From NCBI GenBank assembly GCA_034189385.1, contig JAXHVD010000001.1, forward strand, positions 1 through 64,000: DNA of 64,000 nucleotides, in the 5' to 3' direction. Positions 1-64,000 of this stretch are shown here, piece by piece; the stretch's first letter is position 1; the number at the start of each line of letters is the position of its first letter. Origin of the DNA: Thermodesulfobacteriota bacterium. GTDB taxonomy: Bacteria > Desulfobacterota > Desulfobacteria > Desulfobacterales > C00003060. A program made the translations under genes and the position numbers. The notes under the pieces are model-generated. The model made no database searches. It was not told the origin of the DNA and worked only from the letters and a program-made list of their open reading frames with translations.

Positions 1-1
1 G

Positions 2-850
2 GCCTCGGCGGGTTGTTCCGGCGCCAGTGTAAGCCCCCTTTTCATGACCGAAGAGTTCGCTGTCGACCAGGTTTTCGGGTAACGCCCCACAATTGACCTT
101 TATAAGTGGACCGCTGTGCCGCAGCGAAGAATAGTGAATTGCATTGGCGATGACCTCCTTGCCCACGCCGGTCTCGCCCAAGAGTAACACATGGCTATTC
201 AATGGGGCCACTTGGCGAACCATTTCCATGACGGGTTTTAATCCATACTCTTCACCAATGACTTCGGCCCCTGAAATCTGGTGCAACTCGCTGACCAGGT
301 AGCGGTAGTCATCGGATAGCTTCTTCTGTAGGTGCAGGACTTCCTGGTGCTTTAAGATGTTTGCAATGGCAATGGCAAAAGGATCGTGTAGGAGTTCCAG
401 CAAACGAGCGTGTTCTTTGCGAAACAAGTCTCGCCCCCGCGCTGAAATCACAAGTTCACCAACCCTTTTTCCGGCTACTTTCAGGTGTAGCAGCAAAAAG
501 CAAAGGGGGTGCTGTTTTGCTTTCAATTCAACCTGTTTTGCCACTGGCTGCATTTCTGACCGGTTAATCATGCTAACCACCGGGCCATAACGACCTGTTT
601 CAACGAATAGTGCGGCCTCTTTGGACAACTTGGCCGGATAACGCAATGGCGTTTTAGAATAGATGCTCGCAGAAGCGATATTGCGAAGTATCCGGTTTTC
701 CGGCTCGTATGTATTTAAATCCAGGCTTTCAGCGGGCATGAAGTTTTCAAGATACTTGCGGATGTCTATCAGCATGGTTTTTGCATCCAAGTTACCGCAG
801 ATGCGTTTGGACGCTTGCTGGAAGAACTCCTTGTCATTAATGGTCACCAC
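2..850 (-). CDS. Sigma-54-dependent transcriptional activator (bEBP), N-terminal part; runs off window edge
   Basis: Not in ORF track; manual translation from GTG 850/847 gives MTINDKEFFQQASKRICG..., Walker A LLLGETGVGKE and SELFGHEKGAYTGA. Confidence 0.9.
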   Translation of the reverse strand, partial: MVTINDKEFFQQASKRICGNLDAKTMLIDIRKYLENFMPAESLDLNTYEPENRILRNIASASIYSKTPLRYPAKLSKEAALFVETGRYGPVVSMINRSEMQPVAKQVELKAKQHPLCFLLLHLKVAGKRVGELVISARGRDLFRKEHARLLELLHDPFAIAIANILKHQEVLHLQKKLSDDYRYLVSELHQISGAEVIGEEYGLKPVMEMVRQVAPLNSHVLLLGETGVGKEVIANAIHYSSLRHSGPLIKVNCGALPENLVDSELFGHEKGAYTGAGTTRRG

Positions 851-867
851 TCTCCCCCCCTGGCATC

Positions 868-931
868 TGTCGCATGTGACATAAAAACGACAAAATATCA
901 TATATGACAAAAATTTTTAGCACATATGATA
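868..931. promoter_or_regulatory. Three related palindromes, candidate bEBP enhancer (UAS) sites
   Basis: TGTCGCATGTGACA (868-881), TATCATATATGACA (896-909), TAGCACATATGATA (918-931), 50-110 bp upstream of a -24/-12 promoter. Confidence 0.6.
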
Positions 932-981
932 AAATTTGCCAATTATTTTTCTAACCACTTGGATTAATGGCAAAACTTTTA

Positions 982-997
982 TGGCATGCATCTTGCC
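982..997 (+). promoter_or_regulatory. Sigma-54 (-24/-12) promoter
   Basis: TGGCATGCATCTTGCC matches TGGCAC-N5-TTGC; divergent from bEBP gene. Confidence 0.75.
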
Positions 998-1261
998 AAA
1001 CCGTATTTCCATCGACTGGCAACAGACTCCTTTCGGGCTTGTTTTGGAATAAGCCGTCAATCATGGGGCGCAAAGAAGAGACAGAGGAAAGAAAATGATG
1101 GATGGCCGACCAATAGAGACATAGTGGAAAATGTATCGTGCGTCCAGGTTTTCGGCACACGCACCCAGTGTGTGAACGTGGACGTTTCCATCGCAAAGTG
1201 CGCGCCGCTGGGCATACATCCACATAGGAGGCACAAAAGGGGAATTACGGAGGTAATCTAC

Positions 1262-2050
1262 ATGAGTAAATATTTTGTATGGTTTCTGGCCATTATCATT
1301 TTTAAGCATTTTGTTTTTGTAGGGATTGGGTGCGCTGATGATCAAGCGAAACAGTTTTGGTGGTCTAACATTTCTTATCAATATGACACAAAAAGAGAAT
1401 TTGTCACATTGACGCCTGAATTTGAAACCAAGGATTTGCCATTTGACTTGGAGCTTTATGGGTTCGTTGATTTTACGGGTGACCATGGTCACGATGAAAC
1501 CAATCTGAAAAACCATTGCGGAAGTTTCGACCTATTCAAGCCTTTGAACACATTCGGTATTGCCGAAGATAACATTGTCCTGCATATGTTTGATGTGGCC
1601 ATGGAATATAATATAGATACCTTTACGGATGATCGTTGTTATTTGGGTTTCCGTTGGCGAGGTACCAGAACTTTTGGAGGTATAAGCAAGTTTCTTAATA
1701 GAATCCATGCTACTTTTGACATGACCGTCTTTCTGGCTCGCACGGATGGTCGGCAGGGACATAACTGGTGGATGATTTCTCCTTACCTAAAAATTCCATT
1801 TAGTATCGGGCGGGTAAACTGCTTTTCCAGTACATGGTGTGACATAGACTTCGATAACCCATTGAATGAATACCGCCATGACAGCGTTTCAGGACAAAGC
1901 ATGCTCGGAGTCAATATTTGGAAACAACTATATTCCTTCTGCGAGGTTAAATATGAGGATTTTCAGGAACCTTTTGATGATGCCTTCGGGATAGGTTTTG
2001 GTCTCATGTGGCAGTGGTACTTTGAGAAGCCAGAATCTGCAACAAGATAG
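1262..2050 (+). CDS. Exported protein, probable outer-membrane beta-barrel of unknown function
   Basis: GGAGG RBS before ATG 1262; signal-like N-terminus; aromatic-rich amphipathic strands ending FGIGFGLMWQWYF. Confidence 0.6.
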   Translation: MSKYFVWFLAIIIFKHFVFVGIGCADDQAKQFWWSNISYQYDTKREFVTLTPEFETKDLPFDLELYGFVDFTGDHGHDETNLKNHCGSFDLFKPLNTFGIAEDNIVLHMFDVAMEYNIDTFTDDRCYLGFRWRGTRTFGGISKFLNRIHATFDMTVFLARTDGRQGHNWWMISPYLKIPFSIGRVNCFSSTWCDIDFDNPLNEYRHDSVSGQSMLGVNIWKQLYSFCEVKYEDFQEPFDDAFGIGFGLMWQWYFEKPESATR

Positions 2051-2170
2051 TGGAATTCCGGGGATGTCCATGAAACAATGGCTCTCATTAAAGAAGTCTG
2101 TGAATGAAGTTGAGCGCAACATACTGTTAATTCAGCTAGATGGCCTAACCCTTAAGGGGATGAACGCAGA

Positions 2171-2612
2171 TTGGTTGTCCCAGTCGTTAGCGCCCTTAAA
2201 AGTCAGAACAGGGTGGTGATGCCGGGTTCCGTCCAAACCGACAACCAGCGCATTCGGGTAGACTACCCGGGGGATTTTCAATCCATGGAGGAGATTGGCG
2301 ACCTGGTTATCAACAGCCAGAGCCATACCAAAATAACCCTGGCAGATATTGCCACCATCAACCAGGGTTATACCGATCCGCCGGAACCAACCATGCGTTT
2401 TAACTGCAAGGCGTCGGGCATCGGTATTTCCGCATCGTCCAAAGCCAACGTGGTCACCATGGGAGATGTCGTACAGGCCCGGCTCGACGCGCTTTTCCAG
2501 CGTCTGCCCGTGGGTCTCAAACTCGAAGGGGTATACTACCAGTCCAAACTCGTCAAAGGGGCCATTCGCAAATTTGTCACCAACTTTCTTGAATCAGTTG
2601 CCATCGTTATTG
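2171..2612 (+). pseudogene. Internal fragment of an RND (AcrB/AcrD/AcrF-type) efflux permease
   Basis: G..QTDNQRIRV..GDFQSMEEIGDLVI...LADIATI..GY...ANVV...LPVG...FVTNFLESVAIV; ~145 of ~1000 aa. Confidence 0.8.
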
Positions 2613-2614
2613 GT

Positions 2615-2825
2615 CCCCTTTCCCGCCCGGATCACCACCGACTGGTCGCCCATACGACCGACCATGTAAAACGGATCCCGCGGTTTGCCACGAAGGGCCA
2701 ACTCAAGGGCTTGTTTTCCTCAACGCCTTTCTCCAACGTCTTTTTCAAGGCGCTTTGGATCTCAAAAAATCGGTCGGCAGGGCATAAACCGCCAATTCCT
2801 TGATGGGGCCGTTTGTAGTCGGGAA
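2615..2825 (-). pseudogene. IS481-like transposase C-terminal remnant (frameshifted)
   Basis: YKRPHQGIGGLCPADRFF integrase-core tail; second frame continues ALELALRGKPRDPFYMVGRMG. Confidence 0.65.
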
Positions 2826-3049
2826 ACAATCGTTGTTATTTGGGAGTATTTTTCGAGGAATGAAATCTATACGCCGAAACTACCCCTATTTTTAAAGATA
2901 GTCGACGATTATTCCAGCTTAGGGCAGAACACGTATAGCCTGCCCCAATCGCTACGGGCATTAAAGTGGGCCAATTAACCTCCCTGAGGTCGGACAGTAG
3001 ACCGGCCTCGGTGTGTCCCTGAAGTTCGAACGGCGTCTCATACAGGGAA

Positions 3050-3256
3050 CTAAGGGGTCTTCTCTCCTACAACGATGACCACGTTGCTAATGTGCGTTAT
3101 CAGTTTCTCTTCCCGAGCAGGAACTCATATCTGAACTATGCCGTTCTCTAGAATCTTGACATCAACGTTTTCCAAATAGCCGCCCTCTTCTCCGCGCTTC
3201 CATAGAAGCAATGCACTGGCGTTCTTGATTGAGCGTTGTATGCTCAGTTCAGTCAT
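3050..3256 (-). pseudogene. Small hypothetical ORF with internal TGA
   Basis: MTELSIQRS...VQI*VPAREEKLITHISNVVIVVGEKTP; stop at 3125-3127. Confidence 0.3.
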
Positions 3257-3344
3257 TTGTCATTCTTTCCCTGTTGGCTATGCTGAACCAGGACTGACCA
3301 AAATTGGATGACAGTCTAGCAAGTGTTCCCATCCAAGATTGTCC

Positions 3345-3557
3345 CTATGTTTCCCTGTATATCTTAGCCCCACAGTCTACGCATTGCCAGGCAGGGGAAT
3401 TCTCAGTAATAACGCAGCCACCAAGAACGATTCTTCCTCCATCAAGGTCTCTATCCAGTTGACGACTTTACGCAGGAAGGCCATAGAGGATTTCAGCAAT
3501 GCGCCATGAACCGCACTCCGGACATTGGTCTGGCTTCTTGTTGGCTTCGCTCATCAT
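3345..3557 (-). pseudogene. Small Zn-ribbon-like protein with internal TAA
   Basis: CPECGS..IAEILYGLPA*...VLGGCVI....PAWQCVDCG; TAA at 3468-3470. Confidence 0.6.
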
Positions 3558-3587
3558 CCCCAGTAAAGCTGCTTATATGTCAACCTT

Positions 3588-3803
3588 TCACCAGCGTCCC
3601 TCAGAATCCCAAAACCCTTGCCCGTCATAGACCAACATCTTTATCGCCGTCTTTCTTTTGTTCATGAACACAAACAGAAACCCTGAAAAGGGATCCGATT
3701 TGAGAACGCTTCGGCATATCTGCGACAGTCCGTCAATGCCTTTTCTAAAATCCGCAGGCTCCACCGAAAGGATGATCCGCATATGAGGAGTCAACTGGAT
3801 CAT
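3588..3803 (-). pseudogene. tnpB: IS66 family accessory protein TnpB, truncated
   Basis: EPADFRKGIDGL...DPFSGFLFVF...YDGQGFW then diverges; tnpC absent. Confidence 0.9.
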
Positions 3804-4210
3804 TTGCCTTTTCGCCAGAATGCCCTGGAAAGCTCCAGCAAATCCAGATCCACTTTTCCTTTAAAACGCATCCTCATTTTGGACCCGAAGGCATCTTCTA
3901 TCTCTACGATGCACTCTGATCCACAAAAAGGATCAATGCAGTCCAGCTCGACAAATAAGGGAGCGCATTGCTCCTTCACCACGGACTCCGCTTTTTGCCC
4001 CATGACACGTCTTTTTAAATCCGTGTGATTGACACGCAACGCTTTCGATAAGCGGCTCAGGGGATATTTATCGCGCAGTTTTGCCGCTTCTTCCCACAGA
4101 TACTCCGGTATCACCTCCCGGGGCTTTCCTTTGGTCTGGCGCCATTTCTCAAACTGCTCTCGGACTGATTCAAGCGGGGGCGGCAAGGCAGGCATGTTTT
4201 CGTGTTCCAT
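3800..4210 (-). CDS. tnpA: IS66 family accessory protein TnpA-like
   Basis: FEKWRQ...IPEYLWEEAAKL...LSKALRVN HTH; ATGA overlap with tnpB. Confidence 0.8.
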   Translation of the reverse strand: MEHENMPALPPPLESVREQFEKWRQTKGKPREVIPEYLWEEAAKLRDKYPLSRLSKALRVNHTDLKRRVMGQKAESVVKEQCAPLFVELDCIDPFCGSECIVEIEDAFGSKMRMRFKGKVDLDLLELSRAFWRKGK

Positions 4211-4330
4211 CGATCGACCTCCTGTGTTTTTCGACCGATGCTACAACTTTACAAAAATTCGAGTCAAACACGCTTGCCGGAAGGACACAGTGGCTCTGTT
4301 TAAGCCACGAGGCGCAACCCTAAGCGCTAT

Positions 4331-4432
4331 CCAGTCAATTCAATATATTCTGGATGCCCCCGGATTCACGCCTTCCGGGGCAGGCTTATCAAGTCCGGCA
4401 TGACGAATCTGGGGCTTTTTACGAATCCATCA
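4331..4432. repeat. REP/MITE-like palindromic element remnant
   Basis: CCAGTC...CTGGATG...CCGGCATGACG and TTTTTACGAATCCATCA end; resembles interspersed repeats I recall from deltaproteobacteria. Confidence 0.45.
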
Positions 4433-4449
4433 TTTTCTTGCAGGTGCAC

Positions 4450-4481
4450 AAAAAAAGCCCCGGGGATAACTCCCCGGGGCT
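4450..4481 (-). terminator. Rho-independent terminator of porin gene
   Basis: AGCCCCGGGGA-TAAC-TCCCCGGGGCT hairpin followed by U-tract on minus strand. Confidence 0.9.
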
Positions 4482-4510
4482 CTTGTTGTAAAGATTACTA
4501 AAGGACCTGA

Positions 4511-5674
4511 CTAAAAGTCCATACGCAACAATGCGCCGGCAAACCAGGCAGTGGGTCCGTCTTCCCAATCGTTGACATCACTCTCAACAAAGTCATCGCC
4601 ATGGTCGTAATAGGAGAATTCAGGGATGACCCAGAAGTTGTCTGTAAAGGGGATCTTTGCATTGACAAAATAAGACATCTGATCATCCTCGTGCCCGTTG
4701 CCATAGGCATCGTTTTCAGACCCGGTGTAACCAACGCCCAGGGTAATGGTTGCCGGGTCCAGAGGAAAAGCCAACTGGACATAGGCGCCCCAGCATTCGC
4801 TGTCCTCGAAGTCGTCCCCATCCACCTTGGCAAAGGCAGCGGCCTCCCGGTTCCAAAGGCCGAAGTTACCTAGGTTCTGCCCATAATGGATGCTACCCTG
4901 AAGATCAGCCGGCCCCAAGGGGGCCTTGCCGTTCAGATAACAGAGCCAGGAATCCAGGTCTTCTTCATCCATGATACCCTCTTTCGAGGCCTCGATCTGA
5001 TTCCAAGCAAAACCAGGATTCAGAAAGAGGTTGTCCCGCTTGATCTCCCAGCCCACACACAACTTGGGCAGGTCGGCATCACCATGGTCCACATCTAGAT
5101 CGCCGTCTTCCGTATCCGGCTGGATGGCAGCCAGGTAAAGCCCGCTGTCAAGGGTCAGCTTGATCTGGGGCTGGCGGCTATCCCAGAGGCAGCCGTAACC
5201 GATGAAGAGGTTCTCAGCATCGATTTCACGCACATGTTGCCCACCAAGATCGGCCAGCCGCGGCGCCATCTGGTCTGAAATGAATGTGTAAGGATCGTAG
5301 TTCTGACCTACCATGAGGCTACCGCCCTTGAATTTCCAGGTGCCGTAAAGGAGGCGGCTGTATGCGGAGTTACCGCCCCGACCGTCACCCTTGAGCCCTA
5401 ACTCAAAGTGCGCTGAAAGGTCTCCGCCGGTCCATTTGGCCCCAAACCGGCTAAAGTCTCCGAGCTCTATCATAATCGTCTCGTAGTCGCGATCTTTGAT
5501 ATTTAGGTCTACAAGGCCGCCTTCCGCGGTGTTACCAGCAGCGTCCTCCGGGTCAAAGTCCCACCAGCCCACAGCCACCCTCAAGGAGGCATAGGGCTCA
5601 AAACCTGCTACTGCAGGCATGGCGAACAGAGCCACCAGAGTAATTGCCAAAAAACCTATTACCAACTTCTTCAT
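4511..5674 (-). CDS. Outer-membrane porin
   Basis: Signal peptide, SRFGAK and SRLLYGTW motifs, acidic loops, C-terminal Phe. Confidence 0.85.
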   Translation of the reverse strand: MKKLVIGFLAITLVALFAMPAVAGFEPYASLRVAVGWWDFDPEDAAGNTAEGGLVDLNIKDRDYETIMIELGDFSRFGAKWTGGDLSAHFELGLKGDGRGGNSAYSRLLYGTWKFKGGSLMVGQNYDPYTFISDQMAPRLADLGGQHVREIDAENLFIGYGCLWDSRQPQIKLTLDSGLYLAAIQPDTEDGDLDVDHGDADLPKLCVGWEIKRDNLFLNPGFAWNQIEASKEGIMDEEDLDSWLCYLNGKAPLGPADLQGSIHYGQNLGNFGLWNREAAAFAKVDGDDFEDSECWGAYVQLAFPLDPATITLGVGYTGSENDAYGNGHEDDQMSYFVNAKIPFTDNFWVIPEFSYYDHGDDFVESDVNDWEDGPTAWFAGALLRMDF

Positions 5675-5891
5675 GCGCTTTCCTTTCCTCCTGTTAGTGA
5701 AAAAAGAAAGTCTATTCGTTTAGTTTCAATGCCTTACCCCTCCTCAAGGGCAAGGCGCCACCGCCGACCAAGCATCACCTGCTCTCTTATCTTGTGGCTT
5801 TAACCGACTAATATAACTTTATTTTTCGAAGATAGTAAACCTAATTAGCCCAGTTTTGTACCCCCGAGAAAGGCACATGTCAAGCACAATC

Positions 5892-6842
5892 CAATGTCAT
5901 TAACTTAAGCGGTAGTAATACGAAATAACCTATCGAATCTATTGTAAATAACCTTGTTTTAAGTGAATCGACATGGTATACTCACTTTCAATAATAAACG
6001 CCAGTTATACAATCGAAAGGAGAATACCATGTCGAAAATTAGCGAGAATTTTGGAGAAGTTGGCACGAATCCTGATTTTCAATGTGTGTGCCAAAGCAAT
6101 TGAATTTATAAGAAAAAGCATCTCTTCGCCTGACTTCATCGCTCGCCACAGAAAAAACAAGAACGACTTCACCCGTAACAGAAAACTACCGTTTCATGTC
6201 TTGATCGTTTTCCTTATCAATCTTGTCAAAGGTTCGTATCAGGACGAACTGGATAAATTCTTCAAGACATTATGCCGCTTCGATGTAGCAAAACGGGTCG
6301 TATCTAAAGCAGCTTTGACAAAGGCACGGGTGAAGCTGAAGTACGAAGCCTTTGTTGAATTGAACTTACACGTAATCACTTATTTTGAAAAGCACTTTCG
6401 TCCCAGGTTGTGGTTTGGTTTCCGGTTGTTGGCCATTGACGGCTCCACAACAAAATTGCCGATGACGGATGATGTCGCCCAGCATTTTGGCGTATGGAAC
6501 GTTCGTCAGGGTGCGCCATCTCCCATGGCACGAGTATCTCAGCTTTTCGATGTCCTCAACAAGATAACAGTCGATGCCCTTATCAAGCCCAAACGTATCG
6601 GTGAGCGTGAACTGGCGGCACAACATCTGCTCAACGTCATGCCCAACGATCTGATCCTGCTCGACAGGGGCTATCCGGCATGGTGGCTTTTCAAGCTGAT
6701 CCTTTCCATGGACGCCAACTTTTGTGCCCGACTCTCTTGTGCGAAATGGAAACTGGTCCGCAAGTTTTTCCGTTCCGGGTTGTCTGAAAAGGTCGTTACC
6801 GTGCCTGTTCATTCTACTTCGATTGCCCAATGCAGGCAAATG
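5892..6842 (+). mobile_element. IS4 family element, truncated (left IR + transposase from GTG 6084 to ~6842)
   Basis: IR CAATGTCATTAACTTAAG at 5892; DFTRNRKLPF, RLLAIDGS, LILLDRGYP; homology stops at 6842 before the catalytic E. Confidence 0.88.
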
Positions 6843-7030
6843 GTACTGGTGTTGAGTCGACAAAGAGGTGTGTCAAGGGTGATGAGCCCTCAGGAGGAGC
6901 ACTTCACAATATGTTGTGGGTTAGGTCTGAAGACCTCTAGTTCAGGTCAGCTCAACATACCTAGCTGGGGAGGCCTTCACCATCAAGATTGGACTTCCTG
7001 CCCCGATGGCACCTCCGAAACGGTCCAGTC
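6841..7030. mobile_element. Non-coding IS-end-like element interrupting IS4 (IS110-like, family uncertain)
   Basis: TGGTAC-N24-TGTCAAGG terminus and a 45-nt motif (38/45 identical) shared with 27701-28235. Confidence 0.5.
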
Positions 7031-7633
7031 CGATGTGTGATTGCCTGCCAATCTGGGTATAATCAAACAAATGATTTTATTGCGGATTTGTAACGCATAC
7101 CACAAGCTATGTCAAGCTCCTGGAGCCATTTGGCAGGCCTTTCCGTGAAAGTTGGGGCAGGACGACGCTGTTGGGAAGATTCATAAGAGGAGTTGAGTGA
7201 AGGTTGGCCCTGAATATCCGAAAATCATAGGCTTTCAAATAGTTGCCTGTTCACCGGGTTATTCAACATTCACCGAAACCGTGCGGCAGGCGTGATCTGC
7301 AGCACCAATCTCCACCATTTCATTGACGTTACGTCGACGATGGATAAACAACATGTCGAGCCGGAACCCGAACGGAAAAGCAGGCCAAGATGACCTGCCT
7401 TTCTTTGATTAGTCTAAATCTACCTGACTACGGACTGGTCTCAGGTGTACCGGACAGCCCACGACCTGTTCTCATAAGTCTGATGGCACCTCATGCAAGC
7501 GTAGTCAACCGTCAAATACCCAGGATTCAATCGTATGCCATTCCTAATGTGTAAAGATGTCTCAGGGACCTCTATAGCGCCGCAGGTCACACGCGCTGCA
7601 AAGCACAGCCCATACCTGTTGGTTCAACACGCC

Positions 7634-8170
7634 TTATTTCTTTTCTAGCTCTTCAACCACCAACTTGTACTTTTCATGAATCATCTTCTTGTCAAATTCC
7701 CAAAACCCATCCAACATGGTCTTCTCTTCAGCATCCGAGAAATATGTCATCACAGCAGGGAAGAAGACCTTATCTTCTTTTTCAATATGCTTCGGGTAGA
7801 ATTCAGTCAGAGTTCGGAGCTTTTCGGAGATGACGTCGAGCGCCGCATTGTCTCCGGTTCTGTAGCGGTCGTTTGCCTTAACCAGTTCTGCTGTTGTTTC
7901 CCGGCCGAATACGTGCTCCTCGACCAGCTCCAGCATGAGTTCTCGGTCCTCCTTCTTCATCTGCTTTGCGTCCAGATCACGGAACAGAATATCTTCTTCC
8001 TTGCCATGATGTGTCCGATCTGCATACACACGAATGAAGTCAACGACTGTATCAATGACTAGAGGATCGGTCTTTTTTGACTGTTGAATTATTTGCAGTT
8101 CGCGTTCAATCAAGGCAATCATTCGTTCAATCACACGATGCTCAATCATCAGTGGACCGCGCCATTGCAT
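7634..8170 (-). CDS. Hemerythrin/HHE cation-binding domain protein
   Basis: EH, HHGKEEDILF, EEH, HIEKEDKVFFP motifs. Confidence 0.9.
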   Translation of the reverse strand: MQWRGPLMIEHRVIERMIALIERELQIIQQSKKTDPLVIDTVVDFIRVYADRTHHGKEEDILFRDLDAKQMKKEDRELMLELVEEHVFGRETTAELVKANDRYRTGDNAALDVISEKLRTLTEFYPKHIEKEDKVFFPAVMTYFSDAEEKTMLDGFWEFDKKMIHEKYKLVVEELEKK

Positions 8171-8325
8171 GTCCTTCTCCTTTCTTGCCCTCTCCCAATC
8201 ATGTGTCGTGCAAGGTGTACAATTAAGAATAAGCAGCTTCTAAGCAGAGTACAAATCTGGACACTTGACAGGTTTGACCAAAGCATGAACGGCTAAAGTG
8301 CCAATTTGCTCTGAGGATTCTCAAC

Positions 8326-9978
8326 TCAGTATTTGCGCTGGCGGATCATGTTGAAGATCAGCCAAAGGCCGAGCACGGCGGAGATGAGATATCCGATGAC
8401 ACCCAGAGCAGGAAACCCGAAAAGGAGGGGACCAATCCCGGTGGTAATGACCATCGAAGACCCTACAATCATAGCAGCGATAATGATGCCGAAGGTCAGG
8501 CGGTTGGTGATGCTGTCTAGGGTATTCCTCAGCCCGCCAAGGTTTTCGTGCCTGAAACCCAACGTGAGATCTCCTCTGTCCGCCTTGCCAAGAATCTTTT
8601 CCATACGCCTAGGAAGCCCTTGCTGAAGACTGAAAAACTGAGACAGGGTAAAGCGAAAGCTCCGCCAGAGGGATTCGGGTTTGAATCTCTCTATTGCAAG
8701 GCTGGAGATCTGCTCTTTGGCTTCCAAGAGGACATTCAGATCAGGGTAGATGTGACGGGCCGTACCTTCGGCCGAGACCAGCGCTTTTATCATGATGACG
8801 AGGTCCGGAGGCAGCCTCAATTGGTGTGTCCCCAGCAGTTCCGTGATGGCCATGAGTAGTTGACCTATATTCATGTCTTTGATGGGAACGGCATAGTAGG
8901 AGTCTAATATGTCTAGGAGTTCCCTTTCCAATCCCCTTTGATCAACAGCCTTTTCGGCAGTGCTAATGCGCAACAGCGCATGTACCAGAGCCTCGCCGTC
9001 TTTATCCACCACCGATTTCACAAGGTCGACCAGTTCGTAGCGATCCCTTTCTGAAAGACGGCCTATCATCCCCCAATCCATCAAGCAGATGCGTTCCTCC
9101 TGAGTGATGAGCAGATTTCCGGGATGGGGATCGGCATGGAAAAAGCCATCCTCAAAGATCTGCTTTATTGCAGCCCTCAAGCCATCCTTTGCCAGTGATT
9201 CAGGGTCGCTGAGAGTCTCAGTCTCAAACTCCTTAACCTTTGTCCCCTGGACATACTCCATGGCTAGAAGATGCTCCGTGCAATATTCCTCATAGACCTC
9301 GGGTATATGGATTTTCGAGTCTTCACCTAAATGGGCCCGGGCTATTTTCATGTTGCGCGCTTCTCTCTTAAAGTCCAGTTCCTGCAAGAGCGTCCGTCTG
9401 ATGACGTGGATAAGGTTCGGCAGGTCATAGGTCCTCAGGTACTCGACACGCTCGTGGAGTTGGCTGGTCACGCCAGCCAGAATGTCCAGATCCTTCTTTA
9501 TTTTGGAGCGAATACCTGGACGCTGCACCTTGACGGATGCAATACGGCCATCCCCTTTGAGGACACCCCGGTGCACCTGGGAGATGGAGGCGGCTGCCAA
9601 TGGCTCTGCATCAAAGACAGAAAAAGATTCTTCCAAGGGCCGTCCGGTGCTCTTTTCCACCGCCTCTCTTATCTGTGAGAACTCTACTGAGGCTACTTCG
9701 TCCTGAAGTTTGCTGAGTTCATCAATGAGTGGGGGCGGAAGCAGATCCGGCCTGAGGCTCATGATCTGGCCGAATTTGACAAAGGTGGGCCCTAACTCTT
9801 CGAGGGCGCAACGGATTCTCTCAAAGGTCCCCAGTTCACTATCCACCTTGGCAGTCTTTTTGATGAGCTCTGCGCCAGGCATGTCGAGACGATCGACTAA
9901 ATCGTCAAAGCCATATTTCACGAGAATCATGACGATATCCTTAAAGCGACCGAGACTCATCAATGTCTTAATATCCAT
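8326..9978 (-). CDS. UbiB/AarF/ABC1 family atypical kinase
   Basis: LGPTFVKFGQ, AAASISQVH, VKVQRPG, FFHADPHPGN, DWGM; two C-terminal TM helices. Confidence 0.95.
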   Translation of the reverse strand: MDIKTLMSLGRFKDIVMILVKYGFDDLVDRLDMPGAELIKKTAKVDSELGTFERIRCALEELGPTFVKFGQIMSLRPDLLPPPLIDELSKLQDEVASVEFSQIREAVEKSTGRPLEESFSVFDAEPLAAASISQVHRGVLKGDGRIASVKVQRPGIRSKIKKDLDILAGVTSQLHERVEYLRTYDLPNLIHVIRRTLLQELDFKREARNMKIARAHLGEDSKIHIPEVYEEYCTEHLLAMEYVQGTKVKEFETETLSDPESLAKDGLRAAIKQIFEDGFFHADPHPGNLLITQEERICLMDWGMIGRLSERDRYELVDLVKSVVDKDGEALVHALLRISTAEKAVDQRGLERELLDILDSYYAVPIKDMNIGQLLMAITELLGTHQLRLPPDLVIMIKALVSAEGTARHIYPDLNVLLEAKEQISSLAIERFKPESLWRSFRFTLSQFFSLQQGLPRRMEKILGKADRGDLTLGFRHENLGGLRNTLDSITNRLTFGIIIAAMIVGSSMVITTGIGPLLFGFPALGVIGYLISAVLGLWLIFNMIRQRKY

Positions 9979-10307
9979 CAGCCTTCCTTTTCAGCGCTGA
10001 TCTGTTGTTCCAGCGTTTCAATGCGATTTTCAAGCCTTTCCACTTTGGACTTAAGGGCGTACAACTCTTTTTTGCTGGCAATGTCTAGATTGTCTATACC
10101 TGCGCGAATGGCCTTTGTTATGGACGCCTCTATCTCCGACCATTGTCTGTCTCCAGTTGCAGACAATTTATCAACCAAATCCCCTGCCTCTTCCTTGGTA
10201 AGTTTAGCCTCTTCTACAAGCTTCTGGATCGCCTCTTCCGCCTTTTGTCTGGTCAGTAAGATAACCCCTAAGCTGGGAAGCAAGCCCTTTCTAATTTCTT
10301 CAAACAT
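9978..10307 (-). CDS. Phasin-like / PHA synthesis regulator family protein
   Basis: Coiled coil ending IASKKELYALKSKVERLE; coupled to ubiB; ATG 10307 after GGAGA. Confidence 0.8.
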   Translation of the reverse strand: MFEEIRKGLLPSLGVILLTRQKAEEAIQKLVEEAKLTKEEAGDLVDKLSATGDRQWSEIEASITKAIRAGIDNLDIASKKELYALKSKVERLENRIETLEQQISAEKEG

Positions 10308-10390
10308 TAATATCTCCCTTGTTAGCAACGAAAAAAGCCCCCTTTTACATCTTCCTGCTGTTTCCAAAACAGTTTGCGGTCCCAGGCCTT

Positions 10391-11140
10391 CTATTCTGAG
10401 TCACGGGCCTCTTTCCTCTGGGCCTTTCCTGGAAGTTCCCAGCTCTCCATCCGCAATCGTTCCTTGGAGACTCCTATCCTCCCCAAATCCTGTTCTAGCT
10501 GATCTGTCATCGGCGGCGGTCCACATAGATACCAGAGTTTATCCTTGGGTCGGTCTACATGCCTGCGGATCATTTCCCCGTCGATCCGGCCCCGTTCCCC
10601 CTTCCAGTCGTCCGGTATCTCTTTACTCAGCGAATAAACGACAGTAATGCGCCCTTCTTGGTTAAGGCGGTCAAACTCCTCCCGATAGATAATATCCTTC
10701 GGCGATTTGTTGCTGAACAAGAGCAACATTTTGTTCCGGAGATCTTTCGCTATCACATAGCGGATAATACTGAGGCAAGGAGTGATGCCGGATCCCCCAG
10801 CCAGAAAGACCAGATCCTCCTTGATGGATTCGTCGAAATTAAGTGACTCACCTTTGGGACCTTTCAGCCGCAGTTGGGCCCCTACGGGCAGCTCGTGAAG
10901 GGCGTGGGTAATTCTTCCCATTCGCTTTGCCGCAAAGGTGATATGCTTGTCCCAGGGCAGACTAGTAAAAGTCATAGGACGCCATTCGTCTTTGAGATCC
11001 TCATCGGAGAGAATCGATACCAAGAAATATTGTCCAGGTGTGAAAGCAATAGGCTCTTGAGGTTTAAGCTCGAAGGTCTTGACGTCGTGTGTCTCAACCT
11101 TCACATGCTCAATCTTGGCTATGATTTCTTTTATGCCCAT
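10391..11140 (-). CDS. FAD/NAD(P)-binding oxidoreductase (ferredoxin-NADP reductase family)
   Basis: FTPGQY, RPMT, GPKG, LAGGSGITP, YLCGPPPM. Confidence 0.92.
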   Translation of the reverse strand: MGIKEIIAKIEHVKVETHDVKTFELKPQEPIAFTPGQYFLVSILSDEDLKDEWRPMTFTSLPWDKHITFAAKRMGRITHALHELPVGAQLRLKGPKGESLNFDESIKEDLVFLAGGSGITPCLSIIRYVIAKDLRNKMLLLFSNKSPKDIIYREEFDRLNQEGRITVVYSLSKEIPDDWKGERGRIDGEMIRRHVDRPKDKLWYLCGPPPMTDQLEQDLGRIGVSKERLRMESWELPGKAQRKEARDSE

Positions 11141-11302
11141 CCGCAATCCTCCTTTCCAGGCATCATAATACCTTCTTACGTCATTCGTCGTGAAAACACG
11201 GCATAAAGGCCGAGCATGGGGAGGGCCATAACGTCATCATGAACCCTCCCGACTGCGTTGTAAACGAAAACTTCGGCAAAGCCTAACTAAGGGCCCGCTA
11301 GC

Positions 11303-11569
11303 CTAGTTCGAGAAGCCCCATACATTCCTGAAACGTTGCTGGTCTGAAGAGGAAATGTTGCGCGAGAACTTCAGTACGATGTCATCGCCACGACGAATCC
11401 CGTATATCCTTGCCTTGGAGATGCTCTGCTGCTTGGCAATCTCTGTAAACTCTGAGAGGACTCTGCTCGAGACTCTTCCTTGATGGCTTCTGGCTTCGCC
11501 GTCTTTGATAGTAACGGTGAACTCTGGAGAGACAATAGCGCGGAATATCCTAGCCAGTGGATTGGTCAT
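11303..11569 (-). CDS. DUF3634-like small protein
   Basis: G.V....L..F...IYG...LKFS..I....QQRFRNVW pattern. Confidence 0.65.
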   Translation of the reverse strand: MTNPLARIFRAIVSPEFTVTIKDGEARSHQGRVSSRVLSEFTEIAKQQSISKARIYGIRRGDDIVLKFSRNISSSDQQRFRNVWGFSN

Positions 11570-12064
11570 GTGGTTTAACCTTGCAAGGATGCCTTTTGCT
11601 CTTGGACACCGCTAATACCACCGGTGTTTATAAGAGAAGACCTCCAGTGAGAGGCTAATCAGCACAAACCCAGAGGCGCACGTGACCGCGAAACCGGACA
11701 AACCAAGTCCCCCACGCAAGAGGATTTAGACAGGCGTCGGTGGGGTTGAGCTTGTCACATAGCATTGCCACTTGGAATGTCAACAAAAAGGGGGAAGAGC
11801 TCCGAAAAGAACTGGACTGGGCAAAGATTTGTCTTGAATATCCGAAAAATGCAGGCCCTTCAAAAGGTTGGCTTCCATGGCAAAACGTTTACTTCGGACC
11901 TTTGCGTTCGGACTTAGAACAACAACAGGTAATCCGTAACCGAACACTAAGAAAACGTGGCCTCTGCCACGGCCACCCTCCTGATCCATTTGCAGAGACA
12001 AGGGCGTCAGACCCAGTGCCGGGCAGAGGCACCACCACGTCAGAATGCTCATGAGCCTCTTCCT

Positions 12065-13219
12065 TCAATAACGGAATACTGCGGCCAACGGTGTGCCACC
12101 CGGAACTTCATCCGGTTCGACTGCATAGACAGTTCCCCCGTTAAGTAGCGTATGAATGGCAGCAAAATCCAACAAGTCTTCGTCACCCGGCTCTGCTGCT
12201 CGCTCGCGAAAGTGAACCGTGTTGCTTGACAGTTCAAAGGTCCCCCAGTATTGCAGGCCAATAGCCACAAAAAGCAATTCGACTCTTCCGCAGTAGGAGG
12301 ACTGGACGATTACCTCAATATCGCAGGAGGATCTGTCCGTGGCTGCCAGTTGCCTATAATGTGCCATAGCTTCTTCACGAGCTTTTTGAAAGTAGGGCTC
12401 CACCCCTCTCCAGGCATGGCCATGAAGTTCCTCCTCACTCAGCCCTTCAGGATTTCCTGAAATGCCTTCGTTAATCAAGTACGGATAAGTGTTGGCCTGG
12501 CCGTAAATCGGAAAAAGGAAATCAACACTTGCCAGCACCAGAGGCGCTTGTTCATCTCGCAGCACCTCATGTAGATTCCTGTCAACTTTTCGGAAGCACT
12601 GCAGAATGTTCTCCTTGTTCTCCGCAGTGCCACTGCCGTGACCATGAAAAATGGCTGCCCGTTTTGCACTTCCCCGAGGCGTTCCAGTGTGAAAATGGAC
12701 GTGCTGTTCCAAATCGCTGCGTGAGGAGACTTCCGAAAGACTCTCAGAAATCCCTTTTAGTTCAACTTCTTTCAGGCTATGGCGCGAACCCTGAAACAGC
12801 CTCACCTCCTTCTGACTCAGTGCCAACACGTAGAATCGCCCGTCTCCGCTGAGCAGGGGGAAGAGGGGCTTGATGTGGAAACGGTCGGTCACAACCACCA
12901 ATTCCTTAAAATCCGCGGGAAGGCGGTAAAAGCGGAACATATCCGCGCAAAGGAATACGGCAAGCCCATCCATCTGATATCGCCAAAACAGACTGTCTGC
13001 TTGAAGGGCCTGGGTGGGCTCCAGAAATTTTCCTACCTCTGGAAGACTAAGCCCCCTTCTCAACAAATCCTCTTCTGCCTCCCGAAGCAGGTTTTTGAAT
13101 CTAAGCTGATCCTGTAGGGTTTCTGCCGCCCCCCTGTGTGTTGGCATGAAAATGGAGACGCACGGCCCCTGACGTTCACGCATCAACTCCTGAAGGTCAC
13201 CTCGGGTAAAAGGCTTCAA
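12065..13219 (-). CDS. Bacterial archaeo-eukaryotic release factor-like protein (baeRF3/7 type)
   Basis: CVSIFMPTHR, DGLAVF, FHIKPL, FHGHG, GRVELLF, C-terminal AAVFRY; TTG start. Confidence 0.85.
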   Translation of the reverse strand: MKPFTRGDLQELMRERQGPCVSIFMPTHRGAAETLQDQLRFKNLLREAEEDLLRRGLSLPEVGKFLEPTQALQADSLFWRYQMDGLAVFLCADMFRFYRLPADFKELVVVTDRFHIKPLFPLLSGDGRFYVLALSQKEVRLFQGSRHSLKEVELKGISESLSEVSSRSDLEQHVHFHTGTPRGSAKRAAIFHGHGSGTAENKENILQCFRKVDRNLHEVLRDEQAPLVLASVDFLFPIYGQANTYPYLINEGISGNPEGLSEEELHGHAWRGVEPYFQKAREEAMAHYRQLAATDRSSCDIEVIVQSSYCGRVELLFVAIGLQYWGTFELSSNTVHFRERAAEPGDEDLLDFAAIHTLLNGGTVYAVEPDEVPGGTPLAAVFRY

Positions 13220-13270
13220 TTATTTCCCCCTGCTTGCCGGTCTCCCATCTCAAGCCAGCGTCCCATTGTG

Positions 13271-14629
13271 TCAGGATTCCCTTTTTACTTCTTCAATAAC
13301 GTCTATGATTTTGTCTCGAATGTCCGGAATCTTCTCCTCAACCCGTTCCCAGGAAGGGAGCTCCCGATTGCAGAGGTATTCACGCTTCAATCTCTCCTCC
13401 GTCTTCATAATGGCCTGCTGGAGGCCAAGGCGGTTGAGCTCTTCAAATTCAGGATTCACGGCAGTATACCTCAGGAACATCCCTGATATGTTCTGAGGCA
13501 CATCCAAGAGTTCTCCCACGTTAACGATGGCGTCGGTAATCACATCGTTCACAAAGGTCTCTTCGCGGTCACGATCATACAGTAATCCGTTGACTTTTGC
13601 ATTCTCGGCATATTTCTTTATCAAATCCTCTCCTACAGACTGATACGTCAAGGCTAGATCTCGAAAGAAGTGACTGGAAACCTCCAGGCCCTCTTCAACG
13701 ATAAGGGCATTCAAGAGTGTGGATATGATGTCCGTTGACATCTTGTGCAACCCCTTCTCCCCATCCGATGCTGATATCTTTTGGTGCTTGTGGTCAAAAT
13801 ACCCTTTGGCGAATTCAACTTGTGCAATCTGGTTAGCCTTCCGATAGGCTTCAATAAGGGTCAGGATTTCCACTCCCCAGTTAAGACTGTATTTCATACG
13901 GCTCAAGAGCTCAATGTCGATGACGACCTCTCCTGAAAGCTGATAGTTGAATAACAACAAGAAGTCGATGATGCGAAGCATCTTGTCTTCCCCTGTGTCC
14001 GTGAACTTGCGTTTTAGTGCTATGAGTATGGGGTCCACCAGCAACCGCTTTACGCGACCGAAAAAGTGCTTGCCGTCACTGCGGGCATAGTAGGCCTTGG
14101 CAAATTGGTAGTTGAAGGCCAGCACTGGGTAGAAAAGGCGGTCGAGCTGTGGACGTCTGAACGTCCGTATGTCGGCATCGAGGAGTCCGATGCATGTGGC
14201 GCTTAAGGCAATGGCAACGCCAAAGGACATAAAGACATTTCTGCCTTTTCCACGCTGGCTGAGGTCAATGCCGGAAGACTGTAACAACTCGTACAGACGC
14301 CTGAAATGTGGTCCATCATTCCATTGGATCAGCACGTTGTGTAGGCCCAGATTATCTATGATTTCCCGGAGCAAAACGACGTCTTGTTCTACAGCGGCAT
14401 CAAGGCCCAGGATGATATTGCTGAGATAGGTGGCTCCCGCCAGTTCCTGCAAAATGTTTTCGAAAACCGGTCGGTTCTCGGAATCAGTGAATTCTGAAGC
14501 CAAAGCCGGAATGATGAGGACCGGCTTTTTCCAATGGGCAAGGCGAGTCAACTTTTCCAAGATGCCTGCCTCGTCTCCCAGTTGGTAAATGTTTGTTATC
14601 CTAGTGCTTTTCTGTGAATATTCGGACAT
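13271..14629 (-). CDS. Glucosyl-3-phosphoglycerate synthase-like glycosyltransferase (GT-A)
   Basis: IIPALASE, GKGRNV, DADI (DxD), KAYYAR, GRVKRLL, LSGE, WGVEI, FDHKHQ. Confidence 0.8.
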   Translation of the reverse strand: MSEYSQKSTRITNIYQLGDEAGILEKLTRLAHWKKPVLIIPALASEFTDSENRPVFENILQELAGATYLSNIILGLDAAVEQDVVLLREIIDNLGLHNVLIQWNDGPHFRRLYELLQSSGIDLSQRGKGRNVFMSFGVAIALSATCIGLLDADIRTFRRPQLDRLFYPVLAFNYQFAKAYYARSDGKHFFGRVKRLLVDPILIALKRKFTDTGEDKMLRIIDFLLLFNYQLSGEVVIDIELLSRMKYSLNWGVEILTLIEAYRKANQIAQVEFAKGYFDHKHQKISASDGEKGLHKMSTDIISTLLNALIVEEGLEVSSHFFRDLALTYQSVGEDLIKKYAENAKVNGLLYDRDREETFVNDVITDAIVNVGELLDVPQNISGMFLRYTAVNPEFEELNRLGLQQAIMKTEERLKREYLCNRELPSWERVEEKIPDIRDKIIDVIEEVKRES

Positions 14630-14835
14630 GATCTTCTTCCTGTTCCAGGGGATCGGTCTTCCGTGTTCGTTTGAGCCTTGACCCGACTGCCCGAGCCTTA
14701 GAGAAGAATCAGGCTCGTGCCGAGCCAAGATAAACCCATTTCAATTCAATTCTCCCTTAACATGGCCTCCTTTTGAACACATATACCCTGTGTCCTTCTC
14801 GAAAGAACCTGCCTCAGAGATCGAATTCCATATGG

Positions 14836-15024
14836 CTAATCCTCATATTGCTCTTCAATCTCATATTCCCTTGTCTGTTCCACAATCTGAAAGTCGAACT
14901 CGATCAATTCGTCCTCATCAAAATGAGATGCGATCACGTCTTCCAACTTGGCGGTCCTTTCCTCTACATAGTCAAGCGATTCTGCCTGGACCCCTATCTC
15001 TATTCTCACCGAGCACATCAACAT
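14836..15024 (-). CDS. Small acidic hypothetical protein
   Basis: AAGGAG RBS, ATG 15024, 62 aa. Confidence 0.5.
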   Translation of the reverse strand: MLMCSVRIEIGVQAESLDYVEERTAKLEDVIASHFDEDELIEFDFQIVEQTREYEIEEQYED

Positions 15025-15395
15025 ATGTAGGCACTCCTTCTGCATCCGCCTGAAAGGATATCTGCTACTAGCTGCTTGAGCCCGTCCATGTCCGGTCCTT
15101 ACACGAAATACCCATCGGGCTTGGATAGCCAGTCATCATTGGCCATATGCGATGGGGCTGTGACAACGAAGGCAATGTCAGCATCGTCTCTCCTAAGCTT
15201 TTCCAACAGCTCAAAACTCTCTTTTCCGTTCATATCGGGATTCACAAATACCATTGCCGGTTGACGCAAATTCAGCAGGGCTTTGGCAAGCTCTCCTTCC
15301 CCTGCAGTAGTCACCTCATATCCGGCATTGGACATCTCCTCTACCAGCAGTGGCCGATGGCTTTGCTCTTCATCCACCACTACAATGCTAGTCAT
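15018..15395 (-). pseudogene. Atypical receiver-domain protein with nonsense codon
   Basis: IVVVDEE, VFVNPDM (Asp->Asn); TAA at 15099-15101 at the conserved Lys position; frame continues GPDMDGLKQLVADIL. Confidence 0.65.
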
Positions 15396-15557
15396 TGTTT
15401 TTTCCCCGCTTCTTCTCATGAGGCAGAATACACATGAAGTGGACCATTATCGAAAGATCTCTTCAAAAAGGTCCTGCGTCAACTGGCCAGCACCTGGGTG
15501 GGTCCTTAACCCGTTTTCAGAGCGCCCGAGAAACAGGGCAGTTACAACGACATCTCT

Positions 15558-15573
15558 AACAAGGAATGTGCCA
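15558..15573 (-). promoter_or_regulatory. Sigma-54-like promoter (TTGT -12 variant)
   Basis: TGGCACATTCCTTGTT; TGTCCG/CGGACA half-sites at 15661-15719. Confidence 0.55.
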
Positions 15574-15879
15574 ACCAGGTAGTATTTGAGGTTATGGCCT
15601 TGTGTTCCAACATCTTAGAGCATCATGGTTAACATTGCCGTAAAAGGGAGAGTGCCTTGTTGTCCGTTCTGCCCCGACAAATTCCGAAAGAATCGGACAG
15701 AATCCGGCTAAAGCGGACAGATTCTATTCCTAAAGTGCGGTCAACAAGCGTAAAAAAGCTCACCGCTTTAATTCAGCGGTTGCAGTGTGCCCTGTGTGGG
15801 TTTGCCAGCGAACTCAGGGACAGCTGGTCTCGTTACCGCCTATCCACGAATCACTCTTGGACTGATAGGCAAGCGCGTA

Positions 15880-16027
15880 AGTGTCCAATTCAGAAATGAG
15901 CGGTTTTTTGATGAGCAAGGCGGCATAAGGGTTTGCGGAAAGGCGTACATGGGGTAGTACGTCGCAGCTGAGAACCTGCGGACAACACCGCTCATCGATA
16001 AAAGTGCCGTTTATGGATGTGCACTAG
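15880..16027. mobile_element. MITE-like interspersed element
   Basis: Imperfect terminal IRs AGTGTCCAATTCAGAAA / TTTATGGATGTGCACT, internal GGCGTAC...GTACGTC; overlaps ATPase stop codon. Confidence 0.55.
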
Positions 16028-17091
16028 TTGATTCGCTGACCTTCGTGAAAGATGTGCAGTTTTCTGGTGTCAATAGGGATGGTTACGATATCGCCAGCAC
16101 AGAACGTGGCGTTTTTGGGGGCCCTGAGCGTTACCGGAGCCTTTCCAATCCTTGCGTGGATGTATTGGTCTGCTCCCACATTGCTCATCATTGCTATTTC
16201 AGCTTTCAGATCTGCTTTTTCTTCTTTACCACATTCGATATCTTCAGGGCGGATACCCAGTTCCACCTCATGCCCGTCCATGTCTAGAGAAAGGCTTCCC
16301 ATATGAAGAGAAAAATCCGGATGAAGGAATCTGAAGCGCTTTCCTTCTTTGACACACTTTCCCTTAAAGAGATTCATAACAGGGGAGCCCACAAAAGTAG
16401 CCACGAAGGTATCTGCCGGCCGGTTGTAGATGCTCTCCGGATCTCCAACCTGGCGCATTTGCCCTTCTTTCAGGACCACCACCTGGTCGCCCAGCGTCAT
16501 GGCTTCCACCTGGTCGTGTGTGACATATAAAATCGTTGTTCGAATCTGCCTGTGCAGCTGTTTTAGTTCCAGACGGACATTGAGTCGCAGCTGGGCATCC
16601 AGGTTGCTCAGAGGCTCGTCCAGCAGAAAGAGCCTGGGCCGACGCACCAGGGCCCTTCCCATGGCCACCCGTTGGCGCTGGCCCCCTGAGACTTGGCCTG
16701 GTTTGCGGTCCAAGAGGTGTTCAATGCCAAGGAGTTGTGCTGCCTCAAGGACCTTATCCCTAATCTCACCTTTGGGAAATCGTCGCATGCGAAGGCCGAA
16801 ACCAAGATTTTCCGACACCGTCATGTGAGGATACAAGGCATAGCTCTGAAAGACCATGGCCACGTCCCTTTCGCGCGGTGACAGGTGATCTACGTCCTCT
16901 TGATCTAGAAGGACCGATCCTTGGTCCTGTCTTTCTAGGCCAGCTATGATTTGAAGCAAGGTGCTCTTGCCGCATCCAGAAGGACCGAGTAAAACACAAA
17001 ACTGCCCATCCGGCACATGGAGATCCACCGCAGACAAGGCGTCGATGTCTCCAAATCGCTTGCTAATCTCCTTTAAGGTCAACGACGCCAT
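16024..17091 (-). CDS. Sugar ABC transporter ATP-binding subunit (MalK/UgpC family)
   Basis: GPSGCGKST, VFQSYALYPHM, SGGQRQR, LLDEPLSNLD, TOBE tail. Confidence 0.96.
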   Translation of the reverse strand: MASLTLKEISKRFGDIDALSAVDLHVPDGQFCVLLGPSGCGKSTLLQIIAGLERQDQGSVLLDQEDVDHLSPRERDVAMVFQSYALYPHMTVSENLGFGLRMRRFPKGEIRDKVLEAAQLLGIEHLLDRKPGQVSGGQRQRVAMGRALVRRPRLFLLDEPLSNLDAQLRLNVRLELKQLHRQIRTTILYVTHDQVEAMTLGDQVVVLKEGQMRQVGDPESIYNRPADTFVATFVGSPVMNLFKGKCVKEGKRFRFLHPDFSLHMGSLSLDMDGHEVELGIRPEDIECGKEEKADLKAEIAMMSNVGADQYIHARIGKAPVTLRAPKNATFCAGDIVTIPIDTRKLHIFHEGQRIN

Positions 17092-17095
17092 ATCA

Positions 17096-17923
17096 TCATC
17101 CCTTGATGGCCCCTGCAGACAGGCCGCTTACGATACGCCGCTGGAACAAGAGAACCATAACGACCAGAGGCGCTGTGGTCATAAGCGAAGCCGCGGCAAT
17201 CTCTCCCCACGGCACGGTATGCTCTCCTTGAAAAAGGGCAATGCCAACAGGCATGGTCTGCCTCACAGGGTCCGTCACAATGAGAAGGGCAAGAAAAAAC
17301 TCATTCCACGCATAGATAAAGGTTAGGATGGCCGCTGTAAAAAGGCCCGGGGCTGAAAGAGGCACAATGACCCGTACCAGGGCCTGGAGCCTGGTGCAGC
17401 CATCTACTAGGGCGGCAGCCTCAAGCTCTTCTGGCATTTCTCTAAAGAAAAGAGCCAAGATCCAAATAGCCAGAGGGAGCGTGAGAGCCACGTACGGAAG
17501 TATCAACCCCTGGTAAGTGTTGAGCCAGCCCAAGTGGCGAAGGAATCGCCAAACGGGTCCTACAATGGCGATCTGGGGAAACATGGCACAGGCCAGAATC
17601 ACCATCAGGGTAAGATGAGACCACCGTCTAGGCAGTCTTGCCAGGCCATAACCAGCCAGGGCACTTAAGAAGACCGTGACCACCGTGGTGCTCCCTGCCA
17701 CAATGACGGAATTGACCAAGTATTTCAAGATATCGTATCGGACAATGGCAGAGCGAAAAAAGGCCAGAGAAAAGGAGGGCCATATCTGAGGGGGAATGGC
17801 TGTCACTTCTGTCTGGGTCTTGAAGGCCGACGATACAAAGAGCAGGAAAGGGATCAATGAGAAGCTTGCGGCCCCCAGAACCCCCATGCCAAAACCCAGC
17901 TTCTTCAACCGGCAAACGTTCAC
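17096..17923 (-). CDS. Sugar ABC transporter permease (MalG-like)
   Basis: EAAA.VDG loop, WNEF; GTG 17923 overlaps upstream stop. Confidence 0.93.
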   Translation of the reverse strand: MNVCRLKKLGFGMGVLGAASFSLIPFLLFVSSAFKTQTEVTAIPPQIWPSFSLAFFRSAIVRYDILKYLVNSVIVAGSTTVVTVFLSALAGYGLARLPRRWSHLTLMVILACAMFPQIAIVGPVWRFLRHLGWLNTYQGLILPYVALTLPLAIWILALFFREMPEELEAAALVDGCTRLQALVRVIVPLSAPGLFTAAILTFIYAWNEFFLALLIVTDPVRQTMPVGIALFQGEHTVPWGEIAAASLMTTAPLVVMVLLFQRRIVSGLSAGAIKG

Positions 17924-18807
17924 AGGCTTTTCTCCAGAAGACGCCTTCCCACTATACGGACATAGACGATGGCAAGAATCAAGATCATGACAAAGACACT
18001 CACCGATATGGCCGAACCGTAACCCATCCATCCTTCTATGAACATCTTCTTGTATCCGTAAAGCTGAAGCACATTGGTGGCGTCTGCGGGTCCGCCCTGG
18101 GTCATGACAAAGGCGAGATCAAAGACCCGGAAGGCGTCGATGGTTCGAAAGAGCAAGGCCACAAGCAGCGCCGGCCGAACAAGAGGCCACGTGATGTGCC
18201 AAAACCGCCGCCATAGGCCCGCCCCATCCACTCTGGCCGCCTGATACAGTTCCTCCGGGATGATTTGAAGGCCGGCCAATATCAACAATGCCGCAAAGGA
18301 CGACGTTTTCCAGATATCTGCCAAAATAACAGCACAAAGGGCCATGCCGGGTTCAGCCAGCCAAGGCACATAGGCGGTCACCCGGTGACCGAATATGGCA
18401 TAGTTGATCATACCGTAAGCGTCGTTAAAGAGGAATCGCCACATCTGGGCGGAAACCACTGTAGGAATGGCCCAAGGGATGAGCACACAGGCACGAAGGC
18501 CCCCCCGGCCAGGGAAACGACGGTGAATCAAGAGGGCCAAAAGGAGGCCTAGCGCCAGCTCAAAGAAAGTCGTGGTGGAGACAAAGACGATGGTCACCCA
18601 AAAGGAATGTCTGGCCACGGCATCGTGAAGGAGCTCTTGATAGTTGGCCAGCCCAACAAAGGGCGTCTGAAGCTGCGGCAGGCTGATGACGATCCGGTGG
18701 AGGCTCAAAGAGACCGATTGGATGACAGGAGCGCCAATGAAGACAACCAGCACCAGGAGTGCCGGAGAGATGAGTACGAGGGAGAGTCTGTGTTGTTTGG
18801 CAATCAA
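17920..18807 (-). CDS. Sugar ABC transporter permease (MalF-like)
   Basis: LIPWAIP, LAGLQ.IP.ELYQAARVDGA, FRVFD...TQGGP. Confidence 0.95.
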   Translation of the reverse strand: MIAKQHRLSLVLISPALLVLVVFIGAPVIQSVSLSLHRIVISLPQLQTPFVGLANYQELLHDAVARHSFWVTIVFVSTTTFFELALGLLLALLIHRRFPGRGGLRACVLIPWAIPTVVSAQMWRFLFNDAYGMINYAIFGHRVTAYVPWLAEPGMALCAVILADIWKTSSFAALLILAGLQIIPEELYQAARVDGAGLWRRFWHITWPLVRPALLVALLFRTIDAFRVFDLAFVMTQGGPADATNVLQLYGYKKMFIEGWMGYGSAISVSVFVMILILAIVYVRIVGRRLLEKSL

Positions 18808-20102
18808 GGCCGCGTTAACGCCTCCATCTGCAACACCCTGGCTATGTTGGCTGAGGCCCTTTCAGCCAGGGCCGGCACGTCCGATTTCTTGTTTGTAATC
18901 GCCCGGCTGAAAAAGCGCTGCAACTCCTGGCTGATCATGGGGTACAAAGAAGACATGGGCCGAGGCCTTGCCTTTTCAAAGGCGGGGAGAAAGGCTTTCA
19001 AGTGGGGCACTTTCTCCTGAAATTCAGGGTCTTCATACACGGCCATGCGGGTGGGGGCCCGACCGGCCAGAAAGGCGATCATCTTTTGGCTTTCTGTTGA
19101 TGTCATGAATTGAACGAATTGCCACGCTTCGTCCAGGTGTTTGGACCACCTGCTTATCGCAAACTGCCATCCTCCAAGAGCAGAGGCCGAACTGTGGCCG
19201 ACAAAGGCGGGAAGCAGCCCAACGCCCACTTTGCCTGCCACCTTGGATTTGTCGGGATCATTTGCCACGGTCCATGCATAGGGCCAGTTTCTAAGGAAGA
19301 CGGCCCGGCCCTGGATAAAGAGCTCCAGGGATTCCGGCTCCTCATAGTTGACCACCCCTTTGGGCGCGGCCTGTCCGATGATGTGATCCCGGACGAAAGT
19401 AATGGCCTCGATGGACGTCGGGTCCGTGAGAAGGACGCGGTCGGCTGCCGGATTTAAGACCGTGCCGCCTCGGGACCAGATGAACTCCAGCATGTCGCAG
19501 ACCAGGCCTTCATATTGCTTGAACTGACCTGAGTAGACGTAGAGGGAGGGATCAGCCTCTCCTTTTAGAATAACGTCGCCCTGGGTAAGCATCTCCATCC
19601 AAGACCTGGGGGGATCAAATCCGTATTTTTTGAGCAAGTCCTTGCGGTAGTAAAAGAGCCCGGCATCAATAAAAGAAGGGATCCCATAGATTTTGCCGTG
19701 ATAGGTGTTCGCAGCAATGGGTGCGGTAAGAAATTGCCTTTGTTCTTCTTTAGAGAATCTGGGCGTCAGATCGAGTGCCCAGCCGGCACTGGCAAATTCC
19801 GGGGGCCAAATCACGTCCATGAAAAAGACATCCACGGACGCATCCTTGTTTTTCAGGCGCTGGGTCACGATGGCATGATATTCGGTGGATGAATGAGGCC
19901 CGACCTGCACCTGGACCCGAATTTTCGGGTGCTCTTGATGAAAACGTTCAATGAGCCGGTCCCAGACCTCTGGTTGGTTGGGTTTCCAGGTAAGGAAGGT
20001 GACGGCCTTTGGCTGCTGGGCCCCAAGCTGAGAAGCTCCGATAAAGATCAAGCCAAGGCTCAGCAGTAAAAAGACCTTTCGCTTGACGGGTTCTATGTTC
20101 AT
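18804..20102 (-). CDS. Sugar ABC transporter substrate-binding protein (trehalose/maltose-binding-like)
   Basis: Signal peptide; DVIWPPEFA, YYRKDLL, YEGLVC, RNWPYAW, LGGW. Confidence 0.93.
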   Translation of the reverse strand: MNIEPVKRKVFLLLSLGLIFIGASQLGAQQPKAVTFLTWKPNQPEVWDRLIERFHQEHPKIRVQVQVGPHSSTEYHAIVTQRLKNKDASVDVFFMDVIWPPEFASAGWALDLTPRFSKEEQRQFLTAPIAANTYHGKIYGIPSFIDAGLFYYRKDLLKKYGFDPPRSWMEMLTQGDVILKGEADPSLYVYSGQFKQYEGLVCDMLEFIWSRGGTVLNPAADRVLLTDPTSIEAITFVRDHIIGQAAPKGVVNYEEPESLELFIQGRAVFLRNWPYAWTVANDPDKSKVAGKVGVGLLPAFVGHSSASALGGWQFAISRWSKHLDEAWQFVQFMTSTESQKMIAFLAGRAPTRMAVYEDPEFQEKVPHLKAFLPAFEKARPRPMSSLYPMISQELQRFFSRAITNKKSDVPALAERASANIARVLQMEALTRP

Positions 20103-20977
20103 GCCACTCTTTTCGTCTCGCCTTTCCTGACCGCTGCCAATTGGCATTCTTTAATTTGGCTCTCTGTGACAATGGACTCGGCCCTGTGACGGTTTACAAT
20201 CTCGCGATAGAGAAGGGGGCGCCGGTACGGATAAAGCTTTTCCTCCTCGCGCCATCTGTCCACTTCTTTCAGATCGATCTCCGTTTCGATAATAGTCTCT
20301 TTCCTGCCCCCCTTGCATATGGTGTTCCCCTTGGGGTCAAATATGGCGCTGTACCCTGAAAAGAACGGACCTGGTCTGTTGGCATAAATGATATGAGTCT
20401 GATTAAAAATAGCGGCTCCGGAGAAGCGTCGCCACATGTAGTCTTTGGAAAAGGTCTTAGGAACTGCAGATATATTTACTATGACATCAGCGCCTTTTAG
20501 GGCAAGAACCCGCCAGACTTCAGAGAACGCAGCATCGAAACAAATCGTGATGCCGATCTTTCCCCAAGGCGAATCAAAGACCTTCAGTTTGCGGCCGGGC
20601 ATAAAGTTTTCGGTCCAATGGACATGGGTTTTTGTGTAGCGATCTACGGTATCGCCGTCTACATATGTGGCCACATTGTAGTATCGTTCCCCTCGCCGCC
20701 TTGACTCGCCAATAATGACTCTTGCCCCATTGTCTTTCACAACCTGATAAAGGTCTTGTGAAATAGACTTGTAAACCGTCTTCATCCTTCTGTGCAGAAA
20801 CCCCTCAGGCTTTTCAATGGAAGGATGTCCGTGAAGAATCAACTCCGGGAAGACAATGAGATCAGCTGTCCTATGCTCTTTGACAATGGACTCAATCTTT
20901 GCCAGATGTCTTAGAATATTCTCGCTGTTGAAATTTATCTGTGCTACGCACACCCTCTTTCTTGAACGCTCCGACAC
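20099..20977 (-). CDS. Carbon-nitrogen hydrolase (nitrilase superfamily)
   Basis: E-K-C triad: FPEL, YTKTH, ICFD. Confidence 0.93.
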   Translation of the reverse strand: MSERSRKRVCVAQINFNSENILRHLAKIESIVKEHRTADLIVFPELILHGHPSIEKPEGFLHRRMKTVYKSISQDLYQVVKDNGARVIIGESRRRGERYYNVATYVDGDTVDRYTKTHVHWTENFMPGRKLKVFDSPWGKIGITICFDAAFSEVWRVLALKGADVIVNISAVPKTFSKDYMWRRFSGAAIFNQTHIIYANRPGPFFSGYSAIFDPKGNTICKGGRKETIIETEIDLKEVDRWREEEKLYPYRRPLLYREIVNRHRAESIVTESQIKECQLAAVRKGETKRVA

Positions 20978-21049
20978 CCTTAGTCCCCTTTTCGCTTGGC
21001 ATTCACAAAAGACATCTGCCACAGAGCCATTCAGCACCCAGTCAGGGGT

Positions 21050-22717
21050 TCACCCCACTCCTTCAGCACGGCTCACCAAGACAGCCCCATTCTCGGCAGC
21101 AAGAAATGGGGGTATGTACTTGCGCTTGATGTCTTCTTCGATTTGTTGCAGATAGAAACGGGGCGCATCTTCCCCGTAAACGTCTTCTCCATAACGATAG
21201 AGGCTGCCCTTATCTCTTCTTATGTTCTCATCCACGAGATCTGAATCAATCCTTCTTATGTTGGCCCTGGCAATCTCCTGGATGATGTTATGAATCCCCG
21301 AACCGGATTGTGCAGGATCTTTGATGCGAAAGGAGAGATAGGGGGGGACCCCCAACTCCAGGGCGGCCTGACGATGAACTCTCTTGCGCAGGCTGTCCTC
21401 TTTCCCCTCCAGTTTCAGCCTTGGAGATATACGCATGGCCGTTTGAATGACATCTCTGTCCAGGTACGGGGCTCTGAGTTCTATGGAGTGGGCCATAGTG
21501 AGCTTGTCTTCTCTTTCCAAGGTGTCCGTATAGAGAAACGTGAGATCCTCCCACAGTTTCTCATGGAGCCTCAAGTAGCCAAATTCGCTCAACACGTCGT
21601 TGTACCAGGGGTAGCCGGCAAAGAGTTCGTCTGCCGCCTGTCCCGTAAACATGACCCTGATGTCATCCTCTGCCGCCAACTTCGCAGCCAGATACATAGG
21701 GATGGCCACCTCCACCTGGAGAAGGCCACTTTCTTCCACATTTCTTATGATCTCAGGGAGTACCGCCTGTACCATGGATTCATCAATGATCGTGGTCTTT
21801 AGCTCAAGTCCTAGGTCTTTTGCAACCGATTGGGCTGCCAAAATATCTCCTGATTCCCTGGTGCCTGTGCAATAGCAGACGACATTCTTCCCCTCCCTCT
21901 GAAGGAGCTTTGAAACAAGGACAGAGTCTATACCCCCCGAAAAAATGACTCCGATATTCGACTCGGTGAGTCCTGTGAGCCTTTTTCTAACTGCCGCAAT
22001 AAGCGCTTCCTTATAAGATTCTACCCCTTTTCGGAAATCAACGATATCGATTTGTGGAAACTGCATGTGAAATCCTTTGTGTATTTCGGGACCAGACGGA
22101 TCCACGCATAGGATATCACCAGGATGTAGCCTCATGGGATTATCCTTACCATTCCACAATGCCTTCTTTTCTGAGGCAAAATAGGTGACCTTTTCATTCT
22201 CAATATAGTAGAGGGGTTTTTTCCCTATGGGGTCCCGCGCTACCACAAGAGACCTTCCGTCTGTCACTGCCATAGCATACATGCCGTCTAGTAGCCCTAA
22301 CACCTTTTGCATGGCATCTAGAAGATCTCCCTGATAGGCTTCCTCAAGCAGATGAACCACCACCTCACTATCGCTGGTGGTTTTTATGTCATGGGCCCTG
22401 TAGAGCAAGCTTCTCAGCTTCTTGTAGTTGTAGATTTCTCCGTTATGTATCAAGACCAGTTTACCGTCACAAGAGGCATAGGGCTGCGTGGGCCTTTCGT
22501 TCCCCACGATTCTGAGCCTGGAATGACCCATGGCAATCTGGCTTTTCCTTGACAGCACCGTCGTGAAGTCATGAATCTCGTCGGCCCTCAGGATGTCTAG
22601 ATCCAAGCAAATACCGTGGGTGTCTGGCCCCCTATGAGCCATCTTGACCAACATGTCATAAATGTCTGTTGATGGAATCTTGGTGTCCCGGACGAAGTGT
22701 CCGCATATGGTGCACAT
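21050..22717 (-). CDS. Asparagine synthase (glutamine-hydrolysing)-like amidotransferase
   Basis: N-terminal Cys2, HRGPD, HNGEIYN, SDSEV, ARDPIG.KP, SGGIDS, TGQAADELFAGY. Confidence 0.93.
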   Translation of the reverse strand: MCTICGHFVRDTKIPSTDIYDMLVKMAHRGPDTHGICLDLDILRADEIHDFTTVLSRKSQIAMGHSRLRIVGNERPTQPYASCDGKLVLIHNGEIYNYKKLRSLLYRAHDIKTTSDSEVVVHLLEEAYQGDLLDAMQKVLGLLDGMYAMAVTDGRSLVVARDPIGKKPLYYIENEKVTYFASEKKALWNGKDNPMRLHPGDILCVDPSGPEIHKGFHMQFPQIDIVDFRKGVESYKEALIAAVRKRLTGLTESNIGVIFSGGIDSVLVSKLLQREGKNVVCYCTGTRESGDILAAQSVAKDLGLELKTTIIDESMVQAVLPEIIRNVEESGLLQVEVAIPMYLAAKLAAEDDIRVMFTGQAADELFAGYPWYNDVLSEFGYLRLHEKLWEDLTFLYTDTLEREDKLTMAHSIELRAPYLDRDVIQTAMRISPRLKLEGKEDSLRKRVHRQAALELGVPPYLSFRIKDPAQSGSGIHNIIQEIARANIRRIDSDLVDENIRRDKGSLYRYGEDVYGEDAPRFYLQQIEEDIKRKYIPPFLAAENGAVLVSRAEGVG

Positions 22718-22900
22718 CGCTAATAGCTCTCCTTTCCCCCGTGGTGAGGAAATCCTTTGTCAGTCATAGACCTTTTCAGTCATAGAATGGTTGCCCTTAA
22801 GAACGATCAGAGACGAGACTTCCCTGTGAAGGTCGGATACCCGAGTGGCGGGAAATTCGAAGACACAGTGAAGAGTATTGAATTCATGAGGAATTGTTGT

Positions 22901-22955
22901 TTGAGTTCAAATTGTTTCAACTCAAAACATTATAGCATGTTTGACCCATTGTCAA
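22901..22955 (-). promoter_or_regulatory. Sigma-70 promoter with downstream palindromic operator
   Basis: TTGACA-N15-TATAAT with extended TGn; TTGAGTTCAAATTGTTTCAACTCAA at 22901-22925. Confidence 0.65.
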
Positions 22956-23011
22956 CGTCTAGTTGGCCCACGTGACACAACCCTTCTCTCTGCCGCGAGC
23001 ATGGGCAGTTC

Positions 23012-23200
23012 CTATTGGAAGGTTGAAAAGACTGTGGGATAGCTGGCATACTTGCCGCCGATAGAAATCTCCTTAAGGGTTACAACATGATAGACTCCAT
23101 TGCTATCCACCACCACATATCTGTGCATTTGATCCGTAGCAAAGCCAGTTTTTGCTTTTTGTATGGCATCTATCAGGCTCTTTGTCTCATTCCCATCCAT
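23012..23200 (-). CDS. Small hypothetical protein
   Basis: 62-aa ORF with purine-rich RBS. Confidence 0.5.
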   Translation of the reverse strand: MDGNETKSLIDAIQKAKTGFATDQMHRYVVVDSNGVYHVVTLKEISIGGKYASYPTVFSTFQ

Positions 23201-23570
23201 GCCTACATCCTTCCTCTCTATGATGCTATCTCTTTGGCGGTCCCATCCTCAATGGCTCAGCCAACTCCTTCAGTAGCCGGGTCCCCAGGTATCTTTGCGA
23301 CGGCCTTTGGAGGTTGATGAAATATTCTGTTCCCGGCAACCTGTCTTGTCTGCTTGGTCCCGATGTGTCCCAGTACTGAAAAGACCTTGCTTCCGTTTTC
23401 CTATGACGCCCTCTATTCCTCTGATATCCCATAATTTGCCCAGTCACCTCATCAGCCGTTTACTTGATTTAGCACTCCAATCGCTCTCAAAACCAATCAG
23501 TTGCAAACGTGTGACCCGTTTCTGCTTGTTGCGCCTCAAGCGGCTAAAAGATCTCTACTGAAGCACTATC

Positions 23571-23918
23571 TTACTTCACCCAAAGGCCTTTCTTGGCCAG
23601 TCCCTGCCGTATATGAACAAGGAACTGCTGGGCAACCTCGACTTCGTAGAGCAACTGATGTGCTTCCTCCAAATCCTTCGAGGCTTCCTCATTCACCTCC
23701 GTGTATAGTCTCAGCTTTTGAAACAGGTCTTCGACGTGAGCCTTCAACTGGGCAATGGCCTCACAAGGGTTCAGGCTATGGAAATACACAGTCGGCTTCA
23801 CCATGACCGTGTCGCCGGCTGAATCGTCACTGACTAGCGTATAGAGTTTGTTAGACCTGACACCGCCTCTTTCGCTCTTGTACACCAACATCCCAAGGAC
23901 AACACTCTTAAACTTCAT
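23571..23918 (-). CDS. Hypothetical protein
   Basis: 115-aa ORF, helical C-terminus. Confidence 0.6.
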   Translation of the reverse strand: MKFKSVVLGMLVYKSERGGVRSNKLYTLVSDDSAGDTVMVKPTVYFHSLNPCEAIAQLKAHVEDLFQKLRLYTEVNEEASKDLEEAHQLLYEVEVAQQFLVHIRQGLAKKGLWVK

Positions 23919-23985
23919 ACCCTACCCATCTCAGTCTTCAATCATTGGAGCTTGTCAGTTACTGATGCATCTCTGAGCCCTCACG

Positions 23986-24417
23986 TTACCTCCGTCTGAA
24001 GGATCTTCTGGGGCGACGGGCTCGTCTTCTTTCCGTGTACCGTTTCTTCTCCACCTTTCCGAAGAGCATGACACGGAATACACTATCGCCCTTGAAGACT
24101 AGGCAGTGATTCATTCCCGTAAGAATTCGCCCCAGGGCCTCCTGCATGGGGAGTTGTCTAAAGCGGACAGAAATTTTCTCGTTAAGTAGGAAGTCTGCGC
24201 CCTTTTTCGTCTGAAATCTTATCCCTTTCTGCTTCCTAATGGCATCCAAGACCGCCCGTAGGGGCGTATCATCTATATTGGCAGAAAGTGTCCTTTCCTT
24301 GAAATCAAGGCGCAAGGCAGTCCCCTGGGAAGCGGTGGTTTCAGGCGAAAAGAGGAGTGACGCGGCCAGCAGCAGTAAAAGGAACACATGCTTGAATCTT
24401 TTGCAGGCCCTAGTCAT
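23986..24417 (-). CDS. Exported protein with secretin/TonB N-terminal (STN)-like domain and Arg-rich tail
   Basis: Signal peptide; LSANIDDTPLRAVLDAI...ISVRF..LP..EALGRIL. Confidence 0.6.
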   Translation of the reverse strand: MTRACKRFKHVFLLLLLAASLLFSPETTASQGTALRLDFKERTLSANIDDTPLRAVLDAIRKQKGIRFQTKKGADFLLNEKISVRFRQLPMQEALGRILTGMNHCLVFKGDSVFRVMLFGKVEKKRYTERRRARRPRRSFRRR

Positions 24418-24627
24418 AGACAAACGCTCACGATCATTCTCCTTGCCAAGTGATTTGGTCTCCAATCTTTAGAGTCGTAGTAAAATGCCGGCCCACCTTT
24501 ATGGGGCAATGGCCCCGCGACATCGCTCCCTGACGAAGGATCTAAAATCTGGGGGCTTGGCCGAGTTTAACCAAGCATTGAGGTCTTCAGCCAAGACCGT
24601 GACCTATGTCAACGGTAATGATCGTCT

Positions 24628-25083
24628 TCAACTATCCAGACCCCGTGGCACACCCTGAATGACTTCAATTAACTGAATATCAAAATTTACAGTCTCTCCC
24701 GCCAAGGGATGATTGGCATCCATGACCACAGTGCTTTCGTTGACTTCAGTAATGACAACATCCAAAACACTTCCGTCTGCGTGTCGCACATGCAACTCTT
24801 TGCCAACGTCAGGGATGATATCCTTGGGAAAGTCCTCCTTGTCGATGTCTAGCAGCAGCTCCGGCACCCATTGCCCATAGGCATGGTGGGGAGGGACTTG
24901 AATGCTCTTTCTTTCTCCCACCACCATGCCAACCATGCCCTGCTCAAAACCTGGCATGAGTTTTCCCTCACCAATGGTGACCTCAATAGGCTCACTTCCT
25001 GTCGTGGTGGCAAATACCCTGCCATCTTGACGCCGTCCAGTATAATGGACTTTCACGGTGTCTCCATAACCAGCCTGAGTCAC
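24628..25083 (-). CDS. FKBP-type peptidyl-prolyl isomerase (SlyD/FkpB type)
   Basis: VKVHYTG, GFEQGM.GM.VGE, AYG, DANHPLAG. Confidence 0.95.
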   Translation of the reverse strand: MTQAGYGDTVKVHYTGRRQDGRVFATTTGSEPIEVTIGEGKLMPGFEQGMVGMVVGERKSIQVPPHHAYGQWVPELLLDIDKEDFPKDIIPDVGKELHVRHADGSVLDVVITEVNESTVVMDANHPLAGETVNFDIQLIEVIQGVPRGLDS

Positions 25084-25219
25084 GCAAACCTCCTTTCAAT
25101 AGAAAGCTCCTGGCAAAATCCGTTACTCTTTGCCACATAGTGCGCCCCGACATCCCGCTGTCTGCTGCAACAGGACTAACATGTCAGCAACGGCCCGCGT
25201 AGCCAACCCTGGAATCGTC

Positions 25220-25600
25220 CTAGCCCTGTTGAGCGTAACCCCCAATCATCTTGTCTATAACCGTGGAAAGCCCTGAGAAGTTTCCGTCAATGTAAGTAAG
25301 GTAACGGGGCCGAAGAAGATGAGCCATGGCTATTGTTTCTTCTTCGGTGTCAGGCACAACAACGACAGTAAGAGCGTCACGAAATAGGTGCCTCATGGCG
25401 AGAACATCCAGAAAGTCCTCGGGCCTGGCAAGTAGGAGAATGACAATCGTGCGACCATCTTTAGGCTGTCGAAGCCTTTGCTGGAAGTTGCTGGCCGAAC
25501 GATAGGTCTCCAGAATCCCCTCTGGAATCGAAGGTTCAAGTGCCTGTTTTACCTGTCTCGCCACTTTCTCAGCGGCTGTCGTATACAAGAATACCTCCAT
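25220..25600 (-). CDS. Degenerate receiver-like hypothetical protein
   Basis: alpha/beta pattern, AHLLRPRYL; first gene after sigma-54 promoter. Confidence 0.6.
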   Translation of the reverse strand: MEVFLYTTAAEKVARQVKQALEPSIPEGILETYRSASNFQQRLRQPKDGRTIVILLLARPEDFLDVLAMRHLFRDALTVVVVPDTEEETIAMAHLLRPRYLTYIDGNFSGLSTVIDKMIGGYAQQG

Positions 25601-25667
25601 AAATCAGGTCTCCATTGAACTGTCTTACCTCACCTGGTCAAAAGCCTAGCCTTTTTCCTTCACTGGA

Positions 25668-25683
25668 AACAAGAAACATGCCA
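25668..25683 (-). promoter_or_regulatory. Sigma-54-like promoter (TTGT -12 variant)
   Basis: TGGCATGTTTCTTGTT; TGTACG..CGGACA and GTCCG..GGACA sites at 25770-25828. Confidence 0.55.
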
Positions 25684-25852
25684 CGGGCTGAAAAAAGTAT
25701 TTTTAGCAATTATATTAAATAGTTTAGACGCTTTTTGAATGGAAAAAAGAAGAGAAGAAAGGAGTGAATTGTACGGCAAAAGCGGACAAAATCCTTCACT
25801 ATCGGAAAGGGTCCGACGTAACAGGACATTTCTATGAGTAGTTCTGAAGCAG

Positions 25853-27277
25853 CTAGAGGGGGGGGGACCTGGGCACTTCATGCTTTTTGAGGAGCTCATA
25901 CAGGCGGGATCTGGAAAGACCAGATATGCTGCAAGCCTTCATCATGTCACCTCTGGTTGCAGACATAAGGTCTTTCAGGTATCTTTCTTCGACCTCGGCA
26001 ACGGCAAGCTCTCGCACTTCGCCTAACGTCGGCAAGGTCTTTGAGGCCTTAGTGGCTTTCGTTGGCCATGATCTCTTCGGTTTCCCATCAGCAACTGCCG
26101 TGCGGACCACCCTTGCATGAATCTCTGTCGGAAGGTGCTTGGGAAAGATCACTGGTTCATCCCGTGCTGAGACAATGGCTGTCTCAAGGGCTTTGACCAG
26201 TTCTCTTACGTTTCCAGGCCACTCATACTTAGCAATGACATCGAAAAACTCAGGCGAAAATTCTTTTTCCTCCAAACCGTATTCTTCACACACTTGAGCC
26301 ATGTGATGCATGGCCAAGTCCTCAATGTCTTCAATTCTATCTCTTAACGGCGGCAACTCAATTGAAAAGGACCGGAGACGAAACAGCAGGTCTTTTCGGA
26401 AAAGCTTATGGCGTGCTGCTTCAATTAGGTCCCGATTGGATGCCGCAATAAGTCTGAAACGGCTTCCCACCTCGCGTCTACTGCCTACAGGACGGAAACG
26501 CTGCTCTTGGAGGACCCGAAGAAAGGTCTTTTGGAGGGATAATGGAAGCTCCCCAACCTCGTCCAAAAACAGAGTGCCGCCGTCAGCCTGCTTGATCAAA
26601 CCGTCGCGGCCTATCTCAGCACCTGTGAAAGCACCTTTCTCATGCCCGAAAAGCGTGCTCTCCACAAGAGTAGCTGGCAAGGCAGCACAATCGACGACCA
26701 CAAAGTTCTTATCAGCACGACCGCTGTTATTGTGGATGGCCCATGCGAAGAGCTCTTTCCCCGTTCCGGTTTCACCTGTGATGAGCACGCTGGCGTCACT
26801 ATCAGAAGCCTCGGCTACGATTTCCAGGCAGGCTCTTATGCGGGGGCTTCTTCCTATGATGCCGAGGAAAGTCTCCCTCTTCAAGGTAGTAGAAGGCTTT
26901 TTGGGCACCCTTTTTGCCCGATATTGAAGGGCACGAATCAGTGGGAGAGCGATTTCTTTCTCTGAAGAGGGCCTGACAATGTAATCCCATGCACCAGCCT
27001 TTATCGCCTGTTCCGCCTCGTCAGGGTCAGCGTTGTCACTTATGATGATGACTTCAGGCAAGGAAGGGACCTTGAGGATCTTCGTTAATACATCCACTCC
27101 CCATCCATCTGGCAGCCGAACGCCAAGAAACACGATATCAAAGACTCCAGTCCGGGCCAATTTCAGCCCTTCTCTAAAAGAGTGTAGACAATGGACTACG
27201 TGGCCCATGTGAGCCGCCGTCCGGGATAATAGCTCACAGAAGACTCGGTTATGATCAATTATCAGAACATTCGCCAT
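25853..27277 (-). CDS. NtrC-family sigma-54 activator with atypical receiver
   Basis: GETGTGKE, GAFTGA, LFLDEVGE, WPGNVREL, HTH; VFLGVRLPD lacks phospho-Asp. Confidence 0.95.
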   Translation of the reverse strand: MANVLIIDHNRVFCELLSRTAAHMGHVVHCLHSFREGLKLARTGVFDIVFLGVRLPDGWGVDVLTKILKVPSLPEVIIISDNADPDEAEQAIKAGAWDYIVRPSSEKEIALPLIRALQYRAKRVPKKPSTTLKRETFLGIIGRSPRIRACLEIVAEASDSDASVLITGETGTGKELFAWAIHNNSGRADKNFVVVDCAALPATLVESTLFGHEKGAFTGAEIGRDGLIKQADGGTLFLDEVGELPLSLQKTFLRVLQEQRFRPVGSRREVGSRFRLIAASNRDLIEAARHKLFRKDLLFRLRSFSIELPPLRDRIEDIEDLAMHHMAQVCEEYGLEEKEFSPEFFDVIAKYEWPGNVRELVKALETAIVSARDEPVIFPKHLPTEIHARVVRTAVADGKPKRSWPTKATKASKTLPTLGEVRELAVAEVEERYLKDLMSATRGDMMKACSISGLSRSRLYELLKKHEVPRSPPL

Positions 27278-27700
27278 GATCAATTCTCTGTGGCATGGGG
27301 CATAGGAAGAAAGGCAGCCGCCTTGCCAGACCATTTGTGGGACCAAATAGGTCCATAGAGATCCCGATAGTAACTATGTCAATGGGTCCATTCCTGGTAT
27401 TAAAGTAGAAGGGGTGGCCCTCCTTTGCTTGGACTACCTTCCAGAAATCCAACTCGAGATAGAAGCCTCAAGAGCTGTCCTACCTCTGAATCTCACAGCA
27501 TTTCAGACCTTGACCTTTTCATCCGTCGGTGGTCTAACGCGTTGAAATGCTCCCTGGCGACGAGCCCAGGAAAGTGCCCCAACAGCCTAGTTTCAGCGGC
27601 CCCCAAAACACGAAACCCCACCTCTGCTGATGGAAAGCGGGGTTAAGGTTTTCTCTCCATTGCATCCTCTTCGTCTTACTTGACCAGCAAGAAGAGGTCT

Positions 27701-28235
27701 TGGTACCCCTTACAACCAGCGGGCCCCTTTTGTCAAGGATTCTAGAGGGCAACAAACCGTCAAACAATCTGATGTTACAGCAAAAACTGCATGTTATTCG
27801 GAGAGGAACTCCGGCCTTGAGAGCTTTTGGTAGACGAAACACTGAGGTGAAAGTCCTCTACACGCCGGACAGGGGGAAATGTGAGTTGTACGGCATGTTC
27901 ATTGCCAGGTTGAATCCGAAGGAAGTGGCAGGCAAGGCGCTGGCCCGACGAACGGGAATTGCACATGAGGTGTATATGCTGCATGAGGAGGCCAATATCT
28001 CTGAGTAACAGTACCTGAACGGGAAGTCTTGCGTATAAGCGACGTAAACATGAAGGTGGGTCTCCTCATTCGCCTGAATACCCGGCTGGGGAGCGCTTCA
28101 CCATCAAGGTCGGATTTCCTGCTCATACCTGATTGGCCAACGCTTTTCTGTCGATGGTTGATTACCTGCCCTTATGGTGACGCACCCCGTCGAGAGCTTT
28201 CCTTAAGGTTTTCCTGCGAAACCCGCACTCCCTAG
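27701..28235. mobile_element. Non-coding IS-end-like element (IS110-like, uncertain), no transposase
   Basis: Same terminus geometry and 45-nt motif as 6841-7030. Confidence 0.5.
27833..28058 (+). ncRNA. Group II intron 5' (domain I) fragment, degenerate
   Basis: GACGAAACACTGAGGTGAAAGTCCTC...GAATCCGAAGGAAG..GGCAA...GGCCCGACGAAC.GGAA..GCA.ATGAGG resembles intron DI; no RT ORF or domain V. Confidence 0.6.
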
Positions 28236-28368
28236 ATGATTACAGTATTATAAGGCCATCACAACGGTAATTGCCATTCGCAGACCAAAAGCCTCATTGT
28301 CGAATCTCGACGAGAGGAACACGACCTGCTGGCCGACAGTCAAGGGTTAAAGGGGGGGTATCGGAGGC

Positions 28369-28458
28369 ATGGCAAAAACAAGTTTTTTGAGAAGGGCAGG
28401 TCACATGAAACAGGCGCCCTTTTCAAGGTATCACAACGGAGAAGAAGAGTTGCAGTGG
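28369..28458 (+). pseudogene. Cupin gene 5' remnant (paralog of 34413)
   Basis: MAKTSFLRRAGHMKQAPFSRYHNGEEELQW vs MSKTSFLKRARDMRQAPLARCHDGEGELQW. Confidence 0.85.
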
Positions 28459-28519
28459 AGGGGTAGGTTTCCGGGGTGCACTGAGATTTCTGAGCCTAGT
28501 GTGTCATTCGTTTAGTCCC

Positions 28520-28752
28520 TTCGCGGTACGCTACCAACCTTGCCAATTCTTTGTCACAGAGGTTTCGACGCGCTTCAGGTTGATAACAAATTGATATTTT
28601 TGCAAAAGTGTGCCAAAAGGAGGGACAGCAATTAGCTATACTTACATATAATTTTGCCTAATATAAACCTAAAATAACATGAAGAACATATCTTTCATGT
28701 ATAAAAGACATGTAGGTATATGACAGAGGGGCGGAGCATAAGGCACAAGGGG
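28520..28752 (+). repeat. Dispersed long repeat copy R1
   Basis: TTCGCGGTACG..ACCAACCTT ... ACTTACATATAATT ... GAAGAACATATCT ... TATAAAAG..ATGTAGGTATATGACAGA ... CATAAGGCACAAGGGG. Confidence 0.88.
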
Positions 28753-29122
28753 GGGGGGATATCCTGTTTCCCCCTTCCGTTGACAGGACGAACATGGCAG
28801 AATGTCCAACTGTCTACGCCACTGAAATCGCCTCGCCAATTCCTACGCCAAGACCACAAACCCTCCGGCACCGCCATTTGGATAACAAATTGGTTTTGTA
28901 GAAGTTTTAGACAAACAAGACGGGGGGCCATCCTTTAGGGAGTAGCAGGCCCTCCCTCCGGCCTTCCGACTCTCGGACTACCAATGAGACACTGCGGGCA
29001 AACCGAATTTTCCTTGATATGCAACAAAGACGTTGCATAATGATTTTGTTGCAGAGCTGAATTGAAGAGGGAAAATCTCCGGAAACCCTGGTGAAAGGTT
29101 GAAAGGTCTCTAACGGAGGGGC

Positions 29123-29244
29123 ATGTCAAAGACAAAACCTTTGAGAAGGGCAGGTGGCCTGCAGCAGTGTATCGTGGAGGGTCACATGGGCTCAGAAACC
29201 ATACTGACCGTGACCTTCGGATTCTTGTGGTGAGTGTGTCTTGA
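29123..29244 (+). pseudogene. Cupin gene with large internal deletion (paralog of 34413)
   Basis: Leader from ~29088, 5' end and last ~85 nt match the 34413-34775 gene; middle missing. Confidence 0.85.
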
Positions 29245-29272
29245 TGTGTGAAAGGCGGTTCACCGCTTTGGA

Positions 29273-29506
29273 TTACACAGCCAGGGCCAGGGCTTGTTCG
29301 ATAGGTCTTGGTAAATCAATCGGAATAAAGAAACCAGAGGGATAGAGATAATCCTCGCCAGATTCGTCAACCACTCGAATCATTTCATGATCAGCCGCAC
29401 GGGCATCAGGTATGAGTTCATAGATCTTGCGTAACTCCAGAGACGCGGCATAGCCTTCGTTCTTGATGCAGACAACGAATGTCTTCTTTGAATTCACCTG
29501 CTCCAT
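29273..29506 (-). CDS. Small acidic protein, putative antitoxin-like partner
   Basis: VCIKN..Y.ASLE..KIY...PD...RVVDESGEDYLYP; coupled to 29512-29751. Confidence 0.75.
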   Translation of the reverse strand: MEQVNSKKTFVVCIKNEGYAASLELRKIYELIPDARAADHEMIRVVDESGEDYLYPSGFFIPIDLPRPIEQALALAV

Positions 29507-29511
29507 CTTTC

Positions 29512-29751
29512 TTACCAGAAGACCTTCTTAACCTTCATATCCTTTCGTCCAATACCATGGGCCTCATACCAAGGTAATTCAGCTTTGCATATCATACCAT
29601 CTGGAAGTCGAATTGTCGCCTTTCCTTTCATTTTTCTCCAACGACCGTAACCATAGCTTTTACGCAGGCGGGCAATTTCCCGGATGGAGTTGCCTACTGC
29701 AATTGTCTCGATTTCGGAAATATCGTTGACTATTTCGAGGTAGATAGACAT
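29512..29751 (-). CDS. Small basic protein, putative toxin-like
   Basis: IETIAVG.SIR...RLRK.YG.GRWRK.KG...WYEAHGIG. Confidence 0.75.
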   Translation of the reverse strand: MSIYLEIVNDISEIETIAVGNSIREIARLRKSYGYGRWRKMKGKATIRLPDGMICKAELPWYEAHGIGRKDMKVKKVFW

Positions 29752-30003
29752 CTAAAGTCATGTGCCACTCTCCTGAGTTTCCCCACACTGGCTCACACTC
29801 GAGAATGCCAGATCGGCTTTCAATGCCACATTGCCCTAGCTCCAAAGCGCGGGACGACATCTCTCTTCAAGAGAAGTAGGGTTGCAACAATCAGTCCATG
29901 GCGCCCTTTCGGTTAGGGTTGACGGGTCATTCAAGAAGTTGAACTCTTGGTATCAGAATTCGCTTCTTTTTGTCAAGAATTCTAAAGGGTAATAGGGCCA
30001 GAG

Positions 30004-30258
30004 TTCGCGGTACGCCACCAACCTTTCCTAATCGTTGTCAAGGGGCTTCCCCCAACTCTTAGTGAGATAACCTGTCGATGTTATGCAGAAAGATTGGGAA
30101 ATGGGGTCCTCGTATTAAATTGAATTATACATAATTTAATTTCATATGCACTGAAAATGAATCGAAGAGCATATTTTTTATATATAAAAGCAATTTAGGT
30201 ATATGACAGAAGGTCGGAGCATAAGGCACAAGGGGCAGGGCGCAAGGCGGAGGGATGA
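30004..30258 (+). repeat. Dispersed long repeat copy R2
   Basis: Same blocks as R1; 3' tail near-identical to R4. Confidence 0.88.
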
Positions 30259-30397
30259 GACAGCCCTGGTGCCCCGGACTTTTTTAACCTCGTTGGCCTT
30301 TCTTGGTATCTGCTGGAAGGCAGCAGAAAAGGTAGGGGGCTCGGCGGCAGGAGACGTTTTTCTGCGAGGGACAGGAAAAGGGGACAGATTATACACT

Positions 30398-30667
30398 TTA
30401 TACAAACAAATCGGAATGGCTGCCTGTTCGAACAAGACAAAGTTCACTTCCCTCTATCCGATAAATAAGCAACCAGTCAGGTTCAATATGACACTCCCGA
30501 CAATCTTTTAGTGGCCCCTTGAGTTGATGATCCTTGTGCCTTGGTGACAACCTTTCTGCATTAACAATATCCTGAATAATGGTTTTCAGCTTATCCAAAT
30601 CCTTTCCTCGTTTGATAAGCCGTTTAACATCCCTCTTGAATTGAGTATCGCGCCTGATCGATCTCAT
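30398..30667 (-). CDS. yafQ: Type II TA toxin, YafQ family mRNA interferase
   Basis: FKRDVK, DHQLKG, RECHIEPDWLLIY, RTGSHSDLF. Confidence 0.95.
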   Translation of the reverse strand: MRSIRRDTQFKRDVKRLIKRGKDLDKLKTIIQDIVNAERLSPRHKDHQLKGPLKDCRECHIEPDWLLIYRIEGSELCLVRTGSHSDLFV

Positions 30668-30670
30668 ATG

Positions 30671-30934
30671 CTAAATGCCAAGATCGTCAAACAGTTCTTT
30701 TGTTGTTGGGAATCTTTTCCCTTTTCCTTTTCTTGAATTATCAATAGCTTTCATAGTACTTTCATTGGGTATATTAAGATCAAATGGCAAACCACGATGA
30801 GCAATTACCTGTCTGTAAAATAGCTCAAATGAATTAGAGACTGATAAACCCAATTTCTTAAGTATACCTTCGGCTTGTTCTTTAATCTCAGGGTCCAATA
30901 AAGCTCTTGCCGTCGCAGTTTTATTTGTTCCCAT
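30671..30934 (-). CDS. dinJ: Type II TA antitoxin, RelB/DinJ family
   Basis: K.QAE.IL..LGLS.S...GLPF...PN..T..A; upstream of yafQ; GGAGG RBS. Confidence 0.92.
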   Translation of the reverse strand: MGTNKTATARALLDPEIKEQAEGILKKLGLSVSNSFELFYRQVIAHRGLPFDLNIPNESTMKAIDNSRKGKGKRFPTTKELFDDLGI

Positions 30935-30952
30935 ACTAGATCCTCCAATTTG

Positions 30953-30992
30953 CAGCATGGCATATAATATGCCATGCTGACAAACTTGTCAA
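30953..30992 (-). promoter_or_regulatory. dinJ-yafQ promoter with operator palindrome
   Basis: TTGACA-N17-TATTAT; perfect 13-bp IR CAGCATGGCATAT-A-ATATGCCATGCTG over the -10. Confidence 0.85.
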
Positions 30993-31112
30993 CTGAAATT
31001 CCGGGAATTTAGCATCGGAAGATCGGAAGACATGGTCGGACCATGTTAAGGGAAAGACCAGGCAAATCTCCGGCATGCTCTTAAATTTCTAAGTTTTGTG
31101 TGTGAGTCGGAC

Positions 31113-31337
31113 CGTTAATTATCAGACTTTGCGGCCCGCCACCCACCTTCCCAAATCTTGGTTAAAGAGCTTTTCACAAGTGTTGAGCGCCTAACATATT
31201 AATATTATGCGAAAAAATCACGCAGGTGGGGGCGTAAATTAACTTCACTTACATATAATTTAATATTATATAAACTTAAAATAGATCGAAGAATATATCT
31301 CTTATCTATAAAAGCATGTAGGTATGTTGCAAAAGGA
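31113..31337 (+). repeat. Dispersed long repeat copy R3 (lacks 3' tail)
   Basis: TATCAGACTTTGCGG..., ACTTACATATAATTT, GAAGAATATATCT, TATAAAAGCATGTAGGTAT. Confidence 0.85.
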
Positions 31338-31600
31338 CAATGGTCTGATTTCAGCTAGAATGAATAATGAAAACAGAATCCAGGTACAGTCCATAGGGCG
31401 TGTTAAGCACCCATGTGAGCTGGACCTGGTCCTTCATCCTGCCGAGCAGCGTGCTTACCGTCGATTTGTCAGGCCTGGGCGGATGACAGGGAAGATGTAC
31501 GAGTAGAGTTGGGCCAAGATTGATCCTGCTGTCGCCAAAAGCAAGGCAAAAAGTCGGGTTCGCTTCTACGGACAAACTGACAACAGGCTCTATACCAAGT

Positions 31601-32905
31601 CTATCCCGCAGGCATGTTGACCTCTTTTAAGTCATCCGCAAGATACTCACGTTCATTCGGGCCCAAGATTCCAAGAGACAGACAAATCAGCGTCCACAGA
31701 TGGACCACTGGGAAGTTGGCTCCTGAATGGTGGGACAGGTCATGGATCTGGCTGTGGCAATTGTGGCAAGGGGCGATGCAATAGTCGGCCTTGGTTGCCA
31801 GAATCTGCTCGAGCTTGACCTGACCGTAGGTCCGTCGCGCATCGGTATAACCGGACTGCAAGAAGCCGCCTCCGCCTCCGCAGCAGAAGTTGTTCGACCT
31901 GTTGGGCCACATCTCGATGAAGTTCTCTTCTCCCACCACGGCCTTGACCGCAAACCGAAGATCTTCTGCCACGGGATCGCCAAAGGACTTTCTGATCAAC
32001 TGGCAGGGATCCTGGACTGTAAACTTGATCTTAAGGTCTTTGTTCCAGTCCGAGTTGACCTTGAGCTTGCCTTCCCGGATCCATTTGGCGTAAAGCCTGA
32101 TGATGCTCTCGATTTTAAAGTTATGAGCAATGTTGAATTTTTGCAGTCCCGTCCGGACCGCATACATTTCGTGTCCTCATTCTGTATTGAGCCAGTATTG
32201 ACACTCCAAATCATCCACTGTTTTTGCCTTCAGACGAACCGTCTTTTCCCATGCCTCGCTGTCGGCCAGAAACATGCAATAGTTCTCCGCAGCCCAACCT
32301 GCGGTGGCATAAGTCCAGTCCGCACCGACAAGGTGGAGGATCTTCCACAGGGGAATCAGCTCGTCGGGCTCGGTGACGGGCTCCCTAGAGTTCTGGTTCA
32401 ACAAGTACATGGCCCCTTTTTTGTTGATGGGGACCTCGAGATTCTCCCAGCCCGGCTGGGTGTCCTTCACCTCCTCCAGCACGTCTTCCACGACAAACTG
32501 AAAGTCCTCTGGACTGCATCCCATGGCGCTACAGCTGTCGTTCCTGAGCGCCATGTCGCATGAACCGACGATGCCCTTGGGCCGCTCTTCCCGGGGCCAC
32601 GAGGCACGGGCATTGTAAACCAAAGCGGGAATGTCGATCTTCATGGGGCAGGCATAGACGCAGCGCTGGCACTGGGTACACATCCATACCCAAGGCGATT
32701 TTGTCGCCTCTTCGTCCAGACCGAGAAGGATCATTCTCAGAAACTTCCTGGGATCCATGTCGGCAAGCCCTGTCGCAGGACATCCCGCAGCGCAGGTCCC
32801 ACAGGTGAAGCAGAGGTCAAAATGACCACCTCCTGGTACGAGACCCTTCACTTTGTCGCAAAACTCTCCCTTGACGCTTTGAACGTCTATTGGGTTTTCT
32901 GCCAT
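31601..32905 (-). CDS. HdrD/GlpC-like Fe-S oxidoreductase (2x[4Fe-4S] + CCG domains), selenoprotein (Sec at 32177-32179)
   Basis: Two ORFs in frame joined as NTE-TGA-GHEMY; CxxCxxCxxxCP x2, CCGGGGG, PCHNC; SECIS-like hairpin follows. Confidence 0.9.
32142..32162 (-). promoter_or_regulatory. Bacterial SECIS element
   Basis: UGCGGUCC-GGACG-GGACUGCA hairpin; G-starting loop ~22 nt after UGA. Confidence 0.75.
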
Positions 32906-33489
32906 TGCAATTCGCCTCCCTTCATGTATTCCACGAAAATGCCAAGGTCATTTCCTACACTTTCCCAGGGCCAAAGACCGTTTATGCCCATCGGCATGGT
33001 GGGAAATTGCCTCAAAAATGTCAATCTTTTTTTAACCCCCCTCCAACTTTTGTCACGTTGCCCTCTTTACAAAAATGGAATCCATTCATTGTTGCATTCG
33101 ATTCAGTGCCCTAGGATCGCCAGACAAAAAGAAGTTTTTGTCTAAATAAACGACATGTTGCATTGGCTGAACTGCGAGACTCACTCCCTTCTAATCTCCT
33201 GATATTCTACTATTGGAGAGATGTGATGTGGCACCGAGGCATCGCCGTGCATACCACAATCGCCTCCACTGCGTGCTTTGGGGAAGGTTGCTTTCCTGCC
33301 TATATATTGGTTTTTCAGCAAGTTAAGGTTTGAGATACAGGTTACATTTCGCCAAAATTGCAGAGGGAGAAGATGACAGGCCTTAGGCGGTTGACCATAA
33401 GGTGTGTGGTCCCTGCACTTGCTTCGGAGGCCGGTTGGCGCGAGTCACCTACAGATGAGGCTGCCGTACGATCATGCCCGACAACTGGA

Positions 33490-33662
33490 AAGGGAGGGCA
33501 GGGATGTGTATGGATCGTGTTCTATTTTTATCTATGAGTCTTTGCAGAACGCTGGGCAGGTCCGGGCTGGATTCCATCAGGTAGGGAAATTCATCAAGGG
33601 CCAGAACGGCCCCGGGCGAGGCGCGACTTCTCGTTCTCACGATCGAGGAAATGGAGGCCCAT
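33490..33662 (-). pseudogene. Archaeal-type AAA ATPase remnant, internally deleted
   Basis: MGLHFLDRENEKSRL joined out of frame to Walker B LALDEFPYL...LPSVLQRLID. Confidence 0.7.
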
Positions 33663-33784
33663 CCTTTCGGTCCGAGTATAATGTAATTGAAACATTATGC
33701 TCCCAGAGCATAAAGATGGATTTTTCAATCGAAAATGGAGCTGCTCTTTGGGAGGGACGATAAGAGACAGGGCCAGATCCGGGT

Positions 33785-34053
33785 CGTCAACTATCAGACT
33801 TCGCGGCGCGTCACGAACCTTTCCAAATCGTTGTCAAAGGGCCCCCCAAGTCGTAAGCACATAACCTGTCGATGTTCTAAAGAAAGTGTGCAGAAAGGAG
33901 GGTTCAAAATTAAATTCACTTATATATAATTAATTATCATATACATTAAAAATGAACTGAAGAGCATATCTATTATTTATAAAAGTAATGTAGGTATATG
34001 ACAGAACGGACGGGGCATAGGGCACAAGGGGCAGGGCGCAAGGCGGAGGGATG
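33785..34053 (+). repeat. Dispersed long repeat copy R4
   Basis: Same blocks as R1-R3. Confidence 0.88.
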
Positions 34054-34229
34054 ACGGACGACAGCTGACCTGGGAAGGGGGCGGTGGGGAAAAATGAGAA
34101 CTGAGGTGTGACAAGTAACGGGTGATCCGTACAAATCGACGGAAAAGGGAAAGGGGAGTGACAGGTTCTGGACAATTGACTATGTCGTCGTCATTTTTAG
34201 TTGAAAAATGACGACATGGTGGTCAAGAT

Positions 34230-34296
34230 ATGTTCCCGAGAAATCTTAAAGTCCCGAAACAGAGCTTCTTTCTCATGGGACCCCATGGGTCCGGAG
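34230..34296 (+). pseudogene. 5' remnant of AAA ATPase (DUF4143-associated type)
   Basis: MFPRNLKVPKQSFFLMGPHGSG (broken Walker A); preceded by GTCGTCATTTTT-N5-AAAAATGACGAC palindrome. Confidence 0.55.
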
Positions 34297-34412
34297 GAGT
34301 CTACAGGATGTCCATTTGTAAATTAGTTGAGGCATACTATGTTGATGATATGAGTTGTCTAGAGACCTCTGGCGTGCTGGTGAAAGATTGAAAGGTCTCT
34401 ATCGGAGGGAGC

Positions 34413-34775
34413 ATGTCAAAGACAAGTTTTCTGAAAAGGGCACGTGATATGCGCCAGGCGCCTCTTGCAAGGTGTCATGACGGTGAAGGGGAGTTGCAGT
34501 GGACGGAGGTCCTGGATTGTTCTTCCGACACCACCCGAAGGCTCAACTTTTTTCACGATGATGTCCTGAAACCGGGCGTATCCGTGGGCGTTCATCACCA
34601 CCAAAATGATGAAGAGTATTACTACATCATTTCCGGCAAGGGAATCATGACCCTTGACGGCGAGGAATTCGAGGTGGGGCCTGGAGACATTGCAGCCGTG
34701 TATCCAGGGGGCTCACACGGGTTGAGAAATCATGCTGACGATGATCTTCGAATTCTTGTGGTGAGCGTATCGTGA
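34413..34775 (+). CDS. Cupin domain protein
   Basis: G.HHH...EEYYYIISGKG, V.PGD......G.SHG.RN. Confidence 0.93.
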   Translation: MSKTSFLKRARDMRQAPLARCHDGEGELQWTEVLDCSSDTTRRLNFFHDDVLKPGVSVGVHHHQNDEEYYYIISGKGIMTLDGEEFEVGPGDIAAVYPGGSHGLRNHADDDLRILVVSVS

Positions 34776-34838
34776 CCCGCTCGTGGGGGCCAAAGAGGAA
34801 GAGATGGGATGAAACGTTCATATTCTAGAAGGGGTTCC

Positions 34839-35753
34839 ATGGAAGAGAAATGCATGATCGATCCTGGGTTGGAGGGTAAGGTCGCGCTGGTCACAGGGGG
34901 AAATAACCCTTTTGGCATTGGGGCGGCTATTGCACGGGCCTTGGCGGGCCATGGGGTCCGTGTGTTTGTCCATTACTATCGTCAGCAAACGGACGTTCCG
35001 GTGGAAGATACAGATGTTGGCGATAGAGAGACTCCGGGGCTTACCTTCTTTTTCAAACAACAAGAAAAAACGGCTGATGAAGTGGTTGCCTCTATTCGAG
35101 AGGCCGGCGAAGAAGCAGCGTCCTGGGAAGGGGATCTTGGGAAGGCGGAGAACGTTGATCGGCTCTTTGAAGCAGCGGAGAAGGCCTTTGGCAAGATAGA
35201 CATCCTGGTCAACAACGCAGCCGCATACATGGCAGATACCTTTCTTCCGGCCCATGCCTTGGGAAAAGGCGGCGCGGTGTGGGAGGGCGGGCCCACCATA
35301 TCGACCATCGACGTGGAAAGCCATGATCGGCATTTTGCGGTAAACTCACGGGCCGTGGCCATGCTTACGGCAAGGTTTGCCCAAAGCATGATTGAAAGAG
35401 GGGCCCATTGGGGCAGAATCATCAACATCAGTGCCGATTGCGCCTGGGGATGCCCCAAAGAGATCTCTTATCGAGCCAGCAAGTATGCCTTGGAGTCTTA
35501 CAGTCGCAGTGCTGCGGCCGAACTGGGGCCCTGCGGCATCACAGTGAACGTGGTCTCGCCCGGGCCGGTGCAGTCCGGCTATATCAGTCCTGAAATGGAA
35601 AAGGCCCTGGTCCCGGATATTCCCGTCCGGAGGGTGGGGCGGCCGGAAGATATTGCCAATGCTGTCGTCTTTTTCGCCTCAAAGCAGGCAGCCTGGATTA
35701 CGGGCCAGGTGCTCTTTGTTCATGGCGGGCACAGGATGGCCTTTGGCCAATAG
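34839..35753 (+). CDS. SDR family oxidoreductase
   Basis: LVTGGNNPFGIG, ILVNNAA, YRASK, NVVSPGP, ITGQ. Confidence 0.95.
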   Translation: MEEKCMIDPGLEGKVALVTGGNNPFGIGAAIARALAGHGVRVFVHYYRQQTDVPVEDTDVGDRETPGLTFFFKQQEKTADEVVASIREAGEEAASWEGDLGKAENVDRLFEAAEKAFGKIDILVNNAAAYMADTFLPAHALGKGGAVWEGGPTISTIDVESHDRHFAVNSRAVAMLTARFAQSMIERGAHWGRIINISADCAWGCPKEISYRASKYALESYSRSAAAELGPCGITVNVVSPGPVQSGYISPEMEKALVPDIPVRRVGRPEDIANAVVFFASKQAAWITGQVLFVHGGHRMAFGQ

Positions 35754-36067
35754 GGCAACCTTATACATGGTTATCGGCCAACAGGGCCAGATTTCCTTTG
35801 TCGAGTGGAAGTCTATTTTGATGGCGCGCTGCCCGGAAAATTCTCCCTGACCGGCTCAGACAATTAGATTCTCAAGTTTGCGCCGCACGGCTTGAAAAGA
35901 GGCTCACCCTTATCAAAAACCGTTTGAAATATCGGTCAGAGGCGTACTGAGGCCTCTAGAAAACAGCAGGGGCCAGGTTTGGGCTTCGAGACGGCCTATG
36001 GTTGGGGTTCCCCTATGGGATTGTCCGGCCCCTCGTCGCTGGCTGACGGAAGAAGCCGGACGTCCCT

Positions 36068-36478
36068 TTACTTTTCGTCGACCGGGTATTTTCCTCTAAA
36101 CCACTCGTGCCAGCCGCCCTTTAGTGCGGAAACCTTGGTAAAACCCATTTCAATGAGTTGCTGTGCTACCCGAGCACTGGTGTGTTCAGCGGGTCAGGCG
36201 CAATAAAGGACCAGGGCCTTGTCCTTGGCGTACTTATTTGCCCAGGACGCCACCTGGGAAGGGTCTTCCCTCACGGCCGTGTGGATGATGTATTCGCTCG
36301 ATTTCCAGTCCCTGCCGGACCTCACATCCACAACAGTCACCTGACCCTTTTCTATCAAGGCCTTGAGTTCGTCCTTGGTCATTCTCGCTACGTCTGCCGA
36401 CAGGGCCGACGTGAAGAGGGCAAAGACCAAGACCATGGAAAGGGCCATCCCTACAAACGTTGGTGCCTTCCCTTTCAT
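36068..36478 (-). CDS. Exported rhodanese-like selenoprotein (CxU; Sec at 36194-36196)
   Basis: VDVRS...LVLYCA-TGA-PAEHTSARVAQQLIEMGFTKVSALKGGW completes the fold; hairpin GUGCU-CGGGU-AGCAC downstream. Confidence 0.9.
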
Positions 36479-36517
36479 TGTTGTACCTCCTTTTTTCTGG
36501 GGGTTGCCAAGCGTTTT

Positions 36518-37804
36518 TTAGGACTGGGTCAGCCATCCCTTCTTGCTGCTAAAAAAGATCCAGAATGCCGCAAGAAAAAGGCCCATAGCAAGAAGGACAA
36601 TGACAGGCCCGAGAAGGCTCCAGTCCTTTTCCAGTAAGATCATGGCTATTGCCGCAGACACCATGGCCGCCAACCCTGAAATGGACAAAACCCAATCTCC
36701 GGCCTCTTTCTGAATACCGGCCCCTGGCCCAAGCCTGGCCATGGTGGCCAAAAGGGCGCCTTGGATGACGGCATAATGGAGCAGCCAGAACCAGGTGCCT
36801 GCCTTCATATAAGTTTCAAGAATCGGTTCTCCTGCCATACCGAGTCCCATCATGGCCGCTACAGCCGCCGCCAGCATAAAAAAGGCGATCGTGGCATGGC
36901 CCCTTCCCTTTGCCAGGAAAGGGGGCAAGAGCCCGTCAGCCGCCATGGCCGTCATCATTCTGGATACGGCCATGAGCAGGGCGTTCACCGCAGCAGAGGC
37001 GCCTGATAGAATGATGAGGCCCATCCAGATTCTGCCCCACTGGCCGAGCATTGTCCTGGCAACCTTGACATAAGGGATGCTCGTATGGGCCAGTTTGCCT
37101 GCCGGGACAAATCTCAAAGACACCGATCCCCAGCAGCAGAAAACGAGCCCTGCCAAGAGGATAGCCGCCATCATGGCCCTGGCGGAATGGTGTTCAGTCT
37201 TTCCGGAAAACCCGGCCAGGTCAAAGCCTACGAAAAGGAGGAGGCAGGCAAGTCCTGCCTCTGGCATGTGGGCCAAAGGGGTTGGCGCCTGAGGTATGGC
37301 CGGAGGGGGATTTCCCCACTCCAAGAAACCCACAAGAGATAGTAAGAGGAGCCCTCCCGCAGCCAATCCCACAAAGAAAAGCTGTCCTATGGCCGCCGCG
37401 TTTTTTCCCAGGAGATTAAGAAGAAGGAGGAAACCGAGGAGGCAAAAGGAGAACCCCAGGTTTGGGAACCAATAGAGAAAGACCTCGTTAAATACATAGC
37501 CTGCCGTGGCCAGCAGGGCTGTGGAGGCGCAGACTGCCATGGTCACCCTGGCGCACACCGCAGAGACGACTGCAGCAATGGCACCAAAGGCCTTTCTGAT
37601 AAAGCGGGCCTCTCCTGAGGGGCCGGGATAAAGGGTGAATGCTCTTTCGTACGTGCGGCTTACGAGAAGGTGAGCCAGCCCTGCCAGCAAGACAAACCCC
37701 ACAAACCCATGGCCTGCCCGTCCCGTGGCGTTTCCCGCCACTGTCAGGGCCTCGGGAGAGAGCAGCAGGCCCATGGCCACACTTATACTGAAGAGTCGTG
37801 TCAC
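36518..37804 (-). CDS. APC family permease
   Basis: ~12 hydrophobic segments; LLFVGFD, SRMM.AMA.DGLLP. Confidence 0.8.
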   Translation of the reverse strand: MTRLFSISVAMGLLLSPEALTVAGNATGRAGHGFVGFVLLAGLAHLLVSRTYERAFTLYPGPSGEARFIRKAFGAIAAVVSAVCARVTMAVCASTALLATAGYVFNEVFLYWFPNLGFSFCLLGFLLLLNLLGKNAAAIGQLFFVGLAAGGLLLLSLVGFLEWGNPPPAIPQAPTPLAHMPEAGLACLLLFVGFDLAGFSGKTEHHSARAMMAAILLAGLVFCCWGSVSLRFVPAGKLAHTSIPYVKVARTMLGQWGRIWMGLIILSGASAAVNALLMAVSRMMTAMAADGLLPPFLAKGRGHATIAFFMLAAAVAAMMGLGMAGEPILETYMKAGTWFWLLHYAVIQGALLATMARLGPGAGIQKEAGDWVLSISGLAAMVSAAIAMILLEKDWSLLGPVIVLLAMGLFLAAFWIFFSSKKGWLTQS

Positions 37805-38238
37805 CTAGATGGCCTCCCTTGAGATCTGGGCAGAGGTCCTTTTCAAAGCAATGTACCACGGGCTTCAGGGAATGGAAAGAGGGTAAAGGGGTTCTTATCG
37901 ACTCAAAAGGGGGCCTGCGTTGCAGACTCGCTGGCCCTGGGCTTGGTCTTGCGGGCATACCGCACGCTGCCATGCCGAGACCCTGGCCCAAATGGCTTCT
38001 CCCCCAACAGTGAAGCCGAGCGCGATCGATTCCGGGCCTAAAGGCCCGGTGCTTGGTTTAGGCTTTATGGTGAGCGACCTTTGATCAGGCCTTTCAGGGC
38101 TGTGATCATCCTAGCCCCTGGAGTCTTATCCAATTTTTCTTGTGATTCCGCTTTATATCGGTGTAAAGGTGGAGACAGAATCGGACAAAGGGGTGAAGTC
38201 GGGACCGTACAATCACAGACTTCCGAAAAACACGGGAA

Positions 38239-38439
38239 ATGACGTGCAAATGGCTTACCATGTGTCCCTTACGCAGGTTGGAACAGCAAGGCGTGATCGG
38301 TCTCACTTGGCGTCGCAGGTACTGCGAGAGTGATACGGACTGGAAAAGATGTGAAAGGTACAAAATGGAAGAGCAAGGCATTCCTCATGCCGACGACATG
38401 ATGCCTGACGGCAGCTTTGTTGACCCCAATGTTGCATAA
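38239..38439 (+). CDS. Small Cys-rich conserved-looking hypothetical protein
   Basis: C.W...CP...YC...W..C.RY.MEE.G..H.D.M.PDG. Confidence 0.7.
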   Translation: MTCKWLTMCPLRRLEQQGVIGLTWRRRYCESDTDWKRCERYKMEEQGIPHADDMMPDGSFVDPNVA

Positions 38440-38649
38440 GAAATATGGCAAGGAATCTTCAAAAACAGCAATGGCCTGCGTATGCGGTTGTTACGAGCGG
38501 CACCGAGGAATCAACTATTGGTGATGTCCAGGAAGCAGGTAAAAGACAGCCATATTTCTTATGCAACTTGGGGTTTATCTGGCGTCGGAAGAGGTCTGAG
38601 GACAAAAGGGTTGGGCCGGCCCGGAAGCTTCGAACAACAAGGAGTCAAC

Positions 38650-39768
38650 ATGGACAGGCAAGTCATTCATAAATCCTTTGTGTTTGCACTGGTGTTGTTT
38701 ATTTCCGTGGTCTTTTTGTCCATGATCCGCCCCTTTCTCATGGGGCTTTTGCTGGCCGGCATCTTTTCCGCCCTGGGCCATCCGCTTTACAGGCGGCTCT
38801 GTGGCTGGCTGGGCGGCCGCCAGGCACTGGCCTCGGGCCTTACCCTACTCATCGCGGTCCTGGTGGTCCTATTGCCCCTCACCGGTCTTTTGGGTGTTGT
38901 CACAGCTCAGGCCGTGAAGGTGGGGCAATCGATCACGCCGTGGATTCAAAAGCAGTTGGCCACGCCTACGAGCTTCTCCGAATGGCTGGGCCACCTTCCC
39001 TTTTATGAGCATGTGGTGCCCTACCAGGAGACCATTCTTCAAAAGGCCGGAGAGCTGGTCGGCACCTTGAGCAAGTTTCTCATCAACGGCCTTCAGGCCG
39101 CCACCATGGGCACGGTAAACTTTGTCTTCATGCTCTTTCTCCTGCTCTATGCCATGTTCTTTTTTCTGGTAGACGGTGAAAAGCTGCTGGAAAAGATCTT
39201 ATATTATATGCCCCTGGAAGACGCTGACGAACGGCGACTCCTAGACAGGTTCACTTCCGTGACACGGGCCACCCTCAAGGGCACGGCCGTCATCGGCGTG
39301 GTCCAGGGAGGTTTGGCCGGCGCGGCCTTTGCCGTGGTGGGGATTCCAAGCGCTGTTTTCTGGGGAACGGTGATGACCGTGCTTTCCATCATCCCCGGCA
39401 TCGGCACGGCACTGGTGTGGGGACCGGCGGCCATCATACTGGCGGCACAGGGGCATTGGGGAAAAGCGGCAGGCATTGCCCTCTTTTGCGGTGTGCTGGT
39501 GGGCAGCGTGGACAACTTCCTCCGGCCCAGGCTGGTGGGCAAAGACACGGAGATGCACGATTTGATGATCCTCTTTTCCACCCTGGGCGGCATTGCCATG
39601 TTCGGAATCATCGGATTCATCATCGGCCCCATTGTGGCCGCCCTCTTTGTCACCGTCTGGGAGATATACGGCGTTGTCTTTAAAGACGCCCTGCCAGAGG
39701 TGGCACCTCTGCTCGCCCACAGGGGACCTGATCACGGGTCCGAGGAAGGGGAAGAAGAAAGCGATTAA
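38650..39768 (+). CDS. AI-2E family transporter
   Basis: FFFLVDG, SIIPGIGTALVW, DNFLRPRLVG, GFIIGP. Confidence 0.93.
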   Translation: MDRQVIHKSFVFALVLFISVVFLSMIRPFLMGLLLAGIFSALGHPLYRRLCGWLGGRQALASGLTLLIAVLVVLLPLTGLLGVVTAQAVKVGQSITPWIQKQLATPTSFSEWLGHLPFYEHVVPYQETILQKAGELVGTLSKFLINGLQAATMGTVNFVFMLFLLLYAMFFFLVDGEKLLEKILYYMPLEDADERRLLDRFTSVTRATLKGTAVIGVVQGGLAGAAFAVVGIPSAVFWGTVMTVLSIIPGIGTALVWGPAAIILAAQGHWGKAAGIALFCGVLVGSVDNFLRPRLVGKDTEMHDLMILFSTLGGIAMFGIIGFIIGPIVAALFVTVWEIYGVVFKDALPEVAPLLAHRGPDHGSEEGEEESD

Positions 39769-39869
39769 ATCCTCGCCCCTTTGGCTGGAGGAAAGGGGGC
39801 CAGGGGCCGAGGTGTGTACATGACAAGCGACAAGCAGGAATATTTCGGGAAAAAGGAGAGCTGCTACCC

Positions 39870-40328
39870 ATGAATGAGAGCATCATCTGTTTTACACTGG
39901 GATTAACCCAAAGGGAGATAGAAGCAGGTGAGACGGCCTTTAGGGCCATGGATCCAGGTGCCAAGAGACTGGAAGTCACCACCGTGACAGAAGATCTCTT
40001 GACGGCAACAGTGGGTGACACAGTGGATAGAAAGGCCGAAGCATTGAGCAGTGGGCAGACTGATCCTGCGTTGGGATTCAAAGGGGCAGCAGCCACCTTG
40101 GGCCATTTGCGAGCAGTGGTCATGGAGGCGGAAGACAGAGAGCAGGTGGTCCAGGTCATGAGAAGCTTCAAGAGTGTGTCTCCCAATCCGCAGGATCTCA
40201 TTTTTGCCATGATTACGGAAACGGCCCGGACCTGGACCTTTCAGGACTATTTTCAACACCTCGCCAAAGAGCATGAATATATGAAGACCCATTCTCCGGC
40301 ACATGATCCTGATATGAAACGGATGTAG
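39870..40328 (+). CDS. DUF3783-like protein
   Basis: IFAMITET...WTF......L.KEH tail. Confidence 0.7.
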   Translation: MNESIICFTLGLTQREIEAGETAFRAMDPGAKRLEVTTVTEDLLTATVGDTVDRKAEALSSGQTDPALGFKGAAATLGHLRAVVMEAEDREQVVQVMRSFKSVSPNPQDLIFAMITETARTWTFQDYFQHLAKEHEYMKTHSPAHDPDMKRM

Positions 40329-40554
40329 AGGGTCTCCTGGGGTTAAATGCAGGTCTGACTTTTGTTCACCTTTGGCAGGGATAGCCCAGAATCATAGAAA
40401 GGGCGGGCTGTTCCCGTGAGTAGGACTCGCATGATGACGACCATAACGATCAGGGAGATAAAAGGTTTACAGAGGCCCGTAGCGCCCGGAAAGCCAAAGC
40501 AGTGAGGGCAGGAACGTTGATGATGGGGTGGAGAAGAAAGGAGGGGCTCGATCC

Positions 40555-43500
40555 ATGGAGTTCAATTTTGAAAACAAGCTGATCGGTGTGGCCAATCGGG
40601 GCATTCCGGCCCTTCGTGTGGGACGAACGATCAGAGAGATGGGTGCTGTCTATGCGGCCTTTTTTACGCCAATAGACAAGACCGCGCCGCATGTGTCCAA
40701 GGCAGATAAGGCCTTTAGCCTCTCTTCAGTGGGGGGTTATTTGGATATAGAAGAGATTGTACGGATTGCCAAAAAGTATGGGGTGGCGGCCCTTCATCCC
40801 GGCTGGGGCTTTGCTGCCGAGGACAACCATTTTCCTTCTATGTGTGAAGCCCACGACCTTGTCTTTATCGGCCCCTCAGAGGGGCCCATGAAGAGCCTGG
40901 GCAACAAGGTCAAGGCCAGGGAGCTTGCCAAGTCACTGTCCGTTCCTGTGGTGGAGGGCTCTGACGGGGCCGTGTCTCTTTCAGAGGCACGGGGGCTCGC
41001 CGAAGAGATCGGTTTCCCTGTCATGATCAAGAGCGAAGGGGGCGGCGGCGGCAGGGGCGTTGTGGTGGTCCACTCCCAGGAGGAACTAGAAGGCCAGTTT
41101 CCCAAGGCCTCTGGCATGGCAGAGGCAAGCTTCGGCAACCCCAATCTTTACATTGAGCAATTCCTCCCCGTGGTCCGGCACCTTGAGATACAGGTCCTTT
41201 GCGACAAGCTCGGAAACGCCGTGGCCCTTGACGAAAGGGATTGCTCTTCCCAGAGAAGGTATCAGAAGCTTTTGGAGATTACCCCGTCGCCATGGGAAGG
41301 GGCTACCCCGGAGCTGCGGGCTGCCTTAAAAGAGGCGGCCCTGAAGATGGCCACTGCCGTGGGGTATGATTCGATCATCACCATTGAGTTTTTAGTCGAT
41401 GACCAGCAGAACTTTTACTTCATAGAGGCCAATACCCGGCTTCAGGTGGAGCACGGCATTTCAGAGCTTCTCTACGGCATAGATATCGTGGAAGAGATGA
41501 TACGAATTGCCTTTGGTGAAAAGCTCCGTCTGAGAGAAGGGCAACTCAGGCCCAGAGGGTTTGCCATGCAGTGCCGGATCAATTTCGAAGACCCCCAGCG
41601 TGATTTCATGCCCAATTCCGGCACCATCACCCGGTATCTCTCCCCCGGCGGTGAAGGGGTTCGCCTCGATTCCTGCGTTTTTGGCGATTATGAATTCCCC
41701 AAGGCCTATGACTCCCTGGGTGCCTTGCTCATGACCTATGGCGACACCTGGGCAAAGACCGCCTCCACCATGGAAAGGGCCCTTTCGGAATACTTCATCG
41801 GCGGGCTTAAAACCACCATACCCTTTCACAAAAAGATCGTCACCCATCCCGTCTTTGAATCGGGCGGTGTCCACACCAAATTCATTGAGAACACACCGGA
41901 CCTCATTTCTTATGAAGACGTTGTGCCGGAACACCTTCGGCTGGCAAGGCTCATGGCGGAGATCACGGCCTTGGGGCATAATCCCTATATCGGCCTCGGC
42001 CCTTATAGAAAGCGTGCCCATGCCAGGGTAGGTCCCATGGCAAGGGTGGAGGTCTCATCATCGAAAGAGCCCTCAAGGGTGAGCTATGAGCCGCCCTTTA
42101 AGCCCGATGACCACAGAGAGGTGGTGCTGGCCTATCTTCGAGACTCGGAGTTCGTGGAGTTTGCCAACACCACCCCCAGAGACGTTACCCAGTCAGAGTC
42201 CGGAAACAGGTTCAGACTCTTTGACGATCGATTGGTGGGTCCACTGATCGACCAGTGCGGGTATGTGTCCATTGAAAACGGGGGAGGAGCCCACTACCAC
42301 GTGGGGATGTTGGGGTGTATGACGGACCCGTGGGCCGAAGCAGAGGAATGGAATAGCTTTGCCCCACATACCCAGAAAATGATCCTCATCCGGTCTACCA
42401 ATATCCTGGGATATGCCCCCCAGGCAAGGGAGGTCATGGAGCGAACAGGCAGGCTCATCATCAAGGATTATCATGTCATACGGTGCTTTGACTTTTTGAA
42501 CCACATTGACAACATGGTCCCCTTTGCCAAGATCGTGCTTCAGGCAGAAAACCGTATCTTCCAACCGGCCATCAGCCTGAGTTGGGCTGAAGGGTTTACC
42601 ATCGAACATTACCTTTCCGTCCTGGATGAGATCCTGTCCATGGTGGGTCGCATCCTGGGTTGCGATGAGACCGGGGCCTCCAAACAGATTATTTTTTGTC
42701 TCAAGGACATGGCCGGTGTCTGCCCCCCCCGCTTCGTCTATGACCTCATCTCCGCCATCTTGGACAAATACCCGGAACTGGTCATCCAGTATCACAGGCA
42801 TATCACCGATGGGCTGGCCGTGCCGGCCCTGGGCAGTGCAGCAAAGGCCGGGGCCAAGATCCTGGACGTGGCCGACGGCCCGGCCGTGCGGTTTTACAGC
42901 CAGGCGGCGGTCCTGCCGGTAGTTGCCTACGTGGAAGGGGAGCTGGGCCTGAAAACCCGCCTCGACAAAGACAGGATTCGGGAGGCGGCCTTTGTCCTAA
43001 AGCAGATCATGCCTATTTATGATCACTACTGCCGGCCCACCTTTCTGGGTCCGGATCACGATGTGACCCGCCACGGCCTTCCCGGGGGCGCTACTTCGAG
43101 CAGTCAGGAAGCAGCCTTGAAGCAAGGATACGCTTTTTTGCTTCCCCATATTTTGCTTATCCTTGAACTGGTTCGAAAGCTTATCCGCTACCACGATGTG
43201 ACCCCTGGCTCTCAGATTACCTGGACAAACGGGTACATGATGGCCGTGAAGGCCTACGAGCGCGGGGGATTAGGAGAAGTTGATCGGATGATCGATCTTC
43301 TAAAGACCGTTACCTCCACAAAGGAGGCCGCACTGGACGATGACGTGAAGAAAGACCGCCTGGTCCTATTTTCCCATGCAAACGATGCCTTAAAGAACCT
43401 TCTTTTGGGAAAGTTCGGCAAGCTTCCCCTTGGCTGGCCTGCTGACTGGATCTACGAGTCGGTCTTTGGTGAAAACTGGCCCGACGCACAGGCCCAGCGT

Positions 43501-44229
43501 ACAGAGGAGAGTCCTCTTACCTTCTTGCCTCCCGTGGACATGGAGGCCATTGAGAAAGAGCTGGCCGGGCACATCGGACGAGCGCCCACGGAAAATGAAA
43601 TCGTCAACTATCTTAATCACCCGGGAGATGCCCTGAAGCTCATAAAGAACCTGGAGAAGTATGGAGAGCCCAACGTCTTGCCCGATGACATCTGGTTTGA
43701 AGGGCTTGTGCCTGGGGTAGAGCGGGAGTTTGTCAAATCCGATGGAAAGGTGCACACCGTAAAGATCATACGGGTGGGTAGAGTCCGCCCCAGCGGCACA
43801 AGAAGGGTGCGGTATAAGCTCGACTATGAAGTCTTTGTGGAAGATGTGAAAGTGGCCGAGTCGGTGGAGGCAGGGCCCGGGCGTGAAATGGCTGACAAGA
43901 AAAACCCTTATCATATTGCGGCCCCCTTTGATGCAGACCTGTGGCTCGTGCACAAAAAGGAGGGCCATTCTGTCAAGGCCGGAGAAGAGGTCTTGAACCT
44001 CTCTATTATGAAGACGGAGTGCGCTGTTACTTCCTCTGTAGACGGGGTAGTAAAAAGGGTCGTGGTTTTTGCCGATTACAAGGCCGATAAAAAAATGGTT
44101 TCTGTGAAAAAGGACCAGCTCCTCATGGAGCTAGCCCCGCCTCTTGAACGATGCCCCAGTTGTAATGCTGGCATTGAAGAGGAGTACAGATTTTGTCCGA
44201 AATGTGGGCACAACCTCAAAAGCCCGTGA
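40555..44229 (+). CDS. pyc: Pyruvate carboxylase (single chain) with C-terminal zinc ribbon
   Basis: BC (ANRG, HPGWGF, GGGGRG, ERDCS.QRR, EANTRLQVEH), CT (PRD..QS, LKDMAG, H.H), BCCP (IMKTE), CPSC..CPKCG. Confidence 0.88.
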   Translation: MEFNFENKLIGVANRGIPALRVGRTIREMGAVYAAFFTPIDKTAPHVSKADKAFSLSSVGGYLDIEEIVRIAKKYGVAALHPGWGFAAEDNHFPSMCEAHDLVFIGPSEGPMKSLGNKVKARELAKSLSVPVVEGSDGAVSLSEARGLAEEIGFPVMIKSEGGGGGRGVVVVHSQEELEGQFPKASGMAEASFGNPNLYIEQFLPVVRHLEIQVLCDKLGNAVALDERDCSSQRRYQKLLEITPSPWEGATPELRAALKEAALKMATAVGYDSIITIEFLVDDQQNFYFIEANTRLQVEHGISELLYGIDIVEEMIRIAFGEKLRLREGQLRPRGFAMQCRINFEDPQRDFMPNSGTITRYLSPGGEGVRLDSCVFGDYEFPKAYDSLGALLMTYGDTWAKTASTMERALSEYFIGGLKTTIPFHKKIVTHPVFESGGVHTKFIENTPDLISYEDVVPEHLRLARLMAEITALGHNPYIGLGPYRKRAHARVGPMARVEVSSSKEPSRVSYEPPFKPDDHREVVLAYLRDSEFVEFANTTPRDVTQSESGNRFRLFDDRLVGPLIDQCGYVSIENGGGAHYHVGMLGCMTDPWAEAEEWNSFAPHTQKMILIRSTNILGYAPQAREVMERTGRLIIKDYHVIRCFDFLNHIDNMVPFAKIVLQAENRIFQPAISLSWAEGFTIEHYLSVLDEILSMVGRILGCDETGASKQIIFCLKDMAGVCPPRFVYDLISAILDKYPELVIQYHRHITDGLAVPALGSAAKAGAKILDVADGPAVRFYSQAAVLPVVAYVEGELGLKTRLDKDRIREAAFVLKQIMPIYDHYCRPTFLGPDHDVTRHGLPGGATSSSQEAALKQGYAFLLPHILLILELVRKLIRYHDVTPGSQITWTNGYMMAVKAYERGGLGEVDRMIDLLKTVTSTKEAALDDDVKKDRLVLFSHANDALKNLLLGKFGKLPLGWPADWIYESVFGENWPDAQAQRTEESPLTFLPPVDMEAIEKELAGHIGRAPTENEIVNYLNHPGDALKLIKNLEKYGEPNVLPDDIWFEGLVPGVEREFVKSDGKVHTVKIIRVGRVRPSGTRRVRYKLDYEVFVEDVKVAESVEAGPGREMADKKNPYHIAAPFDADLWLVHKKEGHSVKAGEEVLNLSIMKTECAVTSSVDGVVKRVVVFADYKADKKMVSVKKDQLLMELAPPLERCPSCNAGIEEEYRFCPKCGHNLKSP

Positions 44230-44370
44230 CGATAATCATTGCCCGGGTCCCAGGGAGGCGTATGTTAGCCGGGGCCATGAGAATAAAGGATTTAGGGAAT
44301 CAAAAGCTTCCAACGGCGCCAGGAGAAGGCCATCAAAGGCATTCGCGGGGAAAAGGAGAAAGACCAGGCT

Positions 44371-44517
44371 GTGAAAGAAGGCCGAGCTAAAGGGCGCAGC
44401 CTTGAGGCTGTTTTGCTCAAGGCAGCTTTCGTTGTGATCCTTTTGGCGGCTGCGGTCCTCTTTGTGCTCAACAACTACTTTCCAGCGGCTGCGGACCGTC
44501 TTTTCGGCTCTATGTGA
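44371..44517 (+). CDS. Small single-pass membrane protein (48 aa)
   Basis: AAGGAG RBS, GTG start, AAFVVILLAAAVLFVL; below ORF-track cutoff. Confidence 0.4.
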   Translation: MKEGRAKGRSLEAVLLKAAFVVILLAAAVLFVLNNYFPAAADRLFGSM

Positions 44518-44537
44518 GGCATTGCCACGTGGCGAAA

Positions 44538-45545
44538 ATGGCTCGGGCCTTCATACTAAGCTTTGTGGTCCTATTGATGCACATTTGGGCGGAGCCGGCC
44601 TGGGGCAATGCGGCAGGCCATATATGGGGGGTGCAATTTGAAAACGATTTTTTTGGCGGCGGCACGGACAGACATTTTACCCATGGCACGCGTGTGAGCC
44701 ACCTTACCAAGCCCATCCCGTGGATGACGAAGGCTGCTGACAGACTTCCCTGGTTTAGCGCTGAGGAGGCCCGTGAGGATGACGCAGGCCGATTGAAGGC
44801 ACGGGCCACCATCTCTCTTGGTCAGAACATTTATACGCCGGAAGATATTGCTGTTCGCGAAATGATAAAAGAGGACCGTCCTTATGCTGGCTGGCTTTAC
44901 GCGGGCTTTGGACTGGTCATCAATCGAGATGACAAGCGCTATGATCAGGTTGAACTGGATGTGGGCGTCGTTGGCCCCTCCTCGTTTGCCGAAGATGTGC
45001 AGAAGAAATGGCATAGCATATTCGGATTGCAGCGTCCCAATGGTTGGAACCATCAATTGGACGACGAGTTGGGTGTTGCCCTCTTCTATGAACAGGCGCG
45101 TCGGTTTCATACAAAAGAAGCGATCTGCGGCCTACAGTGTGATGTCATCCCCCATCTTGGCGGGGCCGTGGGTAATGTTTTTACCTATGCTGCCGCAGGG
45201 TTGACCATGAGGCTAGGACTGAACCTCGAAGATGATTTCGGCTCGCCCCGCATCCGGCCAAGTCTGCCGGGCGCCGGGTATTATCAGCGCCAAGACTTCA
45301 ACTTTTACCTGTTCGCTGGTGGGGAGGCGCGTGCGGTCTTGCACAACATATTTCTTGACGGCAACACCTTTGCCGAAAGCCATTCCGTGGACCGGAAGCC
45401 TTTGGTCGGGGACGTTCAGGTAGGCATTGCCGTGCAGGTAAGCCGTTTTCGCATAACCTACACCCAGATATACCGGACCAAGGAGTACGACGGACAAGAC
45501 AGCGCTGACCAGTTTGGCGCCCTGAGCCTTTCGTTAGAGTTCTGA
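44538..45545 (+). CDS. Lipid A 3-O-deacylase LpxR family outer-membrane protein
   Basis: ENDFF..TDRHFTHG, GQNIYTP, DRPYAGWLY, NIFLDG, terminal Phe. Confidence 0.92.
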   Translation: MARAFILSFVVLLMHIWAEPAWGNAAGHIWGVQFENDFFGGGTDRHFTHGTRVSHLTKPIPWMTKAADRLPWFSAEEAREDDAGRLKARATISLGQNIYTPEDIAVREMIKEDRPYAGWLYAGFGLVINRDDKRYDQVELDVGVVGPSSFAEDVQKKWHSIFGLQRPNGWNHQLDDELGVALFYEQARRFHTKEAICGLQCDVIPHLGGAVGNVFTYAAAGLTMRLGLNLEDDFGSPRIRPSLPGAGYYQRQDFNFYLFAGGEARAVLHNIFLDGNTFAESHSVDRKPLVGDVQVGIAVQVSRFRITYTQIYRTKEYDGQDSADQFGALSLSLEF

Positions 45546-45640
45546 CGCGGGATACCTTAGATTTCCCGTACCCTCGGCGTTTCTTGGGTTGGGGGTCATC
45601 ATACCTCTATCTTATTGCTAGGGTGCAAGGAGGACTTACT

Positions 45641-46543
45641 ATGAAGACGCTTATATGTGTGGACGGAGGGGAGAATGCCCTGAAGGCTGTCAGACTGGCA
45701 GGGCGGTTTGCCTGTACCGTAAGTGAAGAAGCCACTTTTCTTCATGTGCAGAGACACAGGTCCCAGACTCGGACCCAGCCCCTTGTACCCCAAACGATCG
45801 CCATATCTGCGGAGCAGTGGAGGCAGACTCCGGAGATGAAATCTCTCCTTGAGGCCGAGGACGTTTTTAAGAAGACCCGCACATGGGAAGAACATAGGGC
45901 CGAATTGGGAGAGCCCCAGACCGCCCTTATACAAGTTGGCGATGGCGTCTTGGAAGTGGGAAGAGTTCAGCTGGGATCTGACTCGGGAGTCCATCTGAGG
46001 ATCCGGCCAGGGGTTCCTCAAGAGGAAATACTGGCCGAATTGGAAGAGGCCCGATATGACCTTGCGATTCTGGGCGCTCATCGAATCCCTGGATGCGCAT
46101 GGTCTGAGATCGAGAACGGCCCCCTGTATGTGGCCCAGAAGGCTCAGCTCCCAGTTATGGTGATAGGTAGGGAATTTGAAGAAGGTCAACCGTTGTTAGT
46201 CTGTGTTGGAGAAAAGGACCCTCCAGAGTCCACCCTGGAGCTGGTTCGGGTCGCAGCCACAAGGATGAAGACGGACATTGATGTCCTGAGGGTACTCAAG
46301 AGCCCAGACCCCGGCTTCTCCTTTAGTGAAAAGGTCTCTTTCATGATGGAGAGGTGGTTAGCCAGTGGGCTGAAGGTAACGCCGAAGGTTGCGGCAGGGG
46401 ACCCTGTCACCATGATTTCCGAAATGGCGCCTGACTATGGCCTCATTGTATGTTCTTTTGCTGACAAACATAAGAAGGGGCGCCTGGGGAAGGTCACTAA
46501 GAACGTCCTTTGCAGTCAGTTCAATCTACTTGTTACAAGATGA
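45641..46543 (+). CDS. Universal stress protein (tandem USP domains)
   Basis: LICVDG...A..A, G.P.EEIL, DLAILG, PVMVI; second degenerate domain. Confidence 0.85.
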   Translation: MKTLICVDGGENALKAVRLAGRFACTVSEEATFLHVQRHRSQTRTQPLVPQTIAISAEQWRQTPEMKSLLEAEDVFKKTRTWEEHRAELGEPQTALIQVGDGVLEVGRVQLGSDSGVHLRIRPGVPQEEILAELEEARYDLAILGAHRIPGCAWSEIENGPLYVAQKAQLPVMVIGREFEEGQPLLVCVGEKDPPESTLELVRVAATRMKTDIDVLRVLKSPDPGFSFSEKVSFMMERWLASGLKVTPKVAAGDPVTMISEMAPDYGLIVCSFADKHKKGRLGKVTKNVLCSQFNLLVTR

Positions 46544-46559
46544 TGTCACCATAGGGCCT

Positions 46560-46654
46560 CATCTTTGTGATGGTGGCGCATCTTTGTGATGGTGGCGCAT
46601 CTTTGTGATGGTGGCGCATCTTTGTGATGGTGGCGCATCTTTGTGATGGTGGCG
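46560..46654. repeat. Perfect tandem repeat, 5 x 19 bp (CATCTTTGTGATGGTGGCG)
   Basis: Five identical abutting units, no spacers. Confidence 0.97.
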
Positions 46655-46670
46655 CCGGGGGGATGTGCGC

Positions 46671-47072
46671 ATGATTACTGTGACGGCAGGGGTGCTGTTC
46701 AGAGAGACCAGGGTCTTCATTGCCAAAAGGAAATCCGTGGGAAGGCTTGCCGGCAAATGGGAGTTTCCCGGAGGCAAGGTTGAGGACGGTGAGACGGCAG
46801 AGGAAAGCCTAAAGAGGGAACTGAAAGAAGAGCTTGAGATAGAGGCCGTGGTGGGAGATTGCCTCGGAGAGCGTATCCATCGCTATGACTTTGGCACCGT
46901 AAAGGTGTTATTTTTCAGGGTCCACTGGGCCGGTGGAGAGATTCACTCAAAAGACCATGACCAATATGGCTGGGTCCCTTTGGATGAATTGAGTCGCTAC
47001 GATTTCGTCCCAGCAGACCGGCCCTTCGTAAAAAGGCTTATGAACGGAGACTGTGGACGAGGGGATAGCTGA
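46671..47072 (+). CDS. NUDIX hydrolase, MutT/NudG type
   Basis: WEFPGGKVEDGETAEESLKRELKEEL. Confidence 0.93.
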   Translation: MITVTAGVLFRETRVFIAKRKSVGRLAGKWEFPGGKVEDGETAEESLKRELKEELEIEAVVGDCLGERIHRYDFGTVKVLFFRVHWAGGEIHSKDHDQYGWVPLDELSRYDFVPADRPFVKRLMNGDCGRGDS

Positions 47073-47289
47073 TGCCATCGGGGGCCATTGCAAGATAACG
47101 CCGGATCGGAATAGATGTTGACCTGACAGGCTGTGTAGAAAGTGGCAAGAAGACTTTTTTGCAGAAATGTTGTGGCCTTTGGGTACCAGACACGCTATAG
47201 AAAGAGCGTTGCCTCTACGTAGGGGTTTTCCTCTACACTTATCTGCTGAGAGACAGAAGGCCCAAGACCTTTTCTGGGATGAGAGAGAC

Positions 47290-48642
47290 ATGGGCATCGC
47301 CGCACACGTTGAAGAGAGAATCGAACAGAAGAAGACTGATTACACCCATTACGGGTTCACCAGTGTTGAGAGCCAAGCCCTGAAAACGTATTTTGACCTG
47401 GCTCAGGAGTTTGAGAGGCTTGAGGACATCTATCAGGTGTCTGTGGCTATACCAAAATTGTATTTTGACCTGGAGGCCAGACTCTATCTGATGGACCTTG
47501 AGAAGAAGCGCCTTTGCCTGGTGGCAAAAACGGATGAAGGCGAAGGGGAGATCGGTGGTCCTCCTCCCACAGAGATCAAGCCTGCCCAGGGTGCATATCG
47601 CGTAAACCGCTCCATGATCCTTACCATAAGAGGGAACAGGCAGTTTGTAGAACAGTTCCCCTTTGGGCCAGAGAAAGATCTCATCGGCATCCTGGAAGTG
47701 TATCCGGTCGAGGAGCAGAATACCCACCAGGAGCTTTTCTTTGAAAAATACGCCAATCGCATCGGCTTCAGTCTACATATTCGTTCTTTGCTGCGGAAGA
47801 ATATGGAACACTTAGAATTCATCCAGGGATTGGTAGCCGATATCGAACACAATGTGATTGTTCCCAATATGTTGTACCGGCTGTTCTTGAGACGTCTGAG
47901 CGGCAAGATTCAGAAAAACAGGGAAATTGAAAAACTGCTGAAGTCCTTTCCTTTGGGAGATACCCCATTGTGTAAGAAAGAGCTGGAACCCATTCTGGCA
48001 GAGTTGGCAGAAGTCAATCGTGGTCTTACGGAGGAGTTTCGGAGTATTAAAAAGCATTATCACAGCACAAGCCTTTTCCTTGAGACCTTGCTTCGAAGGA
48101 GTCATTTTGACGAAGGCAGACTCACTCTTCGGACCAAGGCCTGCAACATGAAAAAGGCGGTGGTGCAGCCCCAGCTTGAAAGATTTGAGGAACGGTTTGC
48201 TGAAAGGGGCATAGCAATAGACGACAAATATAGTGGCATCCCTGACGAAGAGACGATATCTGTAGTGGACATCGGCTTGATGGCACAAGTGTATGCCAAT
48301 CTTTTTTCTAACGCTCTGAAGTACACTCACGAAATAACCAATGATGCAGGGGAACAGAAGAAATACATCGCCTATGGAAGGGAGTTCATGAAAGACTATT
48401 TTGGTCCGGGAAAAGATGGTATCAAGTATAATGTCTTTAGCACGGGGCTTCACATTGCACCTGAAGAAAGAGAAAGGATTTTTGAGGTGGGTTACAGGGG
48501 TTCCAACGCCTCCAATAGGCCGGGCACCGGACACGGCCTGGCATTTGTGCGAAACGCAGTAGAAATACACGGTGGGGTGGCAGGCTACGAGGCGAGTCCT
48601 TCTGGAAATAACTTTTACTTCATCCTTCCTGTGCGGCATTAA
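47290..48642 (+). CDS. Cytoplasmic sensor histidine kinase (atypical boxes)
   Basis: EHNVIVPN, NLFSNALKY, IFE.GYRG, GTGHGL, HGG. Confidence 0.85.
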   Translation: MGIAAHVEERIEQKKTDYTHYGFTSVESQALKTYFDLAQEFERLEDIYQVSVAIPKLYFDLEARLYLMDLEKKRLCLVAKTDEGEGEIGGPPPTEIKPAQGAYRVNRSMILTIRGNRQFVEQFPFGPEKDLIGILEVYPVEEQNTHQELFFEKYANRIGFSLHIRSLLRKNMEHLEFIQGLVADIEHNVIVPNMLYRLFLRRLSGKIQKNREIEKLLKSFPLGDTPLCKKELEPILAELAEVNRGLTEEFRSIKKHYHSTSLFLETLLRRSHFDEGRLTLRTKACNMKKAVVQPQLERFEERFAERGIAIDDKYSGIPDEETISVVDIGLMAQVYANLFSNALKYTHEITNDAGEQKKYIAYGREFMKDYFGPGKDGIKYNVFSTGLHIAPEERERIFEVGYRGSNASNRPGTGHGLAFVRNAVEIHGGVAGYEASPSGNNFYFILPVRH

Positions 48643-48677
48643 GAAGGGTATCTTGTTACGGACAAACAGGGTTCCAC

Positions 48678-49172
48678 ATGTTTACGATTAGAGACATTAT
48701 TGATTTGGCCATCCAGATAGAAGAGAACGGCGAAAGGGTCTATCGAAAAGCCGCTCAAAAGGTCTCTGCCACGTCCATCGCTGCCTTGCTTCTCCAGCTG
48801 GCCGATGATGAGGTGAAGCACGCCAAATGGTTCTCCGATATGAAAGAGAAGGTGACGAGGAGCGTAGACGATTCCGAGGTAGAGGAAAGAGGGAAGAGAG
48901 TCTTGCAGGGCATCCTCGGAGACCAGAGCTTTTCACTCAAAGACGCAGATTTTGCAAGTATCGAAGAGGTGGAAGGTCTCCTTAGGGTGGCCATTGAGTT
49001 TGAAGAAGACACGGTGCTCTTCTATGAGATGATTCGGTCCTTTGTTGATGATAAAGAGACGTTGGACCATTTGGACACCATCATTGAAGAAGAAAACCAC
49101 CATGTCTCACTCTTAAAGAGGTCTCTGCTGACGCTCCATGACTCATCCGTTTTGGCGAAGACTTCTCAGTGA
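48678..49172 (+). CDS. Ferritin-like/rubrerythrin family protein
   Basis: IEE.G..Y, DEVKH, FEED...FY, EENHH diiron motifs. Confidence 0.9.
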   Translation: MFTIRDIIDLAIQIEENGERVYRKAAQKVSATSIAALLLQLADDEVKHAKWFSDMKEKVTRSVDDSEVEERGKRVLQGILGDQSFSLKDADFASIEEVEGLLRVAIEFEEDTVLFYEMIRSFVDDKETLDHLDTIIEEENHHVSLLKRSLLTLHDSSVLAKTSQ

Positions 49173-49556
49173 CGTTGTCTCCGCAATGTGTCTTAGTTTG
49201 TACGACAGGTCTGCTGCTTTAAAAGGCTTTTCGATAAACCCGTGGATGCCTATACGAGCTGCCTCGGACACGAGGTCGCTGTCTCCATAGGTCGTGACCA
49301 GTATCTTCATAATATCGTAATGAGACGCTCTTACCAGCCTGAATAGCTCTAGCCCATCCATGTCCGGTAGCCTATAATCGGTGATGACGATGTCGAAATC
49401 CTGGCCGCGAAGAGCGTTTAGTGCTTCTTCGCCAGTCTCAAAGGCGAGAAATTGGCACCACTCTCCCTCAAAAAAGAGACTCAAAGAGTCTCTTATCCAC
49501 TCGTCACCGTCTACAAACAGGATCTTCGGCTTTCTCAACTTGGTCTTTAGGCCCAT
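49143..49556 (-). CDS. Single-domain response regulator
   Basis: ILFVD, ITDYRLPDMDG, FIEKPF. Confidence 0.9.
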   Translation of the reverse strand: MGLKTKLRKPKILFVDGDEWIRDSLSLFFEGEWCQFLAFETGEEALNALRGQDFDIVITDYRLPDMDGLELFRLVRASHYDIMKILVTTYGDSDLVSEAARIGIHGFIEKPFKAADLSYKLRHIAETTSLRSLRQNG

Positions 49557-49630
49557 AACGTAAGATGCCGTTTACAGAAGAAGCAGAAAGGGTCGGCACT
49601 GCCCATTTGGATCTGGCGTGCCATGAATTG

Positions 49631-49832
49631 GTAACGTTCAAAAGTTGAGGCAAAGGCCTTCAGCGGGCAGTTAGAGAGATAGGGATGATCGCTGAACGCA
49701 GGCATACAGCCGTTGCCATCTACACAAATGGCATGGGCTACCTAAAGGCATTGGATGCCGAAGAGAAGCGATTATCCCTATCTCGAAGTTGGTTGTCCAG
49801 AAATCCACTCAGTCAACACTTTTGAACGTTAC
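49631..49832. mobile_element. 202-bp MITE-like element with 15-bp perfect terminal IRs
   Basis: GTAACGTTCAAAAGT (49631-49645) and ACTTTTGAACGTTAC (49818-49832). Confidence 0.65.
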
Positions 49833-51238
49833 TACTTGATTAGAACTTTTGCTCCACCCTTATGATTCAGCCTTCTACCATCCTTGAAATAGAGGAAAAC
49901 CAAGGTACCCAGGGCGATTGTGCCCAATCCGAACAATGAGGTTATTGGTTTGCTCTTAATGGAAAAGTAGACAATCCAGATGTTGCCTAAGATGAATAGA
50001 AGGGGGGTGATGGGGTATCCGAAGGTCTTATAGTCTCTTTTCAAGTAGGGCTGTTTCATCCTAAGAAGGATCATCCCTATAACGGTGAACATAGCGCACA
50101 GGGAAAGGGTGAAGCCGATGTACAGCAAGAGCTTGTCAAAAGTTGTGGTGAATGCCATTGCAATAGCTATACCTGCTTGCAGCAATATGGCGTACGCAGG
50201 CGTTTTGTGGAGTTGGTTGACCTTGCCAAAGAGCTCGAAGAAAACGCCGTCTTTTGCCATGGCATAATAGACCCTTGGCCCAGCCATGATCATGGCGCTT
50301 AAGACAGAGAGTAGACCCACAGCAATGGCCCCGCTAAAATATTTACTCATATGGTCTCCGAAGAGGGAAACGGCAGATGTTGCTCCCACTTCCAGCACAC
50401 CGGTCATCTCATTTGTCGGAAGGGCGTAAATGTAAACAACGTTCAAAAGCAGATAAAGACACATGACCACAAATGTCCCGGTGAGAAGGGCAAGTGGGAT
50501 ATTCCTGCCCGGCCTTTTGATCTCTCCGCCAAGGTAAGCAGCGGCGTTCCACCCACTATAGGCAAAGGAGATGAAGATCAAAGAGATAGCAAACTTGTCT
50601 TGAAAGACTGAGCCTATGTCCAGCCCTCCGGCGAAATGGGCTGTAGAGCCGCTGCCCAGAAAAAGCCCCGCCGCGATAAAGACGGCAATGAGCCCGATTT
50701 TGAAAACGGTCAGTATGTTTTGCACCCTGCTGCCCAGGAAGACACTATGGTAGTGTATGAGTGAAACAACAACGATCACGGATGCTGCCAGTATGGTGAT
50801 CGGCGATATGGTGAGAACATGGATTCCCAACAGGGGAACGCTGTAACCCGAAATGGGAACGGCTGGCAGTAGACGGAAGGAATAAGTGGCAAAGGCGATG
50901 GAGGCTGCGGCAATGGGGGCAGAAAAGCCTACGATCAAAGAGATCCAGCCAGATAGAAAGGCCACGCCTTTGCCGAAGCTTTCTCGCAAGAAGATATACT
51001 CCCCACCTGCTTTGGGAAACATGGCTCCAAGCTCCCCATAGCAAAGGGCTCCGGATAACGCGAAAATTCCCCCAACAAACCAGCAAAGCAGCATGGTCTG
51101 AGGATTGCCGAGTTCGGCTATAATGAAGCCGGAGGTGGTGAATATCCCCGTCCCCACCATGTTGGCAATGACCAAGATCGTTGCCGTAAAAAAACCGATC
51201 TCTCTTTTCAGGCGGTGGTTATTTAAAGTATTTTTCAA
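49832..51238 (-). CDS. APC/LAT family amino acid permease
   Basis: MVGTGIF, YGELG..P.AGG.Y, FAYSGWN, GEIK.P.RN.P, PRVYYAMA.DG; start uncertain. Confidence 0.93.
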   Translation of the reverse strand: MKNTLNNHRLKREIGFFTATILVIANMVGTGIFTTSGFIIAELGNPQTMLLCWFVGGIFALSGALCYGELGAMFPKAGGEYIFLRESFGKGVAFLSGWISLIVGFSAPIAAASIAFATYSFRLLPAVPISGYSVPLLGIHVLTISPITILAASVIVVVSLIHYHSVFLGSRVQNILTVFKIGLIAVFIAAGLFLGSGSTAHFAGGLDIGSVFQDKFAISLIFISFAYSGWNAAAYLGGEIKRPGRNIPLALLTGTFVVMCLYLLLNVVYIYALPTNEMTGVLEVGATSAVSLFGDHMSKYFSGAIAVGLLSVLSAMIMAGPRVYYAMAKDGVFFELFGKVNQLHKTPAYAILLQAGIAIAMAFTTTFDKLLLYIGFTLSLCAMFTVIGMILLRMKQPYLKRDYKTFGYPITPLLFILGNIWIVYFSIKSKPITSLFGLGTIALGTLVFLYFKDGRRLNHKGGAKVLIK

Positions 51239-51296
51239 AGCTTCTCTTAGTAGCCGGGAACGACCCAAAACGCCAAGGCATGTTGAGCTGTCTCTT

Positions 51297-52280
51297 TCAT
51301 TGTTTGGTGAGGTCTAACCATTTGTAAGGGTTCGTCTCTGCTGTGGTCAATCTTTGCAGCATCTGGGGCGTTACGTCAAACTCTTTTACTACGCCTACGA
51401 AGGCATCGGGCCTTTCCAGGTAGGGGAGCATGCCCAACATGGTCTTCAGCTTGTCCATGTCCTTTCTTCTTGCCTTGTCCCAGTTGAAATCGAACACGAC
51501 GCCCTTTCCCTTGCCTTTCTTCTGGTTCCACACCACGAGAATTCCGGCGGGATTCTCAAATGCAATGTTCTTTTCTTGAGATTCTGTGAGCTTTTCCACA
51601 ATAAGGCTCTTCTTGCCTGCAGTGACGTCCAGGAGCATCTGCACGGCGTCTTCCTTGCAGAAGGCAGGGCTTGCGATCCAGGTATAGCGTTCTCCTTTTT
51701 TAAGGGGATATCTGTCCCTGATCACCTTGGCGATCATATATCCTGAGGAAACGCCCGCGCAGAGGTGATTGTGGAATTCGGCGCATTTCAATAGATCCTG
51801 CGGTGCACCGGAAGCCCAGGCGTGGGCAATAGTGCCAACAGTGAAGGCGTCTGGGGCAAGGGGACCGCCTACCTCCTTCCAAAACCCTGGCTTGGAAGTG
51901 ACCTCTAGGCCAAGGTCGTATTGCTGCGTCTGCACCTTATCCCCGTCGCAGTCTATCACAAAGCATTGTTTGTTCTCCTTGCGAAAGAGGGCTATTTTCA
52001 ACGGGTGGCACGTGGCCCTGTGGAAAAACAGAAGATTGCCCTTGCCAACCGAGCACCCAGTTTCTTCTTGGATCACATCGACATAGGCTTCCGATGTCTT
52101 CCCGTTGACCCTCACATAGGTGGCGTCCGTTATGGCGCAGAGCTCTGTGCTCCCCTTATCAGCCTTCAGCTCTTTGAGCCCTTTTTTTATAGCATCCCTG
52201 ACATTGGCGGCGTGCACATTGCTGCTGACAACTAAGCATAAGGTTGCGGCCACGGCGATGAGTCGGATTGTTCGATTCAT
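51297..52280 (-). CDS. Exported FmdE family protein
   Basis: Signal peptide; FHNHLCAG..SG and CKEDA metal motifs. Confidence 0.85.
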   Translation of the reverse strand: MNRTIRLIAVAATLCLVVSSNVHAANVRDAIKKGLKELKADKGSTELCAITDATYVRVNGKTSEAYVDVIQEETGCSVGKGNLLFFHRATCHPLKIALFRKENKQCFVIDCDGDKVQTQQYDLGLEVTSKPGFWKEVGGPLAPDAFTVGTIAHAWASGAPQDLLKCAEFHNHLCAGVSSGYMIAKVIRDRYPLKKGERYTWIASPAFCKEDAVQMLLDVTAGKKSLIVEKLTESQEKNIAFENPAGILVVWNQKKGKGKGVVFDFNWDKARRKDMDKLKTMLGMLPYLERPDAFVGVVKEFDVTPQMLQRLTTAETNPYKWLDLTKQ

Positions 52281-52299
52281 TTTAAATCCTCTATCGTCT

Positions 52300-53061
52300 C
52301 TAAAGACCAATCGTCAAAGATGCGCGATAGGAGTAATCATCACATTCGGCCTTGTCTGGATAAGACTCCTTGTGAGTGGTCGTGAACAGCCAGGGCCCCT
52401 TGGCAGTGAGCTTGATCTGGACAAGGCCATCGGCATTGGTCTCCGCCTCCTGAGCCCAGTGATGCTTCTCTTCTGTAAAGCCTTCGTAAACTGCGCTGAG
52501 GGTTGCACCTGAAAGGGGTTTTCCTTCAAACAGGACCTTTAGGGGCAAGGTGTCGCCGACTTTAAGATCGGCAGGCGATGTCATGGCCACGATTTCCAGT
52601 GGATTTTGAGTCCTCTCTGAGAGATCTGCCTTCTTATCCCCGACGGTGATGAGCGCTTTGGCGCTCATCCTAAAGGCAAAGCAGTAGGGCGCGTCGGGAA
52701 AGTCGTTCTTGTTACCGAGCTTGTGACCATCTGCGGTCCTGGAGACAAAACCGGGCTTGACTGCGGCAACGATCTCATAGGCCCCTTTGGTCTTGGGGGT
52801 AAACTTGTAAAAGGAAGGAAAGATCTGTTCAAGCGGCAATTCTTTTCCCTTCGGATCCAGGGCGTAGACGCGGTCAAGGCGGCCCTTTTTTAGGATCTCA
52901 TCGCGGGGATACTTGTGCCCGAATCCGAGCTCGATCCATATGGTCTCTCCTGCCTCGGGAGCATATTTGCTTGCATTGAGCCAAAACATATGCGCCTGGG
53001 CTGAAGCAGCTATCCAGACAGGTAATAAGGCCAGCGCCACAACAACGTACCATTTTCTCAT
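52300..53061 (-). CDS. DUF4198 family periplasmic protein (metal-uptake associated)
   Basis: AQA|HMFWL, GH.YP, LEIV...P....GD....VLF.GKPL, T.ADG...G.W. Confidence 0.88.
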   Translation of the reverse strand: MRKWYVVVALALLPVWIAASAQAHMFWLNASKYAPEAGETIWIELGFGHKYPRDEILKKGRLDRVYALDPKGKELPLEQIFPSFYKFTPKTKGAYEIVAAVKPGFVSRTADGHKLGNKNDFPDAPYCFAFRMSAKALITVGDKKADLSERTQNPLEIVAMTSPADLKVGDTLPLKVLFEGKPLSGATLSAVYEGFTEEKHHWAQEAETNADGLVQIKLTAKGPWLFTTTHKESYPDKAECDDYSYRASLTIGL

Positions 53062-53199
53062 TTCCCTTTTCCTCCTTCTCTTTAACCTTGCTCAATCGTG
53101 TCTTTCTTTGAGCGGCCTGTCCATTAGATCTGCCCAGGCAGAGTAAACTCGAAGCCGAGGCCGCTGTCCAGCTTTTTCTTGACTGTTGGCTGACGGGCG

Positions 53200-54081
53200 C
53201 TAACTTGCGGTCTTGTAACGCTTCGTCAAAAAATCTCCCACATAGATCAGGTGTTCAAATGGCAGCTTGCCCCCCGTCTCCCTCACAATCGTGTCAAGGG
53301 TGCCGCAGACAACCTTTTCTTTGTCCTTATAACCGGCATAGAGCACAATGGCTATAGGCGTTTCAGGGGGATAGTGGGTTTTCAGTTTGTCCACGACCTT
53401 TTCCAAGTCCAGGAACATGGTAAAAAAGACCATGGTGGCCTGGTGACGAGAGAGTTCTTCAATGCTGTCAGGTCCGGCATATTCCTCCCGTCCAAAGGAG
53501 GCCGTCAGGATGACCGAATGGGCCTTGACTCCTCGCGTCACGCCCTTGACCAGAGCCGCGTTGGCGGCATTGAAACAGCTTATACCGGGAACAATCTGAG
53601 GATCCAGATCTTCAAAGGCCTCCGCATACCACATATTCGGGCCATAGATCGTAGGGTCTCCGCTGCAAAGCACAGACACCACCTTGCTTTCTTTCACTGC
53701 CGTGCGAACAATCTTTGTGATGTCGTCAAAGGCCTTCATCTTCTCTTCATAACGGAATCGTTTATTCCTTCTTGCCTCCTCAGGAGACTTGCCATAGATG
53801 GCAAATATTCCAAAACCGGGATCATGGATTTCCTTCCCCTGCAAAAGGTCGGGAAATTGGTCTGGTATTTCTTTTCTGCAAAAGATGATGTCCGATCCCT
53901 TGATCGTGCTGACTGCGCGCAAGGTGAGGTTATCTGCGTCGCCACTGCCCATGCTGACGAGATAAAGCCCCGACTTCAACGTAGCTGGCTTCTTGTCCGG
54001 GCCGCAACCGACGGTGAGCATCATGAGGAAAACTGCTAGGGTGGTGATACCTATCCAACTGTGAACAAGGAACCTGTGCAT
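53200..54081 (-). CDS. Tetrapyrrole (precorrin-4/CobM-like) methylase homolog with lipoprotein signal
   Basis: LTVGC lipobox; GSGD...LTLRA, SGDPTIYG, VPGISCFNAANAAL, Y...TPIAIV..AG. Confidence 0.85.
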   Translation of the reverse strand: MHRFLVHSWIGITTLAVFLMMLTVGCGPDKKPATLKSGLYLVSMGSGDADNLTLRAVSTIKGSDIIFCRKEIPDQFPDLLQGKEIHDPGFGIFAIYGKSPEEARRNKRFRYEEKMKAFDDITKIVRTAVKESKVVSVLCSGDPTIYGPNMWYAEAFEDLDPQIVPGISCFNAANAALVKGVTRGVKAHSVILTASFGREEYAGPDSIEELSRHQATMVFFTMFLDLEKVVDKLKTHYPPETPIAIVLYAGYKDKEKVVCGTLDTIVRETGGKLPFEHLIYVGDFLTKRYKTAS

Positions 54082-54199
54082 TCAAGCCTCCTTTTTGGAA
54101 TTGTTTGCCCGGTCTCACGTGACCTGGTATCTCTGTTTTTTCACTATAGGTCGCCGAAGTTTAGATCCTGGCTGTGATCCGGTTTTCAAGAAGTGTGTA

Positions 54200-56263
54200 T
54201 CACAGCCTGACTTCGATCCCGCCGTAGAACATGCGATCCGGCATGGGATACTCGTAGTCTTCTTCGTAGTCCTCATCCAATATATTCTCGCAGCCCACAA
54301 AGAGATAGGCCGTGTCCTGGATAATAGGATAGGTAATGATGCCGTTAAGGAGGAAATAGCTATCCATTTTTCCCGTTGCAGCAGTGCTCAGGTCCGACTC
54401 CCCTAAAGGGACCTCCCGGGAATCCACCCATTTCAAGGTCAGCTTTGCCAGCAACCCGTTATCCCTGTGGTAGGCAATGCCAATATTGAATTTGTGATCG
54501 GGCAGCTCGCTGATCTCATCTGAGACATTGGTGAGATCCAGGATGTCGCCCTCCTTGTCACTGGTTTGAAAGGTGTAATTGGCAAATAGAGAGACATTGT
54601 CATGAATCTGTGATTCCAGGTCCAGCTCGAAGCCTGTCAGTTCAACATTGTCGATATTGTAGACCACGCGGCTTGGCTTGTAGCCGAAGATCCATCTTAA
54701 GTAATCATCAATATCATAGTAATAGACCTTCGCCGACAGGGTCGTGTTCCTGATGCCCTTATAAGTGGCTCCTATTTCGTACTGCATGGCGTCTTCAAAG
54801 GTGAGGCTTTTTCTGTCAGGCGGCTGGTATCCGTTGTAGTACCAGTAGTACTTGGGAAGGGTTGGGAAATTAACGGCCCTTGCCACAGTAACAAAGGTCT
54901 CAAGATCGGATGTGGGAAAATAGAAGAGGCCGAACTTGGGAGAGACGGGGGTGTCTTCTATCACCTCAGCGTCCTCGTCATCGTCGCCCTTGTAGTCGTC
55001 CACCCTAAGACCCAGGTAAATGTCCAGATTCGACAATGCAGACCAGCGGTCCTGGATGAAACCTGAGTTGACCTTGGAGAGTTCATGCTTGTCCCCGGAG
55101 TTCTCGAAGGTGCCCGAAAGGAAGGTTGTGTCCACATACTTGTAGGTCGTTCCTCCATAGCCCAGGTAATTCCCCTCGACCCCAGCCTTCAGGGCATGGT
55201 CTGACAGGATCTTTTCACTTTTGAGACTCCAGCCCCAGGAGTAGTCTGACGGACAGTCCCTCTCCAGGGCAAGATACCCCGTGGCACGCTCAGAGATGTA
55301 GTCCGTGCGGTCTTCATCGTTGAGGTAATACCGTGCCTGCCAGTCGACCCCCAGCAAGCTCTTTTCCACGAGAACGTCCCATTCATATCTCTCCTTCCAA
55401 TAATAGCTTTCATCTCCGTGGGTTGTGCCCCCCTTCCATCTAAAGCCTGGTCCCACAAGCCGGTCTCCGGTGCTTTCCGGGTAGTCGTTATCGTAATAGG
55501 GCGAATCCTTCTGGTTCTCAACAATCATGCCGTACTCTCCCTCGTTGTAGCGTAACCCTGCCTTGAGCTTACCGTCACCAGGTAAATAGTAAGTGAGAGA
55601 GAGGGAGGCATCTTTTCTCTCCAGAAAATTATTTCGGAGATACCCATCGCTTTCACGATAACCGCCGCCTGCCACCAATCCAAATTGCCCTATCCGTTTT
55701 GAAATCAATGCCTGGGTATCATAGGTATAATACTCTTTGGCCCCTGCTCCCAATACGACCTCCAGTTCTTCCGATGGCTCCTTGGGGACAATGTTCACCA
55801 CACCGCCCAGGGTATTGCCATATTCGGCTAAGGCGGCCCCTTTTATGACCTCAATGCTTTCCACATCCTGAAGGGAAAGCATGCTCCAGTCCACGAAGTA
55901 GCCTCCACGCACGCCTGCACCGGTCAGTGGCCTGCCGTCAAGGTTCACAACGTACCTGTGCTCATCTAGCCCTCGTATTTTCACCATAGACCCGTCGGGC
56001 GTGCCGAGGCTCTGCCTGCCGATGTCGATGCCGGACATGGTGTCCAGGACATCTACTGCCGTGGCACCGACCTGATAGGTGGATTCTTGAACAGGTACCT
56101 CCACTGTCAGCTCGTCCATCGCCTTGGGGGCAGTGACCACAATATGTTCTAGCTTGACAGGTTCTTCATCTCCATCCATTGTCTCTTCCGCCCAGCTCGT
56201 CTGGGCCAGGAGCAAAAACACCATTGCCACAAAGACAGAAACCAGTTTCAACCTCTTCATCAT
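54200..56263 (-). CDS. TonB-dependent outer-membrane receptor
   Basis: Signal peptide, IVVTA, IRGL, IEVIKG....YG..LGGVVNI, ENILDEDY, R.FYGG.E..L. Confidence 0.95.
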   Translation of the reverse strand: MMKRLKLVSVFVAMVFLLLAQTSWAEETMDGDEEPVKLEHIVVTAPKAMDELTVEVPVQESTYQVGATAVDVLDTMSGIDIGRQSLGTPDGSMVKIRGLDEHRYVVNLDGRPLTGAGVRGGYFVDWSMLSLQDVESIEVIKGAALAEYGNTLGGVVNIVPKEPSEELEVVLGAGAKEYYTYDTQALISKRIGQFGLVAGGGYRESDGYLRNNFLERKDASLSLTYYLPGDGKLKAGLRYNEGEYGMIVENQKDSPYYDNDYPESTGDRLVGPGFRWKGGTTHGDESYYWKERYEWDVLVEKSLLGVDWQARYYLNDEDRTDYISERATGYLALERDCPSDYSWGWSLKSEKILSDHALKAGVEGNYLGYGGTTYKYVDTTFLSGTFENSGDKHELSKVNSGFIQDRWSALSNLDIYLGLRVDDYKGDDDEDAEVIEDTPVSPKFGLFYFPTSDLETFVTVARAVNFPTLPKYYWYYNGYQPPDRKSLTFEDAMQYEIGATYKGIRNTTLSAKVYYYDIDDYLRWIFGYKPSRVVYNIDNVELTGFELDLESQIHDNVSLFANYTFQTSDKEGDILDLTNVSDEISELPDHKFNIGIAYHRDNGLLAKLTLKWVDSREVPLGESDLSTAATGKMDSYFLLNGIITYPIIQDTAYLFVGCENILDEDYEEDYEYPMPDRMFYGGIEVRL

Positions 56264-56393
56264 TAACCTCCTGATTACCTCCTGACATCCTGCCCCTCGT
56301 CCAAGACCAGCGTGGCCCGCGTAGTAGCAGACAGTGCACAACAAACCATTTGAGGCCTCGCTCAGACCCACGTAGCTTCCTTTTGCTCTCTTC

Positions 56394-57080
56394 TTATGTG
56401 AGCTCAAAGACCATGGTGAGTTCCAGGGGTATCTCGCCCCTGAACAGTTGTCGAGGCGGTTTCGGGAAAGGGGCGGCATCTCGGACGGCCCTGAGGGCCG
56501 CGTCATCCAAGGCGCAACAGCCGGAGGCCTTGGCCAGCGTCAAGGCTTGGACTTCGCCTTTAGGGGTAATGACAAAGCGTATTACGACCTCTCCTTCTAT
56601 TTGTCGCAATCTTGCTGTGTCAGGGTATTGCTTATGTCTTTCTACCTGGAATCTTACCATGTCGAAGTAGCTACGGGAGGTTGCATAATCGACGGCATTC
56701 TGTGTCAAATCCACGGGGTCCCAACTGGCTACGTCCAACTTGGGCATGGCCGGAATATTCGGCGTGGCTATTGGTTCCACAAGACTTTCGGGCTCAGCCC
56801 TTTCAACCGGTTCCATTTTCGGGGGCTTCAGCCGGGGAATGACTGGCTGGGTGGCCTGCAATCTCTTTATGTCCTGCTGTTCAGGCGGTGTCTTGGGCCT
56901 GTGGCGCGGCCTGGGAATGCTTCTTGAGAAGGGTTTAGACAGGTCTTCAACGGTCAACTCAATGTAGCTCAGGGCATTTGACGTATAGATCCCCGATACG
57001 TGCAGAAAAAGGAGAAGATGTATACAAGCAGAAAAGCCGATCAGACTGCGAAGAAGCCAGTTTGGCTTTCTATTACTCAT
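56394..57080 (-). CDS. tonB: Energy transducer TonB
   Basis: S..IH TM helix, Pro-rich linker, YP..AR...EG.V, LD.AAL.AV..A.PFP.PP. Confidence 0.93.
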   Translation of the reverse strand: MSNRKPNWLLRSLIGFSACIHLLLFLHVSGIYTSNALSYIELTVEDLSKPFSRSIPRPRHRPKTPPEQQDIKRLQATQPVIPRLKPPKMEPVERAEPESLVEPIATPNIPAMPKLDVASWDPVDLTQNAVDYATSRSYFDMVRFQVERHKQYPDTARLRQIEGEVVIRFVITPKGEVQALTLAKASGCCALDDAALRAVRDAAPFPKPPRQLFRGEIPLELTMVFELT

Positions 57081-57089
57081 GGTTCACCT

Positions 57090-57497
57090 CTACAATTCCT
57101 TTTCAGTAGCCAGGCAAAGCCTCCCGGCCCCAGCGGCCTTGGCGATGTCCATCACCTTTACGGCCTTATTCAGGATGACCGCACGGTCAGCTCGAATAAC
57201 GACTAATTTGTCTTCCCGGTTTCTCATCATCTCCGTCAGCCGGTCAAAAAGGCTGCCAAGAGAGACTTCTTCGGCACCGAGGAAGGCCCTGCCTTGCTCA
57301 TCCACGTATACGGTAACCACTTCCTCGGTTTGAGGGGCAGCAGCCTTGGCCTGAGGCAGCTTGATCTTGATGCCCTCCTCCACCATAAAATTGGTGGTCA
57401 AGAGAAAGTAGATAAGAAGGAGAAAGACAATATCAATGAGCGACGTCAGGGGCACCTGCGGCGCAATACGGTTTCTGCGTTTAGGATGCACGAGCAT
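57090..57497 (-). CDS. exbD: Biopolymer transport protein ExbD
   Basis: LIDIVFLLLIYF, LP.A, IRAD, V.VMD. Confidence 0.93.
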   Translation of the reverse strand: MLVHPKRRNRIAPQVPLTSLIDIVFLLLIYFLLTTNFMVEEGIKIKLPQAKAAAPQTEEVVTVYVDEQGRAFLGAEEVSLGSLFDRLTEMMRNREDKLVVIRADRAVILNKAVKVMDIAKAAGAGRLCLATEKEL

Positions 57498-58191
57498 GAT
57501 GACTTTCCTTCAGGGTTGGTTCTGTGCAGACAGGACGAACGACGCTCTTTGCCGGGCTCTGCTGGACATGTCCTGTGTGGTTTCCCGGCCGCTTGCCTAT
57601 GGCCTTGATGAAGGTCACGATCCCGTCGCGGAGTTGGGCCTCGTATCGGTCCACCCTGGAGACCAGGTAGCTATGGGCCACCATGGTGGGAAGGGCTACG
57701 GCCAGACCCAGGGCCGTGGTGAGCATGGCCTCCCAGATGCCTCCGGCAAGAACGGCTGCATTGACCTTGCCCCCCATTTGCTGAATCACCATGAATGCCT
57801 TGATCATGCCCAAAACGGTTCCCAAAAGACCCAAAAGCGGAGCGATGTTTCCAATGGTTGCCAGTGCTTGGAGGTACCGGGAGAGTCCTCTCACTTCCTC
57901 CTCTGTAGAGTGAACAATGACCGTCTCCAGGGTTTCACGGTCTTGATCCACCACCTCTATGGCGTGGGCCAAGATCCGGCCCATGGGAGACCCGCTTCCG
58001 CCTGCAAGTGTTAGTGCCTCCTTGTGCTCACCTTTCCTGATGTGGTGGGCGACATTTCTCACCAACCCAAAGCCTCGAATCTTGACCTTGGCAAAACGGA
58101 TAAGCCTTTCCAAAAAGATCGCCAGAGCGAGGACGGAACACGTTAAAATGGGCCCCACCAAGATGCCCCCTTTTGCGAGAAAGTCCATCAT
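57481..58191 (-). CDS. exbB: MotA/TolQ/ExbB proton channel
   Basis: APLLGLLGTV.GMI.AF, GI.EA..TTA.GL.VA. Confidence 0.93.
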   Translation of the reverse strand: MMDFLAKGGILVGPILTCSVLALAIFLERLIRFAKVKIRGFGLVRNVAHHIRKGEHKEALTLAGGSGSPMGRILAHAIEVVDQDRETLETVIVHSTEEEVRGLSRYLQALATIGNIAPLLGLLGTVLGMIKAFMVIQQMGGKVNAAVLAGGIWEAMLTTALGLAVALPTMVAHSYLVSRVDRYEAQLRDGIVTFIKAIGKRPGNHTGHVQQSPAKSVVRPVCTEPTLKESHHARAS

Positions 58192-58251
58192 GTTGTTAAG
58201 CCTCCTGTATCCATAGTTCCATAGTAACGTTAGAACTTGAGATAAGCCCCT

Positions 58252-60075
58252 TTAGCCCTCTGCCGAGGTCTTTTCCTCCACAGCGGGCGTGTCCACCGTG
58301 TCTGGTTCCCCATCGAAATTCAGATCTCTTGACCGCTTTACCAGGGCCTCTGACTGGTCGTATTCCTCCCACAGATCTGGTTTCCCATCGCTGTTGGTAT
58401 CTTCCTCCACGCTGGTGAGGTTCCCCTTGTCGTAGTAATACCAAGTGTCCAGGCGGCCATCTCCGTCGGTATCCTTTTCCGCCCGGATCGCCTCTTGAGA
58501 GTCGTTGTAATGCCAGGTGATGGTCAGGCGCCCGGCCCCCTCGTCATCTTCCTCGCTCTTTGTAAGCTTGCCGTCAGCATCATATTGCTCTCTTAGGTTG
58601 AGGCATCCGTCACTGTCTTCATCGATCTCTCTTGACCGTAACGTCCCGTCCTGATAGCAGTAACGACCCTCAGGCTTGCCGTCACCATTGGCGTCCAGCT
58701 CGGTCACCATGGACCAGGGAGGTCTCTTGAACCACTGGGTGATCTCAAAGCGGCCGTCACCGTCTTTGTCTTGAATCAGTTTCTGTTTCTTACCCTTGTC
58801 GTAAAAGACTTTCAGGCTCACCCTCCCACCGCCTGTGGGGTCTCTCTCCATCCTCGCCAGCGCTCCCTCTTCATAGTACTCCCGGGTGTCGATGGTTCCA
58901 TTGAGGTCCGTGTCGCTTTCCACACGCTCCTTTTCGTGTTTGGCGTTAAAGTAGATGGTTACGTCCGGCCTCCCATCTTTATTGTTGTCCCGGCTCTGCA
59001 AGGCAGGCTGGCCGTTCTTAAAGAGGGTCGCGGTTTCTTTGAAGCCATCCCCGTCTCCGTCATGGACCATCTTGACGGGCTCCCCTTTGCTATAGGTCGT
59101 AATCCGGTCGATCTGGCCCGTATGGCTGGTGTCTTCCTCCATCTTTTCCGCATGGCCCTGGGCGTCAAAATGGATGAACACGTCCTTTCTGCCATCAAAA
59201 TTCGTATCCTTTTCCTGATAGGTGGGCTGTCCTGCATCAAAGCGGGTGATGACGTCAAATTGTCCGTCGCGATTTCCGTCTTTCTTCTGTTCAACCGGCT
59301 CCCCGCCATCAAACCGAGTGACAAGCTCAAACCTACTGTCCTGGTCGGCATCCTTTTTCTGCTCCCACAACTCGCCCTGGCGATAGAGGCGGACCACCTC
59401 CATCTTACCGTCTCGGTCCAGGTCGTGACGGCTCTCTTTGGCAAGGCCCTCTTGGTCAAAAAGGGTGACCTTCTCGACCTGGCCGTCGCCGTCTTCATCC
59501 CTACGACTTTCAACAGGTTTGTCATCTTGAAAGGTCTGCCAGACGTTGACTCTCCCATCGCCATCGGTATCTTTGGAAGAAAGGGAGAGACGGCCTTCCC
59601 GGAAAACGTAGACGGTGTCGAACTTGCCATCTTGTGTCGTGTCTTTTTGCACTTTCAAGGGACGCTCTTGTGCATCAAAGGATATGATCTGTTCTACCCG
59701 GCCGGTCTGGGCAGAGGCACGTTCGCGTCGGATTCTTTTACCGCTTTTGAAATAGTCCCAAGTATCTACCTTGGTGTCATGATCGGTGTCTGTTTCGATC
59801 CGTTTGATTTGATCGCCTTCGTAGTACTGCCAGCGGTCCATGACCTGGTCTGCATTGCCGTCAATCTCCAGCTTGACAAGGGTCCCCTCTTCGTCAAAAT
59901 GGGCGACCTGGTCTATCTTCCCGTCCCCATCGCTGTCCTGCTCCACGACCTTGACCTCCCCAAGGAGGGGTATAGGCCAAAGGACAATGGCCAAGGCACA
60001 GATGACCGTGCAGACAATCCCACAGTGTTTGACGTAACATCCTGTCATCGCTTCTTTTTTTCTGAATGGGTCCAT
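58252..60075 (-). CDS. Exported protein of 23 tandem ~23-24-aa repeats with DxDxDG loops
   Basis: Signal-like N-terminus then repeats such as EKDTDGDGRLDTWYYYDKG. Confidence 0.85.
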   Translation of the reverse strand: MDPFRKKEAMTGCYVKHCGIVCTVICALAIVLWPIPLLGEVKVVEQDSDGDGKIDQVAHFDEEGTLVKLEIDGNADQVMDRWQYYEGDQIKRIETDTDHDTKVDTWDYFKSGKRIRRERASAQTGRVEQIISFDAQERPLKVQKDTTQDGKFDTVYVFREGRLSLSSKDTDGDGRVNVWQTFQDDKPVESRRDEDGDGQVEKVTLFDQEGLAKESRHDLDRDGKMEVVRLYRQGELWEQKKDADQDSRFELVTRFDGGEPVEQKKDGNRDGQFDVITRFDAGQPTYQEKDTNFDGRKDVFIHFDAQGHAEKMEEDTSHTGQIDRITTYSKGEPVKMVHDGDGDGFKETATLFKNGQPALQSRDNNKDGRPDVTIYFNAKHEKERVESDTDLNGTIDTREYYEEGALARMERDPTGGGRVSLKVFYDKGKKQKLIQDKDGDGRFEITQWFKRPPWSMVTELDANGDGKPEGRYCYQDGTLRSREIDEDSDGCLNLREQYDADGKLTKSEEDDEGAGRLTITWHYNDSQEAIRAEKDTDGDGRLDTWYYYDKGNLTSVEEDTNSDGKPDLWEEYDQSEALVKRSRDLNFDGEPDTVDTPAVEEKTSAEG

Positions 60076-60139
60076 ATTCCGCTCTTAGTACACGAGGCAC
60101 TTAACCCGCGTCTTGTGCGCACTTTGCCCCTTCCCCTAC

Positions 60140-60155
60140 AGCATCAAGTGTGCCA
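60140..60155 (-). promoter_or_regulatory. Sigma-54 promoter of TonB operon
   Basis: TGGCACACTTGATGCT (GG-N10-GC). Confidence 0.75.
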
Positions 60156-60240
60156 AGAGGTATGAAGTGAATAATCGCCATAAATTTTAAAGAGTTAGTC
60201 CAGTTAGCCCTTTCTTGAGGTCCTGTGTCAGAGGGCAAGT

Positions 60241-60278
60241 TTAGAAGAATTGCGAACAAGGATTAGAAGAATTGCGAA
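60241..60278. promoter_or_regulatory. Tandem enhancer (UAS) sites
   Basis: TTAGAAGAATTGCGAA twice, 22-bp period, ~90-120 bp upstream of -24. Confidence 0.7.
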
Positions 60279-60313
60279 ATAGGTGAGGGCGAACCTGGAT
60301 TGGGACAAAAGGG

Positions 60314-61699
60314 CTACTGGATTTGAAGCTTCTTTTTGCGGTAGCGAAAGGTGTGGTGGTTTAGGTTCAGGAGCTTTGCGGCCTTGCTCTCATTGCCTCC
60401 AGCCATCTTCAGGGCTTCTTCGATATAGTGTCTTTCCAAAGATTCTTGCACAGCGGTAAGGTCGATGCCGGTAGCCGGAAGGGGGGGGGACTCTGCCGCC
60501 ATTGGGCTATGGGCGGTTTGACCTCCACGGGAAGCCTCAATCCCAAGGTCCTTCAGTGCAATCTCCGACCCTTTGCCGACGAGAACTGCCCGTTCTATCA
60601 CATTTCTCAACTCACGGACATTGCCCTCCCAATGGAGTTCATTCAAGGCGCCTTCGGCTTCACCAGAGAGTCTGCTAAAGGGTTTGCCGTGTTTCTGACT
60701 GAATTCTACCAGGAAGTGTCTTGCAATGGGAACGATGTCGTCACGCCGCTTATCAAGGGACGGCACCTCTACTTTAATAACGGCGAGGCGATAGTAAAGA
60801 TCTCGTCTGAAATCGCCTTGTTGTATCATCATCTCCAGGTCCTTGTTGGTGGCAGATACGACCCGGGTCTGGACTCGCAGCTTCTTGGTCCCCCCCAACC
60901 TGTAAAATTCCCCATCTTCAAGAAAACGCAAAAGTTTTGCCTGGGCTGCCAAGCCCAGGTCGCCCACCTCGTCTAGGAACAGGGTCCCCTTTTCCGCCTC
61001 TTCTACCAGCCCCTTTTTCCCGGATGTATTTGCCCCGCTGAAAGCCCCCTTCTCATATCCAAAAAGCTCGCTTTCAATGAGGTCGTGGGGGATAGCCCCG
61101 CAATTGACAGTTATCAGGGGGCCCTCAAAATGGGGGCTCCTGTAGTGTATGGCATTGGCAATGAGTTCCTTGCCTGTTCCGGTCCCACCAAGAATCAGGA
61201 TCGGCGTGTCAGGGCTCTTGGCCACCTTTCCTATAAAGTCCATCACGTCTTGGATGACGTTGCTCTCTCCTATGAAGCAAGGCAGGTTCTCCCTGAGATA
61301 TTTCTCTTGCAGGAGCTGCACTTCTTTCCTCAGGCGGACCGTCTTGAGCGCGTTTGTGATGGTCACCTCTAGGCCGTCCATATGAATCGGTTTTACCACA
61401 TAGTCGTAGGCCCCCAGCTTCATTGCAGAGACTACGGTTTCGATATCCTCATAAGCGGTTATCATGATGACCAACACATCAGGATGGCGCTCTTTCACCT
61501 TGGCAAGGGCTTCAAGCCCGCTCATGCCGGGAAGTCCTATGTCAAGCAATATGAGATCAGGGGGGGTCTTTCCCATGGCTGCAATGGCCGTTTCAGCCGA
61601 GGCAAATCCCTCCATCAGGTAATCCGGCTCAAGGGCCATGGTGATGCCTTCCCTTATGGTTTCTTCGTCGTCCACGATGTATATGGAATATGAGATCAT
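60314..61699 (-). CDS. NtrC-family sigma-54 response regulator
   Basis: IVDDE, LLDIGLPG, GGTGTGKE, GAFSGA, W.GNVREL, HTH. Confidence 0.96.
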   Translation of the reverse strand: MISYSIYIVDDEETIREGITMALEPDYLMEGFASAETAIAAMGKTPPDLILLDIGLPGMSGLEALAKVKERHPDVLVIMITAYEDIETVVSAMKLGAYDYVVKPIHMDGLEVTITNALKTVRLRKEVQLLQEKYLRENLPCFIGESNVIQDVMDFIGKVAKSPDTPILILGGTGTGKELIANAIHYRSPHFEGPLITVNCGAIPHDLIESELFGYEKGAFSGANTSGKKGLVEEAEKGTLFLDEVGDLGLAAQAKLLRFLEDGEFYRLGGTKKLRVQTRVVSATNKDLEMMIQQGDFRRDLYYRLAVIKVEVPSLDKRRDDIVPIARHFLVEFSQKHGKPFSRLSGEAEGALNELHWEGNVRELRNVIERAVLVGKGSEIALKDLGIEASRGGQTAHSPMAAESPPLPATGIDLTAVQESLERHYIEEALKMAGGNESKAAKLLNLNHHTFRYRKKKLQIQ

Positions 61700-63894
61700 C
61701 TTTTTTCAACCCTTTTTTCCACGGGGATTTCAATCCTAAACTCTGCACCGCCCCATTTACTCGAGTTAACAGATAATGATCCGCCGTGGTCTGATATGAT
61801 TCTATGGCTGAGGCTCAGCCCTATGCCTGAGCTGTCGCTTTTGGTAGTAAAGAAGGGATCGAATATCTTTTCTCTGTCGCTGAAAGGCACACCAGGCCCG
61901 GAGTCTGAAACCTTTATGACAATGTGGTTGTTCTTCTCAAAGGAGGCTATCTCCACTTTCTTGGGTCCCGCTGCTTTTCTCATGGCTTGGGCAGCATTGG
62001 TGACCAGGTTCAAGATCACCTGTTCAATCAGATGGCTGTCCGCATGGCACTGAGGTAGCGCCGGGGACAATGCCTTTTCAAGCTCAATTCCCCTTTTTCG
62101 CAGCGTCACCGCAGAAAGATTGATCGCCTCTTCAATGGATGTATTGATGTTTGTCAAAGCCAGCTTGGGCCGACTCGGTTTCGAGAAATCCATCACCCGT
62201 CTTACGACCGACTCTATTTTCCCTGAAGCAGACTGGATTTGTTCGACGATTCTTTTGGCCTTTTGCAGGCCTTTTTGACCAATGCCCTCAGAATCGCCAA
62301 GAAGTTTTTTCAGGGTCGCCAGATAGATATTGATGCCCGATAAGGGATTTCTGATTTCATGGGCAATGCCGGCAGCTACGTGGCCCAGGGAAACCATCTT
62401 TTGCTTGGTGAGGACCAGTTGCTCGAATTCCTTGGCCCTGGTAATGTCCATCATGTTCACCAGTACCGCTCGCTTGCCTTGGTACTGGATTAGACTGGCT
62501 CGGCAGTGGACCCATCTCATGTCAACGGCGTTGCCTATCCTGTCCATTGGATAGAACCTTAGTTCTGTGTCCAGGGCCTGGGCAGCCCCTGACAAGACCT
62601 TCTGGTAAAAGCGGCCAAAGGCTTCTGCATCATGGGGATGAATGCTTTGGAAATCTTTGAAGCTAAAGGGTTCAGGCAAAGGCCCAAAAAGCCTTTCCTG
62701 TTCGGGATTCTTATATACGATTTTGTCTTCTTGTATAATGAATATACCGGTCAGGGAGTTGTCCACCAAATCACGCGAGCGGCGCTCGCTTTCCCGCAAG
62801 GCGTTAGCTGATGCAGCCATTTCCTTCAAGTACTTGGCTTCTGTCTCAAGCTCTGCCTTTCGTCTTTGGGTCTTCAATAAGAACGCGCCGCCAATTCCAA
62901 AGAGAAATACGACAATGACTGCAAGGGCAAATATGTTCCTTGCATGTTTATTGATCGGTCCTGCAATCTCATCATATGGCAAGGCGACGACCAAATTCCA
63001 ATCCCTGTCTCCTATGGCCACTCTCTTATAGGCTACCAACTCATTTTCATTGGTCTCACAATTGACGAAGAGACCAAATCCGCTGTCTTCTACCTTCAGT
63101 CTATTGAGGTAATTATGATCCTTCAGAATGTGCTCCTTCAGGCCGTGTTTGTGAAAACGTTCCCCCCTTACCAGATGCATCTTCCTGATGACGTCTTCAA
63201 TGGACAGCCCAATGAACCTCTTTTCGGGGTGTGAAAGAATGACATCTTTGTAATCAAACATCCACGCACAGCCTCGGCCTCCCAGCTTGACCGGCTGGAT
63301 GAAACGCTCTGAGATGGCGTCCAGAGTAATTCTGCGTTCAATGATTCCCCTAAAGTGATTCTCATAGAACACAGGCTCCAACAGTGAGATAGTAAGGGTC
63401 CCTGCCTGGTTGAGGAATACGTCACCAACATACGGTTTGTGCTTCTTGAGGACATAGGCGACACTGGGCCTTTCAGCCAAGTTCTTTCTGCCTTCAGAAC
63501 CGTTCCCTTGCCAGGGTGGAGATCGATGCAACATCACCCCTCGAGCATCGAACAGACAAATGGCATCAACATCGTTCTTGTGGACTTCGTAGAAGAGCTC
63601 CAGTCTAGAATAGCCGAGGTCTGCCAAGTCACGGGAGGTAGCCGTCCCCTTTTCTGCCTGTAAGAGTGTCTCTTGTGCCATCGTCTGCAGGGCCTCTGAA
63701 TGCAGCGTGACGAAACCTTCAACGCTTCTAGCCGTTGCCTTTGCAATGGTGAGCAACTGCTGTTCAGTCTGGTAGACCATTGTATCTCTAAACTCCCTTT
63801 GGGAGACGTATGCAAGGCCAAGGACGACTGCGATGACAACCACACCGATGACAATGCCTATTGCCACGGTCACAGATGTTCTTATCATTCTCAT
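61696..63894 (-). CDS. Membrane sensor histidine kinase (Cache + PAS)
   Basis: Two TM helices, periplasmic Cache-like region, PAS, AHEIRNPL, NLVTNA, DSGPG, GIGL. Confidence 0.95.
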   Translation of the reverse strand: MRMIRTSVTVAIGIVIGVVVIAVVLGLAYVSQREFRDTMVYQTEQQLLTIAKATARSVEGFVTLHSEALQTMAQETLLQAEKGTATSRDLADLGYSRLELFYEVHKNDVDAICLFDARGVMLHRSPPWQGNGSEGRKNLAERPSVAYVLKKHKPYVGDVFLNQAGTLTISLLEPVFYENHFRGIIERRITLDAISERFIQPVKLGGRGCAWMFDYKDVILSHPEKRFIGLSIEDVIRKMHLVRGERFHKHGLKEHILKDHNYLNRLKVEDSGFGLFVNCETNENELVAYKRVAIGDRDWNLVVALPYDEIAGPINKHARNIFALAVIVVFLFGIGGAFLLKTQRRKAELETEAKYLKEMAASANALRESERRSRDLVDNSLTGIFIIQEDKIVYKNPEQERLFGPLPEPFSFKDFQSIHPHDAEAFGRFYQKVLSGAAQALDTELRFYPMDRIGNAVDMRWVHCRASLIQYQGKRAVLVNMMDITRAKEFEQLVLTKQKMVSLGHVAAGIAHEIRNPLSGINIYLATLKKLLGDSEGIGQKGLQKAKRIVEQIQSASGKIESVVRRVMDFSKPSRPKLALTNINTSIEEAINLSAVTLRKRGIELEKALSPALPQCHADSHLIEQVILNLVTNAAQAMRKAAGPKKVEIASFEKNNHIVIKVSDSGPGVPFSDREKIFDPFFTTKSDSSGIGLSLSHRIISDHGGSLSVNSSKWGGAEFRIEIPVEKRVEKR

Positions 63895-64000
63895 AGACGT
63901 TGACGGGATATGGTCATGGCTTAGGCGAGTCGGCCCATGGACAGATAGAGCAAAATGGGCATCCTCGGCTCTCCCTCGATTCAGGCACTAGTCAATCGGG

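Follow-up and report, generated by a model that had tools for sequence, protein, structure and literature searches.

A TonB-linked operon of Desulfobacterales with a possible role in cobalt or nickel acquisition

Introduction

TonB-dependent nickel uptake has been described for FrpB4 with ExbB/ExbD/TonB in Helicobacter pylori and for NikH in H. mustelae (PMC7689651). In these systems, as predicted for the locus studied here, an ExbBD–TonB-energized receptor takes up a non-iron divalent transition metal. They differ in having no exported CbiF-like protein, FmdE, LAT permease, Ca-type repeat protein or Sec/Cys loop motif. The FrpB4 and NikH systems are controlled by NikR and not by a riboswitch or sigma-54. 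Cobalt receptors have been predicted behind AdoCbl riboswitches, as in the TBDR–NiCoT–CobW locus of Novosphingobium aromaticivorans, but according to the review describing them, none specific for cobalt has yet been confirmed in the outer membrane (PMC7689651). Three sister loci of ours, L046, L056 and L060, share a cobalamin riboswitch before TonB genes and a receptor, and in L060 the last genes encode a Co/Ni inner-membrane transporter. By contrast with the NiCoT described for N. aromaticivorans, our loci have a LAT-type permease, with or without a small protein, X, or CbiMQO, plus extra periplasmic proteins; moreover, the copy in the window (the whole 64-kb stretch of DNA analysed) is not riboswitch-led. 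OprC, a TonB-dependent copper-ion transporter (PDB 6FOK, 6Z8Q), is structurally similar to the window receptor but only 15% identical to it. The window receptor lacks a Cys/Sec motif and has other partner genes. In OprC the metal is bound as a bare ion by the side chains of Cys, His and Met, which offers a precedent for the sister-locus receptors with CxxU/CxxC.

Metal capture in the periplasm also has precedents. Zcp of N. gonorrhoeae (PDB 9MHI–9MHO), a periplasmic protein of the same Pfam family as the window DUF4198, is reported to bind Zn and, in vitro, also Co, Ni and Cu (PMC12663993). Two deposited Zcp sequences differ at three His positions that presumably form the Zn site, and the window protein has no His at any of them. 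Moreover, Zcp is described as monocistronic, Zur-controlled and dispensable for uptake, whereas the window DUF4198 is encoded inside a TonB operon (PMC12663993). IsDUF4198 of Ideonella sakaiensis, which shares with the window protein a His as the first residue past the signal peptide, is reported to bind Ni through this N-terminal His with a Kd of 18 nM, and its gene neighbours include TonB receptors and NikR (PMC12537917). Similar N-terminal-His capture of Co/Ni is described for the Cbi/NikM(N/K/L)QO ECF transporters with periplasmic accessories (PMC2667541; PDB 9GCB, labelled NikK), and DUF4198-type proteins occur beside CbiM in this genome and in L060. The window locus, however, has no ECF component, and its constant inner-membrane gene encodes an APC/LAT permease.

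Two B12-related systems also bear comparison. Like the BtuB–BtuG/BtuH surface relay with BtuFCD for cobamides, the locus encodes a putative exported binding protein next to its TonB-dependent receptor; several paralogous sets occur per genome, and some loci carry B12 riboswitches. However, BtuG is a propeller whereas the exported TP_methylase homologue (TPM) has a CbiF fold, and the window locus has no BtuCD, a BtuB-like receptor and BtuFCD being riboswitch-controlled elsewhere in the genome. CbiK(P) of Desulfovibrio vulgaris is a periplasmic cobaltochelatase. It is likewise a case of a sulfate reducer placing the fold of a B12-biosynthesis enzyme in its periplasm, and an exported CbiK occurs beside L046; its fold is that of a chelatase, unlike the class III methyltransferase fold of TPM. 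Against this background, we tentatively read the window locus as a predicted TonB-dependent Co/Ni acquisition pathway for a thiophilic divalent metal.

Results

Organization and conservation of the locus

The eleven genes are all encoded on the minus strand, in the order given by the first-pass annotation (Table 1), with two direct repeats and a promoter element between the regulatory pair and the repeat protein–ExbB–ExbD–TonB–receptor–TPM–DUF4198–FmdE–permease series. The absence of an ABC or ECF inner-membrane importer from this locus was likewise confirmed. The permease gene begins 28 nt past FmdE. The receptor ORF opens at 56506; its start was taken as 56263, where a signal peptide (MMKRLKL...) begins.

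Table 1. Features of the window locus in order along the minus strand
Feature	Coordinates	Strand	Basis
Sensor histidine kinase, 732 aa: periplasmic dCache-like, PAS, HisKA, HATPase_c	61696..63894	-	Pfam
NtrC-type sigma-54 activator, 461 aa: receiver, AAA+, Fis-type HTH	60314..61699	-	Pfam
Two 21-nt direct repeats, candidate UAS for activator	60241..60283	-	sequence
Sigma-54 -24/-12 promoter element TGGCACacttgaTGCT	60140..60155	-	motif match
Ca-type repeat protein, 607 aa, N-terminal hydrophobic segment, first operon gene	58252..60075	-	motif count
ExbB	57481..58191	-	PF01618, E 1.2e-31
ExbD	57090..57497	-	PF02472, E 3.8e-30
TonB	56394..57080	-	PF03544, E 2.7e-15
TonB-dependent receptor, 687 aa from signal peptide	54200..56263	-	plug + barrel domains
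TPM, exported CbiF/CobM-like TP_methylase homologue, 293 aa	53200..54081	-	PF00590, E 2.6e-38
DUF4198 periplasmic metal-binding protein (family-based)	52300..53061	-	PF10670, E 4.9e-44
Secreted two-domain FmdE-family protein	about 51297..52280	-	PF02663, E 2.3e-20
APC/LAT-family permease, 478 aa	49832..51268	-	PF13520, E 2.2e-58

Using the TPM alignment, we found 46 loci in Desulfobacterales and counted partner genes by tblastn. Many of these loci are interrupted by contig ends, and the 35 of at least 10 kb were counted separately. Receptor, DUF4198 and permease genes were present in 38, 32 and 36 of the 46 loci, respectively (29, 28 and 30 of the 35), and the repeat protein, ExbB and TonB in 12, 15 and 13 of the 46. 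Thus, a receptor–TPM–DUF4198–APC core recurs, often behind repeat protein–ExbBD–TonB, and a separate genome search returned the same gene order in six relatives. The neighbourhood is therefore conserved across Desulfobacterales, and the permease, whose orthologues are 55–81% identical, is a core member of the set, which supports the first-pass annotation. It is very improbable that the motor and receptor form one unit followed by unrelated TP_methylase, DUF4198, FmdE and permease genes. Gaps of 118–138 nt between some genes and the occurrence of the permease alone in four relatives would fit such chance proximity, but the order recurs in 46 loci from several Desulfobacterales families even though protein identity drops to 30–60%, all genes share one strand, and no terminator-like site was found between the operon genes, the total found being below the shuffle mean.

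Regulatory elements

The kinase matched HisKA (6.6e-11), HATPase_c (7e-23) and, with 36 bits against a Pfam gathering cut-off of 45, dCache_1 (5.4e-9). The regulator contains Sigma54_activat (2.3e-64), Response_reg (1.5e-26) and HTH_8 (3.5e-8) domains and scored 399 bits against the ntrC model, under the cut-off of 559. The element TGGCACacttgaTGCT (60155–60140) is the sole match to TGGCAC-N5-WTGCW within the 64 kb, where 0.20 were expected; 19 of 100 shuffles yielded at least one match somewhere. It is placed in the 238-nt gap directly past the activator gene, ∼65 nt upstream of the repeat-protein start codon. The same gap contains the 21-nt direct repeats (60241–60261 and 60263–60283; spacing, 22 nt), the 16-mer core of which has exact copies at these two sites only in the 4.13-Mb assembly. 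We infer that the repeats are candidate activator binding sites.

This arrangement is peculiar to the lineage. No orthologue of the kinase was found beside the sister loci; kinase-like and regulator-like matches in 4 and 2 of the 46 loci, respectively, were all 23–34% identical, and no −24/−12 motif was found in the nine other loci having 500 nt upstream of the repeat-protein gene. The proposed sigma-54/two-component control thus holds for the genes and motif of the window and does not recur across the 46 loci.

According to Rfam, the window contains no riboswitch, consistent with the first-pass annotation, but cobalamin riboswitches occur in four sister loci (five copies) and are the only class among the 46. 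In three of the four, the riboswitch is directly ahead of the TonB genes: 140–180 nt upstream of the repeat-protein gene in L046 and L060, and before a TonB2-type motor followed by receptor–TPM–TPM–DUF4198–X–APC in L056. The riboswitch operon of L060 extends through APC–X–CbiM–CbiQ–ABC ATPase, and L046 encodes, behind a divergent B12 riboswitch, an exported CbiK whose N-terminus is His-rich. A true CbiF was found in three of the four riboswitch-bearing genomes. The lack of a riboswitch in 42 of the 46 loci and the confinement of CbiM, downstream of the permease, to four of them speak against the Co/Ni reading.

Metal and B12 context of the genome

Neither a CbiF above cut-off nor CobS, CbiB or CbiD was found in this genome, which looks like that of a B12 auxotroph. 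Five B12 riboswitches occur elsewhere, and behind them lie three further loci as well as a BtuB-like receptor and BtuFCD, the latter two thus standing apart from the window locus. The genome also contains several [NiFe] hydrogenase genes. A second DUF4198 gene lies ∼290 kb away on the same contig in a DUF4198–porin-like–CbiM–CbiQ–ATPase set. An argument against the Co/Ni reading is that a Cbi/Nik ECF set with a DUF4198 of its own, as well as a NicO-family gene, is already present. On the other hand, among the TonB-linked sets of this genome only the window locus lacks riboswitch control, a pattern consistent with a requirement for metal and not for B12.

The TonB motor and the receptor

The repeat protein contains 15 Dx[DN]x[DN]G motifs, compared with 0.2 in shuffled sequences, and its ESM Atlas cluster is named 'VCBS repeat'/DUF6802/EF-hand-like. 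Its orthologues, 42–62% identical, lie upstream of exbB in the 12 loci that have them. A tblastn search with TonB as the one query found no other TonB in the assembly.

The AF2 model of the receptor has a mean pLDDT of 88 and 22 strands. The best NCBIfam match was the Sec-type TonB_dep_CU model (252 bits; cut-off 700), and two BtuB models gave 64 and 53 bits (cut-offs 836 and 600). The receptor is 13–18% identical to every solved receptor, and OprC is among its best structural matches (TM 0.74/0.78). Sister receptors carry CxxU or CxxC motifs with selenocysteine or cysteine: Sec forms occur in nine of the 46 loci (C[EQ][VI]U, PCPU, PUVUD) and a CEVC form in six, at one position. Hairpins 15–16 nt past the UGA were present in four of four cases examined. 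By strand count in the AF2 model, the motif maps to extracellular loop 7. In the alignment, the window receptor has TLPK at this position, with neither Cys nor Sec, which counts against the Co/Ni reading.

The Sec-bearing receptors could instead indicate selenium or reactive-sulfur handling, in which CxxU/CxxC receptors would capture selenium or polysulfide through Se–S or Se–Se exchange, and the periplasmic proteins and permease would pass on a seleno- or thio-amino acid. The LAT relatives BasC and xCT carry cysteine and cystine, and, according to a review of the field, prokaryotes have no known selenium transporter that is specific and of high affinity (PMC13188914). Nevertheless, we give this explanation very little credence: the window receptor lacks Cys and Sec at the motif, the Cys forms demonstrate that Sec can be dispensed with, the B12 riboswitches and CbiMQO are unconnected to selenium, and nothing ties DUF4198 or FmdE to it.

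Exported CbiF-like proteins

TPM has a lipobox (LTVG-C), the Cys of which is limited to the close subclade of the window protein (P0001, P0008), other orthologues having plain signal peptides. The protein scored 108 bits against TIGR01465 (cut-off 260). Its top Foldseek matches were the CobM/CbiF structures 3nei, 4e16 and 1cbf, with a sequence match to 4e16 of E 1.6e-20, and it retains the glycine-rich loops common to true CbiF (GxGxGD, GDP and PG). TPM proteins fall into at least four ancient paralogue groups, and a single locus can have up to about six copies. Because no extracytoplasmic SAM pool is known, we propose that TPM is a binding protein and not a methylase. TPM proteins are not explained by a metal-ion model, which again argues against the Co/Ni reading.

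These proteins raise the main rival explanation, salvage of corrinoids or other cobalt/nickel tetrapyrroles, which we consider unlikely. Cobamides or incomplete corrinoids would enter through the receptor, the loop 7 Cys/Sec ligating cobalt; TPM proteins would be periplasmic corrinoid binders in place of BtuG/BtuF; BtuFCD elsewhere would complete import, and accessory parts would fall to DUF4198, FmdE and the permease. Consistent with this, TPM is closest by sequence and fold to CbiF/CobM, which bind cobalt-precorrin-4; cobalamin is the sole riboswitch class in the loci; and L046 has its exported CbiK behind a B12 riboswitch. True CbiF is absent from six of eight relatives with exported TPM (completeness 67–97%), and these, like this genome, are likely auxotrophs in need of corrinoids. 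Several TPM and receptor paralogues per locus would suit cobamide diversity, nucleoside-hydrolase–FmdE fusions could act on the nucleotide loop, and a selenoprotein table includes BtuF and the corrinoid protein HgcA in Sec form (PMC13188914). Nevertheless, none of the loci has a corrinoid inner-membrane transporter of known type; the BtuB-like receptor, BtuFCD and three further loci of this auxotroph are riboswitch-controlled while this operon is not; the receptor is far under both BtuB cut-offs; and salvage leaves the most constant partners, namely the N-terminal-His proteins, FmdE, CbiMQO and the LAT permease, without a role.

Periplasmic DUF4198, FmdE and X proteins

The window DUF4198 has a predicted mature N-terminus of His-Met-Phe-Trp and matched the Zcp chain 9MHK (E 2e-25). 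In all 28 orthologues examined, His is first after the signal peptide (A/S-H-[MN]-[LI]-W). FmdE has a signal peptide followed by HNHLC...C, and an alignment of 14 secreted homologues identified H170, H172, C174, C208 and D211 as invariant (HxHxC...C...D). The first-pass annotation correctly took FmdE as secreted with its HxHxC...C motif kept, but the gene is a facultative neighbour, present in 14 of 46 loci. A fusion of FmdE with a nucleoside-hydrolase domain, found in five loci, suggests an organic substrate and thus weighs against the Co/Ni reading. Adjoining the permease in 25 of 46 loci is X, a small, membrane-anchored protein that has a DGMGH motif and, in its mature form, an invariant His-Gly. 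The metal link drawn in the first-pass annotation is in keeping with the N-terminal His of DUF4198, the invariant FmdE motif HxHxC...C and the CbiM(QO) genes adjoining the permease in four loci.

The inner-membrane permease

The closest solved structure to the permease is BasC (6F2G; E 3e-50), and the S-methylmethionine permease model was matched weakly (E 5.5e-10). The protein keeps the amino-acid-binding motifs of LAT exchangers, a family for which no metal transport is known. An orthologue was also present in all eight relatives bearing exported TPM, and in 4 of 41 relatives the permease occurs without TPM and alone. Both the motifs and the solitary copies run counter to the Co/Ni reading.

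An alternative is uptake of sulfur amino acids or SAM-related compounds to spare B12 when it is scarce and the methionine synthase MetH stalls: methionine, S-methylmethionine, SAM/SAH or a similar compound would be bound in the SAM pocket of TPM and imported by the permease. In keeping with this, TPM retains motifs of SAM-binding CbiF, the permease is a LAT-type amino-acid carrier with the weak S-methylmethionine match, and the nucleoside-hydrolase fusions could cleave an adenosyl compound. B12 riboswitches, moreover, often govern B12-independent substitutes such as metE. We nonetheless regard this alternative as improbable, in that it offers no role for DUF4198, X, FmdE, CbiMQO or the CxxU/CxxC receptors, and no SAM/methionine riboswitch or T-box was found in the 46 loci. 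Such small compounds, in addition, usually need no TonB-dependent receptor.

Discussion

Overall, the data partly support the interpretation of the first-pass annotation, the periplasmic processing and permease-mediated final step that it proposes being putative. We found no publication describing this locus, which is likely a TonB-dependent cobalt/nickel import operon of a type not described so far. In the proposed pathway, the dCache kinase would sense a periplasmic ligand and phosphorylate the NtrC-type activator, which would bind the two 21-nt repeats and open the sigma-54 promoter. ExbB–ExbD–TonB would energize the receptor, the Ca-type repeat protein being a possible accessory of the motor, and the receptor would let in Co/Ni as the ion or a small organic chelate. 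DUF4198, through its N-terminal His, and FmdE, through HxHxC...C, may accept the metal in the periplasm, and the exported CbiF-like protein may bind an organic carrier or tetrapyrrole-like ligand. The LAT-type permease is the predicted inner-membrane step, carrying a metal–amino-acid complex or an amino-acid-like ligand; alternatively, free metal could enter through the separate CbiM–CbiQ–ATPase set.

As to the metal served, the finding that six of the eight TPM-bearing relatives have no true CbiF indicates that cobalt for B12 synthesis cannot be the general purpose of these loci. Since this genome looks B12-auxotrophic, the window locus probably serves nickel here, under a dedicated two-component system.

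Conservation of the TonB operon

The locus under study occupies ∼49.8–63.9 kb of the window and comprises a kinase/regulator gene pair and the operon behind it. Following the promoter, and all on the minus strand, are genes encoding a repeat protein, ExbB, ExbD, TonB, a TonB-dependent receptor, a homologue of the CbiF/CobM TP_methylases with an export signal (hereafter TPM), DUF4198, a secreted FmdE and an APC permease. The repeat protein comprises 607 residues and carries 15 Dx[DN]x[DN]G motifs, as compared to 0.2 in shuffled sequences. Strong relatives of TPM (E ≤ 1e-29) occurred in 8 of 41 related genomes, and 9 further genomes yielded matches only at the level of CbiF or CobA. Stretches from six of the eight TPM-bearing relatives contained identical genes in identical order.

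When GTDB species genomes were scanned with aligned TPM orthologues, 46 sister loci were identified; three of these are on contigs that also gave three of the stretches compared above. By title, nearly all of these loci belong to Desulfobacterales; Desulfonema magnum 4be13, Desulfosarcina variabilis and a SEEP-SRB2 MAG are among them. According to tblastn, the receptor was matched in 38 of the 46 loci, the permease in 36, DUF4198 in 32, a small membrane-anchored His-Gly protein (X) in 25, ExbB in 15, FmdE in 14, TonB in 13, the repeat protein in 12, CbiM and a kinase-like protein in four each, and a regulator-like protein in two. Because 11 loci were shorter than 10 kb and many of the 46 stop at contig ends, these counts are lower bounds. 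They identify receptor–TPM–DUF4198–permease as the core, commonly found behind repeat protein–ExbBD–TonB. That these genes are chance neighbours is, in our estimation, highly improbable.

The kinase- and regulator-like matches in the sister loci had 23–34% identity and were not orthologous. Moreover, the −24/−12 promoter motif occurred in none of the nine other loci having 500 nt 5′ of the repeat-protein gene. The first-pass annotation had named conservation of the neighbourhood as a check, and the recurring core and the six relatives of identical order bear such conservation out. The gene set that it proposed is reduced to this core: FmdE is a facultative member, and control by sigma-54 and a two-component system arose locally, in the window's lineage. 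In four loci, a conserved secreted protein of ∼450 residues is encoded between the receptor and TPM; the four copies are 63–91% identical and have no Pfam match.

Control of the operon in the window

The kinase stop codon overlaps the start of the gene for an NtrC-type activator (table). The dCache-like domain of the kinase was matched with an E-value of 5.4e-9, under the Pfam gathering score. Across the 4.13-Mb assembly, the 16-mer core of the two direct repeats has no exact copy other than these two, and the activator therefore looks to be dedicated to the operon's promoter. In the 64 kb, TGGCAC-N5-WTGCW matched the candidate −24/−12 element and no other site, against an expectation of 0.20 matches. 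Together, the AAA+ sigma-54 domain, the −24 GG/−12 GC promoter and the upstream repeats, which are candidate activator sites, point to sigma-54/EBP regulation.

No terminator-like site was found between the operon genes. On the 5′ side of the kinase gene, there is a hybrid PAS kinase and otherwise just unrelated genes. On the other side, a receiver-only response regulator is encoded 275 nt 3′ of the permease gene on the same strand, with a rubrerythrin gene convergent on it. Elsewhere in the window, Rfam matched domains D1–D4 of a group II intron (RF02001, 53 bits).

TPM is a CbiF-like protein with an export signal

TPM of the window comprises 293 residues and has a lipobox, LTVG|C, after its signal peptide; 11 paralogues and orthologues have AxA-type signal peptides. 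These signals predict that TPM is extracytoplasmic and so unlike the cytoplasmic, SAM-using CbiF/CobM. Both by sequence (4e16, E 1.6e-20) and by fold, TPM is closest to CbiF/CobM. It has the class III fold (PF00590, E 2.6e-38) and scored 108.5 bits against the CbiF/CobM equivalog TIGR01465, whose cut-off is 259.65. The predicted model (pLDDT 77) matched 3nei, 4e16 and 1cbf with E-values of about 1e-15. In an alignment, the GxGxGD, GDP and PG loops of true CbiF were retained and two insertions, of ∼11 and ∼17 residues, fell after the second strand and before the long helix. In a quick tree, in which several zero-length pairs represent one ORF entered twice, the exported clade (100% SH-aLRT) was separated from three true CbiF sequences by a long branch and was divided into at least four paralogue groups.

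A family-wide metal site was rejected, since the 12 paralogues compared share no conserved Cys or His. A Tat signal was likewise discarded: the paralogues have no consistent twin-arginine motif. We know of no SAM pool outside the cytoplasm and therefore read the TPM proteins as probable binding proteins rather than methylases. We found no paper on exported TP_methylases in the open-access full-text literature.

An exported paralogue of TPM (∼30% identity), also encoded in the window's genome, is an orphan: there is neither a receptor nor DUF4198 nor a permease in its vicinity. In D. magnum, the Acido-Lenti-1 RNA model was matched three times (38–41 bits; gathering score 37) between the TPM and DUF4198 genes; these sites may represent a repeated intergenic element.

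Periplasmic partners and the permease

The window's DUF4198 matched PF10670 with an E-value of 4.9e-44 and its predicted cleavage site, SAQA|HMFWL, would place a histidine at the mature N-terminus, as in IsDUF4198-type proteins. According to predicted cleavage, His is the first mature residue in 28 of 28 orthologues examined. IsDUF4198 shares this residue and, in the accessible part of PMC12537917, is described as a nickel-binding protein with an N-terminal His. DUF4198 of the window also aligned with Zcp (E 2e-25), but the three H-to-A positions that distinguish 9MHI from 9MHK aligned with residues other than His, so a Zcp-type zinc site was not found. From the 'three histidine residues' of the corresponding paper, we infer that these positions are the zinc ligands of Zcp.

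The window's FmdE contains the family domain at residues 179–285 (PF02663, E 2.3e-20) and weakly matched 2GLZ. Unlike described FmdE members, it has a signal peptide as well as an additional domain at the N-terminus. The HxHxC...C...D motif was kept in all 14 secreted homologues, with H170, H172, C174 and C208 invariant. In five loci, the secreted FmdE forms a fusion with an inosine-uridine nucleoside-hydrolase domain (PF01156). The secreted FmdE of the window has a paralogue elsewhere in the genome (51% identity), which adjoins a LysE-type translocator, again placing FmdE next to an amino-acid-type carrier.

The permease gene begins 28 nt 3′ of that of FmdE. Its product is an APC/LAT-type permease (AA_permease_2, PF13520, E 2.2e-58) whose closest match was BasC (6F2G, E 3e-50), ahead of y+LAT, b0,+AT, LAT1/2 and xCT; it scored under the cut-off of all NCBIfam equivalogs. 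The substrate motifs of LAT proteins are G-[ST]-G in TM1 and aromatic-G-W-N in TM6, and the corresponding VGTGIF and FAYSGWN are intact. We also considered a periplasmic metal site in the permease and set it aside: the clade-specific HYH (residues 162–164) and C62/C66 probably face the cytoplasm, presuming a LeuT-fold topology, and speak neither for nor against such a site.

Protein X adjoins the LAT-type permease gene in 25 of the 46 loci and one relative has the permease–X pair alone; X was not found in the window's genome. Members of this family have ∼160–185 residues, with a signal peptide at one end and a membrane helix at the C-terminus; the mature His-Gly and a DGMGH motif are invariant. 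They weakly resemble the C-terminal half of DUF4198.

The receptor and its selenoprotein relatives

With its start taken at the signal peptide (56263), the window's receptor has the plug (PF07715, E 3.1e-14) and barrel (PF00593, E 4.9e-30) of TonB-dependent receptors. Its AF2 model (mean pLDDT 88) contains 22 barrel strands, as assigned by DSSP, and matched more than 370 solved receptors at E ≤ 0.001. Foldseek did not discriminate among FhuE, FoxA, PqqU, OprC, BtuB and FecA, all of which had similar E-values and 13–18% identity. Against the BtuB models NF007926 and TIGR01779, the receptor scored 64 bits (cut-off 836) and 53 bits (cut-off 600), respectively, in the plug region only. These scores, far under both cut-offs, argue against its placement in the characterized B12 clade, a possibility raised in the first-pass annotation.

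Receptors adjoining TPM in the sister loci are often selenoproteins, an in-frame TGA being part of CQIU, PCPU or PUIUD, motif types that name NCBIfam NF049944–47. In a census of L030–L075, the Sec forms occurred in nine loci and a Cys form, CEVC[ST]WGSG, at the same position in six. A hairpin was present 15–16 nt past the UGA in all four Sec receptors examined. In the window's receptor, the aligned region (residues 466–478) reads P-TLPKYYW, with neither Cys nor Sec, and its best score against the Sec-type models NF049944–NF049947 (PUIUD, FCYXU, CU, PCPU) was 252 bits, the cut-off being 700. This position falls between strands 13 and 14 of the predicted model and, by strand counting, probably corresponds to extracellular loop 7. 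An earlier candidate for the Sec position, DCPSDYSW at residue 336, was dropped in view of this alignment.

Selenium or sulfur handling as the function of the operon is a reading to which we attach very little probability. In the accessible parts of PMC12013277 and PMC13188914, Sec-type TonB receptors are bare list entries with no function given, and we found no function in print for the TPM-adjacent ones in the open-access literature.

Cobalamin riboswitches and cobalt/nickel genes

The Rfam scan of the window yielded no riboswitch; BtuB genes usually have a cobalamin riboswitch 5′ of them. In the 46 sister loci, cobalamin riboswitches, present in four, were the single class detected; there was no NiCo, Moco or SAM riboswitch. 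The earlier claim that the operon lacks a B12 riboswitch thus holds for the window but not for the family. In L046 and L060, the riboswitch is directly 5′ of the repeat-protein gene. In L056, it precedes a TonB2-type motor (DUF3450–ExbB–ExbB–ExbD–TonB–TPR) running into the receptor and, in D. magnum, MFS and FmdE genes situated just 3′ of a six-TPM cluster. The operon of L060 extends into permease–X–CbiM–CbiQ–ABC ATPase. True CbiF occurred in three of the four riboswitch-bearing genomes and was absent from six of the eight TPM-bearing relatives. Import of SAM or a methionine-type compound, which would spare B12, is a very unlikely function of the operon.

Divergent from the riboswitch-controlled TonB operon of L046, and behind a cobalamin riboswitch of its own, is a gene for an exported homologue of the cobaltochelatase CbiK that carries a signal peptide and whose N-terminus reads HGHHHPQH. 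Directly 3′ of two riboswitch-bearing loci are BcrAD_BadFG/DUF2229 and HGD-D type genes (activator, dehydratase or double-cubane-like).

TP_methylase genes number just four in the window's genome: one that is CobA/HemD-like, a 301-residue ORF on contig C34 that is RsmI-like at a guess from its length, TPM and the orphan paralogue. No CbiF above cut-off and no CobS, CbiB or CbiD was found in this 90%-complete assembly, and the genome therefore looks like that of a full B12 auxotroph. It has five cobalamin riboswitches, all outside the window. One is 5′ of a BtuB-like receptor gene, separate from the window's receptor, on contig C56, and another is 5′ of BtuFCD. A 556-residue protein without a Pfam match is encoded after this BtuB-like receptor and has paralogues near other riboswitches. 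The genome also has several [NiFe] hydrogenase genes, a separate DUF4198–porin-like–CbiM–CbiQ–ATPase set and a NicO gene. As had been claimed for the locus, no Cbi/NikMNQO ECF importer was found in 49.8–63.9 kb of the window.

Coordinates of features in the window, in its genome (G000; C, contigs) and in other stretches (L)
Feature	Location	Strand	Remarks
Histidine kinase, 732 aa	window:63894-61696	-	dCache-like periplasmic domain, PAS region, HisKA, HATPase_c
NtrC-type activator, 461 aa	window:61699-60314	-	receiver, Sigma54_activat (E 2.3e-64), HTH_8
Two 21-nt direct repeats, spacing 22 nt	window:60241-60283		within 238-nt gap after activator gene
Candidate sigma-54 -24/-12 element	window:60155-60140		TGGCACacttgaTGCT; ~85 nt beyond the direct repeats
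Receiver-only response regulator	window:49143-49556	-	
Rubrerythrin	window:48678-49172	+	
Group II intron match	window:27898-28064	+	
Orphan TPM paralogue	G000:C2:3458-4357		L014
FmdE paralogue	G000:C64:98808-99785		L027:6806-7798 (-)
Riboswitch-related regions	G000: C56:84306-91598, C32:4793-8101, C34:81988-82176		
CbiM-CbiQ-ATPase genes	G000:C1, about 349-354 kb		
Sec receptors beside TPM	L011:11031-13145, L012:5955-8015, L016:10015-12066, L017:3615-5681	-, +, -, -	
~450-aa secreted protein	L030:3310-4674, L046:8543-9889, L047:7271-8599, L061:8501-9862		
Acido-Lenti-1 matches	L030:6533-6578, 6663-6708, 9918-9963		D. magnum
Nucleoside-hydrolase-FmdE fusions	L012:10913-12412, L017:3-1286	+, -	also L035, L052, L070
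Protein X, examples	L060:13125-13649, L054:14000-14563, L082:1423-1917	+, +, -	
Exported CbiK homologue	L046:262-1155	-	
Cobalamin riboswitch of CbiK	L046:1357-1542	-	
BcrAD_BadFG/HGD-D type genes	L030:17566-20877, L060:15918-18156		

Possible function: cobalt/nickel acquisition or corrinoid salvage

We tentatively read the operon as a pathway for the acquisition of cobalt and of nickel, cobalt's usual companion, and give this reading a probability somewhat short of even. It is suggested by B12 being the sole metabolite-specific regulatory signal in the family, by CbiMQO being the only defined transporter genes to join the operon, and by the constant periplasmic partners being N-terminal-His and His/Cys metal binders. 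In B12 producers, B12 would repress the system, as it does cobalt importers. In auxotrophs such as the window's organism, the riboswitch is absent and the need would be for nickel; in the window, a dedicated dCache kinase and sigma-54 activator would have assumed control.

Cobalt/nickel acquisition leaves unexplained the diversified CbiF-fold proteins, the amino-acid-type permease and the nucleoside-hydrolase fusions. These features suggest import of an organic chelate, not of a bare ion. They also keep alive the main rival, salvage of a corrinoid or another metallotetrapyrrole, which we consider unlikely: the apparent auxotroph places its recognizable B12 uptake genes, and not this operon, behind riboswitches, and no locus contains a corrinoid-capable inner-membrane transporter. 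What probability remains belongs to an explanation not yet conceived.

A more specific and rather improbable proposal is that, in Desulfobacterales, the receptor, CbiF-fold proteins, His proteins, FmdE and LAT exchanger act jointly to obtain metal from a chelate in the periplasm. The Sec/Cys receptors would import an organic complex of cobalt or nickel, which may be a metallotetrapyrrole, either a corrinoid or some other, or a metallophore of the amino-acid type. The exported CbiF-fold proteins would hold the ligand outside the cytoplasm without methyl transfer, and the N-terminal-His proteins and secreted FmdE would strip and carry the metal. Finally, the LAT-type exchanger and the membrane-anchored His-Gly protein would import the amino-acid-like part or a metal–amino-acid complex.

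Significance

To our knowledge, little has been established about how anaerobes of sulfidic sediments acquire cobalt and nickel. Sulfide keeps the free metals vanishingly low, and hydrogenases, CO dehydrogenase and corrinoid enzymes need them. According to the accessible part of PMC7689651, outer-membrane receptors specific for cobalt are predicted, with none confirmed. The locus family provides concrete candidates and is found in the cultured strains Desulfonema magnum 4be13 and Desulfosarcina variabilis. TonB-dependent metal uptake is of a known kind; this composition is new, and we found no paper on the gene set in the open-access full-text literature.

The exported CbiF-like proteins are annotated everywhere as 'precorrin-4 methylase', and are unsafe as a count of B12 biosynthesis in metagenome surveys: the window's genome has two of them, although a search for four markers of the B12 pathway found none. 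One testable pathway joins three families without assigned roles, namely Sec-type TonB receptors, exported CbiF-like proteins and secreted FmdE. If metal is indeed obtained from a chelate in this manner, the pathway would supply three firsts: a defined outer-membrane receptor for cobalt, an extracytoplasmic role for the class III methyltransferase fold, and a LAT transporter linked to metal.
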